From positions 64,001 to 128,000 of the IMG/VR virus record IMGVR_UViG_3300030099_006944: a stretch of 64,000 bases of DNA, one strand, 5' to 3'. The number at the start of each line of letters is the position of its first letter. Within the stretch, counting starts at the first letter, position 1. The notes under the pieces are model-generated. The model was not told the DNA's origin. It searched no databases and saw only the letters and a list, made by a program, of their open reading frames with translations. This DNA is from a virus. Position numbers and translations under genes: made by a program. This document shows, one piece after another, positions 1 to 64,000 of this stretch.

Positions 1-6
1 TCTAGA

Positions 7-3000
7 ATGCATGAGGGCTACGGCGCTTTCTTTGCGAATTCGGACACAAATTGTGTGGATAAGAATTATATATATGTAGCTAAAAAGAGAAACATAGACA
101 ATCTGTATACAGACGACAAAGTTTCAATTGAAACCGACTACACTGAGCATTTCTTCACAGACAACGATGTTAATGATGTGGTCTACTCCTTTGAGAAAAG
201 TTTGTACGGCGTGATATCTTCCGAGATGATGAACATGTTTTCGACAGCGGCTGACTTTAATAATTTAATCGGTCGACCGAATCAAAAATATCACACTGAT
301 TACAACAAGATGGCTGTGCTAAAAAATATGTTCTTCGATAAAGTAGAAAACGATCCGGACATAGAAAGATATTTATCATTCTATAAGTGGATTGACGACT
401 CTATATCAGAAGCCATAAGGCAGCTAATTCCAGCCGGTGTTAAATTTAACGACAAGATTTATGACGTTATCGAGAGTCATGCGCTAGAAAGAAACAAATA
501 TTTAAACCAAACAAATCTATTAGTTGAGCGCGCCTTTACAAAAGAAAATTTTGCTGGTCCTATGCGTGGTGTGAAAGAGTTGCTGTATAGTTGGCAAGAT
601 GGTTCAGCACCTACGGGAAGTTTAGATCGGGAAGATCGAAATTGTCTGTGGCTAAGAGATCGCCAAGTAAAAAATGAGACAACCAGACCAACATCTACTT
701 CTGCCGTAAGAGAAGCCATAAGAACGATCAAGACTAATCATTCCTTGGCGTCATCTGGTTTGTTGCGCACTGACACCGATGGGTCTACATATATCGGCTC
801 AACCTATGCCATCAGGAAATTAGCAAAACCTTACAATTTCACGGCTGTACAAAAACAGATCATGCATGGTGGTATAAATTTTAGAACAAACAAGAACAAA
901 TTTCTTCTTTTGGAAGCATTAGCTCCCCATGGGGAAGAACTATCCGTGCCTCAAAATATCGTAACGATTGGTGTTGGTACCGGTACCGGATTAGAGATAC
1001 CACAAGATTGCGATGATCCAAACCGATCGGTGATGTCATTCCTCAAAGGTCGAGCATCAAACCAAAAGACTTTTTGGAATTCACAAGCTATTCTTGGTAA
1101 ATTTGCCGGAGACGAATATCGCGAAAAATTAAAGGGCGACCGAATTGTACCTTATAACTTTGTCGAGGATATAGTGCACACCGGTTACAATAAAGAAATA
1201 AAAAGCTTTTTCGGACCAGACGTTGTGGTTACAAATATCCACCCAGATGTAACTTATCTTTCGAATGATATCCCAATGCAAGGTCCATTCACAGAAGCGC
1301 ACGTTGGTGGCCACCAGTCTAGACATGTCGACATCAATTCGTACTCTGCTGATAAAAGCCTCACTGTAAGGTACCATGTTGGGGCTTCACAAGCAACAGG
1401 GTCGATTCGATTTTTGCAAAACGTCATAGCTCCCGGGACATCAGTGACAATACAGGACTCAGATCAAAGCAAAATTGTAGCTACATATAGCAAGTTTTAT
1501 GATCTTAAAGACGGAAACTGGACCTCGGCTGAGGAACTCACGAACATCATAAGTCACCACTTGGATGTCGGTGTCAATGTATATTCAAAGTCTCCGGTTA
1601 TTTTAGGCTTGACGCAGTCTGCTTGGGGTACGGATGGGAATCGAACAATAGTCGCCTCCGCTACAACAATAACAGCCAGCGGCTTTGGTGGCGGAGCTAA
1701 CGCTAGTTCGACAAACACTAGAACCGTAAACTTAGATAGCACAGCGAATAGACCAGAGGCTTGGGCTATCGTCGCCAAAACACACGCAACAGTTAACGAT
1801 ACAGATGGGGCATTAGGTTTCGTCGGACCAGATTATGGAGGTTCTTATCCAAATCAAGTTAAACCTTGGGCTATACGTTTTAGGGACGAGCATGCTAAAC
1901 GACCAGTGAACATAAGAAACATTCAGTTCAATTCAAAAATACAGAAAGTAGGAAATTATCGAAAAGGTTATGAACTTTTCACACTAAACAAGTCCGATCA
2001 GAGACGTTGGTATCGCGATGCCTATGATGCAGGTTTAGATCTACCTGAATTTACTAAGAATTTATTGCCTAATACAACAAACTACATGTCCTTGTTTGGT
2101 CAAGAATTTTTTACCGATTCTACGAAAGGAAAGGGGAACGTCTTTGGGTCTCACCCAAACAATAGGCAACCTGACGGCACTTTGTTGGTTAGCAAGGTTG
2201 ATTCAAAGGGTGAATTTGTTGCAACCGGTTCTTTTTTCGCCGGTAGAGCCGCTAGTGGTAGTTTTGCAGTAACAGGAGCATTCTACCAAATTCATGCAAC
2301 AGGAAGCTTCAAGGTGCTTGGCGCAGGATATCATGCTCCGGCAGATTACTTGACAATAACCACAGCAACTTTGGGGGGAGAGACAAATAAATATGGTGTT
2401 TCTGGCTCACATGATCCCGGGATTGTTAACAGACCTGTTAACAAAGGGGCTTCTGATACGGACTTCTACAATAATTTGTCTTCCTCTATCCACACCCACT
2501 CTGGATTAGCTTCAATATATACATCGAACGCTGCTGTGTATTCGCAGAGTTTGAAAGTCAGTAAAAGAAACACTTCTTTTATGTCCGCTTCGATAACTAG
2601 CCGTCAAATATGGATTGGTGCTTGGACTCTTTCTTTTTGGGTGAACTTAGATGCTGGTACCGGAGGGAGGAGATCTATTTATCTAGAAGGGTCTGACGTC
2701 GGTGTGAACAAAGCCAGAGAAGTGTATATCGATTCGGCTGGGAGACTTAGACTTTTTGTACATTATAGAAAATTCTCTGAGGGCGTGTACACAAACGCTT
2801 ATGATCAATATTATATTGAAGATTTTGATGATTATGCCGGCAAGGAAGCGCACGTTGTGTGGACTCATTCCGGATCTGTTAATTCTACTACCGAGGGTTC
2901 TCTGTATATAGATGGAGTGAAGCAGACCTTGATTACTAATGCCGGAGGTACAGGAGCTTCAAATGTAATAAATCAGCCCACGGAACTCATCATGTTTAAT

Positions 3001-4794
3001 GAGGCCACTTCGGCTACTACAACCACTTTGTCAAACGGTGGCAATTCTTACATTGATGAAATAGTCATACTCAACACCACTGCATCACAAGCAGCAGTAA
3101 ATCTACTTTTTAACGACGCTCAGTGGCTCAATCTAAATAAGACAGTATCAGATGGCTGTATAATACCTTCAAGTAGTATCACGCAGTATTACAGTTTTGA
3201 GACAGATGCGAATGTCAATGATGAAGGAACAGTGGATTGTCTTGGCTCTGCTGCATTGGATCTTACAATTAACAATGTTGCAACCAATTTCTCTTTGGCA
3301 TCTGGTAGTGCCGGTGCTGTTTTGTCGGAGCTTCCATATGCCGCGTTCACTCTCCTTGGACCCACTGGATCAGGAGCTAAAAGTAACGGTAATGTTGACG
3401 CTAGCGGGTCTGCATTTTATGCAGCATCTGATATGGCGAACGGAGCCGACAATGGAGCTGTCGACAACGACAGTTTGACAATAGCCGGCACATACGTTTT
3501 TCATATTGACAAGGACGGAACATCAGATTCCGGAAATAACTTTTATATTCAGAATACTGGATCCAGTGAACAGATGTGGCACATTTTAGAGACTAAAATA
3601 GAAGCCTTGGCCGGTGGAGCTTATACGGTTAATCGATCTAGCACCGGTGCACAAATTGCAACTTTTCATATCACCGCTAGCGCAGTTGGAGCCGGGTTGA
3701 ATTCAACGCTGGCAGAATCCGGAACCTCATACAGTTCTTTAAACAACATTGTTGGGGGTCAAGGATCCGGAGGGGCGGTTGATGGTCACAAAGTTATTTT
3801 TACATCAGGATCCGGAGCGGCAGTAAACTTTATTTTTGATGACGATAACACCTCGGATTCTTCCCCAAATTTCTATATTCAGAACACAGGCTCAAACGCT
3901 CAGATATGGCACATGCTAGAAACCAAAATCTTAGCAAACACAGGCATAACCAGTATCTCTCGCGACACTTCGGCCTATCCAAATGCTGCTGTATTTAGAT
4001 TAACATCTAGTACTCTCGACAGTTACACTTTGACGTACAATAACGGAGGAGTTGGTGGAGCAGCCAGTTTTCATACTTTCACCAACGTCGGCGGCGGCAT
4101 TCATGAAAAACGAGCACGAGACCTTGTAATCACTGTTCCTAGGACGGATTTAACAGCCTCAACGTTTGAGATTAACACTCGTTTCTCGGCTCCCGGAGGA
4201 CCAGAAGTACAAACAGATGGATACTTAGACGTAGCAGGTAAGTCATTCTCAGTGCACAATGCATTGCCATACCGAAACCTTACTGTTAGAGGCTCAGGAA
4301 GCGGTGAAAAAGGCACTATAAGAATGTATGACCATATTGGTCGCCGTAGAGGTTTGAAAAGCCTTCTAGCTATACCTATGGGACGATTTGGGACGGATTC
4401 ACAATTCCCTGATATGAATTCTGATAAATATTCAACATCAGGATCATTTCACAAGTATCACAGAAACACTTCATATCGATATGAATATTCTGGTGACAGC
4501 ATAATTACTGGTAGTAGGAATGATAATGCATATATTGGATCAACTTTACCAAGAAGCGACTTTCAGTATAGCTGGATTAGGAACTCAGTTTCAGGATCAG
4601 ACTGGAAGAGATTACAAAATATCAATGGCTATGCGCCTCGTTCTGGTCTTGTCTCGGCATCACTTAAAGCATGGAAGGTCAACGATGACTTACCAGATGC
4701 CTCAAATAGCTATGTCGGCACACCGATCAGCCCACCAACGGCTTGGATCCCTGCCATCAATTTCCCATCAGCATCAACGATTTACGGAGGTTAA
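7..4794 (+). CDS. Large virion/baseplate-associated protein with a LamG (concanavalin-like) domain and repeated small alpha/beta modules; probably 5'-truncated by the window edge
   Basis: 1595-aa ORF whose frame is open back to base 1. LamG-like pattern at about 2605-3125 (WTLSFWVN...HVVWT...LYIDG...IDEIVILN). Duplicated FYIQNTG.....WH.LETKI module at 3541 and 3871. Confidence 0.6.
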   Translation: MHEGYGAFFANSDTNCVDKNYIYVAKKRNIDNLYTDDKVSIETDYTEHFFTDNDVNDVVYSFEKSLYGVISSEMMNMFSTAADFNNLIGRPNQKYHTDYNKMAVLKNMFFDKVENDPDIERYLSFYKWIDDSISEAIRQLIPAGVKFNDKIYDVIESHALERNKYLNQTNLLVERAFTKENFAGPMRGVKELLYSWQDGSAPTGSLDREDRNCLWLRDRQVKNETTRPTSTSAVREAIRTIKTNHSLASSGLLRTDTDGSTYIGSTYAIRKLAKPYNFTAVQKQIMHGGINFRTNKNKFLLLEALAPHGEELSVPQNIVTIGVGTGTGLEIPQDCDDPNRSVMSFLKGRASNQKTFWNSQAILGKFAGDEYREKLKGDRIVPYNFVEDIVHTGYNKEIKSFFGPDVVVTNIHPDVTYLSNDIPMQGPFTEAHVGGHQSRHVDINSYSADKSLTVRYHVGASQATGSIRFLQNVIAPGTSVTIQDSDQSKIVATYSKFYDLKDGNWTSAEELTNIISHHLDVGVNVYSKSPVILGLTQSAWGTDGNRTIVASATTITASGFGGGANASSTNTRTVNLDSTANRPEAWAIVAKTHATVNDTDGALGFVGPDYGGSYPNQVKPWAIRFRDEHAKRPVNIRNIQFNSKIQKVGNYRKGYELFTLNKSDQRRWYRDAYDAGLDLPEFTKNLLPNTTNYMSLFGQEFFTDSTKGKGNVFGSHPNNRQPDGTLLVSKVDSKGEFVATGSFFAGRAASGSFAVTGAFYQIHATGSFKVLGAGYHAPADYLTITTATLGGETNKYGVSGSHDPGIVNRPVNKGASDTDFYNNLSSSIHTHSGLASIYTSNAAVYSQSLKVSKRNTSFMSASITSRQIWIGAWTLSFWVNLDAGTGGRRSIYLEGSDVGVNKAREVYIDSAGRLRLFVHYRKFSEGVYTNAYDQYYIEDFDDYAGKEAHVVWTHSGSVNSTTEGSLYIDGVKQTLITNAGGTGASNVINQPTELIMFNEATSATTTTLSNGGNSYIDEIVILNTTASQAAVNLLFNDAQWLNLNKTVSDGCIIPSSSITQYYSFETDANVNDEGTVDCLGSAALDLTINNVATNFSLASGSAGAVLSELPYAAFTLLGPTGSGAKSNGNVDASGSAFYAASDMANGADNGAVDNDSLTIAGTYVFHIDKDGTSDSGNNFYIQNTGSSEQMWHILETKIEALAGGAYTVNRSSTGAQIATFHITASAVGAGLNSTLAESGTSYSSLNNIVGGQGSGGAVDGHKVIFTSGSGAAVNFIFDDDNTSDSSPNFYIQNTGSNAQIWHMLETKILANTGITSISRDTSAYPNAAVFRLTSSTLDSYTLTYNNGGVGGAASFHTFTNVGGGIHEKRARDLVITVPRTDLTASTFEINTRFSAPGGPEVQTDGYLDVAGKSFSVHNALPYRNLTVRGSGSGEKGTIRMYDHIGRRRGLKSLLAIPMGRFGTDSQFPDMNSDKYSTSGSFHKYHRNTSYRYEYSGDSIITGSRNDNAYIGSTLPRSDFQYSWIRNSVSGSDWKRLQNINGYAPRSGLVSASLKAWKVNDDLPDASNSYVGTPISPPTAWIPAINFPSASTIYGG

Positions 4795-4796
4795 AG

Positions 4797-7700
4797 ATGC
4801 CATTATTTGTTGACTTCATAGGTTTAAACAATTTAGTTAGTAGTAGTGTCGATACGACTACCAACACTATTGAGACTGGTATCAATACTAGTATTAAAAC
4901 AATTGCAACTGCTGATCTCCAAGCAGCTATAAACACACACAGGAACGGGCCATACGGATGGCCATCATGGAAACAAATTAGAATAGGCGAGAACCCTGTA
5001 TCTAGATATCACAGAGCAAATAGTGATTTAACTTATTTTAAGGAGCCCGGAGAATTGTATACTCTTGGGTTTGCTACACAACAAGGGGGAGTTCAAATTA
5101 CTTCTCCAAATTACGGAACAGCTAGAAGATCAGCACTCAGATCCAAGGAAGAACCAGCGGTTTGTCAAATGTCGTACCCGCTAGAACTTAACATGTCCTA
5201 TCGTCCAGTACTGATGAATGGTGCTCGGGGGCAATTAGTATTTGGCACAGAGAAAGTTTCAGTGGGACTGGAACAGCAGTTTTTTGCAAATAAATCAACT
5301 AATGATGATCACAACATAATAAAACCTAATATTCGAGCACCTGGTACACCATATTCTGTCATGACTAGTAAGTATTTGGGTGGTGTATGGGAAAACGGAA
5401 CTAGCCCGTATGATTCTTGGGAATCTTTAACCTATAAAGAAACTATTTTTCCAAAACCTAGAAACATGTTTAGAAAAGAAGTACGAACTCGACAAACTCT
5501 TCCGTCATTTTTTAGACACAACCGATTAGACAGAAACCAAACTTTCTTGACGAACTCTTATGGGTTTCACGTTTTTGATGGTCAATATGATTTGAGAGGT
5601 GTTTATGTATCCGGATCGCACACTCGTGCTTTGACTCAGAGCACTTGGCCACTAGATGTGGAAGATCATTTTTACTATCCTCGTTTCAATGAAATAACCA
5701 AGGGGGCCGATACACAATTTTATGGGGGACTCAGGCCTTTAAATAGGATGGCCGGCAATGGCGGCGGTGCACAACATGTTGTGCTAGCGAAGGCACAGGG
5801 TTTCGGTGGAATTGAGGGTATATCAGACACTAATTATTTTGCCGGTGCATCTGGATCGAAAGGTGGAGCAGGCATATTAATGAATAATTATAGCCAGTTA
5901 TTGGTTAATAATCCTGTTGTTGAATTGTCTATTGGTGATCTTTCTCTGTCAAAAGCGGCTCTTCGATTTATGGATAAGTTTATATCTCCCGCACCGTATT
6001 ATTCTAGAAGGCAAACAAACCGTTTTACTTCTTCTGTTGGGAATCCAACGGGAATGGCTATTCCGGAAACAGCCTCAATAAACCAGCACACTGATGCCAG
6101 CAGTATTAAATGGCAAGCTTTTGGTCTCGGTGGTGCACTCTGGCAAGCTGCTGAACAAGCAAACAAGAAGCCATTCTACGACAGTTACGAGAGCTTCTCA
6201 AAAAATATTAGATTAATTGGAAAAAACTATTCGGTTTTACCAGAATACAGAATAAGCAACCATCTAGATGATTTATTAGTAGGGACTCACTATCGCGATA
6301 TTCAAGACATCTTAGAGGTTACCGGTGGCCAATCAGGAAAATCCCTAAGTAGTCATGAAGGTTTTTACAACACCTATTCTCATTCAGAGTTTATGAAATT
6401 ATTTGAGGTCATAGAAGATGATCATGAAACATTTGGTGATTTCCCTGCTCCATATGTCGGCACTACTAAACAGATGTACCAGAGATTGACGCTTCGTTGC
6501 TCTGTAATTAAGAAATTTTTACCATACGAAGGTTTTTATCCTTGCCAAAGAACTGTACAAATGGCAGAACAATTTTATTCAGATTGCATTGATTTTACTT
6601 CAATTGAGATGGCGGGAGCCACAGCAGAGGATGTGATAGCCAGTCTTCTAGATCATAACCATAATTTTCAGTTTCAAAATTTGATGGCCACATTGTTTGC
6701 GCCCGGAACACTGTTTAATACAATTAAAGCAGGTGTCGCTTGTGATTACCCTATCCGATCGGATACTAATGACTGGGCTTCTAATCTTTTAGGCTACGGA
6801 GAGCCAATGGTCTCCCAACGTTCTTATCCGGCCGACTATCTAAATCCAGCCTCGCCACAGATTCCGGATTATTATTTGTCCGGTGAATTTGACAAAAGAA
6901 TACCTTTTGAAGCACTGGTAGAGCCGGCTAAATATTTAGCAGGATATGATATCATGCCTAGCGAACCACACCCAAGCGGTGCAATGTCTGCATCTGTTTT
7001 GTGGACAGGTCAAACTAAGACCAACAAGTATGTTATGATGATGAATAATTTTTTGGCGGAAGTACCAGAGTTTTTCTTACAAGATCAGAAATTTACAATG
7101 TTGACTAGTCGAACATCTGATGATCCTAGTTTTGGTAACGTTGTGAACGGAAGAATATACGGAATGCGGATAAAAATGTATCGATCGATGAATCAAGCTA
7201 GAAACATGGTCGAGGGTAAAGGAGAAGTGTTTTACAATACTCCACAAGATATTGTGGCAACCAGAACAGCTCAGGACCCAACAACTGGTGTGAACTTCCA
7301 GCAACCGCTTAGAGAAACCTTAACAATGTATTCTAGACCGACTGCTTTCGGTCCGCCTAGTATAGGCTTTAATGTTTTACAGACATCTGGAATGACAGGA
7401 AGTGTCGAGGTGAAACTTTGGGAAAATGAGTCATATGGTATTGCCCTAACAGGAGCAGCCACAACAGGTAAGCAGGCACCTGAATTTCATAAAGATTCTA
7501 GGAACGGTTATAATTTTCCATATACTCCACCTTATTATCATGGAGAGTCATGGATAGATGTGTATTACACTGCTAGTGCAACCGGCAAAAAGAGTGTGCA
7601 TGACATAATTAACAACTTGAATATAGAATACAATCGTTTTGACTATGGTCATTACAAGACTTATGGGTCCACTAGTGGAGAGTGGTATGGTAAATTCGCA

Positions 7701-9506
7701 TATTGCTTTGGTCCACAAGGCATCAAAAACATCAACAGGAACGCTATGCAACTTTCCGCATCGATTGATTTTCAAACAGTAAATTCAATCGCCGGAGAAT
7801 ATCAACGCATAGTTAACAACCAAGACGGCACTCAAAATGTACAGGTTGTTACAGACAATGATGTAGGAAGCCGTTGGGTTATACAAACTAAATTCGAGAC
7901 CCCTATTTTGAATTTTAATAGCATATCGGTTGCTAATGGCACTTTGAAACTACCAGACAACGGCAACAATGTTGCTGCCTCGACACCACGTGGTATGTGG
8001 CATCAGTACGGATCCATTCCTGCGACACAAGAGGGTGTGTTTTTAGAGGTAAATGACATTCCTTCTAATTGGACTCAAAGAATTAGTGCATCGTCACCAA
8101 CCGTATATAGTTTGGCTGATCTGGTGGGATTCGATTCTATTCCGCGGAAACTTGGAAAGGTCGCAACTTCTAAGATTGTACGCGAAGCCGTTGTAGCGGT
8201 ACCTTATTACATGGTGCAAGATCAGAAAATCTACGTACGTTTGAACGAACCAGCAACAAGGGCATATATAAACTCCGGAATTTCTTCTGTTGGTTTCTCT
8301 CAGAATCTTAAAGACCAAATCGATCGAATGAGAAGATATGTATTCCCTCCGGAATTAGATTTTATCAATAACGATTCCCTTCTTCCAATGGCAATGTATA
8401 TTTTTGAATTTAGTATGGAGTTTACTCAAAAAGACCTAGCAGATATGTGGCAAAACCTTCCACCTGATGGGTTCTGTTATACTGGCCCGGGCGAAAATCC
8501 ACATACAGAATTTGAAACTGAAGAGCAGTCTATAACACACGATCTGAACCTATCAGAAATTTTGGGCGGAGGTAATGGTTCTGGTATGCCTTCTCCAAAC
8601 GAAACTCATTCTTTGCACAAAACTTTGGGCTCTTTAGGTGCAGGTGGTCAATCTCCTCTGCGATGGATGGTCTTCAAAGTTAAACAGCGCGCCTCTGGGT
8701 ATTATTATGATAAACTAGCTTCAAAAAATATTGCCGGTCCAAATCAAACTGCTCCGGGTGTTGCCCCGGGACAAAGACAGTCTACTTCAACAAATTCTGC
8801 TATCAAGGACATGGTTGATGCCGGTATACAATCTAACTGGCCCTATGATTATTTCTCAATAGTTGAATTGGCAAAGCTAGATGCGGAAGTTGAATTTAAG
8901 TTTGACGGAGCTTTACCCGGACCAACGGCTGTACTAAACACAGAAGACCCAGAAGAAGCCCCAGAAGATCTTCCGGATGGAGTAGAGACAGCTTTCCAAG
9001 CAGAGTATGATGAAAATAATGCAACCATTGATGATAGCGAAGTAGAGGAGGTCAATCTATCCGGCTTGCCGGACGGTGCCACTTCTGGTGGAGTTATTCC
9101 GTCTGCGAGATGGTATGCATTGTATGAATATCCGACACCTGTTTTAGCAGCCGCCGCCGGTGTTTATACCGATAATGCTGGTGGGCTTTTGTATGGCAAC
9201 GTCTCGTTTATAGATTTCCATCAAAGAGATCTTCCTAATGGTACAACCATAAGATATACAAGATCAGAGTTTTTAGGCTCTGCACAAGAATACCAAGCAG
9301 CAATGGATGCTTACATCGCTCACAGAAAATCTTATCATATGAATTCTGGTCAATATGCAGGATGGCAAATCAACCAAGCACAACAAGCAGCAGAATCCAA
9401 TGCAATAGATAGATTTCGTGGAGAAAGAACTATTGATGGCGTAACTTATAGGGTCATCAGAGACAGAATTAATGACGATGCCCGTCCGGGAGACACAACA
9501 GCATGA
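4797..9506 (+). CDS. Large virion structural protein (putative baseplate component)
   Basis: Long ORF. Start moved to ATG 4797, which follows GGAGG at 4786-4790 and lies just after the upstream stop. Function inferred from context only. Confidence 0.5.
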   Translation: MPLFVDFIGLNNLVSSSVDTTTNTIETGINTSIKTIATADLQAAINTHRNGPYGWPSWKQIRIGENPVSRYHRANSDLTYFKEPGELYTLGFATQQGGVQITSPNYGTARRSALRSKEEPAVCQMSYPLELNMSYRPVLMNGARGQLVFGTEKVSVGLEQQFFANKSTNDDHNIIKPNIRAPGTPYSVMTSKYLGGVWENGTSPYDSWESLTYKETIFPKPRNMFRKEVRTRQTLPSFFRHNRLDRNQTFLTNSYGFHVFDGQYDLRGVYVSGSHTRALTQSTWPLDVEDHFYYPRFNEITKGADTQFYGGLRPLNRMAGNGGGAQHVVLAKAQGFGGIEGISDTNYFAGASGSKGGAGILMNNYSQLLVNNPVVELSIGDLSLSKAALRFMDKFISPAPYYSRRQTNRFTSSVGNPTGMAIPETASINQHTDASSIKWQAFGLGGALWQAAEQANKKPFYDSYESFSKNIRLIGKNYSVLPEYRISNHLDDLLVGTHYRDIQDILEVTGGQSGKSLSSHEGFYNTYSHSEFMKLFEVIEDDHETFGDFPAPYVGTTKQMYQRLTLRCSVIKKFLPYEGFYPCQRTVQMAEQFYSDCIDFTSIEMAGATAEDVIASLLDHNHNFQFQNLMATLFAPGTLFNTIKAGVACDYPIRSDTNDWASNLLGYGEPMVSQRSYPADYLNPASPQIPDYYLSGEFDKRIPFEALVEPAKYLAGYDIMPSEPHPSGAMSASVLWTGQTKTNKYVMMMNNFLAEVPEFFLQDQKFTMLTSRTSDDPSFGNVVNGRIYGMRIKMYRSMNQARNMVEGKGEVFYNTPQDIVATRTAQDPTTGVNFQQPLRETLTMYSRPTAFGPPSIGFNVLQTSGMTGSVEVKLWENESYGIALTGAATTGKQAPEFHKDSRNGYNFPYTPPYYHGESWIDVYYTASATGKKSVHDIINNLNIEYNRFDYGHYKTYGSTSGEWYGKFAYCFGPQGIKNINRNAMQLSASIDFQTVNSIAGEYQRIVNNQDGTQNVQVVTDNDVGSRWVIQTKFETPILNFNSISVANGTLKLPDNGNNVAASTPRGMWHQYGSIPATQEGVFLEVNDIPSNWTQRISASSPTVYSLADLVGFDSIPRKLGKVATSKIVREAVVAVPYYMVQDQKIYVRLNEPATRAYINSGISSVGFSQNLKDQIDRMRRYVFPPELDFINNDSLLPMAMYIFEFSMEFTQKDLADMWQNLPPDGFCYTGPGENPHTEFETEEQSITHDLNLSEILGGGNGSGMPSPNETHSLHKTLGSLGAGGQSPLRWMVFKVKQRASGYYYDKLASKNIAGPNQTAPGVAPGQRQSTSTNSAIKDMVDAGIQSNWPYDYFSIVELAKLDAEVEFKFDGALPGPTAVLNTEDPEEAPEDLPDGVETAFQAEYDENNATIDDSEVEEVNLSGLPDGATSGGVIPSARWYALYEYPTPVLAAAAGVYTDNAGGLLYGNVSFIDFHQRDLPNGTTIRYTRSEFLGSAQEYQAAMDAYIAHRKSYHMNSGQYAGWQINQAQQAAESNAIDRFRGERTIDGVTYRVIRDRINDDARPGDTTA

Positions 9507-10483
9507 CATTTTTCAATAAAAAAACTGATGTGATCAATTTTGAATTGACCCCTTTGGGGCGAGAATTGCTAGCGCAAGGAAAATTAAAACCCAAGCATTA
9601 CGAGTTTGTCGACGATGATATATTGTATGATATTGCTTATGATGGTACTAGTACGGAGACACAAGAATCGGCGCATAATAGAATTGTTAATGAGACGCCG
9701 CGACTCAAAAACATCTTGATCAAATCCGGTGTTGAGTCGAATTTTATTATCAAGGAAACAGCCGGACATTATAACGACAGGATATATAATAGAAGATTGA
9801 CATACGATCAGAAATCCTACGATGCCTTAGGGCAGAGTTCATATGTTTCAGATATGAGCCCTTCGTTTCAAGTGCAAATGCTTAAGGGAGAGATATCCAG
9901 CAGCGCAAACTATTTGACCAGTTCAGTGGTAACTCACTTGCCGATTCCACAAGTTGAAATAGATGTCGCATTAGTTTTGTCGACTGGGTCAGTTGCACTA
10001 GATGATCGCGACAACCTAGGTATGATTTCAGATATATATCCGGATGGAAAATTTATTATTATGGAAACAGAATTTCCTTTAATACACTTAAAAGAATTCG
10101 GATCTTTTTACGAAAAGGAGAATTTTGAAATCGAAGTATATAGTATAGAGTCGGATACAATAGCAAACCAACAAACTGTGGAGAAATTAGTGCCCCTTTT
10201 ATTCGCAAAAGAACATAATCATATAAAAAATGGTATATATTTAGAAGAAGAGCCAATAGAAGGTGATCCTGAGGTCGTTGCTTTGCATGAAGAAGTTTCT
10301 TATTATTTTGACATACTGGTTGACGACGAAATACCACGTGAAGAAATCTGTGAGGCTGTGGAAGAATTATCTATCAACAGTCAGTTTCTAGATAAAGAAT
10401 TGTTGTGTCCGGATAAGCGCACTGACCGTTTTAACTTGTACGGCACACAAGTTACCGATTCTGACATAGAGGATTGTGATTAA
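9503..10483 (+). CDS. Putative baseplate/tail-collar structural protein
   Basis: ATGA overlap with the upstream gene. N-terminus FELTPLGRELLAQG...EFVDDDILY is paralogous to the 16414 protein and resembles the N-terminal part of tail-collar (DUF3751-like) domains. Confidence 0.45.
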   Translation: MTFFNKKTDVINFELTPLGRELLAQGKLKPKHYEFVDDDILYDIAYDGTSTETQESAHNRIVNETPRLKNILIKSGVESNFIIKETAGHYNDRIYNRRLTYDQKSYDALGQSSYVSDMSPSFQVQMLKGEISSSANYLTSSVVTHLPIPQVEIDVALVLSTGSVALDDRDNLGMISDIYPDGKFIIMETEFPLIHLKEFGSFYEKENFEIEVYSIESDTIANQQTVEKLVPLLFAKEHNHIKNGIYLEEEPIEGDPEVVALHEEVSYYFDILVDDEIPREEICEAVEELSINSQFLDKELLCPDKRTDRFNLYGTQVTDSDIEDCD

Positions 10484-13400
10484 TGAGTATTTATGATGTA
10501 GGTGTGGAGAACCTCCCCAATGTATACATTCAGGACGTTAAAGTGGTCGTCGAAGCAAATGAGAAAATTCTTTTAACTTCGGTTTACTTAAAAGATCATT
10601 TGTACAAACCCTCATGGTCCGGAGAAAACCAAATCTTGGAAGACCTTAGAGTCAGATTACTAGTCGTGTATGATGACGGATCCAACTTGGGTGAATACAA
10701 CGCGATTGTAGACTCCTTAAATGCCGGCACAGCTTCTGTGTTGGACTATGAAGATGTCAGTAGTAATTATACAATCGCATCAGAAGAACCCAATACATTC
10801 GTTGGTCCGAAGCCTGATCAAGCCTTGGCTATATATCGCGCGAGTTTTAATATTAGCTTACCTAAAAATTGTTCTGACATTACCCTGTATGTTTGTTCGT
10901 ATTATGACTTTGGAACAACTTTAAAAAATGATTTTTTCAACTATTTTGCCGGACCAGTAGCGTCCGAAAAAATTATGTCTGCCGGAGAAAGAAACCAAAA
11001 CTCAGGATACTTTTATTTTCCAGATACCAATGAACCATATGGAGGCCCAGTTCACTATCATGAAGGCGTTGGGTATATGGAAGGATCCACACACAGAGAT
11101 GCCCCGCATCCTTTGTTGGTTTTTGTCGACAGAAAAGATCCCAAAATAAAATTAGGAGAAAGTATTCTCGACATACCTTCGATTGACAAAAGCGCTTTAC
11201 CATCTAACATGTCGACACAAATTAACGACAACAACATAGCGCACATAGAAACATACACCATGACAAAAAAGTCTAGTGTGCAATCTTTGGTGCACATAAA
11301 TCCAGCAGCTATGATACTTCAAGCAACAGACAGTGCAGCAATTTTGAGACATCTAAATCCGGCAGAATATCAGAGGTTAATCAGCCAGAATTTTCAGATT
11401 TTGTCACTTAAGATATTTCGAAAGCACCACAATTCTAGTGCTCGCAATATGGAATCAGACCCGAATGAATTGATAATCGACGTCCCAGTCATTGGGAATT
11501 CATTTCCTAGAAGCTGTTGTTACGTGTTCGATCCAAACACAGAAACTTCTGCGAAATATTCTTTCACAAATAAATCAATTATAAACGCTAGTCGCCCTCA
11601 AAGCCAAGGAGATATGTTGATAGTCCCCGGGGAAATTTACAAATCAGACTTGGAGAAATCTACGTCACACAAAATTTCTGAGATTCAAGAATTGGGGTTT
11701 ATGCAAGATGCTAGTATAAGAACTTTCCTGTTAGAAGATATGCTGTATGCCTCCTCTGCTCCGCAAATTTCATATGTTGTAAGTGTATCATTTAGGCAGA
11801 CCCTAGACTACTACATTAAGCAGGTACTAAATAATTTGTCTGTTTCGATTAATTTTTTGTCTAGTTTGATATCAGACTGCGGAAGGTCCGCCAATTATAA
11901 TGTGGCCTTCGGGACTTTTACCGAAGCTTACAAGTCTTTTGTTGCAGCGGAAATTGGGATTGATTATAATCCTGCCACTAAAAATGTTTTTTTGAACGCG
12001 TTTCTCTCCAATTTGGATATCTATGATGTCCAACCAGACCCTTATATAAAATTGATAGGGTCTGCTGTTGATGCGCACAAACTATTGTATACTTCCGGTT
12101 CCGACCAAATGATACAATCTCTTGTCGACAGTATACTTCCTTTTACAACCACTGTGGAAACATTAAGAGCACTATATGATGATTTAATGAGAATACAACA
12201 AGAGATAGAATCAATATATGGAATTAGCTCTTCAAACTTTGCAAACAGTAATGAATCTAATACCGGGGAGGTTGTTACTAGTTTGTTTGTTGATAACGGT
12301 GACACTTTCGAAATTCAACCGGTTGATTTAGGATATAATGTTTTCACAAACTTAGAAGGATCAAATATAAAATTTACCAAACAACAACTAAGAAACAGAT
12401 TGTCTTACGAAGAAAAATATTACATGAACTTGAAAAACAATCCCGAGGCCCCTTCTATAGATTCTAGTGTTAGGGATAATTTTGATTACTACAAGATCGA
12501 TCGTCTAAGGTATCTTACTCCGTTAGGGATCAAGATAGAAGACAGCCTCATCGATCTAACGCCTAGCTTTACAGACATCAATTCCTCTGCGATTATGTTT
12601 TTCAGACTACGTGCTATGGGTTTTATATCCGATACTACTCCCAACAATTCATCTGGTGAGAATGCCTTTTCCGGAAAAATGACAGCAACCGACGGTAGTG
12701 TACTTTCTATAACAAATGAAAACTTAGATGAAGAAGAAGATGGCTTAGTAATAATACCATCGACACAGTATACAAATCCGCTTAATGGAAACACTATTAC
12801 AATCGACGGGTTAAAGTTGGGGGACGATGATGACATCTGGCTTCCAAATTCTGAATCGGATATACTTTTGGTATCCGCTTTTTCGACATTGCAAACGGTC
12901 TCTCCAAGCTGGTATCTAGATTATCCGCCGCACCATAAAGCCATGATGTTTGATAATTGGGGTATGTCGGGATATGATTTTTTTACCAACAACAGGTTTC
13001 GTAGAATAATAGCAGAGACTGCCATGAATGTCATGAGGATGGAGTGTATAACTGGTTTTGATAATTCCTCAACTTCTGGTCTTGAAATTTTAAGTAGCCC
13101 AACAATTACAGCACTGTCAGATGACTTGCTGAACTCAAACAAGCCGTTCTTTTGTTTTTGCGAACCACACAGTCCAGACATTGGCTTTGGTTATTTCAAA
13201 TCCACACAGGCTGATTCCGCACGAACAGAACCGGTTCCTGTTTTAAACAACTTGGCTTATACCGTAGGACAAGTAGAAATATCACGAACTGATCCGTTAA
13301 AGATTACAACAAACTTCACATACAATTATAGAGACTTGAAGGAGTATTATAAATCAAACATTGTCTTGCAAGATCCTAATAAGACCGGTGTTTTGTCATA

Positions 13401-14190
13401 TCTTGGATCGCATCCGTTAGATTTAAGCGCAGCAGCACTTTTAGACATTGTTCCACCTAATGTGGTGGGAATAGAAGCGTCTGGTAAGCCCGTTTTGGCA
13501 CCAAGACCATCGGGGTACGGAGTAACTAATTTCCCAATTGATACCAGACCAACAGATGCTAATGACAGACCAGTCGGCACTGGGATAGATCGTGGATTAG
13601 GTGTGGTTGGTCAAGGTAACACAAATGCATACCGTGGTCAACGTAACCGTCAACCGGGCGCGATGGGAAGCATGCCTCAACCCGGATCACCGGTCGGAGC
13701 ATATGGTTCTGGTGGTGCGCGTAGTACCCCAACAGCACCGGGATCAGGTCGTCGTAGTTCATTACCGAACCCTAGAACAACCCCATCATCTCGAACAGCC
13801 CCATCGTTACCCACAGGTGGAAACACCGATAATGCACCAACTGGACGTGGAATAACATCGATGCCCGGACGATCTAGTTCTTCGGTACCAAGAGGCAACA
13901 GCAATTCGCCACATAATGTACCCGGCACTAGATCGGCAAAAGCTCCTAGTCGACCTCCACGACCTTCTGGTCAAAGAAACAGTCCGCCTTCATCGAGGGG
14001 CACACCGCAAAGTTCTCCTAGCGGAAGATCTAGTGGTAATGTGACCGGCGGCAATACAACCGGTGGAACATCTTCACAACCAACTCCTTCATCTCCACAG
14101 AGTTCACCTTCTAGTAGAAGCACTGGAACTCCCAGCAGAAGGTCTAGTGGTAACGTGAGCGGCAGAAACACAGGCGGAGGAAGATATTAA
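10483..14190 (+). CDS. Large virion protein with a long Pro/Ser/Gly/Arg-rich disordered C-terminal tail
   Basis: 1235-aa ORF coupled by TAATG at both ends. The last ~200 aa are low complexity. Confidence 0.5.
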   Translation: MSIYDVGVENLPNVYIQDVKVVVEANEKILLTSVYLKDHLYKPSWSGENQILEDLRVRLLVVYDDGSNLGEYNAIVDSLNAGTASVLDYEDVSSNYTIASEEPNTFVGPKPDQALAIYRASFNISLPKNCSDITLYVCSYYDFGTTLKNDFFNYFAGPVASEKIMSAGERNQNSGYFYFPDTNEPYGGPVHYHEGVGYMEGSTHRDAPHPLLVFVDRKDPKIKLGESILDIPSIDKSALPSNMSTQINDNNIAHIETYTMTKKSSVQSLVHINPAAMILQATDSAAILRHLNPAEYQRLISQNFQILSLKIFRKHHNSSARNMESDPNELIIDVPVIGNSFPRSCCYVFDPNTETSAKYSFTNKSIINASRPQSQGDMLIVPGEIYKSDLEKSTSHKISEIQELGFMQDASIRTFLLEDMLYASSAPQISYVVSVSFRQTLDYYIKQVLNNLSVSINFLSSLISDCGRSANYNVAFGTFTEAYKSFVAAEIGIDYNPATKNVFLNAFLSNLDIYDVQPDPYIKLIGSAVDAHKLLYTSGSDQMIQSLVDSILPFTTTVETLRALYDDLMRIQQEIESIYGISSSNFANSNESNTGEVVTSLFVDNGDTFEIQPVDLGYNVFTNLEGSNIKFTKQQLRNRLSYEEKYYMNLKNNPEAPSIDSSVRDNFDYYKIDRLRYLTPLGIKIEDSLIDLTPSFTDINSSAIMFFRLRAMGFISDTTPNNSSGENAFSGKMTATDGSVLSITNENLDEEEDGLVIIPSTQYTNPLNGNTITIDGLKLGDDDDIWLPNSESDILLVSAFSTLQTVSPSWYLDYPPHHKAMMFDNWGMSGYDFFTNNRFRRIIAETAMNVMRMECITGFDNSSTSGLEILSSPTITALSDDLLNSNKPFFCFCEPHSPDIGFGYFKSTQADSARTEPVPVLNNLAYTVGQVEISRTDPLKITTNFTYNYRDLKEYYKSNIVLQDPNKTGVLSYLGSHPLDLSAAALLDIVPPNVVGIEASGKPVLAPRPSGYGVTNFPIDTRPTDANDRPVGTGIDRGLGVVGQGNTNAYRGQRNRQPGAMGSMPQPGSPVGAYGSGGARSTPTAPGSGRRSSLPNPRTTPSSRTAPSLPTGGNTDNAPTGRGITSMPGRSSSSVPRGNSNSPHNVPGTRSAKAPSRPPRPSGQRNSPPSSRGTPQSSPSGRSSGNVTGGNTTGGTSSQPTPSSPQSSPSSRSTGTPSRRSSGNVSGRNTGGGRY

Positions 14191-16394
14191 TGAGAAAATA
14201 TTTTAACGTAAACAACTATCAAACAAACAACGATAGACTAAGAGGTCATTTGGGTAATTTTCCGGCTATAACTGGTTCGGTCAGTTACAGGGATAACAAA
14301 ATCACCAATGAAGTCATAGAGCCACCTGTCATTCACAAGAACAAAATCTTTCCCTCTATAACTCAAAAGGTTTTTGTGTATTCTGATGAAAACGTGTTTC
14401 GTGATGGAGCACAATGGAGAGCGCACATAAACTCTTTGATTCAGCCTAATTTATATGTTGACCACTCTTTTGCAACTAACATAAGGTCTACGGAGTGTAA
14501 TTTTCATCGATTAAGACACATACCAGAGTATGAAGATTTCTGCAAGGGCCTAGATACACGAGAACTCTTAAATTATAATATAGCTTATACAACTAGTGAT
14601 AGTGAGTTGATCAATGACATGGCTACCTTGAGAAACACGTTTGACGGTGATTTATTTTATGGCGATTTCGGAGCGAAAGGGAACAACAAGCACTTACAGA
14701 CAGTGATCGACAATTACGATAGACGCTTGGCACTATCAGAGGTGGGTAGAAGAAATATTGTAGCCAAGAACCAGAACATATACATTATGAACAAAACCAA
14801 AAGTTCTAGAATAAAATTAAAGGATCCAATATTTCCTTGCAACGTAAAGATCACTAGCAACAACCACATCTTACATAACAACGAATTGTTAGATATATTT
14901 GAAGAATATAATTATGAAAAATTAATATTTCAAGCAATAAACAACAACTCTCCTTCGCAAATCATTGAATTTCAAGGCGCATCTATGATAAAGGCTTATG
15001 ATTTGATTGAGTTGTTTTCAAATCTAGATTTTAAGAACTTCCAAGAAAAAGAGAATGAATTGTTTTTGTTAAACGAAAATGATAAAGTAGACAACTTAGT
15101 TAACCGGTTTGTAAATCAAATTAACACAATTAAGGTTTTAGAAAAAATAAACAACTTGATTCAAGAAAATTTAAGAGACTATAATAAGATCATAAACACG
15201 GATCTTTGCAAAAGATATAATCTTGGCTATAAAATAGAGAAATACATTAACAATGACAATGGTGCACCTATACAAACATATTATATAAAAAATGATGAAA
15301 ATCATTTAGAACACATCGACACCCAGCTTAAATTTGGAACAAAATATTTTTACAAGGTGTACAACATCTCTTGTGTTATGGGTAACTCATATACTTATGA
15401 GAACATTGATATATCTAGCTTTGATGATGAAAACGAATTTCTCAATGAGAATTATGACACCACCCATGCATATAGGGCCAGTGCCACCGTCTCTATCGCT
15501 CCATCTATAAAGATTTTAGAGATCCCTATACATTCCTCTGCGAAAATGTTTTTCGATCTCGTGCCTCCGAAACCGTGGGTTGAGTTTTCTTTGAGTAGTA
15601 AAGGAGTAATGATTGACTTGGAGCCTATGGGATACAATAATTTAGAAAAGTTTGAGTACAAGCCAATCCACCCAGATGAAGCTTACGTGCGTGAAAACTT
15701 GGCTATGGCATCGGATGGGTTTGCAGAAAACGACAGAAGTACAGAATATTTCAACGGTACCTATATGATTTATCGATTAACTGAGCCGCCAAAATCTATG
15801 GAAGATTTTTATACTGCTCCGTCAAAAAGAGTTGAGGGACACATGGAGATAATTCAAAACAACAAGGTCGACCAAACAAGTCAACCACAAAAGAAAGTAA
15901 AGATGCTTTATTTATCTCATGATGACAAGATTTTGTCGAATAGAAAATATTATTATATATTCCGAGCAGTATCTCACCATGGTACACTATCAAATCCGTC
16001 CGATATATATGAGGTGGAAGTGGTTAAAACAGCCTCTGATAAACTACTTAATGTGAATTTATACGAATTCAAAACGCATAAGCGACATAAGAAGACAAAG
16101 GATTTTAAGAGACTTTTAAAGATTGAGCCTAGCTTTTTTCACATTCAATTTCCGTGGTCGGTCGACGCTGGTAATGTTGAGGATGCCTTGGATATCATGG
16201 CCGCTCCCGGGGACGGAGGCCACAGAAGTGTTGCAGATATCAGCTCTACTGAGGCACTAGATACAATAGGCGATGCAGGAAAGAAGCTGTTCTCTGAGTT
16301 GGGGAACAAGTTTAAGATCAGATTGACATCGAAGCATACAGGCAAAAAAATTGATTTAAATGTTAATTTTAAAATAATTAAGAAGACTAATTAA
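14190..16394 (+). CDS. Hypothetical virion protein, possibly with FN3-like folds
   Basis: 734-aa ORF with motifs IDTQLKFGTKYFYKV and KILSNRKYYYIFRAVS, reminiscent of FN3 'D....G..Y.Y.V.A'. Confidence 0.4.
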   Translation: MRKYFNVNNYQTNNDRLRGHLGNFPAITGSVSYRDNKITNEVIEPPVIHKNKIFPSITQKVFVYSDENVFRDGAQWRAHINSLIQPNLYVDHSFATNIRSTECNFHRLRHIPEYEDFCKGLDTRELLNYNIAYTTSDSELINDMATLRNTFDGDLFYGDFGAKGNNKHLQTVIDNYDRRLALSEVGRRNIVAKNQNIYIMNKTKSSRIKLKDPIFPCNVKITSNNHILHNNELLDIFEEYNYEKLIFQAINNNSPSQIIEFQGASMIKAYDLIELFSNLDFKNFQEKENELFLLNENDKVDNLVNRFVNQINTIKVLEKINNLIQENLRDYNKIINTDLCKRYNLGYKIEKYINNDNGAPIQTYYIKNDENHLEHIDTQLKFGTKYFYKVYNISCVMGNSYTYENIDISSFDDENEFLNENYDTTHAYRASATVSIAPSIKILEIPIHSSAKMFFDLVPPKPWVEFSLSSKGVMIDLEPMGYNNLEKFEYKPIHPDEAYVRENLAMASDGFAENDRSTEYFNGTYMIYRLTEPPKSMEDFYTAPSKRVEGHMEIIQNNKVDQTSQPQKKVKMLYLSHDDKILSNRKYYYIFRAVSHHGTLSNPSDIYEVEVVKTASDKLLNVNLYEFKTHKRHKKTKDFKRLLKIEPSFFHIQFPWSVDAGNVEDALDIMAAPGDGGHRSVADISSTEALDTIGDAGKKLFSELGNKFKIRLTSKHTGKKIDLNVNFKIIKKTN
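16386..16393 (+). promoter_or_regulatory. Candidate late-promoter motif ACTAATTA
   Basis: Exact motif 20 nt before ATG 16414. Confidence 0.5.
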
Positions 16395-16413
16395 GGTAAT
16401 TAAGGAGAATATT

Positions 16414-17352
16414 ATGGGTTTTCAAGATAACAGCGGCGACATTATATTAGATGTGGTACTAACAGACGAAGGCAGAAAAAAGCTAGCAGCAGGGAATTTT
16501 AATGTGACTCACTTTGCTTTGGGAGACGACGAGATAAATTACGAATTGTTTAACGTAGGTGCTTCAACTGCTCTCCAAGATTTGAGTATTTTACAAACCC
16601 CAGTATTAGAAGCATTCACTAATAACACAGCGTCAATGAAAAGCAAATTATTATACGGAATAGGATCTGGTAACGCTGGTATGATGAGTATTTGGTATTT
16701 GCCCACTCTGCTTCTTAATACCCTGAAAACCAACTCCAAAACCGAAGCAAATAAAAATGTATACATGGTGACAGCCGATAGTAACAGCTATACTAATACT
16801 AGTAACACTGGAATAGGAAGGACTGCAAACGGTGCTGTTGCTGGTATTCAAAATGGCGCCTTGACTTCCGGAGGAAGCAATAGCGATGGTCAGATTATAC
16901 GCGTAGATGCCGGTTATAACACCGGAGACACAAATTCGATTGATACTAATGTCTTCGAATCTAGTTTTACAATAACCATGGACGATCGTTTATTAAAACT
17001 GCGAGACACCACTGGTCAAGCACTGGGTTATGTTGATATTGATGATGACGGGTTTGCAATATACAATTCGGTTTCATTATTTAACGCAGCCTCTCAGACT
17101 GTTACTAATAGTGTAGAAACTCCAATCGTCAATGGTGGATATTTGACGGGATTCTTGGCCTTTAAACTTGGTGCGAATACTGCGAATCTAGTGTCCAGTT
17201 ATCTTTTTGATAAAATGGGTAACACCAGCACTATGACAAACGAAGCCGGCGGTACTCAGGATATCAAATATATCGATACTACTGTGAGAGTCACTGGTAA
17301 TGTTTTGGGGTCCTCAATTGATATACCGGTTAGAGTCGTAAAATTAGCTTAA
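16414..17352 (+). CDS. Putative baseplate/tail-collar structural protein
   Basis: AAGGAG RBS. Motif LDVVLTDEGRKKLAAGNFNVTHFALGDDEINY is a paralog of the 9503 N-terminus. Confidence 0.5.
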   Translation: MGFQDNSGDIILDVVLTDEGRKKLAAGNFNVTHFALGDDEINYELFNVGASTALQDLSILQTPVLEAFTNNTASMKSKLLYGIGSGNAGMMSIWYLPTLLLNTLKTNSKTEANKNVYMVTADSNSYTNTSNTGIGRTANGAVAGIQNGALTSGGSNSDGQIIRVDAGYNTGDTNSIDTNVFESSFTITMDDRLLKLRDTTGQALGYVDIDDDGFAIYNSVSLFNAASQTVTNSVETPIVNGGYLTGFLAFKLGANTANLVSSYLFDKMGNTSTMTNEAGGTQDIKYIDTTVRVTGNVLGSSIDIPVRVVKLA

Positions 17353-17365
17353 AAAAGGATAGAAA

Positions 17366-18481
17366 ATGACAACTTATAAACCATTAAACCAAACAGATCA
17401 AGTCCAAACCCGAACGCTACTTCATGAAGCGATTCCCTTAACAGGATCTATTTCATCCGGATCATATACCGGAAACAACATCAAGAACTTTTCACATGGT
17501 ATGTTCCAATCAGTATATGATTATCCGTACCTCTCTTCTAGTGCCAATCATATATATGATATCACCTTTGGATACCACAGTGATTCTCCGTACTCTGGTT
17601 CTAGTAACACACAGAACGCAAAAAAGATAAACATCTACAATCAAATGGCACAAGTTTTAATGGGATATGATGTCAATGGTAATATTCAAAAATTTGATCA
17701 AGATGGAGATATTGCCGGTGGTGGCTCTAAAATACAGGAGGCAATATTTATAACTTTTTCTAGATTGCTTGTTAAAGATGAAATCAAAAAAGGTTCTTTT
17801 AATTTGACACTTGGAGTAAATCAGGCATATGGTAATCAAGATGGCTCTGTAATGGAGAAAAAGTTGTTGATCCATGATGCTTCTGGCTCTGATAGTTATT
17901 TTACCAACTCCCCAACAGGAGAGTATGGTATCCTGTATGCTACTGGTAGTACCACTGTTGGTACTGCTCCTACCACAAAAGGCATCAATACAGCATACCC
18001 AGTAGGTCTAATATTTTATCAAGCCGGGGTTGCTGTGATTAGTGGGTCTATTTTTATGGACGAAGCCGCAGGTGGTATTTTGCACAACAGCAATGCGGGA
18101 ACAATTCAATTTATGCCTGACAATCTTCACGGTGGTGACAATGGCTTTTTCGATCTGACAGGTTCTTCTATATCTGGTGCCGCGGAAGCATTGAGATTGA
18201 GAATAGATGACTTGTCATTTAACAACACGATCGAGCTTAACTCTTCGATTTATTTCTGTCGCGCATCTCATAATGAATTTAATTTTTCAAGTAATCCAAC
18301 TTATATCGATGGCGCCAAGATCAGAGTTAAAGGAACACAGGAAGACCCTCCTGTTGCCTATATCACAACTATTGGCCTGTATTCAGCAGACAGAGTGCTG
18401 TTGGCTGTTGGAAAACTATCAGAACCAATCCGCAAAGATCCAAGTATCGAACTAACATTTAGAGCCCGATTAGATTACTAA
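17366..18481 (+). CDS. Putative baseplate structural protein
   Basis: C-terminal YITTIGLYSADRVLLAVGKLSEPIRK motif, shared with the 18481 protein and resembling the C-terminal part of tail-collar domains. Confidence 0.5.
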   Translation: MTTYKPLNQTDQVQTRTLLHEAIPLTGSISSGSYTGNNIKNFSHGMFQSVYDYPYLSSSANHIYDITFGYHSDSPYSGSSNTQNAKKINIYNQMAQVLMGYDVNGNIQKFDQDGDIAGGGSKIQEAIFITFSRLLVKDEIKKGSFNLTLGVNQAYGNQDGSVMEKKLLIHDASGSDSYFTNSPTGEYGILYATGSTTVGTAPTTKGINTAYPVGLIFYQAGVAVISGSIFMDEAAGGILHNSNAGTIQFMPDNLHGGDNGFFDLTGSSISGAAEALRLRIDDLSFNNTIELNSSIYFCRASHNEFNFSSNPTYIDGAKIRVKGTQEDPPVAYITTIGLYSADRVLLAVGKLSEPIRKDPSIELTFRARLDY

Positions 18482-19758
18482 TGTATAAGTATGAATTTAC
18501 AGATGAAGAAATATTTACAAATCGAATTAAAACCTATCCGGAGTTTAATTTATTTGTATATCAAGGAAATCTGTATGTAAACAAAGAGGTACCCAAAGCC
18601 GGAACGAAAGGTGGTATAGAGGTATACAACATAAACAGCAATAGATCTGGTGATCTAAAAGTCTACCCTTTTGTACAAGCTAATGGACACAAACAAGATT
18701 TCAGAAAAAGAAATCCGCAACCAATGGTTAAGTTGTTTTCTGAAAATTATGGCTATATTGGTCCGTACGAATTCATATCGAGTAGAAACTTTGCTGGCTT
18801 TCCAGCACAAGGAACAGTCACATCGTCATATTCAGAAGTGGTACCAATAACCCGAAGATCAACTTCGGCAGTTAGCAGCTATACTAGAAGTTATTTTGAT
18901 ATAGGCTCTGGTTCTACTGGTGTTGGTAATATCGCTCTACCAGTTACCATAAATACCACCGCATCGGCTCTTCAAACAGCAGCGAGGAAGTATAAATATA
19001 ATTCTCGACATTTTACTTTCAATTCCCCTGCTAAAGAGCTAAATAGAAACTTACTCACATCAGACATAAATTTTATTTTTATTCCGACGGTATATTACGG
19101 ATCTTCAATCAAACGAGGCTCTGTCATTCTAGACTATTATGTCACTGGATCTAAAATAGCATCATGTCATGACAAGAAAGAGAACGGAGAATTGTATGAA
19201 ACAACTGGGTCTGCTAGTGGGTCTGTTGTTGGTATCGTTCTTTATGATGAGGGAGTTATAATGCTAACAGGTGCAGTAGCCCAAGGCACAAACAACTCTA
19301 TTCAGTATGTTTCAGGTAGTCCCTCTACTAACACTTGGATGCACTATGGAACCACCATGAACGATGGCGTGGTACCTTCTCTTTCCAATAGAACATTGGC
19401 TTCCGCTAGTTTTGGATTGAATTTCAAAGGAACTAGTTATGTCAATACACTAACGATGCTAGCAAAAGCGCCCAAAGGTCATCTTAACCACTCGAACAAT
19501 CCCACGTATAAGAAAAAAACCGCACCAGAAAATACAATAGCAGTGACGGGTAGTGGACTATATTATGAACCCTCATCAAAAATTGCAAATGTTGTGACCT
19601 CGTCATATACGTCTGCTTCTTTTGAAAAAGTAACTTACATATCGAAAATTAAAGTCTATGATGACAATTACAATTTAATTGGGGTTGCAACAATGGCCAA
19701 GCCAATTAAGAAAACAGAAGATAAAGAATATATTTTTAAATTAAAACTTGACATATAA
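18481..19758 (+). CDS. Putative baseplate structural protein (paralog of 17366)
   Basis: C-terminal YISKIKVYDDNYNLIGVATMAKPIKK. Internal GELY.TG...VG.V.Y..GV..L motif also shared with 17366. Confidence 0.5.
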   Translation: MYKYEFTDEEIFTNRIKTYPEFNLFVYQGNLYVNKEVPKAGTKGGIEVYNINSNRSGDLKVYPFVQANGHKQDFRKRNPQPMVKLFSENYGYIGPYEFISSRNFAGFPAQGTVTSSYSEVVPITRRSTSAVSSYTRSYFDIGSGSTGVGNIALPVTINTTASALQTAARKYKYNSRHFTFNSPAKELNRNLLTSDINFIFIPTVYYGSSIKRGSVILDYYVTGSKIASCHDKKENGELYETTGSASGSVVGIVLYDEGVIMLTGAVAQGTNNSIQYVSGSPSTNTWMHYGTTMNDGVVPSLSNRTLASASFGLNFKGTSYVNTLTMLAKAPKGHLNHSNNPTYKKKTAPENTIAVTGSGLYYEPSSKIANVVTSSYTSASFEKVTYISKIKVYDDNYNLIGVATMAKPIKKTEDKEYIFKLKLDI

Positions 19759-19776
19759 CTGTTAGTATGTTATAAT
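19748..19776 (+). promoter_or_regulatory. Perfect sigma70-type promoter TTGACA-N17-TATAAT; predicted leaderless transcript
   Basis: TTGACA at 19748-19753 and TATAAT at 19771-19776. The ATG at 19783 sits at the expected +1. Confidence 0.85.
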
Positions 19777-19782
19777 ATATAT

Positions 19783-20286
19783 ATGATACTCGGAATAGAT
19801 ATAAGCACATCTAAGATTGGATACTGTGTTGTGGACTCACAACAAAATTTAAAGGAAGTTAATTTTCTTAAATTCAAAGACGGAACTCTTGAAGAAAGAG
19901 CACAGAAGTTTTATTTGGGAGAACTGAGAAGACTTAAATATACCTATAATATAACGCACATACGCATAGAAGAACCCTTTACAATGTTCTCAGGTGGTAA
20001 AACGACTGCTGGTACCATGAGTAAGTTGCAACGCTTTAATGGTATGATTTCGGTCCTCGCATACACCCTGTTTAATCTACAACCCGAACTTGTTCCGTCA
20101 AGATCAGCCAGATCAAAGTGCGGAATCAAAATCAAAAGAGGCGAGAACACGAAGAAAAAAATCATTGAATGGGTTGAAAATAAATACCCAAAAGACTTCA
20201 TAGTCGAATTAACCCGCCATGGGAATCCCAAACCCGGCACAGATGACATGGCTGATTCAATTGTCGTTGCTTTGTCTCACTTTTAA
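19783..20286 (+). CDS. RuvC-like Holliday junction resolvase (RNase H fold)
   Basis: ILGIDISTSKIGYCV (catalytic D), IRIEEP (catalytic E) and C-terminal DDMADSIVVA. Confidence 0.75.
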   Translation: MILGIDISTSKIGYCVVDSQQNLKEVNFLKFKDGTLEERAQKFYLGELRRLKYTYNITHIRIEEPFTMFSGGKTTAGTMSKLQRFNGMISVLAYTLFNLQPELVPSRSARSKCGIKIKRGENTKKKIIEWVENKYPKDFIVELTRHGNPKPGTDDMADSIVVALSHF

Positions 20287-20325
20287 CATTTTAACATACT
20301 AATTTATCATGCACTAGGAGGACAC

Positions 20326-20871
20326 ATGGACATGATTACCGTACTTATACCCGGCGGGTTTAAGCCGCCACACGTAGGGCACTACAAATTTTTTATGCAT
20401 TACATAAACAACCCAGAAGTATCTGAGGTTAGAATTTTCTGTGGAGAACGTCAACGCAAAGTTGGCGATGATTTTGCAGTATCCATAGAGCAAGCAGAAG
20501 CTGTTTTGAAGGCTTATGGTATCTTGGATAACCCAAAGGTCATCTATCAACGCGCGAAGGTCAGAAAGACCCCTAACGGCCATTATACAAACCCTTTTAC
20601 TGATGTGTATGATTGGGCTGAGGAGAATTACAACAAAACAGAGAACCAAATCTCCCTTGGGCTTTCATCAAAAGACACAGGATATCAAGCAGGTTTCTTG
20701 GGCTATTTCAAATCATTTGCCAATATCGTTGAGATCCAACACACCTACGAGCAAGAACACCTCGTTTCCGCGACAGAGTTCCGAGAAGCCCTGGCGGCTG
20801 GTAAACCAATCGGGGAATTTATACCAGATCACGTTTCGGAAGAGGAAATAAAGAAAATTTTTACTAATTAG
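20326..20871 (+). CDS. Cytidylyltransferase-like (HIGH-motif) nucleotidyltransferase
   Basis: GGFKPPHVGH motif and C-terminal VSATEFREAL. AGGAGG RBS. Confidence 0.7.
   Translation: MDMITVLIPGGFKPPHVGHYKFFMHYINNPEVSEVRIFCGERQRKVGDDFAVSIEQAEAVLKAYGILDNPKVIYQRAKVRKTPNGHYTNPFTDVYDWAEENYNKTENQISLGLSSKDTGYQAGFLGYFKSFANIVEIQHTYEQEHLVSATEFREALAAGKPIGEFIPDHVSEEEIKKIFTN
20863..20870 (+). promoter_or_regulatory. Candidate late-promoter motif ACTAATTA
   Basis: 18 nt before the GTG at 20889. Confidence 0.45.
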
Positions 20872-20888
20872 TAGGACGAGGGGCCGCT

Positions 20889-21299
20889 GTGAAACTAACA
20901 GAAGCAAAATTAAAAGAATTAATCTTAGAAGTAATGGGAGAGCCATTGCCCGAAATGATAACCGATTTACTGGATACCAATGATCCCGAAAATGTAGTGT
21001 ATGCCATTGAGTTATTTCAAGCGTTGGGCGATCCGGATAATAAAGATGAGATTGAGGCTACAATAATCAGTCCGACTTCAATAAGCATAAGTGGGAACTC
21101 TCTCGGGGCAGTTGGCAAACTCTTTAAAAGACTAGGATTAAAAGCAGGCCATGGTGGCCTTGCCGGAGATGATGGGAGACCATTTATAACAGCAGATCTT
21201 TATCCCAACGAACCAGAGCCCGAAGAAGAAGGAGGCGAAGATGCGCCTTATTATGACAGTTCTAGTGAATGGAAATCAAATGTTCGTCCAAAACGGTAA
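20889..21299 (+). CDS. Hypothetical acidic protein with conserved N-terminal leader
   Basis: GTG start. Begins MKLTEAKLKELILEVMGE and is preceded by ACTAATTA. Confidence 0.6.
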   Translation: MKLTEAKLKELILEVMGEPLPEMITDLLDTNDPENVVYAIELFQALGDPDNKDEIEATIISPTSISISGNSLGAVGKLFKRLGLKAGHGGLAGDDGRPFITADLYPNEPEPEEEGGEDAPYYDSSSEWKSNVRPKR

Positions 21300-21305
21300 A
21301 TAATT

Positions 21306-22598
21306 ATGAAACTAATAGAAGCAAAATTGAGAGAATTGATATGTGAGGTGCTTAATGAATCTAGATTCAATAAGAAAGCTTCCTCGGGAGTATTAGGTAT
21401 GAAACGAGGTGATGATGTTTCTAAGTCTTATTATAAAAAATTAGAAAAAGAAAAAAATGAAAAAATTGTGAGATATAGGCGCAAACTTGAGTTGACGTGC
21501 TCAGGTGGAAAGAAGACTGCTTGTGAAGAATTAAAAAACGTCGATGCCTACTTGGCTAGCCTAGAAGATAAAGGTGCGATGCCTGTTCCGACTCCTAAAT
21601 CAATTCGCAATATTGAAGCATCGACTTTTTCGGCCAAAAGAATTCGCGCTTATATGGAAAAAGTAATGGAAAACCATCCAGACCCAGAATGGCGCGAAGG
21701 ATTTAAATTTTCTTTTCGATTGCGCTTTTCCGCTCAACTTAGTGAACCCCCAAGTGATGGTCAATTGCCTTTCTCTGGTGTCAGACAACCGCCTCATTGG
21801 CTATTCGATCCCGGACTAGTTCGGCCTAAGAAATTTAGACACCTTGAAGAATCGGACTTTAGGCCCGAACTTGATGCAGAAGGTGAGCGTGAAGAAAGAG
21901 AAAGACTAGCGATGGACCAACGAGGCAGGAGAATGAGAGCGTACGCTCGCATCCCAATGTCTGATAAATGGGATGATTGGGAAAACAGGCACAGTTTCTA
22001 CATTGCTAAAGATAAAGAGCGCGGTGAGTTTGGGAAGCATTCTACTTTAGATTACTATTTGTGGTCCCGTATCCCAATGGAAGAATTAACCTTGCATCAC
22101 TTTGGAGACTACTGGGAACTGGATCCCGGCGACACACAAGGCCATGAAGAATATTATGTTGTAAAAAGATTGATTAGTCCAACTGGTGATGAACGTGCTT
22201 ACCAAGATGCAATGGGTGACGCGGGTCTAACAGAGTCAGTTTTAAAACAGTTAATCTATGAAACTCTGGAAGATGAAAGGGGAATCGATGGGCTGATAAA
22301 ATCAGGAGAGTGGGAAAATATTAACACAGCACTATCCCTCACGGTTGATGTCGGTTTGCCATTAGAAGAGTTGCCTTGGGATCTTCTGCCAATGAGTATT
22401 ATGGCAGAAGATGACTTGGTAGAGTTAGCGCGCTATTTATTAGATCTAAAAGGTTGGGAGGAACCAGGTCATAGTGATCCGGTCGGTAGGATGTTGCGCC
22501 ACGGCATCAAGGGAATGGTCGGAAAATTTCCTAGGATAGGCCGACAATATGCAGTCATGGCAATTAAAAAAATATTGGGACTTAGCCTCAGACCTTAA
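21306..22598 (+). CDS. Hypothetical protein with N-terminal leader and a second, internal leader copy
   Basis: Begins MKLIEAKLRELICEVLNE. Internal LTESVLKQLIYETLE at 22227-22271. Confidence 0.6.
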   Translation: MKLIEAKLRELICEVLNESRFNKKASSGVLGMKRGDDVSKSYYKKLEKEKNEKIVRYRRKLELTCSGGKKTACEELKNVDAYLASLEDKGAMPVPTPKSIRNIEASTFSAKRIRAYMEKVMENHPDPEWREGFKFSFRLRFSAQLSEPPSDGQLPFSGVRQPPHWLFDPGLVRPKKFRHLEESDFRPELDAEGEREERERLAMDQRGRRMRAYARIPMSDKWDDWENRHSFYIAKDKERGEFGKHSTLDYYLWSRIPMEELTLHHFGDYWELDPGDTQGHEEYYVVKRLISPTGDERAYQDAMGDAGLTESVLKQLIYETLEDERGIDGLIKSGEWENINTALSLTVDVGLPLEELPWDLLPMSIMAEDDLVELARYLLDLKGWEEPGHSDPVGRMLRHGIKGMVGKFPRIGRQYAVMAIKKILGLSLRP

Positions 22599-22621
22599 TA
22601 TATTAAATTTTAAAAAAATAC

Positions 22622-22649
22622 TTGACAAATCCTCTCAACGTGTTACATT
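22622..22649 (+). promoter_or_regulatory. sigma70-type promoter for primase (TTGACA-N16-TACATT, extended -10 TGn, AT-rich UP-like region)
   Basis: TTGACA at 22622-22627, TG at 22641-22642, TACATT at 22644-22649, with an A/T tract immediately upstream. Confidence 0.55.
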
Positions 22650-22666
22650 ATAAAAGAGAGGACAAC

Positions 22667-23602
22667 ATGAATAACAAACGACAGATAATAACCGACATAC
22701 TCGGTTCCTATCGCCGTGCAGGCGATGAACACTTATATCACTGCCCATTTTGCAAACACCACAAGAAAAAGATGTCGGTCAACTTTTCGATCAACTCTTA
22801 CAAATGTTGGGTTTGTGATGCTAGGGGTAAAAACATTTACCGACTTGTAAGAAAGTTTGGCAACTACCAGCAAAGACAAAAGTATCTGGAATTACAAGGC
22901 AGACTCGATCTTACAGAGTTTGAAGATATATTCAAAGAAATCAACGAACAGGAAACAATTCAAAAAATTGATTTACCTTTGGAGTTTATATCACTATGTA
23001 ATAAACACTTGCCACTACATTCTCAGACGCCTTTGGAATACCTCAAAACGAGGGGGATAGGTAAAGCTGAGATTTTACGCTGGAAGATGGGTTACTGCAA
23101 GGAGGGACGTTACAGTGGAAGAATTATTATCCCGTCTATCAACAACGATGGGGATTGTAATTATTTTATTGCCCGTTCTTATGTTGGGCATGGTCGTCGG
23201 TACCTTAATCCTCCGTGCGGTAGAGACATTGTCTTTAACTCTCTTATGGTTGACTGGGATGAGCCTGTTGTACTGGTCGAAGGTGTTTTTGATGCTATTG
23301 TTGTTGGAGACAATGCTATACCTATTCTTGGGTCAACGCTCCGAGAGGATTCCCGCCTTTTTCAGGCGTTAGCAATTCATGATACTCCGGTTTATGTAGC
23401 GTTAGATCCGGATGCTGAAAAAAAAGCACAGTGGATTATCAAGTCTCTTATGAGATACGACTTGGAAGTTAAAAAAATAAATTTAGAGGAATATGAAGAT
23501 ATTGGCTCAATGTCTAAGCAGGTTTTTCTAGAAAAATTACAAAATGCAGAGGAAGTAGACAGTGATATGTACTTCCTAGAAAGAATATTAAAAAGTATAT
23601 AA
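22667..23602 (+). CDS. dnaG: DNA primase (CHC2 zinc finger plus TOPRIM)
   Basis: HCPFC...CWVC zinc finger, LVEGVFDA and ALDPDA TOPRIM motifs. Start set to ATG 22667 after GAGAGGA; the ORF-track TTG start is the -35 box. Confidence 0.85.
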   Translation: MNNKRQIITDILGSYRRAGDEHLYHCPFCKHHKKKMSVNFSINSYKCWVCDARGKNIYRLVRKFGNYQQRQKYLELQGRLDLTEFEDIFKEINEQETIQKIDLPLEFISLCNKHLPLHSQTPLEYLKTRGIGKAEILRWKMGYCKEGRYSGRIIIPSINNDGDCNYFIARSYVGHGRRYLNPPCGRDIVFNSLMVDWDEPVVLVEGVFDAIVVGDNAIPILGSTLREDSRLFQALAIHDTPVYVALDPDAEKKAQWIIKSLMRYDLEVKKINLEEYEDIGSMSKQVFLEKLQNAEEVDSDMYFLERILKSI

Positions 23603-23613
23603 TTGGAGGACTA

Positions 23614-23916
23614 ATGTTATTTTATATTTTCATGGCATGCCATCAGCCATTAGAAACAACAGGGCAAACCGTAGAAATACCCAAAGAAGCATACGAATGG
23701 ACTTGTCGCGACAGACAAGAACATAGCGAGATAGAAATAACAGCAGGGGTATGCAATGAATTTGAAACCTTAGAAGTATCAGTTTCGTTGATCAACGAGG
23801 GTGACTTTCAAGAAGAAATGTATCATGAAGGTGGCTGTTGGTGGTCGGCTTTTATAATACAGGAAGAAAACTGCATAGAAATAGAGAATATTATTATAAC
23901 AGCGAAGGCGTTATGA
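23614..23916 (+). CDS. Putative small lipoprotein
   Basis: GGAGG RBS. Hydrophobic start MLFYIFMA-C with a lipobox-like Cys9. Confidence 0.4.
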   Translation: MLFYIFMACHQPLETTGQTVEIPKEAYEWTCRDRQEHSEIEITAGVCNEFETLEVSVSLINEGDFQEEMYHEGGCWWSAFIIQEENCIEIENIIITAKAL

Positions 23917-24125
23917 AAACTTTAGATTTACATGGAATGACGCATTCAGAGGCCGAAGCGGCATGTCATTTCTTTATCAATAACAATTGGGGTGAAGAAA
24001 TGAGAATCATCACAGGCAATTCTTTTTTGATGAAAGAGATTGTATGCCAAGTGCTAATATTTTATAAATTAGATTTTACACTTGACAACCCATACAACAT
24101 GGGTTATATTATAGTAAGAAAGTAA
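23913..24125 (+). CDS. Stand-alone Smr-domain protein
   Basis: ATGA overlap start. MKTLDLHGMT...MRIITGNS matches the Smr DLHG and IITG signatures. Confidence 0.65.
   Translation: MKTLDLHGMTHSEAEAACHFFINNNWGEEMRIITGNSFLMKEIVCQVLIFYKLDFTLDNPYNMGYIIVRK
24082..24110 (+). promoter_or_regulatory. sigma70-type promoter TTGACA-N17-TATATT for the SbcDC fusion gene
   Basis: TTGACA at 24082-24087 and TATATT at 24105-24110, followed by GGAGG and ATG 24136. Confidence 0.7.
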
Positions 24126-24135
24126 TGGAGGACAT

Positions 24136-27100
24136 ATGACTACTTTTGCACACATATCGGACACTCATATCCGAAACGTTAAATATCACGAAGAATACAG
24201 AAAGGTATTTAAAGATATATATGAGAGCTTAGAAAACGACAAACCAGATTATATTATACACACCGGTGACATTGCTCACACAAAGACACAATTGTCTCCG
24301 GAATATTTTGAACTTTGCGCAGATTTTCTCAAAAATTTAGCAGATATTGCGCCAACTTATATTATTTTAGGAAACCACGATGGTAACCTCAAAAACGACA
24401 ATCGACAGGATGCAATTACCCCAGTAATTGAAGCACTACAACATCCAAACTTGTTTTTGTTAAAGAATTCAGGCGAGACCCAATTGACAGACTCGATCTG
24501 CCTAAATGTCCTCTCTGTGTTTGATCGGGACAATTGGGTAACTCCCACTGATAAATCCATGGTAAACATTGCGCTTTACCATGGTGCTATCATGGGGTGT
24601 GAAATAAATGAAGAATGGAATCTCGAAAATGGCGAAGATGATATTAATATATTTACAAACTTCGATTACGCTATGTTGGGCGATATCCACAAAACACAAA
24701 AGTTAGACCCGGACGGTCGAGTTTGGTATGCCGGCTCTACTGTTCAGCAAAACTTTGGCGAGTCTTTGATGAAGGGTTATCTTTTGTGGGATATCCGAGA
24801 TCAAGAAACATTTAGTGTTGAAAAAAGATTATTTATGTCTCCTCGACCATTTTATACTGTTGAGATAAATCAAGACGGAACTTTACCAAAAGTTAACGTA
24901 CCAAAGAACGCTAGACTCAGATTGGTGTCAAACTACAATCTACCGTTGGTAAAATTAAGAATGGCATGTGATTATGCAAATGCAAAATGGAATCCGTATA
25001 CAATAAATTTTGTTAACAGGGCAGGGTACACTGAATCCTCTGTTGTGCAAAACGATGGTAAGAACATTAATATGCGAGACCAAAATGTTCAAGAGAAATA
25101 TATCAAAGCATTTCTTTCCGATAAAGAAATTACCAAGGATGTCTTAGATAGAGTTTTAGAACTTAATCGGGAATATTCTAAGCAAATCAAAGGATCAGAA
25201 GATGTTTCTAGAAATATTGTTTGGAAACTTCGTAAAATGAAATGGAACAATCTATTTAACTACGGCGAAAAGAATGAAATTGATTTTGATAAGCTAAATG
25301 GGCTTGTTGGGATCTTCGGCAAAAACTATTCTGGAAAGTCCAGTATCATTGATGCGGCACTTTTTGGCTTATTTAACACTACGTCCAAAGGAGAGAGAAA
25401 AAATGTTCACATCGTTAATCAAAATCGCGACAAAGCTAAGTGTCAACTTGAGATCGGAGTCGGTGATGATACCTACAAGATTACAAGAAACCTCGAAACC
25501 TACCAAAAGAAACTAAGAGGCAAGGAAACAAAAGAAGTAAAAACTGAATTGGATTTTACTAAATGGGCACTTGGACAACACGCTGAGAGTAAAAACGGCA
25601 CCACTCGTAACGAAACAGACGAGATTATTCGTAAAACATTTGGAAACTACAATGACTTTATGATAACTTCAATGGCCTCTCAGATGGATGCGTTTGGTTT
25701 TATTAACGAGGGATCCACAAAACGCAAAGAGATTCTTGCAAAGTTTCTAGATTTGAAAATGTTCGAAGAGAAACATAAATTAGCGAAGAAAGACTCAGCA
25801 GAAAAGAAAGGCGTAATAAAACACCTCAACTCAACCGATTGGAGAAAGAAGTTAAAATGGAATCAAGAAGCGTTATCTGAGATTTTAGAAGATATAGCAG
25901 ATCAGGCAGATTTGTGTGATAAGCACACTAAAAGAATCAATGTTCTTCGAGAAGAACAAAGGGTAATAAAAGATCAGATTACAACTGTCGGTACCGATTC
26001 GATTGATATAAAACAATTAGAAAAAGACCTCAAAAAGAAGCAAAAACAGCTTGCAACAGCCTCACAAGTAATCGAGAAGGGTCTTGATAGGTTAAGTGCC
26101 CAAGAGAGTCTACAAAAGCAATTACGGTCGTTTATTGAAGACTTTGATATCACAACTTGTGAAGACCAGATCGAAAAACATAAGGGTCTTTTGAAAGATA
26201 TTTCAATTATAGAAAGGAACATTCGTTCAACTAAGATGGAAATAGACAACTATCAGAACAAAATCGATTTACTACATGATCACGAATATGATCCAAATTG
26301 TAAGTACTGTCGCGATAACCAATTTGTCAAAGAAGCGGAACAAGCAAGAACCCTAATCGAAGAGTCACGGAAGACTTTGTGCGCCTTCGAGAGTGATTTG
26401 ACAGAGGCCAACAAGAAGAAACAAGCTATCAATATCACTTATTTAAAAGCTGAATTGGAAGATTACAATTTAAAGTTTAGAGAGGTAAAAACAAATGAAG
26501 TTAAGATCAAAAGTATTAAGTCGGAAGTGTCGGCAAGCAAGAGTAAAAAGGCTCTTACGGAAAAAGAGATCGAAGAGATCAAAACAAAGATCTCACACTA
26601 CTATGAAAACCAAGAGGCGTACGATAATTTGGAATCCTTGCAGAGAGATCTTAAAGCAATCAAATTAACCATATCCATGAAGATGAATGATCTCGAAAGA
26701 TGCAACAAGAAGGTTCTCAAACTAATGTCGGAAGAAGGCACCACTCGTCGCCTGATTGAAGAAGCCAAAGAGCACATTCAACAAATAGTAGATGCTGAGA
26801 ATGAGTTTATTGCTTATGATTTGTACATACAAGCAATGCATGCTAACGGAGTCTCATATCAGGTTATTAAGTCAATGTTGCCAATTATAAATAAAGAGAT
26901 TTCTTCTGTTCTAAATACAATTGTTGATTTCGAGGTTTTCTTTGACAATATCGATAATAAATTGGAAATTTACATTAAACATCCAAAATATGACCCTCGC
27001 CCATTATCAATGGGATCAGGAGCAGAGAAGACAATTGCTTCAATGGCAATACGTCTAGCCTTAATATCAATCACCAATTTACCAAAAAGCGAACTATTTA

Positions 27101-27285
27101 TACTTGACGAACCAGCAACTGCATTGGATCAAGATCACATGGAGGGGTTTATACGACTTCTGCAAATGATTAAAGGTCAATTTAGAACGGTTCTTCTTAT
27201 TTCCCATCTAGAATCTCTCAAAGACATTGTTGATATGACAATCGATATTCAAAAAATAGATGGCTTTGCAAAGGTAAAAGTATAA
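24136..27285 (+). CDS. Fused SbcD/Mre11 nuclease and SbcC/Rad50 ATPase (gp47-gp46-like recombination nuclease)
   Basis: Metallophosphoesterase motifs HISDTH, HTGD, GNHD, LGDIH. Walker A GKNYSGKSS, coiled coil with CKYC zinc hook, signature SGAE, Walker B FILDEP, H-loop ISH. Confidence 0.9.
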   Translation: MTTFAHISDTHIRNVKYHEEYRKVFKDIYESLENDKPDYIIHTGDIAHTKTQLSPEYFELCADFLKNLADIAPTYIILGNHDGNLKNDNRQDAITPVIEALQHPNLFLLKNSGETQLTDSICLNVLSVFDRDNWVTPTDKSMVNIALYHGAIMGCEINEEWNLENGEDDINIFTNFDYAMLGDIHKTQKLDPDGRVWYAGSTVQQNFGESLMKGYLLWDIRDQETFSVEKRLFMSPRPFYTVEINQDGTLPKVNVPKNARLRLVSNYNLPLVKLRMACDYANAKWNPYTINFVNRAGYTESSVVQNDGKNINMRDQNVQEKYIKAFLSDKEITKDVLDRVLELNREYSKQIKGSEDVSRNIVWKLRKMKWNNLFNYGEKNEIDFDKLNGLVGIFGKNYSGKSSIIDAALFGLFNTTSKGERKNVHIVNQNRDKAKCQLEIGVGDDTYKITRNLETYQKKLRGKETKEVKTELDFTKWALGQHAESKNGTTRNETDEIIRKTFGNYNDFMITSMASQMDAFGFINEGSTKRKEILAKFLDLKMFEEKHKLAKKDSAEKKGVIKHLNSTDWRKKLKWNQEALSEILEDIADQADLCDKHTKRINVLREEQRVIKDQITTVGTDSIDIKQLEKDLKKKQKQLATASQVIEKGLDRLSAQESLQKQLRSFIEDFDITTCEDQIEKHKGLLKDISIIERNIRSTKMEIDNYQNKIDLLHDHEYDPNCKYCRDNQFVKEAEQARTLIEESRKTLCAFESDLTEANKKKQAINITYLKAELEDYNLKFREVKTNEVKIKSIKSEVSASKSKKALTEKEIEEIKTKISHYYENQEAYDNLESLQRDLKAIKLTISMKMNDLERCNKKVLKLMSEEGTTRRLIEEAKEHIQQIVDAENEFIAYDLYIQAMHANGVSYQVIKSMLPIINKEISSVLNTIVDFEVFFDNIDNKLEIYIKHPKYDPRPLSMGSGAEKTIASMAIRLALISITNLPKSELFILDEPATALDQDHMEGFIRLLQMIKGQFRTVLLISHLESLKDIVDMTIDIQKIDGFAKVKV

Positions 27286-27551
27286 TGAAAATGACGAAAC
27301 AACAACTAAAACAAATTATAAAAGAAGAGCTCACTGGGGTTCTGAAAGAAATGGGTCCAGAGATTCCTGATGCGGAGCTACCGCAAGGGGACGATCTAGA
27401 TCAGGCACTTAATATTCCGGAAGAAGTACCACCAGAAGTTGCGGAAATGGGAGAGTGGTACGCTGCTAATCCCAATGCTTCTCCGGAGGAAGTTCATATG
27501 GCATGGTCAGAAATTTCTGCAAAATATATGCCGGGAGCCATGGAAGAATGA
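27285..27551 (+). CDS. Hypothetical acidic protein with conserved N-terminal leader
   Basis: Begins MKMTKQQLKQIIKEELTGVLKE. TAATG coupling. Confidence 0.6.
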   Translation: MKMTKQQLKQIIKEELTGVLKEMGPEIPDAELPQGDDLDQALNIPEEVPPEVAEMGEWYAANPNASPEEVHMAWSEISAKYMPGAMEE

Positions 27552-27787
27552 AAGAAGAAAACAAAGTTATGATTCAAAATGAACTATACCTTAAAAATGA
27601 AAATAAAGGTATCTTAGATGCTGTTCAAGAAAAACTCGCGAGTAGAAAATTACTAGTTTTTCTGACGGCAACTGCTCTTATGGTTTGGGCAAATCTAGAC
27701 CCAGATATTTGGGGTATGATTGCTATGTGTTATATTGGTGGCCAATCGGCTATCGATTTCGCAAAATCTTGGAAACACGGAGGATAA
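27548..27787 (+). CDS. Putative holin-like membrane protein (two TM segments)
   Basis: KLLVFLTATALMVWA and IWGMIAMCYIGG hydrophobic segments in a small protein. ATGA overlap start. Confidence 0.4.
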   Translation: MKEENKVMIQNELYLKNENKGILDAVQEKLASRKLLVFLTATALMVWANLDPDIWGMIAMCYIGGQSAIDFAKSWKHGG

Positions 27788-27792
27788 TGAAA

Positions 27793-27894
27793 ATGAAAGC
27801 GTTTTTACACAGACTAGCAAATTTGTTCAACAGTGCTCACTGTTGTTGCTGTTGTGGATGTTGTGCTTGTGTTAGTTGTAAAGGAACTTGTTAA
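27793..27894 (+). CDS. 33-aa cysteine-rich peptide (10 Cys)
   Basis: GGAGG at 27779-27783. MKAFLHRLANLFNSAHCCCCCGCCACVSCKGTC, with its stop overlapping the next ATG. Confidence 0.55.
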   Translation: MKAFLHRLANLFNSAHCCCCCGCCACVSCKGTC

Positions 27895-28247
27895 TGAAAC
27901 TTACCAAAAACCAACTAACACAAATTATAAAAGAAGAACTCAATACCGTCATGGAATCCTATGGTGATAATTATAAAGATTATATGCTTCGACCAGAAGA
28001 CCCAGAAGTCATGGCCGATATTGAACGTAGAAACAATATGGACCTAGAAGAAAAGGTCAAAGAATGGTACGGTAATGAAATAACTGATCTTTCCCAGATC
28101 ATTTGGATGGAAGGACTCGAAGAAAATCAGATGGAACAAGGTTTTGCCATATTAGGTGAAGACCCGAGATACGTATTGGAATCTATCGAACCAGAGGAGC
28201 TTCCAATAATTTGGAAATTGGCTCTAGAAGAAGCGGAAGATATGTAG
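27894..28247 (+). CDS. Hypothetical acidic protein with conserved N-terminal leader
   Basis: Begins MKLTKNQLTQIIKEELNTVMES. Start moved to the ATG overlapping the upstream TAA. Confidence 0.6.
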   Translation: MKLTKNQLTQIIKEELNTVMESYGDNYKDYMLRPEDPEVMADIERRNNMDLEEKVKEWYGNEITDLSQIIWMEGLEENQMEQGFAILGEDPRYVLESIEPEELPIIWKLALEEAEDM

Positions 28248-28249
28248 TT

Positions 28250-28297
28250 ATGAAACTCTCTAAACAACATCTTAAAAGCGCGTACGGAGCAGAATAG
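28250..28297 (+). pseudogene. 15-aa remnant of a leader-bearing gene (MKLSKQHLKSAYGAE)
   Basis: Fills the gap between two genes exactly. Its TAG overlaps the next GTG, and the first 9 residues match the leader family. Confidence 0.35.
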
Positions 28298-28695
28298 TGA
28301 AGATTGCTTGGGCTAAAATAAAACTATGGTGCTTTCATAATTGGAGAATTCTGGTTATTGTCGGCGCTATTGTTTTAGCCTATCTCTTGGGAGGTAAAAA
28401 AGTCAAAGCGCTTCAAACTCAATTACAGATGGCCAAGGAGCTTTATAAAAAAGAACTTGATGCTGTTGAGTCGGCCTCCGATAAAAAAACAGAATTGCAA
28501 ACCGAAGCCAACATTAAATATAAGCGCGCTTTAGAGATTGCACACAAAACAGCAATGGAGTCAGATGACCATATAGAACTAATCAAAGCAGAGAGAGTTC
28601 GAAGACTTGTTGAGGATAACAAAGACGATCCAGATAAGATCGATCGTATTTTAGCTGAGGAGTTTGGTATCCTTGTATTTCCGAAGGATAAATAA
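28297..28695 (+). CDS. Membrane-anchored coiled-coil protein (i-spanin-like)
   Basis: N-terminal TM segment ILVIVGAIVLAYLLGG followed by a charged helical region. Confidence 0.4.
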   Translation: MKIAWAKIKLWCFHNWRILVIVGAIVLAYLLGGKKVKALQTQLQMAKELYKKELDAVESASDKKTELQTEANIKYKRALEIAHKTAMESDDHIELIKAERVRRLVEDNKDDPDKIDRILAEEFGILVFPKDK

Positions 28696-29045
28696 TGAAA
28701 CTTTGGACACCATGGTTTTTTGAAAACAGCAAGATTCCCGTTTGGTTATCTTATGTGTCTCCAATTAATATTGGCGCGATTACTCTTGGGCCGATCGTGA
28801 TTAGTAAAGGAGAAATGTCAGACAAAACCAAGAGACATGAGACGATACATTATCAACAATATATTGACGTGTTGTTTGTTGGGTTTTGGCCTCTTTATTT
28901 GTTTTACTGGATGGTTAATCTTCTCAGAGGTATGAATGGCAGTACAGCGTATAGAAAAATACCATTTGAAGTAGAAGCCTACAATAATGATCATGATGAG
29001 TCCTACTTGCAGAACAGAAAAAGATATGCTTGGTGGGGGCTCTAA
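28695..29045 (+). CDS. Small membrane zincin-like protein (HExxH; DUF4157-like)
   Basis: RHETIHYQQ, then a hydrophobic segment, then PFEVEAY. Confidence 0.55.
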   Translation: MKLWTPWFFENSKIPVWLSYVSPINIGAITLGPIVISKGEMSDKTKRHETIHYQQYIDVLFVGFWPLYLFYWMVNLLRGMNGSTAYRKIPFEVEAYNNDHDESYLQNRKRYAWWGL

Positions 29046-29452
29046 TGTTACTATTTTTGCTTTCCGCGGCTCTTGCTGAGCCTTTGATGGTTCACCTAGA
29101 AGAAGGCGACGCGGCACCCTTTCACGGTCGTCTAATGAATGATGAAGCGGTAGCCAACATCATTGCTGGGCGAGAGATGTCCGTTGAGCAGTGTGAGATC
29201 CAAAAACAACTCGCGATTTCATTAACAAAAGCGGAATTACAACTGGAAATAGACTATTTAAAAGCAGAGTTGGAAACCGAAACAGAAAAAAATACAACTC
29301 TATTGGCTCTTCGAGATACGGAGATCGAGACTCTTCGAAAACAGATGAAGCCAAATAAAACCATGTGGGCTTTCTTCGGAGGCTTTTTGCTTGCGACAGG
29401 GACATCGTTGGGGACATATTACGCCGTGAGGGAAATCGATGCGAATAACTAA
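29045..29452 (+). CDS. Exported coiled-coil protein with C-terminal TM anchor (possible spanin-like partner)
   Basis: TAATG start. MLLFLLSAALA|EP signal-peptide-like start and C-terminal WAFFGGFLLATGTSLGTYYAV. Confidence 0.4.
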   Translation: MLLFLLSAALAEPLMVHLEEGDAAPFHGRLMNDEAVANIIAGREMSVEQCEIQKQLAISLTKAELQLEIDYLKAELETETEKNTTLLALRDTEIETLRKQMKPNKTMWAFFGGFLLATGTSLGTYYAVREIDANN

Positions 29453-29774
29453 AGAACAATTAAAACAAATGATCTTGGAAGAACTAAGGGAAATAAGGAT
29501 TGACACCGCAGCAGGGTATCATAGTAACCAAGGAACAACAATGTCTGCCGCTGATGAAGAACCACCAGAATTAATAGCTTGGCTAAGGTCACAACCGATT
29601 GACTTAGAACTAGACCGAGATAGTAATGGCAACTGGGTTGTTTATTATGATGCGTTTGACAATGTAAATTTGGATAACTTGCCACCCGGTTGGAGTTCGG
29701 AAGTTCTGGCTCTCGGTGGATCTGATGAAGACAGTAGTTATGTTATATCGCGCGATGATGTGGAGGTTCGATGA
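29439..29774 (+). CDS. Hypothetical acidic protein with conserved N-terminal leader
   Basis: Begins MRITKEQLKQMILEELRE. Confidence 0.6.
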   Translation: MRITKEQLKQMILEELREIRIDTAAGYHSNQGTTMSAADEEPPELIAWLRSQPIDLELDRDSNGNWVVYYDAFDNVNLDNLPPGWSSEVLALGGSDEDSSYVISRDDVEVR

Positions 29775-30148
29775 AAAAAGAGGATCCAAACTACGCCATA
29801 AAAGTAGAGCAGGCAATTGCAAAAAAATACGGTAAAGAAACCGTTGTGAATCCCAAATCTCAATGGGATGATGAAAAAGAAAAAAAATACCTTGACGAAC
29901 TCAAAGAAGTGTATTATAATGATATAAAGGAAGAAGACCATGACAAAGAAGAGGTTGATGGTGTTTTTATCCCCAAGAAACTACTTAAAGAAGAGTCTGT
30001 TCGTTCTTGTTCGACATGTAAAACATATTCGTTCAAATCCAAAGACGATGTCTATATGACAAAATTTGGCTGCTGTTGGAATTGTTACATACAACACATC
30101 GAGGGCAGAGAGGACAGATGGAAAAAAGGTTGGAGACCAAATAAATGA
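29771..30148 (+). CDS. Hypothetical protein with putative zinc-binding CxxC...CCxxC
   Basis: CSTC and CCWNC motifs. ATGA coupling. Confidence 0.5.
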   Translation: MKKEDPNYAIKVEQAIAKKYGKETVVNPKSQWDDEKEKKYLDELKEVYYNDIKEEDHDKEEVDGVFIPKKLLKEESVRSCSTCKTYSFKSKDDVYMTKFGCCWNCYIQHIEGREDRWKKGWRPNK

Positions 30149-30699
30149 GTTCAAATACGTTGGAAATTATTCAAGGGCTAGCACAAGCAGCCGCAAACGC
30201 TTATGATGGAGCGCACGACGAACGCTTTGCTTTGGACGGTCAAATTAGAAAAGTTGGCCTGAATCGTGAAGAAGGTTGTCCCATCATGGATCAGAGAGTA
30301 ACAGATGGTTTTTCAGTTAAGTTCTATGGGGATTCCATATGCATTAATTATCAAAGCGACACGCGCCTTAAAGATGTCCATGATCCCAAATACGAACAAG
30401 ATATTGAAAGAATGCTCAACGAAGTAAAAAAGTTTCTACAAAGAGAGTATAAAGCCGTAACCGGAAAAGGAATCACCCTTAAGAAGAAAGGTGAACCTCG
30501 CGTACTAGTACAAAGCACTTCTAGGGTTCGCACATTTGTACAGGCGTACCAGCACTACACCATCTCTGGCCTAGACAAGGTTACGAATTCTGATCCAATG
30601 GTCGACAAAAATAGAGAAATTACTCGAAAATTTCTAGAACAACATTCAACTAAGCGTCCCAAAAATGACACGCGCAAAAAAGGAAACAATGGAAAATGA
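30145..30699 (+). CDS. Hypothetical protein
   Basis: 184-aa ORF coupled on both sides. Confidence 0.55.
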   Translation: MSSNTLEIIQGLAQAAANAYDGAHDERFALDGQIRKVGLNREEGCPIMDQRVTDGFSVKFYGDSICINYQSDTRLKDVHDPKYEQDIERMLNEVKKFLQREYKAVTGKGITLKKKGEPRVLVQSTSRVRTFVQAYQHYTISGLDKVTNSDPMVDKNREITRKFLEQHSTKRPKNDTRKKGNNGK

Positions 30700-31391
30700 A
30701 GATAACAGAAGAACAACTCAAAGTAATAATTCTAGAAGAATTAGAAAAACTTCATAATGAAGGCTTTTTGGACGATATAGCCCGTAGTGCAAAAAAAGGT
30801 ATGTACAATTTAGGAAGACCACGCAGCGCACCTTCATATGATGAATTGTATACAGAGCTTATAGGCACCCAAGCTGGTTTGCAAGATTTAATGCACACCA
30901 AGCCACAAGAACTAACAAAGTGGACTATGGGGTTTTTCTCAAAACGAGGATGGCCAGAGGGTACAAAAATCAATGAAATGGTTATGCAAATTGATGATCT
31001 AGTTGACCAAACACGCCATGGATCAGATGAAGATGGCGTAGGTATGATGCAAGTCGACAATTTTGAAGAGTTACAACGTTATCTCAAATATTATAGAGAG
31101 AACATCAGAGAAGAAATAAAATCACTAAAAGGCAAATTCCAATCTAACCCAGAACAAGCAAACTCGCAATTGCCCATTCTCGCCCAGCAGTTGTCAGAAG
31201 TTTTATATATTATTTCCGGTCCTAGTCAAGATACTGGTGAGGGGCCAAGTCGATCAGATATTTCCAAAAAGCATTATGCTCCACATATAGAAAGAGCACT
31301 GCGTTCTGTGCAGGAGCACATTACTCAACGTGAAAAATCATACATGTCAGAGTCTAAGCGCTCACAAAGAAAACGCAAAACCAGAGGATAG
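30696..31391 (+). CDS. Hypothetical helical protein with conserved N-terminal leader
   Basis: Begins MKITEEQLKVIILEELEKLHNE and has a basic C-terminus. Confidence 0.6.
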   Translation: MKITEEQLKVIILEELEKLHNEGFLDDIARSAKKGMYNLGRPRSAPSYDELYTELIGTQAGLQDLMHTKPQELTKWTMGFFSKRGWPEGTKINEMVMQIDDLVDQTRHGSDEDGVGMMQVDNFEELQRYLKYYRENIREEIKSLKGKFQSNPEQANSQLPILAQQLSEVLYIISGPSQDTGEGPSRSDISKKHYAPHIERALRSVQEHITQREKSYMSESKRSQRKRKTRG

Positions 31392-32975
31392 ATGGGATTT
31401 AAACTCTCAAAACAAGAAATTGTTAAGGAGATTGTGAAGTGCGGGAAGGATCCACAATTCTTCATCGATAATTATTGTCGTATTTCACATCCACTCAAAG
31501 GACTCATTCCTTTCAAAACCTTCGACTATCAGAAAGATCTCCTCAAAGATTTCAATGATTATCGATTCAATATTATATTAAAAGCCAGACAACTTGGTAT
31601 CTCCACAATCTCAGCGGGATACATTGTCTGGTTTATGCTTTTTCACCGAGACAAAAACATTCTTGTTATCGCAACCAAATTTGGCACGGCAGCAAACTTG
31701 GTGAAGAAGGTAAAACAAATAATGAAGCACCTCCCCGAATGGATCAAAATAGCCAAGATCGTCACGGACAACAAAACTTCATTCGAATTATCAAACGGCT
31801 CACAGATTAAAGCCGGAACCACTTCTGGCGATGCGGGTCGTTCGGAGGCATTATCACTGCTCGTTATAGACGAGGCAGCACACGTAGAAGGCCTTGACGA
31901 GTTGTGGACGGGTCTTTACCCTACTTTGTCAACAGGAGGGCGCTGCATAGCTTTATCGACCCCTAATGGGGTAGGAAATTGGTTCCACAAGACATACGTT
32001 GATGCAGAAACATCTGATAATGATTTTCATCCAATAATTCTGCCATGGGATGTACATCCAGAACGTGATCAGCAATGGTTCACAAAAGAAACTAAAAATA
32101 TGTCCCGGAGGCAAATTGCACAAGAGTTGGAATGTAATTTCAATACATCGGGAGATACCGTCATACATCCGGATGATATGCAATGGTTATTTGAAAATTT
32201 AAAGGAACCTCTATACAAAACAGGATACGATCGTAATTTTTGGATTTGGGAAAAGTATATCGAAGGATGTTCATACGTATTGGTTGCTGATGTTGCGCGA
32301 GGAGACGGAACAGATTTTTCTGTATTTCACGTTTTGAGACTGGATACAATGGCAGTAGTTGCCGAATATCAAGGTAAACCCAATTTAGATCTGTATTCGA
32401 ACGTACTATATGATGCCGGCAAGGAATACGGATTTTGTCTTTTGGTCGTAGAAAATAATGGAATTGGTATCTCTGTTTTGGAAAAATTGATTTCTTTGGA
32501 ATATCCAAAACTATATTATTCTATCAAGTCGACTCACGAATATGTCGAGGCCCACCTAGCAGAAGGTAACGATCGATCGGTACCCGGGTTTACTACTTCT
32601 ACCAAAACAAGACCGCTAATCGTGGCGAAATTAGAGGAGTATGTTAGAAACAAACTAATTACATTGCATTCTAATCGTTTATTTCACGAAATGAAAACGT
32701 TCATTTGGTATAATGGTAAACCACAAGCTATGCGTTCCTACAATGACGATTTGGTCATGGCTCTTGCTATTACCTGTTGGGTCAGGGACACAGCACTGGA
32801 AGAGAACAAAAGAGAAATGGAGTACAAAAGGGCAATGTTGGACGGAATAAAAAAATCTACAACCACTATGAACACTCAGATAAAAGGACAGGACGGCTAC
32901 TCTAAAACGTTTAATGAAAAATACGAAGAAGAAATAAAGAAAACAAAAGAATTTCTCTGGATTTATAAAGGATAA
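31392..32975 (+). CDS. terL: Terminase large subunit (T4 gp17-like)
   Basis: ILKARQLGIST (Walker A region), LLVIDEAAH (Walker B), ALSTPNG, nuclease motifs VADVARGDG and NDDLVMALA. Confidence 0.95.
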   Translation: MGFKLSKQEIVKEIVKCGKDPQFFIDNYCRISHPLKGLIPFKTFDYQKDLLKDFNDYRFNIILKARQLGISTISAGYIVWFMLFHRDKNILVIATKFGTAANLVKKVKQIMKHLPEWIKIAKIVTDNKTSFELSNGSQIKAGTTSGDAGRSEALSLLVIDEAAHVEGLDELWTGLYPTLSTGGRCIALSTPNGVGNWFHKTYVDAETSDNDFHPIILPWDVHPERDQQWFTKETKNMSRRQIAQELECNFNTSGDTVIHPDDMQWLFENLKEPLYKTGYDRNFWIWEKYIEGCSYVLVADVARGDGTDFSVFHVLRLDTMAVVAEYQGKPNLDLYSNVLYDAGKEYGFCLLVVENNGIGISVLEKLISLEYPKLYYSIKSTHEYVEAHLAEGNDRSVPGFTTSTKTRPLIVAKLEEYVRNKLITLHSNRLFHEMKTFIWYNGKPQAMRSYNDDLVMALAITCWVRDTALEENKREMEYKRAMLDGIKKSTTTMNTQIKGQDGYSKTFNEKYEEEIKKTKEFLWIYKG

Positions 32976-32978
32976 AAT

Positions 32979-34913
32979 ATGGCTCGCAACGATAGAAACC
33001 CAAACAACAATCAGTCTCAATTATTTAAAGCTTTAACTAGGCTTTTTTCTGGTCCGATTGTACAACGAAGAACTCAATCCGGAAGGGAATTGAGAAGAAG
33101 ACATTTGGATATGTACGCTAAAAGATTCAGATCTGCTAGTGGTCAACAATTCAAAAAGACAGAATACAACCCGATGAACATCACAACTCTGAATATGATA
33201 TCCAACAGGAATCGTGCAGAGAGATATATTGATTTTGACCAAATGGAGTACACACCAGAGATCGCATCAGCTTTGGATATATATGCAGACGAAATGACAA
33301 CCCACTCAGGGATCACTCCTATATTAAACATCAAGTGCCCGAATGATGAAATCAAATACATTCTCCATTCATTATATTATAATATAATGAATATTGAGCA
33401 TAATCTTTTTGGCTGGGCTCGAACGATGTGTAAATACGGAGATTTATTTTTATATTTGGATATCGATGAAGGATTGGGAATACGGAATTGTATTGGATTA
33501 CCTTGTGGCGAGATTGAAAGATTAGAGGGCGAAGACCCTACAAATCCAAATTATATTCAATACCAATGGAACAATGGAGGTTTAACTCTTGAAAACTGGC
33601 AGATAGCGCATTTTAGAATACTGGGGCACGATAAACATGCACCATACGGCACTAGTGCACTAGAACCCGCTAGAAGAATTTGGAGACAACTTACCCTTCT
33701 AGAAGATGCCATGATGGCTTATCGTATTGTTAGAGCATCAGAACGTCGAGTTTTTAAAATTGATGTTGGTGGCATCGCACCACAAGATGTTGAACAATAT
33801 ATGCAGAAAGTAATGACGCAAATGAAACGTCATCAAGTTACCGACCCTGCTTCCGGTCGCGTTGATTTACGGTACAATCCTCTTTCAATTGAAGAAGATT
33901 ATTTCATTCCAATACGAGGAGGGCAGTCCTCAACAGATATTAGTAACCTTGCTGGTGGGACTTTCACGGCTCAAATCGAGGACGTAAAGTATCTCCGCGA
34001 CAAACTTTTCTCGGCTCTAAAAGTACCCCAATCTTATTTAGCAATGGGTGAAGGTGCGGCTGAGGATAAGACAACTTTGGCCCAAAAGGATATTCGCTTC
34101 GCCAGAACAATTCAGAGACTACAAAGAGTTGTAGTAGCAGAACTTGAAAAAGTAGGAATCATCCACTTGTATACAATGGGATATCGCGATGATGATCTTT
34201 TAAGTTTCAAATTGTCTCTCAATAACCCGAGCAAGATTGCAGAAATGCAAGAATTAGAACATTGGAGCACAAAGTTTGATATTGCCGGTGCAGCTACTGA
34301 GGGATACTTCTCTCGACGATGGGTTGCTGAAAACCTCCTAGGACTTTCCGAAGATGAATTTATCCGGATGCAAAGAGAAATGTTCCACGATAAGAAATTC
34401 ATGGCGGCGCTCGAAGCAGCAGCCGAACCGGCTGGTGAAGGTGGCGGAGGTGACTTAGGTGGCGGAGGTGACTTAGGTGGTGACCTTGGTGGCGATGAAG
34501 GTGGTGATCTAGACTTAGGCGGTGACGAAGGAGGTGACCTAGACCTAGGAGGCGATGAAGGTGGTGGAGAAGATGCAGGAGGTGATGATGAAGATATCCT
34601 CTTGGCGGAACCACCAGCAAAGAGAGATGACGATGCTAAACCAAACCAGCGAGGTCCATACAAAAGACACAAAAGATCTTATAAAAAAGGTGGACTGAAA
34701 AAACAAATGATAAACACTGGAAATGGTGAAGTAGGCACAGCTAGAAAAACTTGGCCCGGTAAAGTTGGTTTTGGAGGATTAGACTCGCTCGTACGAGGGG
34801 TAACAGAGGGCGTGGATAATGATGCTTTAGAAGAAGACAAACTATTTAATACTGACTTTGAAGTAAAAGCATTAATCGAATCACTAAAAAAGGTAAATAA
34901 AAATGAAACATAA
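32979..34913 (+). CDS. gp20: Portal protein (T4 gp20-like) with acidic Gly/Asp C-terminal extension
   Basis: LEDAMMAYRIVRASERRVFKIDVG, EEDYFIPIRGG and IEDVKYLRDKLFSALKVP. Follows terL. Confidence 0.9.
   Translation: MARNDRNPNNNQSQLFKALTRLFSGPIVQRRTQSGRELRRRHLDMYAKRFRSASGQQFKKTEYNPMNITTLNMISNRNRAERYIDFDQMEYTPEIASALDIYADEMTTHSGITPILNIKCPNDEIKYILHSLYYNIMNIEHNLFGWARTMCKYGDLFLYLDIDEGLGIRNCIGLPCGEIERLEGEDPTNPNYIQYQWNNGGLTLENWQIAHFRILGHDKHAPYGTSALEPARRIWRQLTLLEDAMMAYRIVRASERRVFKIDVGGIAPQDVEQYMQKVMTQMKRHQVTDPASGRVDLRYNPLSIEEDYFIPIRGGQSSTDISNLAGGTFTAQIEDVKYLRDKLFSALKVPQSYLAMGEGAAEDKTTLAQKDIRFARTIQRLQRVVVAELEKVGIIHLYTMGYRDDDLLSFKLSLNNPSKIAEMQELEHWSTKFDIAGAATEGYFSRRWVAENLLGLSEDEFIRMQREMFHDKKFMAALEAAAEPAGEGGGGDLGGGGDLGGDLGGDEGGDLDLGGDEGGDLDLGGDEGGGEDAGGDDEDILLAEPPAKRDDDAKPNQRGPYKRHKRSYKKGGLKKQMINTGNGEVGTARKTWPGKVGFGGLDSLVRGVTEGVDNDALEEDKLFNTDFEVKALIESLKKVNKNET
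34440..34570 (+). repeat. Tandem coding repeats in the portal tail (18-nt GGGGDL x2; ~30-nt GGDEGGDLDL x2-3)
   Basis: ggtggcggaggtgactta is exact at 34440-34457 and 34458-34475, followed by degenerate 30-nt units. Confidence 0.8.
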
Positions 34914-35724
34914 TAAGAAAAGAAATACCGCTTTTCTTTACGAATGCCTTATAAAAGAATTAACCAAAGCAATCGTACGAGAAAACAAAGAAAAACAAAC
35001 AATTACAAAAAATATTCTTAAAGAATTTTTTCACAAAGGAAGTATACTTAAAAAAGAATTGGTTTTATATAATTCTTTACTGGAAAGTAAAGGACTAGAA
35101 CCTGAATTTTCTAAGCGACTTCTCGTAGAAACAAAAAAGGATTTTGAGTCCCTCGACAGAAAAAAAGTTTTCAATCAACAGACTCAGCTAATAAATAAAA
35201 TAAACAAACAATTGGGCTTCGGAGCATATTCAAATTTTGTTCCAAACTATAAAGACTTAGCCACACTCGGACTTTTCTTTCAAAATTCAAACCTAAATGC
35301 CAAAAAAAGAATTATGCTGGAAAACAATTTAATTAAATTCCTAGGTAGATCTGATAAAATATTAACCGAAATGAAACATTTGGACAATTTGGAGTACAAA
35401 ACTTTTGTAAAAAAGTTCAACAATGCATATGAGAGAACCCTACAGAAAGAACAAAAAGATCTGTTAACCAATTATATTGTCTCTTTTTCTGACAATGGCC
35501 TAGGTTTGAAAAGTTTTTTAAATGAAGAGATTGGACGTCTCAAAAACGCCGTACAGCAGCAAATTGTAGAAGGGTCAACTACCCCAAATAACGAAAATTT
35601 TAAAAAAGTTAAGGTAAAGCTGGACGGTTACACAAAAAGACCAATAAATCAACAAATGGTTGAGGAGATTTTCTACATTCAAGACTTAATAGCGGAGGTA
35701 ACTAAAAATGAGCGTAAAAATTAA
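34903..35724 (+). CDS. Hypothetical head-module protein
   Basis: 273-aa helical ORF overlapping the portal end. Confidence 0.55.
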   Translation: MKHNKKRNTAFLYECLIKELTKAIVRENKEKQTITKNILKEFFHKGSILKKELVLYNSLLESKGLEPEFSKRLLVETKKDFESLDRKKVFNQQTQLINKINKQLGFGAYSNFVPNYKDLATLGLFFQNSNLNAKKRIMLENNLIKFLGRSDKILTEMKHLDNLEYKTFVKKFNNAYERTLQKEQKDLLTNYIVSFSDNGLGLKSFLNEEIGRLKNAVQQQIVEGSTTPNNENFKKVKVKLDGYTKRPINQQMVEEIFYIQDLIAEVTKNERKN

Positions 35725-36286
35725 CATCACCCCCGAAGAAGAAGCAACTCCGCAAGAACAAGAAAACTCAATTAAGATCGAAATCATCGAGAAAGATGAG
35801 TTGGAATTCAATCTTAACCTGAGGAGTGCCTTAAATGGGGATCTTATGATTTTAGATCACAAGGACATTGATATCGTTGTACAACCAACCTCTAAAAAAG
35901 TAGTCACTTTTGCAAAAGAGATAACATCAGACGCAGTGTATGGTGCCGAATCTAGACTTCTAGAATATTTGAGAAGACAAGGTGTTATAAATTATGATTC
36001 AATTCAAGGTGGAAACGTATATGGATCTTTGGAAGGTCAGATTATGGACTCCAAATCTCATGATCCAATAAAAGTGGCTCTGCTTAAAATTTCTGAATGG
36101 ATGGAAACAGAGAAACCTTATATTTCTGGTACCACGGCATATGACGATATGCAGGATGATGCTTTGATCGATCCGGACAACGAATATTCGACAGAATTAG
36201 GTCAAGTACCACACGCTGCCGAAAAGGGCTCCATTGTTCAGAACAACCTTTTCGCTCCATACCTATATGGAAGATACACTTACTGA
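35708..36286 (+). CDS. Hypothetical acidic head-module protein
   Basis: 192-aa ORF with GGAGGT RBS. Confidence 0.55.
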   Translation: MSVKINITPEEEATPQEQENSIKIEIIEKDELEFNLNLRSALNGDLMILDHKDIDIVVQPTSKKVVTFAKEITSDAVYGAESRLLEYLRRQGVINYDSIQGGNVYGSLEGQIMDSKSHDPIKVALLKISEWMETEKPYISGTTAYDDMQDDALIDPDNEYSTELGQVPHAAEKGSIVQNNLFAPYLYGRYTY

Positions 36287-36996
36287 TGAAAAAACTACTA
36301 GAAAATTTTAAGAGCTTTTTGTCTGAGGACGAAAAAGAACCAATACCTTTACCGGACACTTCTAACATTGGACTTTTTCATGATCCGGATATAGACAATC
36401 ATGAGTTAATATTATATTATCTGACTCCGCGCGGACCCTTTCCATTTGCCGCATGCGGTATAGATCGCCTCAGCGAAAACAAGAAAGGTGAACAATGTAT
36501 ACCTGAGACATGGCATATGTCTTGGATATATGTTCATGAAACCTTTCAAGGTTCGGGTTGGAGTAAAATTTTATACGGACTGTCATTTAATTTGGTTAAT
36601 AAAGAAGGCGCAGGGCTAACATCCGATCATTGGTCTTCCACGTCAGACGATGCAAAAAGCCGCGCTTGGGATAAAATGATATCTCGTAATCAACTGGTTC
36701 CCAGAAAAACTCCGGGTACTCCTCCGACCGGAGGCCACTCTGAATTCGATTATGGTAAGGCCGGATTTAAGAAGACCCCTTTGGATCCCATGGATGACTG
36801 TCGCGAACCCGGAGGCGGAAAAGCAGCAACATCAACTAGTTGGATAATGAAAGGACACAGCTACTTTGATTCGATTTATGATGATCTAACTGAAAATCAT
36901 GATCTGCTTATGTCAGCAGTACCCAATCGTGAACAAGTGGAACGAAGACTATCAGACGTTGCCGCTGATGAATTTGAAGTTGCTTATAGGGGGTAA
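36286..36996 (+). CDS. GNAT-fold-like protein with a T4 capsid-targeting-like N-terminus
   Basis: MKKLLENFKSFLSE start. WIYVHETFQGSGWSKILY resembles the GNAT acetyl-CoA-binding motif A. Confidence 0.45.
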   Translation: MKKLLENFKSFLSEDEKEPIPLPDTSNIGLFHDPDIDNHELILYYLTPRGPFPFAACGIDRLSENKKGEQCIPETWHMSWIYVHETFQGSGWSKILYGLSFNLVNKEGAGLTSDHWSSTSDDAKSRAWDKMISRNQLVPRKTPGTPPTGGHSEFDYGKAGFKKTPLDPMDDCREPGGGKAATSTSWIMKGHSYFDSIYDDLTENHDLLMSAVPNREQVERRLSDVAADEFEVAYRG

Positions 36997-36998
36997 CA

Positions 36999-37328
36999 GT
37001 GGATATAATTAATTTCATCCTAGTTTCTTATGGGATGACCTTCATAGTTGTGTATGGCAAGATATTTGAGAACATAAGACCAACGAAGGATTATAGTAAA
37101 AAATGGAACACCCTTTTTCATTGTCCACTTTGTATGGGTTTTTGGTGTTCTTTATTTTTGTTCTGCATAAACGGTTATACAGAACTATTTACGTTTGAAT
37201 ATTCCCTAGGGAATGCTTTCTGCCTCTCTTGTTTGGGAGCCGGAACTAGTTATTTGCTCTCCATGGTCGTTAACGATTTTGGGTTAAGAGTATCATCAAG
37301 ATCAGGAGGTGATTATGTTGATGATTAA
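36999..37328 (+). CDS. DUF1360-like membrane protein
   Basis: Hydrophobic segments and an LFHCPLCMGFW motif. Confidence 0.5.
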   Translation: MDIINFILVSYGMTFIVVYGKIFENIRPTKDYSKKWNTLFHCPLCMGFWCSLFLFCINGYTELFTFEYSLGNAFCLSCLGAGTSYLLSMVVNDFGLRVSSRSGGDYVDD

Positions 37329-37374
37329 ACGATGGATGCTTCAACCAGTCCGCCGTTGCTGTAGCGGATCATGA
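37315..37374 (+). CDS. 19-aa mini-ORF (MLMIKRWMLQPVRRCCSGS)
   Basis: Near-perfect SD AGGAGGTGA at 37304-37312 directly upstream. Fills the gap before the protease gene. Confidence 0.4.
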   Translation: MLMIKRWMLQPVRRCCSGS

Positions 37375-37417
37375 AGCGCGCCGGTGACGCCGGCAACAAT
37401 TTTTATTTGAGGAAAAT

Positions 37418-38026
37418 ATGTCTAAAACTTTATTAAGAGAATTCTATGCTTTATGTGAGGGTGGTATTTGTCAAGATCTTTTAACCGAAAGAGAAAAAAG
37501 GGAAATGGAAAATGGCGTTCTTTATTTATCAGGTCGTTTGCAAACTGCTGACAAGCAAAACGGAAATGGTCGGGTCTATCCTCACGAAGTCCTCAAAAGA
37601 GAGGTCAACAACTATATGAATGTAGTCAAAGACAATCGTGCTTGTGGTGAACTTGATCATCCGGATGATTCTGTTGTTAATCTTAAAAACGTTTCCCACA
37701 TCATAACTGATATATGGTGGGAAGGAAAGGATGTTATGGGCAAAATCAAAGTGCTCGATACCCCTTCCGGAAGGATCTTGAAAGATCTAGTGAATGCTGG
37801 TGTTAAACTCGGAATATCATCCAGAGGGTTAGGGTCAGTTAGAGAGAGTGCCGGGCAGACTGTTGTTGAAAATGATTTTCAATTAATTTGTTTTGATATG
37901 GTTTCCGAACCTTCAACTCCAAATGCTTATGTCTATCCAAAAGGGCAACAAAATGTATCTTCTAGGCTCAGAGAAGTTAAAGAAAATAGCATTAATGATC
38001 TATTTAAAAAGATCCTAGGAGATTAA
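37418..38026 (+). CDS. gp21: Prohead maturation protease (T4 gp21-like)
   Basis: NGNGRVYP, GELDHP, NLKNVSHII and LGISSRGLGS signatures. Confidence 0.92.
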   Translation: MSKTLLREFYALCEGGICQDLLTEREKREMENGVLYLSGRLQTADKQNGNGRVYPHEVLKREVNNYMNVVKDNRACGELDHPDDSVVNLKNVSHIITDIWWEGKDVMGKIKVLDTPSGRILKDLVNAGVKLGISSRGLGSVRESAGQTVVENDFQLICFDMVSEPSTPNAYVYPKGQQNVSSRLREVKENSINDLFKKILGD

Positions 38027-38030
38027 ATAA

Positions 38031-38270
38031 ATGAAAATAAAAAAAGACCGATTGGTACAAATTATCAAAGAGGAGCTTGATGATTATCAAATGTCAATGG
38101 CACAAGATGATCCGCAAGAATTCATGGCAGGAATGAAATCACAAGAAAGAATCAAGCAGATTGATATTCTAATCGCGGAACTACAAAGAGAAAAAGAAAT
38201 GTTGTTGATGAACATTGATTCTGGTGAGGTCACCTTTGATCAATCAAATACGCGGAGCCCAAATGAATAA
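38031..38270 (+). CDS. Small acidic protein with conserved N-terminal leader
   Basis: Begins MKIKKDRLVQIIKEELDD. AGGAG RBS. Confidence 0.6.
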   Translation: MKIKKDRLVQIIKEELDDYQMSMAQDDPQEFMAGMKSQERIKQIDILIAELQREKEMLLMNIDSGEVTFDQSNTRSPNE

Positions 38271-38688
38271 GAATGAATTGAAAAAAATCCTTAAACCTTT
38301 AATTAAAGAGTGTATTAAAGAAGTGATTTTTGAAGACGGAACTCTTTCGACTATTATATCTGAGGTTATGAAAGGAACTTCTTCTCAAAATGTCGTTTAT
38401 GAAGCAAAACAACCTAGGTTAGAAACTAAGCAAGAAGCCGATCAGCGACTGCAACGGAAACAGAAACAACTTCAAGAACAAAAACGAAAGATGTTAGACG
38501 CCATAGGAAAAGATTCCTACAATGGCGTTAATATATTTGAAGGAACTACACCAATGGCTGCTAGCAAAGAATCAACAATGTCACCACATGGAGCAAAAGC
38601 GCTGGATGGTGTTGCCCCAAATGATCCCGGAGTTGATATATCTTCGTTCGCATCAAGCGGTATTTGGAAAAAATTGGCAGGAAATTAA
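38263..38688 (+). CDS. Putative prohead core protein
   Basis: ATG 38263 after GGAG. MNKNELKKILKPLIKECIKEVIFE is leader-like. Lies next to the protease gene. Confidence 0.45.
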   Translation: MNKNELKKILKPLIKECIKEVIFEDGTLSTIISEVMKGTSSQNVVYEAKQPRLETKQEADQRLQRKQKQLQEQKRKMLDAIGKDSYNGVNIFEGTTPMAASKESTMSPHGAKALDGVAPNDPGVDISSFASSGIWKKLAGN

Positions 38689-38901
38689 ATGGCTACAAAT
38701 CATATAGAAAAACCTCGAAAGAATGAGGACCCAAATCGATTTATAAAAAGATTTATAAAAAAATGTAAGAAACTTGGCATAATTGACGAGGTTAAAGAGA
38801 GACGATATCACACTAAACCATCCGTAAAAAAACGACTCGCCAAGAAACGAGCGATCGCTAGACATAAGAAAGAACAGCGAAAAAGACAAAGAAGTAACTA
38901 G
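38689..38901 (+). CDS. rpsU: Phage-encoded ribosomal protein bS21
   Basis: 70 aa and highly basic. NEDPNRFIKRFIKKCKKLGIIDEVKERRYHTKPSVKKR matches the bS21 pattern E.....LRRFKK.....G...E.R.R..Y.KPS..R. Confidence 0.85.
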   Translation: MATNHIEKPRKNEDPNRFIKRFIKKCKKLGIIDEVKERRYHTKPSVKKRLAKKRAIARHKKEQRKRQRSN

Positions 38902-38924
38902 TTAGGGAAGAAGGAGATTTAGGT

Positions 38925-39395
38925 ATGTCATTTCACAAACATAATAGTTGGGGAAGAACTAGGAGCCCAAAGAATATTGCGGGACCTCCCGGTACCGAAG
39001 TTGTTGTTGAAGCCAACACGAATAGTCTATTATCCGGCGCTACTGATTACAAACTAGCTGGTTATGCTACGCAAAATCAAAGATATTTACATATTCTTAT
39101 AACAGACAAAAACCAAAGCGCCCCAGCCGCTGTTACAATTTTTGGATATTGTCATGCCTTTGAGAGATGGTTTGAGATAGAAGCGCAAACAACAGGGACT
39201 GCTGTTTCAGCAGCATCAGCCAACACTGCTCCCACTGCTGCTTCTATCACTGTGGCGGATTCCGGTCGAGCACCGGGTGCACAAGTACCTAGCGACACAG
39301 AATACCGAACTTACGAAATCGCCGGTATCGATCGAGTGGCTTTTGTTGGAGTAACTGCCAATGTTAGTGTTTTCGCAGCGTGTAGCACCTTCTAA
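38925..39395 (+). CDS. Hypothetical beta-rich protein (putative head decoration)
   Basis: AAGGAG RBS. Ala/Thr-rich and first gene of the fibre cluster. Confidence 0.45.
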   Translation: MSFHKHNSWGRTRSPKNIAGPPGTEVVVEANTNSLLSGATDYKLAGYATQNQRYLHILITDKNQSAPAAVTIFGYCHAFERWFEIEAQTTGTAVSAASANTAPTAASITVADSGRAPGAQVPSDTEYRTYEIAGIDRVAFVGVTANVSVFAACSTF

Positions 39396-39414
39396 TTAAA
39401 CTAGGAGGTAGCCA

Positions 39415-42400
39415 ATGGCGGATGGCATAGATTATGGTTGGGCGTATGTAGCGCAGAACATTGTTACCGGAGCAGGTGGAAACCTAGGTTCAATTCAGTT
39501 TAAGTCAAATGATGTTGACATATCTGGGTCAAATGCTCTAACTTATGATTACGCTACAACTACTTTAATATTGTCCGGAACACTTCACGTTTCAGGTACA
39601 ATTAATGCTAACGCTCTCAATTTAGATGTTACAAACAAAACTGTCACCAACTTAACCGCTACGGGTTCAACAAAGTTCGGAGACTCTGCTGACGATACTC
39701 ACATACTAACTGGTAGTACTACTTTAACCGGTTCCAATCCGCTTACATTGTTGGGTTTGGCTTCGGGCTCATTAGCCGGAGCAGGAAGTTTTTTAGGCCT
39801 AAACGCCAATAATCAGTTAGTCTTAACAGCCTCTTCTGATGTCACATTGCCTGTAACAGCCTTAAACAACCAATCAGCTAATCGCTTGGTCTCAATAGGG
39901 TCTACCACCACCGAGTTAGATGGAGAGGCTAATTTGACCTTTGACGGCTCGAAACTGAGTGTTACCGGTGAACTTACATCCTCCATAGGAGTTTCAGCAT
40001 CTATTGGTCGCTATACCGAGCTTACATCCAGTAATATAAAAGCTACCGGAATTACTGCTACCACAATCGCCGGAACACTATCAACGGCTGCACAAACGAA
40101 CATAACATCTGTCGGAGACCTAACAGGACTAACTGTTGATACAACAACATTGGTGGTAAATGGTACCAGCAATAAGGTTGCCATTGGCCGCGCAGCCGCA
40201 GATAAAAAATTAGAGGTAGTCGACAGTTCAGATTCGCAACTAAGATTGACTCACACAACTTCACCAGCCAGATATACCGACTTTCGATCGACATCGGATG
40301 GTTATTTAAATATCTCTCCATCCGGAGGAAGAGTTGGTATTGGAACAACAACTCCAACGGCTGAACTGGCTATAACTGGTGCTGCTCATATTTCTGGTAA
40401 TCTTGGTGTCGGGACAACTTCTCCGGCTTACAAATTAGATGTCGGAGGAAATGCTAGAATAACTGGTAATCTTATTGTCAGCGGAACATTGAACGCCAGA
40501 GTCACAGATTTTCAGGTATCCGCTAATACCTTAACACTAGGGGATGCCTCTGGTGATGCCATCACCATCAACGCGGCAACTGTAGCAGCACCAAATGGTT
40601 TAAATTTTGATTCAAATACTTTTGTCATTGATGCCGGAAATAACAGGGTTGGAATTGGTATCGCAAATCCTACTTATGATCTGGAAGTAGCTGGTAACGC
40701 TGGTATTGATGAGTATATATATCACAATGACGATGCCGATACGTATTTGAGGTTTCAGGACGATGATCTAGAGTTTCAAGTTGGCGGCAAATCTATGATC
40801 AAAATAGACGAGGACACTAAATCTAAAATATTATTCAATAAGGATGGAGATAGTACGAGTGTCGGTATCGGAACAGACAATCCCGAAGCAGAATTACATG
40901 TATCAGGAACAATAATAGCAATTAAAAACGTAGCAGTCACCGGTAGTATTACAGGTAGTGCTTTAACTGATGGCACTGTTAAGGTTACCGGAGGAAACAT
41001 ATTAAGCGTTGGAACTCTGTCAGCCACCAATATAACTGGTACGCTGGGTACTGCGGCACAAACAAATATAACTTCCGTTGGTAACTTATCTGGTTTAACT
41101 GTTGATTCTACAACACTGGTTGTTAACGGAACATCTAACAAGGTCGCGATTGGAAGGGCAGCAGCAGATAAGAAGTTGGAAATTGTTGACTCCTCTGATG
41201 CACAATTAAGATTAACGCACACTACTTCTCCGGCAAAATATGTAGATTTCAGAGCCACTTCCGACGGGAACCTGTACTTGGCGCCGAACGGAAACAAAAT
41301 TGGTATCGGCACAGCTTTACCAACACAAACATTGTCTGTGTCTGGTACGTTTGATATATCAGCTAGTGCTAACCCAATGAAGATACACGGATTGCAATCA
41401 GCAACAGCGACAACTTCAAGCTTCTTAGCTTTGGATTCAAACAATAACTTGATCTTAACTAGTTCTGGAACTGTTGTGACTGAATATGTGTCTGCTTCTA
41501 TCTTGACGTATACTAATCCTGCCAACAATCGATTGGTTACTAGTGTCGATGCCACATCTGTTAACAGCGAGGCCAATCTAACATTCGATGGAACAGATTT
41601 GACAGTTGGTGGTGGTGGATCAATATATGTTGACAAAATCAGAAGATCATCAGATAGCGGAACTACTACAAAAATCCTTCTTGATGATGAACAATTAAAG
41701 TTTTATACCGGACATGCCTCAGATGAAGTTGTAAATGTTCAGAGTGGAGTAGTAACAATCGACGGTAGGATGACAGGACTTTCTTCGTTGACATCCTCTG
41801 TTATTAATAACGATCATTTGACATCTTCCTTTGGTAAGTTCACAACAGTTACCGCTACAAATCTAGCCGGCACCCTAACCACAGCCGCGCAAACTAACAT
41901 AACATCTGTTGGTAACTTAACATCTTTAACTGTCGATTCAACAACCTTGGTAGTAAAAGCTACAACCAGCAGAGTTGGTATTGGTCGTTCAGGTCCGGTT
42001 AAGAAACTTGAAGTCTCGGACAATTCTGCTGCTCAAATGAGATTAACTCACACCAACGATTCAAAGTTCACTGATTTTCACACCACCACGGACGGGTATT
42101 TAATAATTGATCCGAGCCATGACAGGATCGGTATTGGTACAACCACTCCTACTTCCACTCTTGCTCTAAGTGGCACCCTACACATATCAGCTTCAGCCAA
42201 CCCGGTGAAGCTTTTGGGGGTTCAATCCGGATCATTGGCCGGAGAAGGGAGTTATCTGGGCTTGGATGCATCCGGACAGTTAGTGATAACAGCATCCTCC
42301 GGAGGAACAGTCACAATTAACAATGATGCCGACAACCGAGTGGTAACTGCTGGTGGAGACAGTTCTATTAATGGTGAAGCAAATCTTTTATTTGACGGCA

Positions 42401-42717
42401 ACACACTAACAGTTAATGGCGGGGTAACATACAAGAGGAGAGCAGTCACTTCTGCAACTACTGCTTCATTGAATGATTATTATTTGGGTGTCTCTGCTAG
42501 TTCTACTTTGGAGATTAGATTGCCCGGAGCAGAAGGATTAACAGCCGGTCAGACATATACAATCAAAGATGAGGCCGGTAATGCTGGTGATAACAATATT
42601 AAAGTTCTGGCTAGTGGTTCACAAAAAATCGATGGCGGATCATTTATTACTTTGGAATCACCTTATGCTGCTGTCAACATATACACAAACGGTGTCGATA
42701 AATATTTTGTTTTCTAA
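39415..42717 (+). CDS. Modular fibre protein (1100 aa) with C-terminal T4 gp9/gp10-like domain
   Basis: Three copies of TAAQTNITSVG.L..LTVD.TTLVV...KKLE..D.S..Q.RLTHT, repeated V/IGIGT motifs, and C-terminal LP...G....IKD...IDG...LESPYAAV. Confidence 0.65.
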   Translation: MADGIDYGWAYVAQNIVTGAGGNLGSIQFKSNDVDISGSNALTYDYATTTLILSGTLHVSGTINANALNLDVTNKTVTNLTATGSTKFGDSADDTHILTGSTTLTGSNPLTLLGLASGSLAGAGSFLGLNANNQLVLTASSDVTLPVTALNNQSANRLVSIGSTTTELDGEANLTFDGSKLSVTGELTSSIGVSASIGRYTELTSSNIKATGITATTIAGTLSTAAQTNITSVGDLTGLTVDTTTLVVNGTSNKVAIGRAAADKKLEVVDSSDSQLRLTHTTSPARYTDFRSTSDGYLNISPSGGRVGIGTTTPTAELAITGAAHISGNLGVGTTSPAYKLDVGGNARITGNLIVSGTLNARVTDFQVSANTLTLGDASGDAITINAATVAAPNGLNFDSNTFVIDAGNNRVGIGIANPTYDLEVAGNAGIDEYIYHNDDADTYLRFQDDDLEFQVGGKSMIKIDEDTKSKILFNKDGDSTSVGIGTDNPEAELHVSGTIIAIKNVAVTGSITGSALTDGTVKVTGGNILSVGTLSATNITGTLGTAAQTNITSVGNLSGLTVDSTTLVVNGTSNKVAIGRAAADKKLEIVDSSDAQLRLTHTTSPAKYVDFRATSDGNLYLAPNGNKIGIGTALPTQTLSVSGTFDISASANPMKIHGLQSATATTSSFLALDSNNNLILTSSGTVVTEYVSASILTYTNPANNRLVTSVDATSVNSEANLTFDGTDLTVGGGGSIYVDKIRRSSDSGTTTKILLDDEQLKFYTGHASDEVVNVQSGVVTIDGRMTGLSSLTSSVINNDHLTSSFGKFTTVTATNLAGTLTTAAQTNITSVGNLTSLTVDSTTLVVKATTSRVGIGRSGPVKKLEVSDNSAAQMRLTHTNDSKFTDFHTTTDGYLIIDPSHDRIGIGTTTPTSTLALSGTLHISASANPVKLLGVQSGSLAGEGSYLGLDASGQLVITASSGGTVTINNDADNRVVTAGGDSSINGEANLLFDGNTLTVNGGVTYKRRAVTSATTASLNDYYLGVSASSTLEIRLPGAEGLTAGQTYTIKDEAGNAGDNNIKVLASGSQKIDGGSFITLESPYAAVNIYTNGVDKYFVF

Positions 42718-42794
42718 AAACCCGGGTTCTCCGCGAGTTATTAATCGACTCCAAAAAAATATATTTTTTTTCATGACTTTTCGAAAATACTCAA

Positions 42795-42802
42795 ACTAAT
42801 TA
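42795..42802 (+). promoter_or_regulatory. Candidate late-promoter motif ACTAATTA
   Basis: Intergenic, 81 nt before ATG 42884. Confidence 0.6.
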
Positions 42803-42883
42803 TACATCGAGGACCCCGAGTGTGTCGGGGTTCTTGGCATTTTTATGCCTTTAAAAACCATAATTCTTAGGAGGAAATAAAAT

Positions 42884-45694
42884 ATGGCTTATAAATTTCA
42901 ATTAGGTGAATTCCGTGCTTCGGGTTCACTTATTCAAGAAGGATCGATTACTTCTGATGGTACATTGAAGTTGGATGGGGTTGCTGACGCTGCTGCTGAT
43001 GTTTCTGCCGACAGTTTGTACTTTTTAGATGGTGATGGTCTTGTAAAGCGTGAAAGTTTTGCTGATTACGCTGCTTCTGTTGCTGGTGCTGGTTTGGCTG
43101 CTTCGTCCGGTGTTCTTTCCGTAGACATCGATGAGTTGGCTGCTCTTGGTGGAGCTTCTCTTCACCAAACTGAAGACCATTTCATGGTTTCTGACAATGG
43201 TACCGAGAAAAAAGTTACTTTCTCTAACTTAGAAGATTCTATCTTCGCAAACGTTTCTGGTGATGCTACTATCGCTGCTGGTGGTGCTTTAACAATTGCT
43301 GCTGCTGCTGTTGAGCACGGTATGCTCAATGACAACATTATCTCTGGCCAAGATGAATTGGCTCACGCTGATATCGCTGATGCTGATGAGTTGATGATTT
43401 CTGACGCTGGTACAATCAAAAGAGTTGGTGTTGACAGTCTTCGTGATCACTTCTTCGGTGTTGTTAGTGGTGACGCTACAATTGCTGACGGCGGTGCTCT
43501 TACTATCGCTGCTAACGCCGTTGAAGACTCAATGGTTAACGATAACGTCGCAACAGGTCTTGCTGGTGACGGTCTTGCTGCGTCTTCTGGTGTTCTTGCT
43601 GTTCAAGTTTCTGGTGCTCTTAAAATCGAATCCGATAAAGTGGGTATCTCTGGTTCTTTCGCAGACAATGGTCTTAAATATATCGGCGGTGAAGACTCTA
43701 TCTTAGGTGTTGAGTTGGATATCGACGGTATCAAAGATGCTCTCGGCGGGACAGGTATCGCACAAGCTGATAAATTCGCATTTTCTGATGATGGTACTAC
43801 AAAAACTGTTACTTTCTCAAATCTTGAAGACGCAATCTTTGGAAACATTTCTGGTGATGCTACTGTGGCTGCTGGTGGTGCTTTAACAATCGCTGCAAAT
43901 GCTGTTGAAGGATCTATGATCAATTCAAACGCTGCTGGTAATGGTCTTGCTTATGGCTCAAACGCGCTTAACCTCGACCTTAATGAGTTGACTGCTGCTT
44001 CTATTGACGTTTCTGCTGATAGTATCGCTATAATTGATGCTGACGATTCTAACGCATCTAAAAAAGAATCAATTGCTGATCTTGCTACTGCTATGGCTGG
44101 TGGTGGTCTTGTTGCCTCTAACGGTGCTTTCCACCTCGACCACAACGAATTGGGCGCGGCTGCTGTTGATGTTGCTAATGACTCTTTTGCTTTTATCGCT
44201 TCTGGTGATTCTAACAAAACTCGTAAAGAATCAGTTGCAGATTTGATCACAGCAATTGCTGGTGGTGCTCTTTCTGCAACTTCTGGTGTACTTGCTGTTG
44301 CAGTTTCCGGTGCTATTAAGATTGATTCTGATAAGATTGGTCTTACTGGTTCTATTGCTGGTAATGGTCTTAAATATGATGGTGGAGTTAACTCTATCTC
44401 TCAACTAGCTCTTGATGCAAATCCAGACTCTTTTACTGTTGATTCAGATGGTCTTTCTTTGGCCGCTAACGTTGCTGGTGCTGGTATTAATTTAGCTGCT
44501 GGTGTTCTTTCGGTTGATATCGATGAGTTGAGTGCACTTGGTGGTGCTTCTATTGCACAAGGTGACAATCTTTTGGTTTCTGATGCAGGCACTGAAAAGA
44601 AAGTTACTTTCTCTAACTTAGAAGATTCTATCTTCGCAAACGTTTCTGGTGATGCTACTGTTGCTGCCGGTGGTGCTCTTACTATCGCTGCTAACGCTGT
44701 TGAAGGCTCTATGCTTAATACAGATGTTATCTCTGCTCAAACTGCTTTGGCTTCTGGTCTTGCAGCTACTGACGAGTTGATGGTTAGTGATGCTGGAACT
44801 CTTAAGAGAATGGATGTTTCTGTTCTTGGTGATTTCTTAGGTGGTGGTGCTGGTATCACTGTTAGTTCTGGTGAACTTTCAGTTTCTGCTGCTCAAACTT
44901 CAATCACTTCTATCATTAATTCTGGAATCGGTAAGATTGGTACTGCTGCTAATCAAGAGTATATTGATTTCGGTACAGCGGATGAAGTTCATCTTTGTGT
45001 GAACGACGCTCCGGCACTTGTTGCTACTGCAACTGGTGTTACTGTTGAAGGTGATCTTACAGTACTAGGTACTACCACTACTGTAAATTCTACTACAATC
45101 AATATTTCTAGCTCTTTCACGTTTGAAGGCCCAGCAGACGATCATGAGACTATTCTCACTTGTGCTACTCCTGTTGCTGATACTACAATCGAGCTTCCTC
45201 AATTGAGCGCCGGTACTTACTACTTGCCAGCATTGTCTGCTGATCCGGGCACTACTGCAATTGCTGCTACTGTTGCTGAATTAAACATCATGGATGGTGA
45301 TACTTCATTCGCAACTGGTATTACTATTTCTGATTCTGCTGATGGTTTCGTATTTAATGATGGCGGAGTTATGAAGCAACTCAGAGCTGATGAGGTAAAA
45401 GGATATGTTCAAGGTTTGGATATTCAAAACATTGATGATAGCGGTACTCTTAAAAGAGGATTTAACTACTTCTCATCTTTGGGTGGCGCTGAGTCTTGTA
45501 CTCTTCCAGCTAGTCCAGTTGTAGGTGATATTGTATACGTTAAAGCTCCTTCTAATTGTAGCTCGACTAACACTATTACAATCAACAAAGCAGGTTCTCA
45601 AACAATTGACGGTCAAACCGCTCTTGTATTAGAATCTCCTTATGCTGCTGTTTCCTTGTGTTACATCTCTGCTGATCTTTGGAGCATCTTCTAA
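42884..45694 (+). CDS. Repetitive Ala/Asp/Gly-rich fibre or decoration protein, probably high-copy
   Basis: AGGAGG RBS. Four VSGDAT(I/V)A.GGALTIAA.AVE repeats. C-terminal domain shared with 39415. Strong GCT/GGT/TCT codon bias like the capsid gene. Confidence 0.65.
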   Translation: MAYKFQLGEFRASGSLIQEGSITSDGTLKLDGVADAAADVSADSLYFLDGDGLVKRESFADYAASVAGAGLAASSGVLSVDIDELAALGGASLHQTEDHFMVSDNGTEKKVTFSNLEDSIFANVSGDATIAAGGALTIAAAAVEHGMLNDNIISGQDELAHADIADADELMISDAGTIKRVGVDSLRDHFFGVVSGDATIADGGALTIAANAVEDSMVNDNVATGLAGDGLAASSGVLAVQVSGALKIESDKVGISGSFADNGLKYIGGEDSILGVELDIDGIKDALGGTGIAQADKFAFSDDGTTKTVTFSNLEDAIFGNISGDATVAAGGALTIAANAVEGSMINSNAAGNGLAYGSNALNLDLNELTAASIDVSADSIAIIDADDSNASKKESIADLATAMAGGGLVASNGAFHLDHNELGAAAVDVANDSFAFIASGDSNKTRKESVADLITAIAGGALSATSGVLAVAVSGAIKIDSDKIGLTGSIAGNGLKYDGGVNSISQLALDANPDSFTVDSDGLSLAANVAGAGINLAAGVLSVDIDELSALGGASIAQGDNLLVSDAGTEKKVTFSNLEDSIFANVSGDATVAAGGALTIAANAVEGSMLNTDVISAQTALASGLAATDELMVSDAGTLKRMDVSVLGDFLGGGAGITVSSGELSVSAAQTSITSIINSGIGKIGTAANQEYIDFGTADEVHLCVNDAPALVATATGVTVEGDLTVLGTTTTVNSTTINISSSFTFEGPADDHETILTCATPVADTTIELPQLSAGTYYLPALSADPGTTAIAATVAELNIMDGDTSFATGITISDSADGFVFNDGGVMKQLRADEVKGYVQGLDIQNIDDSGTLKRGFNYFSSLGGAESCTLPASPVVGDIVYVKAPSNCSSTNTITINKAGSQTIDGQTALVLESPYAAVSLCYISADLWSIF
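43211..43270 (+). repeat. 60-nt exact direct repeat, copy 1 (copy 2 at 44600-44659)
   Basis: aaagttactttctctaacttagaagattctatcttcgcaaacgtttctggtgatgctact occurs identically at both sites. Confidence 0.9.
44600..44659 (+). repeat. 60-nt exact direct repeat, copy 2
   Basis: Identical to 43211-43270, 1389 nt (463 codons) apart and in frame. Confidence 0.9.
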
Positions 45695-45732
45695 TCTAAC
45701 GATTGGATTATTATCCTACAAGTTTTACTTGG

Positions 45733-45764
45733 ACGGTCGACCTTCGGGTCGGCCGTTTTCTTTT
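45733..45764 (+). terminator. Intrinsic terminator (10-bp stem, cUUCGg loop, U tract)
   Basis: acggtcgacc-ttcg-ggtcggccgt-tttctttt. Confidence 0.9.
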
Positions 45765-45795
45765 ATGTTTGCTAATTATTGGGAGGAGAAATTGT

Positions 45796-46977
45796 ATGAG
45801 TTATTTATATTCGAAAGGTAAAAGAATCCTAGGAGACATTGTTGGAGCAGACGATGCAGACCGAGATACTAAGATTGATTTTGAAGACGATCAAATAAAA
45901 CTTGAAACAAGTGGATCAACAAGATTTAAAATATCTGGTTCAAACGGTGCTATAACATTTAACGAAGCATTTACATTCCCAACTACTGACGGAAGTGATA
46001 AGCAGGTTTTGTCGACAGATGGCGCCGGGGCCTTATCTTGGGTTGATCAATCTAGTGGTGGTTCGGGTGGCGGAGGAATGGAATACGCCGTGGGACATGT
46101 TGATCTAACAACCAACAACAAGCCGGTTAACTGGGTTAACGCCTCTTCTATATCTGCTGCGTCTGGTATTAAATCTTGGTTTGTTGTACCCAAAGCAACA
46201 AAGATAGATAAGGTCATCGTTTCAGTCAAGGGCAATAACTTTAGCACAGCAAATGATGGTAATGTAACTTTGAGTATCTACAAGAACCAACAAAATTACG
46301 GATCTACCATAGTCAATCAGACAGTTGGAGCAGATACCTTTACGGAGAAAGTATCAAATTTCTCTGATGGCACAACAGATTGTAATCAAAAGATCTTTTC
46401 TAATTTAAATCAGTCTGTTGCCGAAGGTGATGTAATTCATATCAAAGTTGGTAAATCCGCTGGTAGTGATAAAGAAGCCATAGTCACCTTAGTTTTTGAT
46501 AGTGGCGCAGCAGCAGCAACAGAGCCGCTTGTTTTAATGGCCCACATTTCTTCTGATTTTAATGTTACAACTAGTGACACAAATGAATACTTAACAGTCC
46601 CTTTTGATAGTGTATTGAAATCTACTTTTGCTGATAGTGATTATAACACATCCACTCATACTTTTACAGCGCCGGAGGAAGGTTATTATTTTATAAACTG
46701 TTCGCTTTATCACACTAGTATAAATGATACCCCAACTCAATACCAAGTAAGAATTTCTTCATCTGCTGGTTGGGCTTACGGTGGAGCGATTGCTTTTAGA
46801 AATTACTTTCCGGAAACATCTGTGACGTCCGTGAACACTCATCGACTTGATAGAGTCGCCCATTTAAGCGGTAGTGATCAGGTTAAAGTAACGATTCGAC
46901 CAATCGCCAGCGCGGGGAGTTACGGTAGAATAACCGGTTTACCTCATGTGTCTTATCTGACGATACAAAAACTCTAA
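45796..46977 (+). CDS. Fibre/receptor-binding protein with C-terminal C1q-like domain
   Basis: Start moved to ATG 45796 after GGAGGAG. C-terminal VPFD.......YNTSTHTFTAPEEGYYFINCSL is C1q/TNF-like. Confidence 0.55.
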   Translation: MSYLYSKGKRILGDIVGADDADRDTKIDFEDDQIKLETSGSTRFKISGSNGAITFNEAFTFPTTDGSDKQVLSTDGAGALSWVDQSSGGSGGGGMEYAVGHVDLTTNNKPVNWVNASSISAASGIKSWFVVPKATKIDKVIVSVKGNNFSTANDGNVTLSIYKNQQNYGSTIVNQTVGADTFTEKVSNFSDGTTDCNQKIFSNLNQSVAEGDVIHIKVGKSAGSDKEAIVTLVFDSGAAAATEPLVLMAHISSDFNVTTSDTNEYLTVPFDSVLKSTFADSDYNTSTHTFTAPEEGYYFINCSLYHTSINDTPTQYQVRISSSAGWAYGGAIAFRNYFPETSVTSVNTHRLDRVAHLSGSDQVKVTIRPIASAGSYGRITGLPHVSYLTIQKL

Positions 46978-47008
46978 TATTTCATTTATTCCTTTTCTTG
47001 ACAACAAC

Positions 47009-47016
47009 ACTATTTA
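47009..47016 (+). promoter_or_regulatory. Candidate late-promoter motif ACTATTTA
   Basis: Intergenic, before the scaffold/capsid operon. Confidence 0.6.
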
Positions 47017-47048
47017 ATAAGAATAATAGTCTATTAGGAGATGTGTTA

Positions 47049-48335
47049 ATGTCTAACATGTTAGAACAAGCAATTGTAGATGCTGCGGCTCTACGAGAGG
47101 CTGCTCTCAAAAATGCAGAACAATCAATTATTGAGAAGTATGCACCGCAAATTAAAGAGGCCGTAGAGGCAATGCTTGAAAACGAAGGTGCTCCCCGCAC
47201 CCATATGTATCAAGGGCGAACAGTTAGTGTGATTCACGAAGCGGACGAAGACGGCAATGTTACTGTCGCTGAGGCTGGTGGAAAACCTTTTGTCGTTAAA
47301 GAATCAGATTTGTCTGAGGCGACAGATGAAGAGGTGCTTCAAGAAGAAGAAATGGACGCTGCTGCTGACACAGCAACTGCTCCCCCTACCGAAATAGAAG
47401 CACCCCCTGCATGGGATTCGCGCTACGGAGACACGCAGTCTGTAACCCTTACCGCGATGCTAGACAACGTTGACGAAGATGGAAATATCGAAATCGACTT
47501 GGACGCCATTGAGTTGTCAATGGCCGATGCAGATCAGGGACTAGAAGACACACTTCCAGAAGAGCCCGTAGAGGACATTTCCTTGGCTCCTGAGGAAGAG
47601 GAAGGGGAAACACCCGCTGATGAAACTGGGGAGGAAATAGATGACCTTCTTGGCGATCTAGGAGGGGAAGAAGATACTGATATGCAACTCCAAGAGCTTT
47701 TGGACTTATTATCAGAATATGATGAAGGATTAATTGAAGAAGATATCGATGTCGATATGGGTGAGGCCAAAGATGGCTGGATAGATACCAACGAAGGTTC
47801 TCTGGAATATAAGAGAGACATGGAAGACGCTAAATATACTCATTCTGTTCTCGAAGAAGAGGAAGAAGAGGAAGAAGATTCCGATGAGGAAATACACCAC
47901 GATCGTCTCCATGAAGCCAAACAAGAGATAGACTTACTTCAACAAACATTTTTGGTACTCAAGCAACAAAATGAAAAGCTTGAATCCGTTGTTCATCAAT
48001 TGAACGAAAAACTTGAAGAGACTTTGCTTTCAAACGCAAAGCTTCTTTATCAAAACCGCACTTTAAATGATGCCTCCTTGAATGAGCGACAAAAATCTAA
48101 AATTGTCGAAGCCATCTCTAATGCGGAGTCTCCTAAGGAGGCAAAGAGTTTACATGAGACGTTAAGGGCAACAGTGGGAAGCCAAAAACAAAAGGCTCCA
48201 CAATCACTGAATGAAACCGTAAATCGACGATCGAATCTATCCTCTATGTTGAATTCGAGACAAAACATAAACGAAAGCAAGATTCCTGATGATTCTTTTG
48301 TAAAGAAAATGCAGAAACTTGCAGGCATTAAATAA
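47049..48335 (+). CDS. Prohead scaffolding/core protein (T4 gp22-like)
   Basis: Very acidic, coiled-coil C-half, many L/I/V-x-E sites, directly upstream of the major capsid gene. Start moved to ATG 47049 after AGGAG. Confidence 0.75.
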   Translation: MSNMLEQAIVDAAALREAALKNAEQSIIEKYAPQIKEAVEAMLENEGAPRTHMYQGRTVSVIHEADEDGNVTVAEAGGKPFVVKESDLSEATDEEVLQEEEMDAAADTATAPPTEIEAPPAWDSRYGDTQSVTLTAMLDNVDEDGNIEIDLDAIELSMADADQGLEDTLPEEPVEDISLAPEEEEGETPADETGEEIDDLLGDLGGEEDTDMQLQELLDLLSEYDEGLIEEDIDVDMGEAKDGWIDTNEGSLEYKRDMEDAKYTHSVLEEEEEEEEDSDEEIHHDRLHEAKQEIDLLQQTFLVLKQQNEKLESVVHQLNEKLEETLLSNAKLLYQNRTLNDASLNERQKSKIVEAISNAESPKEAKSLHETLRATVGSQKQKAPQSLNETVNRRSNLSSMLNSRQNINESKIPDDSFVKKMQKLAGIK

Positions 48336-48358
48336 CAATATATAAGGAGGTTAATCTA

Positions 48359-50221
48359 ATGTCTATTGTAGAAAAATTAACCGAAGGTATCGTGAACCGC
48401 GATATGGCCCAAGAAGGCGCTGCTCTTCTTAACAAATGGGGTCAAACTGGTTTGCTTGAAGGCCTTCAAAATGATCACCAGAAGAGCACTATGGCTCGTC
48501 TTTTGGAAAACCAAGCGAAGGAACTTCTTCGTGAGGCTTCTTCATTGGGTGCTGGTGACGTAGAAGGTTTCGCTGCTGTTGCCTTCCCTATCGTTCGTCG
48601 TGTATTCGCCGGACTTATTGCTAACGATCTTGTTAGTGTTCAGCCGATGTCACTCCCTAGTGGACTGATCTTCTTCCTTGACTTCTCTTTTGGAGATCAA
48701 GAAGGTGGAAACGGTGTTTCTGGCTCTCGTATGGGTAACACACAAGGTGGTACTGAATCTATCTATGGTACTGATAAACTTGGTTCAGAAGTTATCACCG
48801 GTGTTGGACTTACAGATAGTCTCAAAGGTGATCTTTCTGGTCCCGGCCGAAGTGGTATGGTCGGATACGCTTACGCTTCTCCAAGTGGAAGTAACGTTGC
48901 TGCTTTTACTAACAGCGATCACATTAAAGTACGCTCTGCTTTCAAACTAGATGGAAGTGTATCTGAGACTCGTGCTAAGTACATTCAATATGATCCGGAT
49001 CTACTAGCATCAACTACTTTGGGTGTTGTCGTTGTCGACGTTAACCAAGCGGAGATTGAAAGTGTTGCAGACGCCGCTGACGCAGATTTTGACAACTTGT
49101 CTGCTTTTGTATTTGATAAAGCAGCACTTCTTACTTACTTAAATGGAGTAACTGGTGGTTCTGCAATTGGCACTATTACTGCTGTTGCTAATATATCTCA
49201 AGTACGTCGTCTAACTAGAAAAGTTGCTGCTGCTGATTCCGCTACTGGTGCCGCTGCTGTGCGTTTTGTCATCTCTTTGGACGAACCAGCACAAATCACA
49301 ACAGAATCTGATACAGCAACTAATGGTGCTGGTGACCTTGCTATTGGAAAACTAAGTTTCCCAATCGTAGACCACCTTCCTGCTGCTGGTACTGTTGGAG
49401 CCGTTGGTTCTTCTAGTAACAACTTTGCTTTGGAAGGCTCCGAGAATATTCCGGAAATCGACATCAAGGTAGATTCAACTGCCATCACAGCGCAAACCAA
49501 GAAGTTGAAAGCCAAGTGGACTCCTGAATTGGGTCAAGACTTGAACGCTTACCACAACTTGGATGCTGAGGTTGAGTTGACTTCTATTCTTTCTGAGCAA
49601 ATCGCTCTGGAAATCGATCGCGAAATTCTTTCTGACTTGGTACGTGGTGCTACCGCTGCTACTTATTACTGGTCTCGTTCTCCGGGTCTCTTCGTTAACC
49701 GTTCAACTGGTGCGGAATTGGGCGCTACTGCTGCTGCTCCTGACTTCACCGGTACTGTTAGTGAATGGTATGAGACTCTCATTGAAACTATCAATGATGT
49801 TTCTGCTCAGATCCACAGAAAGACTCTTCGTGGTGGTGCTAACTATGTTGTTGTGTCTCCTGAGGGCGCTAACATTCTCGAATTCACTTCTGGATTCCGT
49901 GCTAATGTTACTGCTGACGCTGACAAAGGCGACATCGGCGCTGTTAAGGCTGGTTCATTGAGTCGTAAGTTTGACGTTATCGTTGATCCTTACTTCCCAC
50001 GTAACCTTATATTGGTTGGTCGTAAAGGTTCTTCTTTCCTTGAAAGTGGATACGTTTATGCTCCATACGTGCCTCTGCAAACTACACCAACAATCTTCGG
50101 GCCTGAAGACTTCGTTCCTCGTAAAGGGGTAATGACTCGTTATGCCAAGAAGATGGTTCGTCCTGATATGTATGGCCTTGTCATCATTCGCGGATTGCTC
50201 GGTGAGTCCGGTGCTTCCTAA
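48359..50221 (+). CDS. gp23: Major capsid protein (T4 gp23-like) with large internal insertion
   Basis: LENQAKELLRE, PIVRRVF..LIANDLVSVQPMSLPSGLIF, TKKLKAKWTPELGQDLNAYH.LDAE.EL..ILSEQI.LEIDRE, YAPYVPL and TRYA. Confidence 0.95.
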   Translation: MSIVEKLTEGIVNRDMAQEGAALLNKWGQTGLLEGLQNDHQKSTMARLLENQAKELLREASSLGAGDVEGFAAVAFPIVRRVFAGLIANDLVSVQPMSLPSGLIFFLDFSFGDQEGGNGVSGSRMGNTQGGTESIYGTDKLGSEVITGVGLTDSLKGDLSGPGRSGMVGYAYASPSGSNVAAFTNSDHIKVRSAFKLDGSVSETRAKYIQYDPDLLASTTLGVVVVDVNQAEIESVADAADADFDNLSAFVFDKAALLTYLNGVTGGSAIGTITAVANISQVRRLTRKVAAADSATGAAAVRFVISLDEPAQITTESDTATNGAGDLAIGKLSFPIVDHLPAAGTVGAVGSSSNNFALEGSENIPEIDIKVDSTAITAQTKKLKAKWTPELGQDLNAYHNLDAEVELTSILSEQIALEIDREILSDLVRGATAATYYWSRSPGLFVNRSTGAELGATAAAPDFTGTVSEWYETLIETINDVSAQIHRKTLRGGANYVVVSPEGANILEFTSGFRANVTADADKGDIGAVKAGSLSRKFDVIVDPYFPRNLILVGRKGSSFLESGYVYAPYVPLQTTPTIFGPEDFVPRKGVMTRYAKKMVRPDMYGLVIIRGLLGESGAS

Positions 50222-50252
50222 TCTATAACTGATTAGAACACCAAAAAAGACG

Positions 50253-50279
50253 CCCTCGTTCTTCGGAACGGGGGTTTTC
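50253..50279 (+). terminator. Intrinsic terminator after the major capsid gene
   Basis: ccctcgttc-ttcg-gaacggggg-tttt. Confidence 0.9.
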
Positions 50280-50290
50280 TTATTCTACGA

Positions 50291-50298
50291 ACTATTTA
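50291..50298 (+). promoter_or_regulatory. Candidate late-promoter motif ACTATTTA
   Basis: Immediately after the capsid-gene terminator. Confidence 0.65.
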
Positions 50299-50353
50299 CA
50301 TATGAATTGGGTGATACCCACATATTTATAATATTATTAAGGAGATTTATATT

Positions 50354-50785
50354 ATGGCTAAATCAGGAAGATACTCTGCTGATAGAAAAAAAGTTCAGTC
50401 AATTACTGCTTCTATTTCGCTGACAAAAGCGGATTGTGGCACTTTTATGATGCTCAATGCAGCGGCTGGCTGTACAGTAACTTTACCTTCAATTGCTGAC
50501 GCTGGTCAGGGATGGTGGTGTCGCTTTATTGTTGCAACAAACTGCTCGTCTAATGAATATATAATTCAAGAAAATGCTTCATACGATACGGATACAATTA
50601 TCGGTGGAATTAACGAACTTGAAGTAGATACCTCAGATGACGGTCCAAGTTCAACCGGTTGTACGTACATTACTATTGCTAACGGAACAGATACTGTTGG
50701 AGACTTCGTAGAAGTCATGACCGATGGAACCAAATGGTATATCGCTGGTCAAACCAAATTAGACGGCGGCATTGGTTTAACATAA
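50354..50785 (+). CDS. Putative capsid decoration protein
   Basis: AAGGAG RBS. CTVTLPSIADAGQGWWCRFIV resembles the LP...G domain of the fibre C-termini. Follows the capsid gene. Confidence 0.45.
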   Translation: MAKSGRYSADRKKVQSITASISLTKADCGTFMMLNAAAGCTVTLPSIADAGQGWWCRFIVATNCSSNEYIIQENASYDTDTIIGGINELEVDTSDDGPSSTGCTYITIANGTDTVGDFVEVMTDGTKWYIAGQTKLDGGIGLT

Positions 50786-50798
50786 TACGAGGTGATCA

Positions 50799-51155
50799 AT
50801 GGGAAAACGTAATAAACGAGCAAGAACAATTCTTAAGAAGGCTAGCATTTTGGGAGAGGAAATTTCTCCCGAAGTTGCTCGTCGTTATGGGATAGAAAAT
50901 TTGCTTCCACAAAAAACAAACACAGAAAAAATTGAAGAATTAAAAACTAAAAATCCTGAACCAATTATCGAAGAACCTGTTGTTCTCGAAGAACCAAAGT
51001 TTGTGACAGAAGCCGAACCGGTGAAAGTTGTGGCTGAGGAACCAAAGGTTGAGGTAAAGAAAACAACAAGAAAACGAGCGCCTCGTAAAACAACAACGAG
51101 GACAAGAAAAACAAATACAAAAGCCAGTTCAAAATCTATCTCCTCCAAGAAATAA
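50799..51155 (+). CDS. Hypothetical protein with Glu/Pro linker and Lys/Arg/Thr-rich tail
   Basis: GAGGTGA RBS. 118 aa. Confidence 0.5.
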   Translation: MGKRNKRARTILKKASILGEEISPEVARRYGIENLLPQKTNTEKIEELKTKNPEPIIEEPVVLEEPKFVTEAEPVKVVAEEPKVEVKKTTRKRAPRKTTTRTRKTNTKASSKSISSKK

Positions 51156-51177
51156 TAAATGTGTGTGTAATGCTTTG

Positions 51178-51210
51178 CCTCCGATGAATCGTCGTCGGAG
51201 GTTTTCCTTT
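51178..51210 (+). terminator. Intrinsic terminator
   Basis: cctccgatga-atcg-tcgtcggagg-ttttccttt. Confidence 0.85.
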
Positions 51211-51217
51211 TGTATTA

Positions 51218-51225
51218 ACTAATTA
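51218..51225 (+). promoter_or_regulatory. Candidate late-promoter motif ACTAATTA
   Basis: Immediately after a terminator, before the neck genes. Confidence 0.65.
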
Positions 51226-51246
51226 GGTGTAGCGGAGGATTCCTTA

Positions 51247-52494
51247 ATGTCATTTCCATCTTTAACACCGACATCTTCAACAAGTGCAATTGTTTTACCA
51301 TCAACTGGTTCGACTGACGACGTAGCTTCATCATTGGCTATTGGTTACTATACAGGCAGTGCTGCCTTTATATCCGGAGCGGCTTCACAAGTTGCTTATA
51401 CCTATAAAAGATTAGGAGGAGATGTTCTAGATATTGAAATAAAAGCTGTTAATGTTTACAATCATTATGAAGAAGCTGTTTTAGAATATTCTTATATCGT
51501 AAATCTTCATCAAGCTAGAAATGCTTTGGGAAGCGCTCTCGGTGGCACAACCGGGTCATTCAATAACAAGGGAGAATTGACCGACGGAACTGACGCGGCC
51601 CTGAAATATCCAAAATTTCAATTCGATTACGCATATCGTGTGGCGGATTCTTTTTCATCAGAGGCTGCTGTTGGAGGAACACAACCAATATATTCTGCTT
51701 CGATCGATAGAGTTTCTAATCAATCAGACTATGATTTACAAAATGCTGTGAGTGCCAGTTCAGTGGCAGGTGGAGTACCATACGCTGGCCTAGTTGGAAA
51801 TAAAAGAATCAAGATCAAAGAAATGTATTATAAGACTCCGGAACAAATGTGGAGATTTTATGGATACTATGGCGGGTTAAATGTTGTGGGAGATTTTCAC
51901 AATTATGGACAGTATGCCGACGATTCAACTTTCCAAGTCATTCCTGCTTGGCAAAATAAACTACAAGCCGTGGCATTTGAAGATCACTTGTATACAAGAA
52001 CATCTCACTATTCGTACGAGATTATTGACAACAAGCTAAGACTTTTTCCTACACCCAATGATGTATCTCCGGAGAAGTTCTGGTTTAAGTTTACAATCGA
52101 AGACAATGATGCTTTCGCCACAGGATCCTATGATAGTGGAGTGAACGGCATCAACAATATGAACAACTTGCCGTTTCAAAACCTTCCATTCGAGAGTATT
52201 AATTCCATGGGGCAACAGTGGATTCGTAGATTTTCATTGGCGCTTTCGAAGGAGACTTTGGGCCAAGTTCGAGGAAAATTTGGAGGATCAATTCCGATTC
52301 CGGGAGATAACGTTACCCTGAATGCCTCTGATTTGTTATCACAGGCACAAAATGAACAAACCGCTCTACGAGAAGAACTCAATAAACAATTGGACGAAAT
52401 GTTATATACAAAATTAGCTGAGAACGACAAGGCGTACGTCGACAACACAGATTCCATTGTAGGGAAGACACCTTTGAAGATATTTGTGGGGTAA
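51247..52494 (+). CDS. gp13: Neck protein (T4 gp13-like)
   Basis: YKRLGGDVLDIEI...EEAVLEY and WIRRFSLALSKE.LG.VRGKF...IPG..VTLN. Expected position after the capsid genes. Confidence 0.7.
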   Translation: MSFPSLTPTSSTSAIVLPSTGSTDDVASSLAIGYYTGSAAFISGAASQVAYTYKRLGGDVLDIEIKAVNVYNHYEEAVLEYSYIVNLHQARNALGSALGGTTGSFNNKGELTDGTDAALKYPKFQFDYAYRVADSFSSEAAVGGTQPIYSASIDRVSNQSDYDLQNAVSASSVAGGVPYAGLVGNKRIKIKEMYYKTPEQMWRFYGYYGGLNVVGDFHNYGQYADDSTFQVIPAWQNKLQAVAFEDHLYTRTSHYSYEIIDNKLRLFPTPNDVSPEKFWFKFTIEDNDAFATGSYDSGVNGINNMNNLPFQNLPFESINSMGQQWIRRFSLALSKETLGQVRGKFGGSIPIPGDNVTLNASDLLSQAQNEQTALREELNKQLDEMLYTKLAENDKAYVDNTDSIVGKTPLKIFVG

Positions 52495-52498
52495 ATAA

Positions 52499-52987
52499 AT
52501 GAGCAATAAATGGACAAGACCAGCACAGCCACCCTCACCGTTATTTGTTGGAGAAAAAGAGAAGAATCTTGTTAAACAAGTTAACGATGAGATCATCGAG
52601 CGCGTTGTTGGTCAACAAGTTTTGTATTTTGCAATAGATATGGAAACAACCAACTTCCATCCTCTTTATGGCGAGGCCATAGAAAAAAACTTTTTACACC
52701 CAATTAGGGTTTTTGCCCTAGTAGAGTACGGAGGTATTGAAACTAATTTCATGGATAGTGTTGGTATCGATAAAAAAACTACGATAACAGTGCATTTCCA
52801 CAAAAGAAGGCTAACCGAAGATCAAAATCTCTTCGTAAGGGAAGGTGACTTTGTTAGGTACGGTGATATCTATTATGAAATCACCAAACTCAATGAACCA
52901 AAGCAACTTTTTGGTCAAATTGAGACAAAATATGAAATTACAGCAGACTGCATAAGAGCAAGGGACGGATTATTCAATGGCGAATGA
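52499..52987 (+). CDS. gp14: Neck/head-completion protein (T4 gp14-like)
   Basis: EIIERVVGQQVLYF...LYGEAIEKNF...REGDFV...YEI. Synteny. Confidence 0.6.
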   Translation: MSNKWTRPAQPPSPLFVGEKEKNLVKQVNDEIIERVVGQQVLYFAIDMETTNFHPLYGEAIEKNFLHPIRVFALVEYGGIETNFMDSVGIDKKTTITVHFHKRRLTEDQNLFVREGDFVRYGDIYYEITKLNEPKQLFGQIETKYEITADCIRARDGLFNGE

Positions 52988-53816
52988 AGAAATAGTTATA
53001 AAAGCCTCATCCATAGAGACGATAGACTTGGCTCTATACGAACTTATTGATAACGGGTTTGATTTACATACTAAAACCAACGCTGGGTTTAAAAAAGTTC
53101 CTGTCTTGTGGATATCTCCGGAGAGAGCCTTTCACATCAAAGAAAAAGAGATCAGAGATAAAGTTGGGAAATTAAAGTTACCCCTGATAACGATAGAGAG
53201 GACTAGTTTTGCGAAGGATCCTACCTTCAAAGGCGCCTTTCAAGCAAATATCTTCCCAAACACAACTGGTCCGCGCGGATATAGAAAACATCAACAAAAA
53301 GTTGCAAAGAAACCCAGCAGTAAAGGTACTAGAAAATTTGCTTCGGCTGATGTGCATAGGGATGAAGGTCAGCACCATTACCCTTCCGAAAACAAGAAAG
53401 TTGTATATGAGGAGATATACACACCTATCCCAACTTGGATCACGGTGACTTACTCAATAACTTTAAGAACTGAGTATCAGCAACAGATGAATGATTTGAT
53501 GACACCATTTGCTACTCGTACAGGAAATATTAATGCTCTATTGATTCGTCAAGAGGGTCATCAGTACGAAGCATTTATTCAACAAGATTTTGCTCAGTCA
53601 AATAATATGTCAAGCCTAGGCGAAGATGAAAGGATGTTCCAAACTAAAATCGACATCAAAGTCCTAGGATACCTTCTAGGGGACGGGGAAAATGAAGAAG
53701 TCCCGAAGGTAATAAAGAAGGAAACAATCGTTGAATTAAAGATTGTCAGAGAAAGAAGCATTGTCGGAGATGAAAAACCGTGGGAAACCGACAACAAGAA
53801 ATATAGAGACATATAA
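52977..53816 (+). CDS. gp15: Tail terminator / sheath stabiliser (T4 gp15-like)
   Basis: KLPLITIERTS...PIPTWITVTYSITL...QQMNDL. Lies between the neck and sheath genes. Confidence 0.6.
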   Translation: MANEEIVIKASSIETIDLALYELIDNGFDLHTKTNAGFKKVPVLWISPERAFHIKEKEIRDKVGKLKLPLITIERTSFAKDPTFKGAFQANIFPNTTGPRGYRKHQQKVAKKPSSKGTRKFASADVHRDEGQHHYPSENKKVVYEEIYTPIPTWITVTYSITLRTEYQQQMNDLMTPFATRTGNINALLIRQEGHQYEAFIQQDFAQSNNMSSLGEDERMFQTKIDIKVLGYLLGDGENEEVPKVIKKETIVELKIVRERSIVGDEKPWETDNKKYRDI

Positions 53817-53836
53817 TGATTTTAAGAAATTCCACG

Positions 53837-53844
53837 ACTATTTA
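53837..53844 (+). promoter_or_regulatory. Candidate late-promoter motif ACTATTTA
   Basis: Intergenic, before the sheath gene. Confidence 0.65.
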
Positions 53845-53877
53845 ATAAGAATTAGAATAAGAAAGGAGAATTAGTCC

Positions 53878-56800
53878 ATGGCTAAAAAATTTGATTTCCT
53901 ATCACCCGGAATTGAAATGCGGGAGATTGACCAAAGCGGGATTGCTACCCAAAGAGACGAAGAAGGACCGATCATTATCGGCCGTACTCGCAAAGGGCCA
54001 GCAAACAAGCCGGTTAAAATTAGAAACTTAGATGATTATATCGCTGTTTTCGGTGCACCAGTTGCTGGTGGTACCGGTGATCAAGGCGATATTTGGAGAG
54101 AAGGTAATACTACCGGTCCTACTTATGCTGCGTATGCTGCGCAAGCTTGGTTGGCATCAGAAGAATCACCAATCGTAATGGTTAGAGTTGCCGGCGAGCA
54201 ACACCCAAATGCTGCTGATGCTGGTAAAGCTGGATGGGCTCTTAGTGCATCTGTATCTTCTACTAACAGTACTAACAGTACAGCTTACGGGCTTTTTCTT
54301 TGTGATTCTGGATCCAAAGCAATGGGGACTGGTTCACTGGCTGCTGTAATATACTGTAACAGGGGCTATATGGGGTTGACAGGTAAAGCCGCGGCTGACC
54401 CGGGCGGTTCTGACGTGATTGAAGCAGGGACTTTGATCAAATCTAACGCCTCAAATTATGGATTCTCTCTTAAAGTTTATGATCAAGATGGAACCCTTAA
54501 AGAATCTCCATCGTTTAATTTCAGCAGAAACTCTTCACAATATATTAGAAGCGTCCTCAACACCAACCCTCAGTTGGTCAATGAGACTATGATAAGTAGT
54601 GCCGATAGAAAGACTTACTGGTTGGGTGAAACGTTCAATAGAGCGATCGAAGACAATCTAAGTAACTCTGCTTCCGGTGAAGTATATGGTATCTTGTTGC
54701 CACTAGTTAGTGGATCATTGTCGGGTAACAACTGGGCTGATAGAAAACAAGCAGCACAAGAAGCTAAGTCTGGGTGGGTTTTCTCTCAAAAAGAAACTAA
54801 CCAAGTTTACTTGTTCCGTCTTAAATGTCTGCATGTCGGAGACGACTTCCAAAAGAATCACATGATTGCAATTGAAAACATCAGAGAACCTAGTAACAGA
54901 AACGTTGATGCTTATGGTACTTTCTCTGTTGCGATTCTGGATCTAAACGGAACAGCAATTGAGAGATACAACAACCTTAACTTGAACCCTGCTTCTCCAA
55001 ACTATATTGCAAAAGTTATCGGAGATCAATATCAGTCTTGGGACAACACCAACCGTCGTTACAGAACATATGGTGACTACCCTAATCGCTCTGACTTGGT
55101 TTATGTCGAGGTTAATCAAAATATCGCTGACGGTGGTGGCGGTGGATTATTACCAGCCGGTTTCAAAGGACCAGTTCGTCCGAAAGGATTCACTATCATG
55201 GATGGTCGTGATGGAGCATTGACTTTGGGACACGCTGATCCCGGAAATCCTGCTACCTTACTTTTCATCTGGAACGGAACTGCCGAAGATGATGTAACTA
55301 GTGGAAGACAGGCCGCATTCACAGCTAATGGAACAGCCTATACTATCACCTTTACTGATGGTGCGACGGATGCCACATCTTTTTCTGGTGGCGCTGCTAC
55401 ATTGAAAGCAAACCATACTAGTCAAGCTTCAATCCGGACAGCCTTAACTACTCTTCTAGACTCTATCAGTGGCTATTCTGCCTATGAAGACGGAAACACT
55501 GTTGTTATGATTTCTGATGTTGTTGTCGCTTCGACATACGATTTCAGTTCAGTTAGTGAGAACATAAGTCCACTTTCTATATCAGCGATCGCTGGTTCAG
55601 ATGAAACAGTGGATGGAGGTGTTTTCGCGAAAGGTAACGATGTTACATTGATTACCGGTGGTACCGCCACTGAGTTTGCTGCTGGACCAGTTGGCTACAC
55701 GGCCTCCTTCAATTTCCCAGCAATTCCACTTCGATCTGGTGGTACTGATGGTGGCGCTGCTGATCCATATCGTTGTTACTGGGGGATCCGTCCAAAACTG
55801 TCGGCTACCTCTCCAACAAATGATGCGGACTACTGCGATTACCTTCGTGGGCTTAATGCAATATCTGATAGCTTTGCTCCCGGTAACGATGATTTTGAGC
55901 ACTCCATTTGCTTCTCGTTGGACGATATCCTAGTCAATACTGATGACAACACTGTACGTTACATTAGCGGCTCATATGAGCGCGCTGACAGCGCCAGCAC
56001 TGACCCATCATACACAAAGGGTACCGGATCATTTGGAGACCTTCTAGACCTAAATGTGCGCCAATTCTTGATGCCTATGTGGGGTGGATCTGACGGTCTT
56101 GATATTACTGAGAAAGAACCTCTTCGAAATGGATTGATTGGAACGTCTTGGTCTGAGACTACAAATCATGTACAATACTCTTTGAATAAAGCTATCGATG
56201 CTGTTAAGGATCCAGAAGTAGTACCAGCTAATCTTTTGTTAGCTCCCGGTATCCGCGCTCCTTTGATCACTAACAAATTGATCAGTACTGCTGAGTCTCG
56301 TAAAGATGTTTTGGCTATCATTGATATTGAAAATGATTACATGCCAACACACGAATCTACTGATAGTGCTTCTTCCAGACTAGGTTCTGTTACTAGTGCA
56401 GTATCAACATTGAAAGGTAGAAACCTTAATTCAAGTTATGCTTGTTGCTTCTACCCTTGGGTTCAAATCGCTGACAACCTGAGCGGCGGACATTATGTAT
56501 GGATTCCATCTTCTGTTGCTGGGCTTGGCGCTATGGCTAAATCCCAAGCAAAATCAGATGTTTGGTTTGCTCCCGCTGGTTTCAATCGCGGTGGACTTGG
56601 AAACCTCGGAGGTTCGAGAGGACCAGCCGTAGTACAAGCGCGTCAACGTCTAGACTCTAACGAAAGAGATAAATTGTATGAAGTCAACATCAACCCAATT
56701 GCAACATTCCCAGCAGAAGGGGTTGTAATCTTCGGACAGAAAACACTTCAAGCAGGTACATCTGCATTGGATAGAATCAATGTTCGTAGACTGCTGCTTC

Positions 56801-57084
56801 ATCTTAAATCTAAGGTTAGTACTGTTTCTAGAAACCTTCTGTTCGACCAGAATATAGATTCTACTTGGGCTAGATTTAAGTCACAAGTTAATCCAATCTT
56901 GGCTAACGTACAAGCTAGATTTGGACTTACTGATTACAAACTAATATTGGATGAAACCACTACTACTGCTGACTTGATCGATCGTAACATCATGTATGCT
57001 AAGATTTATATCAAGCCTGCTCGCGCAATTGAATACATTGTCGTAGACTTTGTAATCACCAAAACCGGCGCTGATTTTGTATAA
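53878..57084 (+). CDS. gp18: Tail sheath protein (1068 aa, with insertions)
   Basis: FLSPGIEMREID at the N-terminus. WFAPAGFNRG, LYEVNINPIATFP, FGQKTLQ, LDRINVRRLL and IYIKPARAIEYI at the C-terminus. Confidence 0.95.
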   Translation: MAKKFDFLSPGIEMREIDQSGIATQRDEEGPIIIGRTRKGPANKPVKIRNLDDYIAVFGAPVAGGTGDQGDIWREGNTTGPTYAAYAAQAWLASEESPIVMVRVAGEQHPNAADAGKAGWALSASVSSTNSTNSTAYGLFLCDSGSKAMGTGSLAAVIYCNRGYMGLTGKAAADPGGSDVIEAGTLIKSNASNYGFSLKVYDQDGTLKESPSFNFSRNSSQYIRSVLNTNPQLVNETMISSADRKTYWLGETFNRAIEDNLSNSASGEVYGILLPLVSGSLSGNNWADRKQAAQEAKSGWVFSQKETNQVYLFRLKCLHVGDDFQKNHMIAIENIREPSNRNVDAYGTFSVAILDLNGTAIERYNNLNLNPASPNYIAKVIGDQYQSWDNTNRRYRTYGDYPNRSDLVYVEVNQNIADGGGGGLLPAGFKGPVRPKGFTIMDGRDGALTLGHADPGNPATLLFIWNGTAEDDVTSGRQAAFTANGTAYTITFTDGATDATSFSGGAATLKANHTSQASIRTALTTLLDSISGYSAYEDGNTVVMISDVVVASTYDFSSVSENISPLSISAIAGSDETVDGGVFAKGNDVTLITGGTATEFAAGPVGYTASFNFPAIPLRSGGTDGGAADPYRCYWGIRPKLSATSPTNDADYCDYLRGLNAISDSFAPGNDDFEHSICFSLDDILVNTDDNTVRYISGSYERADSASTDPSYTKGTGSFGDLLDLNVRQFLMPMWGGSDGLDITEKEPLRNGLIGTSWSETTNHVQYSLNKAIDAVKDPEVVPANLLLAPGIRAPLITNKLISTAESRKDVLAIIDIENDYMPTHESTDSASSRLGSVTSAVSTLKGRNLNSSYACCFYPWVQIADNLSGGHYVWIPSSVAGLGAMAKSQAKSDVWFAPAGFNRGGLGNLGGSRGPAVVQARQRLDSNERDKLYEVNINPIATFPAEGVVIFGQKTLQAGTSALDRINVRRLLLHLKSKVSTVSRNLLFDQNIDSTWARFKSQVNPILANVQARFGLTDYKLILDETTTTADLIDRNIMYAKIYIKPARAIEYIVVDFVITKTGADFV

Positions 57085-57087
57085 GAC

Positions 57088-57095
57088 ACTATTTA
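57088..57095 (+). promoter_or_regulatory. Candidate late-promoter motif ACTATTTA
   Basis: Intergenic, before the tube gene. Confidence 0.65.
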
Positions 57096-57117
57096 ATTTA
57101 AAAAGGAGAAACTTTAA

Positions 57118-57753
57118 ATGTCATTTTGGACCGCAACACACGGAATAGGAAACAAGGAGCCTAAAAGAGCCTTTAGATTCAAGATCATCTTCAATGGTCT
57201 TGCTGATGACTCTGGTTACGTCTGGTTTGCTAAATCCGTAAATAAACCAAAGTACGAAATTTCTGAGGCAGAACACACTTTTTTGACTCATAAGTTTTAT
57301 TATCCGGGACGTGTAACATGGCAACCGATTGACTTAGTTTTAGTTGATCCTGTCTCGCCCGGCGCAACCGCTCAATTGAACGCTATGCTTGATGCCCAAG
57401 GATATGCTATACCTTCTAGCCCAAATGGTTCATATGAAACCATGTCAAAAGGTAAAGGTGCAGCAGCCCTAGGTAACATTCAGATCGAACAATTGGATTC
57501 TACTGGTGCTACTGTTGAAAGATGGACTTTGAATAACCCATTCATTCAGGGAGTTCAATATGGCGACTTGAATTATGAATCAGAAGATCTCATTGAAATT
57601 ACTTTGACTCTTCGTTATGATTGGGCTCAGTGCGAAATCCTTCCGGGTGACACTAGTACTAACGTTGATCAAAACGTTGGCGCTGATACTGGAAAGATCG
57701 GTGCTGCTTCTCCTCCACAATCAACTGATTTCTTCAATCCAGAGGGATCGTAA
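57118..57753 (+). CDS. gp19: Tail tube protein (T4 gp19-like), copy 1
   Basis: KYYPG-like YYPGRVTWQPI, WTLNNPFI..V.YGDLNYES...EITLTLRYDWA. Confidence 0.85.
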   Translation: MSFWTATHGIGNKEPKRAFRFKIIFNGLADDSGYVWFAKSVNKPKYEISEAEHTFLTHKFYYPGRVTWQPIDLVLVDPVSPGATAQLNAMLDAQGYAIPSSPNGSYETMSKGKGAAALGNIQIEQLDSTGATVERWTLNNPFIQGVQYGDLNYESEDLIEITLTLRYDWAQCEILPGDTSTNVDQNVGADTGKIGAASPPQSTDFFNPEGS

Positions 57754-57764
57754 GAGAGGTATAA

Positions 57765-58385
57765 ATGACGTTTTGGACATCCGCGGGAACTACTCCCAAG
57801 TTAAAAGATAGGTTTGTCGTGAAGATTGGTGGAGTATTAAATCTCTTCGTTAAATCTGTCGACAAACCTACTTTAACTTTTGATAACAAAGAATATAAAA
57901 TGATAAATCATCATTTTAAATATCCGGGTTTGCCAAAATGGAATACAATAAAAATGACCTTTGTCGACACAACTACGGTTGCTGGTAACAATCAGGATCA
58001 AGAAGGAGCACAGGTTAAAGAGTTTTTAGAAATACTTAACCAAGCCGGTTACTCTCTCCCTTCTGGTCAAGCCGTTGATGCTCGACTTGGTATGGCTGGT
58101 GCTGGTAGTGTTTCGAAGAATGAATCAACCGCTGCCTTAGGAGACGTTCAAATACAACAGATTGGACCTTTCACTCCCGGCGGTGGAGATGACAAAATAA
58201 AAGTTGTTGAAGAATGGAAATTAATCAACCCTATTATTAAATCCTTGTCCTTTGGTGCTCTCGCGTATGGCGAAGACGGCGTTGTTGAGTACACACTGGA
58301 ATTAGACTACGATTATGCAGAGTATTCTGCTGGTCACAGTATTCAAGGGAGTGCTCCGGTGATTGCCCCAAGCAGTCCCGAATAA
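57765..58385 (+). CDS. gp19: Tail tube protein (T4 gp19-like), paralog 2
   Basis: FKYPGLPKWNTIKMTF, EEWKLINPIIKSLSFGALAY...YTLELDYDYA. Confidence 0.8.
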   Translation: MTFWTSAGTTPKLKDRFVVKIGGVLNLFVKSVDKPTLTFDNKEYKMINHHFKYPGLPKWNTIKMTFVDTTTVAGNNQDQEGAQVKEFLEILNQAGYSLPSGQAVDARLGMAGAGSVSKNESTAALGDVQIQQIGPFTPGGGDDKIKVVEEWKLINPIIKSLSFGALAYGEDGVVEYTLELDYDYAEYSAGHSIQGSAPVIAPSSPE

Positions 58386-58411
58386 CTTTCACACATTATT
58401 TAGAGGTATAA

Positions 58412-59245
58412 ATGAAAAGAAATAATCAAGATCGTATAATGGGCGGTCACAAACCACAGCCAACGGAGGATACTCCAAAGATGGCAAATCCATTAGATTT
58501 CGTGACTCCAACAGAATTCGTTGAGTTACCATCAAAGGGGAGATACCCCACCGGACACCCGCTTTGTGGTCAAGATACTATCGAGATCAAATATATGACT
58601 GCGAAAGACGAAGATATTCTTACGAACAGGTCTTTGTTAAAGAAAGGTTTGGCTATAAATCGTTTGATAACAAATTTAATTAAGAACGATTCAATCAGCG
58701 CAGAATCTTTGTATATCGGAGATAGAAATGCAATCTTGATTTATGCAAGAGCTTCTGCTTATGGAAACATATACAAAACAAAAGTTACTTGCCCAAGTTG
58801 TTCAACAGTCAGTAAGGCTAGTTTTGACTTAAATGATCATACAACTTATCATGGTGATGAGTTTGAGGAATTTGGAATTGAAATGACAGAAAATATGACA
58901 TTCAAAACCACTTTACCCTTGTCGACAATCGAGGCAGAAATTCGTCCACTGGTGGGTAGCGATGAGGTAGCCATGGTTAAGAAAAACAAGAACCTTAGCA
59001 ACATGACGAATCTCGTAACAGATCAGATGAGATACTTTGTTGTGTCTTTTAATGGTTATACAGACAAAAAAACAATTAACATGGTCATTGATAACATGAC
59101 GGCAATGGATTCTAAGCATCTTCGTAATGTTTTTAAAGCAGTTTCGCCGGACTTACAGATAAGAGACTTATTCGAATGCCCAGAGTGTGGCCACGAGGAG
59201 GATATGACCGTGCCATTTGGCACCGACTTTTTTTGGCCTGAGTGA
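58412..59245 (+). CDS. Baseplate hub / tail assembly chaperone (gp26-like)
   Basis: FVELPSKG...IKYMTAKDEDIL, CPSC and CPEC zinc motifs. Lies between tube and tape measure genes. Confidence 0.7.
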   Translation: MKRNNQDRIMGGHKPQPTEDTPKMANPLDFVTPTEFVELPSKGRYPTGHPLCGQDTIEIKYMTAKDEDILTNRSLLKKGLAINRLITNLIKNDSISAESLYIGDRNAILIYARASAYGNIYKTKVTCPSCSTVSKASFDLNDHTTYHGDEFEEFGIEMTENMTFKTTLPLSTIEAEIRPLVGSDEVAMVKKNKNLSNMTNLVTDQMRYFVVSFNGYTDKKTINMVIDNMTAMDSKHLRNVFKAVSPDLQIRDLFECPECGHEEDMTVPFGTDFFWPE

Positions 59246-59252
59246 TGAATAT

Positions 59253-59417
59253 ATGGAGAGCATCTATGAGTCGTTCTTCATATTAAAGCATTATGGTGGC
59301 TGGTCTCTTTTCGAATTGTACAATCTTCCTGTCGGTCTACGGCAGTGGTGGCTCAAAAGAACCATCGAGGAATACGAGAAAGAAAAGAAAGCAATGGATA
59401 AAGCTAAACGCAAATAG
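59253..59417 (+). CDS. Small tail-assembly protein (gp51-like); possibly made as a frameshift fusion to the 58412 protein
   Basis: FILKHYGGWSLFELYNLP...EEYEKE. The frame is open from 59217, overlapping the upstream gene across a T7 run. Confidence 0.55.
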   Translation: MESIYESFFILKHYGGWSLFELYNLPVGLRQWWLKRTIEEYEKEKKAMDKAKRK

Positions 59418-59421
59418 AATG

Positions 59422-59444
59422 TGCCCATTAATTGGGCATTTTTT
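59422..59444 (+). terminator. Probable intrinsic terminator
   Basis: tgccca-ttaat-tgggca-tttttt. Confidence 0.65.
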
Positions 59445-59451
59445 ATTGTGA

Positions 59452-59459
59452 ACTAATTA
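59452..59459 (+). promoter_or_regulatory. Candidate late-promoter motif ACTAATTA
   Basis: Immediately after a terminator, before the tape measure gene. Confidence 0.65.
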
Positions 59460-59478
59460 AATGTAAAGAGGATTATAT

Positions 59479-62085
59479 ATGTTCGGACCAAAGATATTCA
59501 TGGATCCAACCGAAGGTGGTGGAGGTGGCCCCAACGAGGGAAACAAAAAACTTACCGGCGCCGAAAAAGATCTGGCGGAAGGGATAGCGAGACAAAAAGA
59601 GCTAAAAGACCTCGTTGAAAAAGCAAAAAAAACGCAACAAGAAATCTTGCAAGAAAAAAAAGCCGAACAAGTGATCATGTCGGATATGATCGCAGCTTCT
59701 CAAACCCAATTGGAAATTGACAAAATGCGAAGAGAAGATGCCACTAAAAAATTAATGGAAGAATTGGCAGGTCTGAGAGAGATCACTGACGAGAAAGAAC
59801 AACAAGAACACCTAGAAAAGAGGTTAAGTGAAATCGCTGGTAAACGTGTCGAATTAGGTGAGGATTTCATAGATATATTAAAGGACGATGAAAAGTTTAC
59901 TAAAAAAATAGCAGAATTAACAGAAGCTGCTGAAAAATCCGAGGAAAAAAGAAAGAAAACAATAGAAACCACAAGTCAACTTCACAACAAGATTGCTAAG
60001 AAATTGGGAATTAGCACCAAGTATAGCGATAATATGGTTGTGAGTCTACTAAAAGGGAATGTTAATTTAAGTGACATGTTAGGTACTGTTTTGAGTTTCA
60101 AGAATGTTTTGAATAATGTAGTTGGTACAGCAGCCAAAATGGCTCTCGAAATTGATGACACCGCAAAGGCTCTTGGTAAGGCCACCGGCATGGGAAATCA
60201 GTTTCAAGGTCAAATATTGGCCGTGCACAGCAACACAATAGCCATGGGCGCATCAATTCAAGATGCCAGTAATGCTACTAAAAGTTTAATCGAGAATTTC
60301 TCTGCTTTTAATCCAAATGCTGACGCCGCAAATGAACATATGGCAACGAACATTGTTTTGTTAGAAAAAATTGGTGTTAACGGTGCCGACGCGGCAAAAT
60401 CGATGGATTTTTTCACAAGATCAATGGGTATGTCTGCCAAAGCCGCAACAGACATGACCAGAAACATTGCCATGATGGGCAAGAACATGGGAGTGACTGC
60501 CTCTAAGATGATTTCTGATTTTCAATCTGTATCTGGTGACATTGCAATGTACGGAGCCAGAATGGAAGGTGTGTTCCAAAATTTAGCAGCCCAAGCAAAA
60601 GCAACCGGTATGTCCATGAGTTCTTTGGTTAACTTAGGTAAGCAATTTGATACATTTGACAAAGCAGCCGACACCACAGCAAAGTTAAATGCGGTCTTAG
60701 GCACTAGCTTATCGACGATTGATATGATGAATATGTCATATGACGAAAGAATAAAGTATCTCCAACAAGAACTTCGAAGTGTTGGGGCAAATATGGACTC
60801 TATGGATCCATATACAAAGATGTATATCGCACAATCTTTGGGAGTTAAAGATGTAGCAGAAGCGCAACGTCTACTAAACATGTCTCAAAAGGAAATGGAC
60901 CAAAACAGAAGATTACAAGAAGCAGCCAACACAAGACAAGAAAAATTAAAAGAATTGACAACAGAACTTGTTCCTGTTATGCAACAAATGAAAATTGCTT
61001 TCTCTCAAATTGCTGTTGCTGTATCTCCGGTGGTTGAATTATTCATTGGTTTACTTACAATGATCACTGACCTAAATACAGCGCTCGGTGGAGCACTTGT
61101 CCCAACCTTGATAGGCTTTGTGGCAGTCAAGAAAGCTTTGGCGGGAATTACAGCGCTGTATACTGGTTGGCAACAGTTATCTTTAATCGCAACAGGAGAA
61201 ACAACATTAGCAAAAATGGCAGAACAAGGAGTTACTGCATCCGCGATCACTACAAAATATGCCGATGCTGTTGCTTCACAAGCCCAAGCAGGATCCACGA
61301 CTCTTTTGGGGATAGCAACACGAAACGCTGGTCGAGCCATGGCGAAGTTTGCTCTCTTACTAATGGGGGTTGCTTTGGCTTTCCATTATTCTCAGAGTCC
61401 ACCTTTGTATTTAATTGCTGGTGTTATGGCCATTGGGGTGTTTCTCTTGGCAAGATCATTGAATACAATGGGGCCTGCTGCAATAAAAGGCGCGGCGGTA
61501 CTTATGTTGGTCGCTTTGGCAATGGGGATCATGTTTGGGTCAATGACCATGCTAATCCAATCGATCGTGCTTCTATTTGACACATTGGTCGGTAGTCTTT
61601 TTCAGATTCCGTTAGTGGTTGTTGGTATATACTCAATAGCCGGCGCAATTGCTGTTCTTGCTGCCACTTCGATCGCTGCTCTCGTTCCGATTTTGGCAAT
61701 TTTTTCTACTATGTCTGTAATGGGCGCGGCTCTCCTAGGAGTCACAGCGATGGCTGGTACCGCTGTTTTAGGTGGAATCGGTGAAAGTCTTATGGCCATG
61801 GGAACCGGAATGGAAAAGTTTTCAAATGGCTTGACTCAGGTGTCAAAATTAGCAACGCAAATGTCTGCTGCTGTGGGTGATGGATTCATGGCTATAACCA
61901 GCGATGGTGCTGGTGCCAGTGCTGTAATAGGTACCGGAGATATAATGAAAAACTTTGTTGATGGCAAGATAACTGTGGATGTCAATATACCAGAGATAAA
62001 GATGCCAGAAACCACGGTTAATGTTTATATCGATGGCAAGAAAATGGAAGGTATCATCAAGAAAGTTGTGTCGAGGGCTGGATAA
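59479..62085 (+). CDS. Tape measure protein
   Basis: 868 aa, helical and Ala/Met-rich with a hydrophobic C-terminal third. Follows the chaperone pair. Confidence 0.85.
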   Translation: MFGPKIFMDPTEGGGGGPNEGNKKLTGAEKDLAEGIARQKELKDLVEKAKKTQQEILQEKKAEQVIMSDMIAASQTQLEIDKMRREDATKKLMEELAGLREITDEKEQQEHLEKRLSEIAGKRVELGEDFIDILKDDEKFTKKIAELTEAAEKSEEKRKKTIETTSQLHNKIAKKLGISTKYSDNMVVSLLKGNVNLSDMLGTVLSFKNVLNNVVGTAAKMALEIDDTAKALGKATGMGNQFQGQILAVHSNTIAMGASIQDASNATKSLIENFSAFNPNADAANEHMATNIVLLEKIGVNGADAAKSMDFFTRSMGMSAKAATDMTRNIAMMGKNMGVTASKMISDFQSVSGDIAMYGARMEGVFQNLAAQAKATGMSMSSLVNLGKQFDTFDKAADTTAKLNAVLGTSLSTIDMMNMSYDERIKYLQQELRSVGANMDSMDPYTKMYIAQSLGVKDVAEAQRLLNMSQKEMDQNRRLQEAANTRQEKLKELTTELVPVMQQMKIAFSQIAVAVSPVVELFIGLLTMITDLNTALGGALVPTLIGFVAVKKALAGITALYTGWQQLSLIATGETTLAKMAEQGVTASAITTKYADAVASQAQAGSTTLLGIATRNAGRAMAKFALLLMGVALAFHYSQSPPLYLIAGVMAIGVFLLARSLNTMGPAAIKGAAVLMLVALAMGIMFGSMTMLIQSIVLLFDTLVGSLFQIPLVVVGIYSIAGAIAVLAATSIAALVPILAIFSTMSVMGAALLGVTAMAGTAVLGGIGESLMAMGTGMEKFSNGLTQVSKLATQMSAAVGDGFMAITSDGAGASAVIGTGDIMKNFVDGKITVDVNIPEIKMPETTVNVYIDGKKMEGIIKKVVSRAG

Positions 62086-63638
62086 TGACATTTTGGAACA
62101 CCTATAAGCCAACAGGCAACCAAGGTAGTGAAGCTATGTCTTATAATTATGCTAGCCGGATCTACATAGGCTCTGCTATATCAAAAAGATACATAGAGTT
62201 GCCGGCATTTATCCGAGACTTAAAATATGCATTAAACAAAAACATAGAGACAATTGACGAAAAGGACAAAACCGGAGCTAGGTACATAGAGAAGGCTAGT
62301 GCTGTATCTATGACCTTATCAATTGATGTTCCAGCCGCGAGTGCTCTTGAAGCGAAGTCAAACTTAGCTAGGGTTAGTGAAATAATGAGGATGATATCTC
62401 CCAGCGGAGGGTTTACCACGATTACTTCGGCAGAGGGTGTATCCGAAACTGTTTCACAGGCAGCGACGGCTCCAAAAATATATATACTTTGTTCAAATTT
62501 GATATCATTTGGAAGAAAAGATGTTGTTGACTTAATTAGTAATTTTTCCGAACTCAAAACAAATGGGCTACCCGGATATATAAAAGACTTCGATTACACT
62601 CCGGATATTGAAGCAGGATTTTTTATAGATGAAGATTTTCGAGCACCTAGAAACATAAAAGTCGACATAACCTTGTCAGTTGATGCCTTGCCGCGAGACA
62701 TAATCGACTCTGACGCATTAAAAGCCCTTCCGGCAGAGACTTCTGCTGTCGAGGACGAAGTGTATGTAATTAGAGGATTCTCGATCACCGGTGAATTTAT
62801 GCCCGGAGATGGTGGTGGGTGGCCTTTTGGTATATCTATCAAGGATTCTAGACAATCTGGTGCTGAATATAACTATAAGACTCTTAATAGTCATAAAACA
62901 GATTATGCAACCAATGCAAGTTCTTTTTTCATGATTGGAAACAATGAAAAGGAACAGCGAGGAAAATTCAACTCTAAATGGAGTAAAACTCAAATCGACC
63001 TGCAAACGAATGCCGTAGGATATGGCACACCAGTGTACTGTTTGTTCAAAATGTTCTTAGAGGACTTCAAATTCTCCAAAAAAACCTCACTAGAACCAAG
63101 AGAAGTGAACAATACTGACGTCGGGCAAGCATATTTTAATTACAGCGATAGTAATTCAGAGGTCGATATCAAATTTTCAATCATTGCAGACGATTTGGAA
63201 CAAGCGAAGAAAAATTGCGGGAAAATACAAATACTTTTTAGACTTTTATTAACCGAAAATGAACTTGATGGTGGAAATTGGTCTAACTATGCTGATATTT
63301 TTAGAGTTCTTTATTCTCCTAGTCTATTAGAGAGGCACGATTCAACCAAAGAGATAAATAATGATCCAAATACTTTATGGGAAAATGGAATAGGTTGCAA
63401 GGTCAATGGAATCTCTGTTGATAATCACAATGATTTAGGGTATTTTATAGAAAAAGATGGAGCAATTAAGAAATACTATCCCAAAGGATTTAAAATCTCC
63501 ATCACGGCTGCTATCACCGGTCGAGAAGCCTCTCCTCACTTGTACGCAGGTCGACCCGGAAACTATAAATCTGATGGTGCGACACTAATCAGAGATGATA
63601 TCACAGGGATTATAAATTTCCCGTTTAAATTTAAATAA
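62085..63638 (+). CDS. Putative tail-tube initiator / baseplate hub protein with duplicated tube-like domains
   Basis: Two related segments (LPAFIRDLKY...MTLSIDVPA.S..EAKSNL and FKMFLEDFKF...IKFSIIADDLEQAKKNC). Follows the tape measure gene. Confidence 0.45.
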   Translation: MTFWNTYKPTGNQGSEAMSYNYASRIYIGSAISKRYIELPAFIRDLKYALNKNIETIDEKDKTGARYIEKASAVSMTLSIDVPAASALEAKSNLARVSEIMRMISPSGGFTTITSAEGVSETVSQAATAPKIYILCSNLISFGRKDVVDLISNFSELKTNGLPGYIKDFDYTPDIEAGFFIDEDFRAPRNIKVDITLSVDALPRDIIDSDALKALPAETSAVEDEVYVIRGFSITGEFMPGDGGGWPFGISIKDSRQSGAEYNYKTLNSHKTDYATNASSFFMIGNNEKEQRGKFNSKWSKTQIDLQTNAVGYGTPVYCLFKMFLEDFKFSKKTSLEPREVNNTDVGQAYFNYSDSNSEVDIKFSIIADDLEQAKKNCGKIQILFRLLLTENELDGGNWSNYADIFRVLYSPSLLERHDSTKEINNDPNTLWENGIGCKVNGISVDNHNDLGYFIEKDGAIKKYYPKGFKISITAAITGREASPHLYAGRPGNYKSDGATLIRDDITGIINFPFKFK

Positions 63639-63651
63639 GGACAAAAAACAC

Positions 63652-63978
63652 ATGCCGATATTCAGAAACAACAGAACCGGAATCAATAAAAATCCACTAT
63701 ACGATGAACTATTGGAGAAAAGAGGGTTACCCAAGATAGAGCATTTCCGAACAATGCCTTTCTCTGGTTTGGATACAGACACTATAATGGTCAGTGAATA
63801 TATTTGGCGAGCAGGTGATTCGTTGCAAAAACTATCTAGAACCTTTTATAGAACCTATGAGTATTGGTGGGTGATCGGTTTTGTTAACAAGAAGCCCACC
63901 GATGCACATTATAAACTCGGAGACACAGTTTATATTCCCACCGATCCTTCTTATATTGCTGATAACATTGGGAGTTAA
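63652..63978 (+). CDS. LysM-like baseplate protein (T4 gp53 / P2 gpX-like)
   Basis: YIWRAGDSLQKLSRTFY....YWWVIGFVN.......KLGDTVYIP. Confidence 0.7.
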   Translation: MPIFRNNRTGINKNPLYDELLEKRGLPKIEHFRTMPFSGLDTDTIMVSEYIWRAGDSLQKLSRTFYRTYEYWWVIGFVNKKPTDAHYKLGDTVYIPTDPSYIADNIGS

Positions 63979-63980
63979 AA

Positions 63981-64000
63981 ATGTCAACTAACGAAGAAAT
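63981..64000 (+). CDS. Start of the next gene (3'-truncated)
   Basis: GGGAG RBS then ATG TCA ACT AAC GAA GAA. Confidence 0.4.

Follow-up and report, generated by a model that had tools for sequence, protein, structure and literature searches.

Why should a series of otherwise unrelated small phage proteins begin with the same peptide? This question is raised by an uncultured 187-kb marine T4-type phage, of which we analyzed a 64,000-nucleotide window (positions 64,001 to 128,000 of IMG/VR record IMGVR_UViG_3300030099_006944), and whose relatives carry the leader too. The original prediction quoted eight leader starts, all of which are present in the sequence as written, and proposed a tag that docks arbitrary cargo onto the prohead core, is clipped during maturation and lets the cargo be injected with the DNA. 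Judging from sequence, we consider it probable that the leader is a T4-style capsid-targeting propeptide, clipped by a protease and borne by a swappable library of payloads; the underlying idea is the known T4 internal-protein principle rather than a new kind of system.

The leader forms an amphipathic helix of some five turns; its consensus is MK(I/L)TKEQLKQIIKEEL, with a looser V-(L/M)-x-E behind it. Its length, first put at about 18 aa, was revised to about 22 residues by the conservation profile, with conservation high over residues 1-16, moderate up to residue 22 and at background level beyond. With a profile built from 129 sequences, 11 copies were identified at N-termini across the 187-kb genome, seven of them inside the span 20889-38688 (Table 1). 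When a nine-copy profile was run against 3,056 frames, its own copies scored 25-33 bits (E 5e-9 to 2e-6) and the best remaining frame no more than 10.6 bits; a loose pattern of the leader core matched the window eight times on the + strand, each time 7-26 residues past a stop codon, and once on the - strand. Beyond the leader the tagged ORFs are unrelated, as had been claimed, with no cargo part matching another at a BLASTP E of 1e-4, and the description of the ORFs as mostly acidic agrees with the pI values of 4.0-4.4 found for five of the seven.

Table 1. Leader-tagged ORFs and neighboring genes in the window.
Feature	Coordinates	Strand	Remarks
Leader-tagged ORF, 136 aa	20889..21299	+	Profile 21 bits; GTG start; cargo pI 4.3
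Leader-tagged ORF, 430 aa	21306..22598	+	N-terminal leader plus second, diverged Met-less copy at ~22227-22280
Leader-tagged ORF, 88 aa, acidic	27285..27551	+	42.6 bits; TAATG overlap with 1049-aa gene upstream
Leader-tagged ORF, 117 aa, acidic	27894..28247	+	47.9 bits
Leader stub	28250..28297	+	15 leader-like codons, then stop
Leader-tagged ORF, 111 aa	29439..29774	+	40.6 bits; structure model
Leader-tagged ORF, 231 aa	30696..31391	+	36.2 bits; abuts terminase start
c16, head-module protein	36286..36996	+	Second, different shared N-terminal tag, also with (L/I)-x-E
Prohead protease, Peptidase_S77 (T4 gp21 family)	37418..38026	+	Pfam E 1.9e-34; phrog_207 3e-61
Leader-tagged ORF, 79 aa	38031..38270	+	37 bits; between protease and c11
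c11, conserved 141-aa protein after protease	38263..38688	+	Leader-like N-terminus; C-terminal motif common only to scaffold
gp22-type scaffold	47049..48335	+	Very acidic; N-terminus like T4 gp22; several (L/I/M)-x-E in first 45 residues
Major capsid protein, gp23 type	48359..50221	+	L-L-R-E59/A60 aligned on T4 cleavage site F-L-T-E65/A66

With its second leader copy the 430-aa ORF resembles two fused modules, and the leader stub probably remains from a cargo gene that was lost. In the model of the 111-aa protein a leader helix (residues 5-18) is joined through a disordered linker (19-37) to a small alpha/beta domain (40-105); the linker differs in length among homologues by a 15-residue indel, and a Foldseek search of the model against the PDB gave no match at an E value of up to 0.001. 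For the 231-aa protein the AlphaFold model (pLDDT 41) was too poor for use, and the 430-aa protein, whose own model had a pLDDT of 0.48, found no usable match in the ESM Atlas. No match was obtained for the window's tagged proteins in Pfam or PHROGs, for the region by megablast against cultured phages, or for one cargo protein by tblastn. The T4 late-promoter consensus TATAAATA is present in eight + strand copies that are not positioned ahead of genes, showing no enrichment, and sigma-70-like sites occurred only at chance level. One good terminator was seen at 37380-37394.

The eighth, looser copy of the leader, proposed at 38263 as a further cargo protein, proved to be the conserved backbone protein c11, whose N-terminus is merely leader-like (a weak likeness, with an hhalign probability of 11% and P 0.003) and which is probably a small core or scaffold protein. 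Of 36 related loci only 7 have the slot between the protease and c11, taken here by the 79-aa ORF, filled, and 8 different families occur there.

Examination of 80 related loci (854 kb) yielded 163 leader matches, all on the coding strand, and the strict N-terminal position that had been predicted was observed for 160 of these, which begin at profile position 1-2, i.e., at the start of the frame. Similarly, the 150 best global matches include 19 single-copy proteins, each of which matches from residue 1. The prediction of highly variable cargo was likewise borne out, with the 173 tagged proteins of the related loci falling into 115 families and with singletons making up 58% of tagged genes as compared to 4-5% of other genes. 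Of the 143 accessory genes inserted among the packaging and head genes, 121 carry the leader, including all 33 directly upstream of the terminase, as compared to only 1 of 722 backbone genes. Tagged genes are accessory, mobile and hypervariable between related phages, and fused multi-leader chains and tandem genes occur among them. In the genome studied here 7 of the 11 copies adjoin or sit within the packaging/head module, with the other 4 located 50-75 kb away from it.

Worldwide, leader matches comprised 9,134 protein clusters. Across 596 Gb of cellular genomes, a degenerate DNA pattern matched only twice, one match being internal and chance-like, as compared to more than 120 in IMG/VR, consistent with restriction of the leader to phages; a word-indexed homologue search with the first 40 residues returned just 4 proteins, a number limited by the index. 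The leader is restricted to one clade of S77-encoding phages, and the S77 protease was present in every sufficiently complete tagged contig tested. Among cultured relatives, Flavobacterium phage immuto carries a variant tag; searches for a virion proteome of this phage and for a paper containing the leader string found none. Pfam analysis of 143 global and 100 long tagged proteins resulted in almost no domain matches. Among the tagged proteins is an L,D-transpeptidase (YkuD) domain that lacks a signal peptide.

A peptide shared by unrelated proteins could also be the recognition site of a modifying enzyme, e.g., a radical-SAM/SPASM maturase. We consider this highly improbable, since the genome, rated 100% complete by CheckV, contains no Radical_SAM (PF04055) match, whereas 14 of 14 control genomes did, and no other enzyme was seen traveling with the leader.

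Leader codons vary between copies and the DNA upstream of the leaders is not conserved, indicating that conservation acts at the level of the peptide. Every conserved position is encoded by a mixture of synonymous codons, L8 by six for Leu and both I11 and I12 by all three for Ile, and this mixing, together with the unconserved upstream DNA and with the hydrophobic periodicity and invariant I12 and E14 that point to peptide-level selection, argues against the proposal that the leader serves chiefly as an evolutionary start cassette, providing a translation start and a recombination handle for new or captured sequences and having little function as a peptide. That proposal does account for the 68% identity of leader DNA between genes whose cargo is unrelated, versus 28-33% in the flanks, for exact runs of at least 30 nt (up to 65 nt) in 31 of 9,966 unrelated-cargo pairs, for the leader stub and fused tandem genes, for the preference for A-ending codons at K2, K5 and E14, and for the near absence of known domains from the cargo. 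As the chief role of the leader we judge it improbable, but it is likely true in part, as a by-product of the proposed capsid targeting. A comparable arrangement is known from the PeSL cassettes of T4-type phages, which can mediate gene shuffling and in which a conserved short unit at gene starts also marks hyperplastic regions (PMC2839356); PeSLs, however, are non-coding promoter and stem-loop DNA, whereas the leader is coding and selected as a peptide.

Residues I12 and E14 of the leader are invariant in the 129 sequences, E14 never being replaced by Asp, and I12-x-E14 matches the (L/I)-x-E motif of T4 gp21, corresponding to residues 8 and 10 of the T4 capsid-targeting sequence (CTS), which control its processing (PMC9026906). 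The claim that leaders contain (I/L/V/M)-x-E was upheld, with hydrophobic-x-E at residues 12-16 in 98% of leaders; a second such site is present at residues 18-24 in 78%, against a background of 6-11% in equal-sized windows further into the protein. In cargo bodies, analyzed with one representative per family, the observed-to-expected ratio of (L/I)-x-E was 0.82 (0.72-0.94), as compared to 1.11 (1.02-1.21) in the other proteins of the same phages, with (L/I)-x-Q raised (1.34) and (L/I)-x-x-E unchanged. The depletion persists relative to small acidic controls (0.80 versus 0.99); it is modest and the intervals touch, and in a global replicate (L/I)-x-x-E was low as well, making the depletion less specific there. 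The gp21-type protease noted at 37418 was confirmed by its Pfam and PHROGs matches, and the same sites, as proposed, recur in scaffold and capsid (Table 1); by alignment with T4 gp23, the capsid protein appears to keep the T4 cleavage site at the putative position listed. In those T4 cuts that could be read, Glu is followed by Ala or Ser, unlike the leader, where E14 is followed by Glu in 87% of sequences, and the invariant I12-x-E14 may therefore not be the site that is cut.

From these observations we infer that the tagged proteins dock on the core, are cut, stay in the head and are injected. The leader, an amphipathic helix on a flexible linker, would carry any protein that follows it into the prohead scaffolding core, and the S77 prohead protease would remove it by cutting at one or both of two places, the invariant I12-x-E14 and the second hydrophobic-x-Glu site within residues 18-24. 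Once released, the cargo would remain in the head and enter the host together with the DNA. Because the leader is a short, self-contained address whose DNA is similar between genes, cargo genes could be freely gained, lost, fused and swapped, resulting in a hypervariable payload library.

The same helix might instead serve docking or oligomerization with a partner outside the prohead, which could be host machinery, a hub protein of the phage or further tagged proteins, and the tag would then be retained. Its amphipathic character over about five turns, the extension of conservation past I-x-E (E15 in 88% and L16 in 72% of sequences), the four copies distant from the head genes and an acidic cargo that differs from the T4 internal proteins would all fit such a helix, but neither an invariant Glu that is never Asp, nor a second hydrophobic-x-Glu exactly at the end of conservation, nor the depletion of (L/I)-x-E in cargo, nor the concentration in the packaging/head module would be predicted by it, and we regard this explanation as unlikely.

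Capsid targeting has a close precedent in IPI, IPII, IPIII and Alt of T4 and the T-even phages, unrelated, non-essential and hypervariable proteins to which only a gp21-cut N-terminal peptide, the CTS, is common; T4 IPI and IPIII have nothing else in common. T4 internal proteins are basic. As in the T4 CTS, an L/I-x-E lies within the leader, an S77 protease is accompanied by a gp23-type capsid protein with an equal cleavage position (here from alignment), and an MK start is followed by h-x-x-h-h-x-E, at T4 residues 4-10 and leader residues 8-14; in this comparison with IPI and IPIII only the pattern is visible, the peptides being too short for statistics. The leader differs in having 22 residues rather than 10-19 and two tandem sites, the first followed by Glu, and in its scale, with 11 tagged genes per genome and 9,134 families worldwide as compared to 3-10 in T-evens. 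Furthermore, the tagged genes are dispersed among backbone genes rather than gathered in ip loci, the cargo is mostly acidic (median pI 5.0) and fused multi-leader chains occur. The diverse Ip proteins of T-even phages, which were identified via their leader, are injected and act against restriction (PMC12373910; PMC3012670).

Inner-body and ejection propeptides of the giant phages phiKZ, 201phi2-1 and SPN3US offer a second parallel, since these propeptides are cut by gp21-related proteases and contain redundant sites (PMC9026906). There too many head-internal proteins are cut after Glu at a short motif, but the propeptides are long and family-specific rather than one portable tag, and the motif is S/A-x-E. 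Like the leader as proposed here, encapsulin cargo-loading peptides are short, portable addresses, sending arbitrary cargo inside an HK97-fold shell; unlike it, they are usually C-terminal and uncleaved, bind the shell directly, and involve neither DNA nor injection.

Taken together, the original prediction is partly supported: all sequence-level expectations of capsid targeting that were tested held, namely strict position, cargo variability, phage-only distribution, co-occurrence with the S77 protease, the invariant I-x-E, the capsid site and the motif depletion in cargo, but the protein at 38263 is not cargo. Our preference for a clipped, capsid-targeting leader rests on these points together with the conservation pattern, the second site, the head-module location, the separateness of the leader as a module and the T4 precedent; it is weakened by the acidic cargo, the four distant copies, the Glu after E14, the lack of late-promoter enrichment, the modest size of the motif depletion and the weak likeness between leader and c11. 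A broader proposal, which we advance tentatively and with somewhat less than even confidence, is that this single address of 22 residues marks out an open library of more than 9,000 families, fed by recombination and loaded into capsids and injected by an abundant marine clade, with the leader DNA doubling as a handle for swapping and fusion.

Most small marine phage genes have no known function. If the tag does mean packing into the head and delivery with the DNA, it would mark thousands of dark-matter proteins as effectors of the first minute of infection, candidates for anti-restriction, anti-defense and host-takeover factors, and would provide a one-line rule for finding such effectors in metagenomes. 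As a portable 22-residue tag it might also be used, like the T4 CTS, to load foreign proteins into phage heads, and cultured phage immuto, with its variant tag, makes the idea testable. What is known for a handful of proteins from coliphages, the T4 internal-protein principle, would then extend to an abundant uncultured clade on a far larger scale, and, should the library proposal hold, the clade would possess by far the largest virion-delivered effector repertoire known.

All of the open reading frames and N-termini behind the original prediction, which placed eight copies of a shared capsid-targeting leader between 20889 and 38688, were present as described. A loose core pattern matched eight times on the + strand, each time right behind a stop codon, and once on the - strand, and a nine-copy profile scored the copies at 25-33 bits vs. 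at most 10.6 bits for the rest of the six-frame translation. A 129-sequence profile identified 11 N-terminal leader copies in the genome, 7 of them within 20889-38688; also in the window are a leader stub and a protein that has two modules and, internally, a diverged leader copy. The copy proposed as a looser eighth does not stand as cargo. The N-terminus of this conserved 141-aa protein, c11, whose gene follows that of the protease, is leader-like (hhalign P 0.003, probability 11%) and its C-terminal motif is common only to c11 and the scaffold, so we assign it to the core-type proteins. The leader copies differ in codons and have unrelated upstream DNA, and every conserved leader position across relatives uses mixed synonymous codons, with some A-ending excess at K2, K5, and E14; this mixture argues that selection acts on the leader peptide.

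Leader anatomy was characterized in 159 distinct tagged proteins, with invariance counted in a 129-row alignment. High information content at residues 1-16 gave way to moderate values up to residue 22, and from residue 23 onward it did not exceed background; I12 and E14 were invariant and M1 and L8 nearly so. Hydrophobic-x-Glu occurred at residues 12-16 in 98% of leaders, and a second such site, with its Glu at 18-24, in 78%, vs. 6-11% in equal-sized windows farther downstream. The model of a 111-aa tagged protein comprises a helix (5-18), a disordered stretch (19-37), and a compact domain (40-105), and homologues keep the leader while missing 15 linker residues, which points to the leader as a separate module on a tether. 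We consider it probable that this module is a T4-style capsid-targeting leader, clipped by the head protease, on a swappable library of payloads. A helix for docking outside the capsid, which we regard as unlikely, would account for the helical leader and for its dispersed copies but leaves unexplained both the invariant Glu and the second site at the conservation boundary. A radical-SAM recognition tag was also considered and rejected, as the complete genome has no radical-SAM enzyme.

Across 80 related loci around the terminase (854 kb), all 163 leader matches lay on the coding strand and 160 began at the first profile positions, in agreement with the strict N-terminal placement originally proposed. 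The 173 tagged proteins, once stripped of the leader, fell into 115 families, so that the cargo is as variable as had been forecast. When 1.84 billion cluster representatives were searched exhaustively with the profile, 9,134 matched (E 0.001 or better); among the best 150 of these, all 19 single-copy proteins matched from residue 1, and the ten global matches looked up were all metagenomic. The best global matches were chains of two to four leaders, in which ~60% of internal copies retain Met and are preceded by residues reading like a translated ribosome-binding site; by sequence, these chains look like fused tandem genes. Nor is the leader mostly non-phage: a 28-nt degenerate pattern covering ten leader residues matched only twice in 596 Gb of bacterial and archaeal genomes, once internally in an ordinary bacterial protein, vs. 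at least 120 times in viral contigs. One of the two cellular-bin matches, L083 (NZGX01000088.1), is a 16.7-kb contig of a Rhodospirillaceae MAG; it could be phage DNA binned wrongly, or it could hint at the host. Most viral contigs among the matches listed have backbone genes in common with this genome, and three of three long contigs lacking a backbone match near the tag encode an S77 protease. Tagged genes number 7-11 per genome in the complete relatives.

Backbone gene order is kept among these phages, with tagged genes lying between backbone genes in places and numbers that differ from phage to phage; 58% of tagged genes in the 80 loci were singletons vs. 4-5% of other genes. Among accessory genes that interrupt the backbone of the packaging and head module, with two paralogous families set aside, 121 of 143 carried the leader vs. 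1 of 722 backbone genes, a head-module concentration that a docking helix leaves unexplained. Just upstream of the terminase, 33 of 33 accessory genes, from 21 families, were tagged. Leader DNA was 68% identical between genes of unrelated cargo vs. 28-33% in the flanks, and exact runs of 30-65 nt were common to 31 of 9,966 such pairs, some inside one locus, which suggests that leader DNA can serve as a recombination handle. As a side effect, the leader probably does act as a start or recombination cassette; that it is purely such a cassette is contradicted by selection at the peptide level and strikes us as very improbable.

The leader was compared with T4, whose gp21 cleaves after Glu in L/I-x-E. 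In the 10-residue capsid targeting sequence (CTS) of IPIII, residues 4 and 7 are needed for targeting and 8 and 10 for processing, which Asp at position 10 prevents (PMC9026906). Leader residues L8, I11, I12, and E14 repeat this pattern. In the T4 record, IPIII and IPI likewise start with MK, ending in I-A-E↓A and I-T-E↓A, and gp22 and gp24 have short starting peptides with the same motif; the Glu after E14, however, differs from the T4 sites read. The gp21-type protease named in the original prediction was recovered by profile searches (table), and the cleavage motifs it placed in the scaffold and capsid N-termini are also there. The very acidic scaffold has a gp22-like N-terminus with several cut motifs within its first 45 residues, and L-L-R-E59↓A60 of the capsid protein aligns with the T4 gp23 cut F-L-T-E65↓A66, suggesting that protease specificity is probably conserved.

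Taking one representative per family and expected counts from composition, (L/I)-x-E was below expectation in cargo bodies (observed/expected 0.82, 95% interval 0.72-0.94) and slightly above it in other proteins of the same phages (1.11, 1.02-1.21). Within cargo, (L/I)-x-Q was raised (1.34), and (L/I)-x-x-E was equal in cargo and other proteins. Against small acidic controls the values were 0.80 vs. 0.99, with intervals that just touch, and the global set gave a less specific depletion (0.88). This modest effect is as expected under selection against internal cuts, and is left unexplained by a docking helix.

The window covers bases 64,001-128,000 of a single virus record of 187,355 bp; GC content is 40%, and nearly all genes are on one strand. 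Among cultured phages, the closest by terminase identity are Flavobacterium phage immuto (48%) and Microcystis phage Mel-JY01 (44%), T4-like cyanophages being farther; many marine relatives in IMG/VR have terminases 74-99% identical, and several of these are complete genomes of 184-192 kb. No T4-type late promoter was found. Between 20 and 39.5 kb, just one + strand intrinsic terminator was convincing, and it occupies the 90-bp gap that precedes the protease gene. The ribosomal protein S21 gene inside the head module is conserved in relatives and Mel-JY01.

Features of the window and of related genomes (window coordinates unless stated otherwise)
Feature	Position	Remarks
Small ORF	27793-27894	terminal run of ~ten Cys; immediately 5' of tagged gene at 27894
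Leader stub	28250	15 codons
Terminase	starts 31392	
Portal, gp20 type	starts 32979	
Portal C-terminal part	about 34400-34620	repetitive acidic tail, Gly/Asp/Glu/Leu-rich, ~70 residues
Second tag (K-L-I-M-E-S-W-R)	36286-36996; genome 8407, 25464	also loci L005, L018, L049 and others
Intrinsic terminator	37380-37394	
Prohead protease, S77 (gp21 type)	37418	Pfam 1.9e-34; PHROG 3e-61
c11	38263-38688	
Ribosomal protein S21 gene	38689-38901	phrog_21469, 1.7e-11
Ser/Thr/Gly-rich protein	39415-42717	1100 aa, ~four long internal repeats; 207 to 1100 aa among relatives
Scaffold, gp22 type	47049-48335	gene preceding capsid gene
Capsid protein, gp23 type	48359	
K-K-L-A-G-type N-terminus, immuto	immuto 25470, 111631	
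Third tag, immuto	immuto 1803, 103762, 117587, 118588	also gene 201 after its protease

Other shared termini were observed. A second distinct N-terminal tag, whose core K-L-I-M-E-S-W-R likewise contains I-x-E, heads the family of the head-module protein c16 and several unrelated families. The C-terminal end shared by scaffold and c11 is a short basic motif, K-K-L-A-G, and in immuto two proteins that differ elsewhere carry a near-identical motif N-terminally, as though a shell-binding peptide had been relocated to the front. Immuto bears a shorter variant of the leader on four proteins, one in the head module, and two further shared N-terminal tags: the one resembling the scaffold C-terminal motif and a third (core F-D-L-K-K-F-L-V-E-N) on four or five different proteins. 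Genes 190 and 198 and the ORFs at 102250 and 102836 of this phage (vB_FspM_immuto, MW353177) start with the leader variant.

The leader-tagged architecture is that of the T-even internal proteins, which are reported as diverse, injected, anti-restriction proteins with only a capsid-targeting leader in common (PMC3012670; PMC12373910), and the CTS has been suggested to let T4-like phages admit various proteins to capsids (PMC9026906). The leader string was in no paper found by literature search. Novel features here are the leader itself, which is different, longer and two-site; its scale (11 copies per genome and 9,134 families); its near-monopoly on head-module accessory genes; the fused leader chains; and the (L/I)-x-E depletion signal. 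Since the cultured immuto carries a variant tag, virion proteomics is feasible. Cargo after the leader is short (median ~97 residues), acidic (median pI 5.0), and poor in Cys (0.3% vs. 1.4% in other small proteins), with hydrophobic stretches in very few and Pfam domains in almost none; the acidity counts against the T4-style reading. In a single case (related locus L122, 6258-7055, - strand) the leader precedes a YkuD L,D-transpeptidase domain without a signal peptide, which, were it ejected from the virion, would reach the cell wall.
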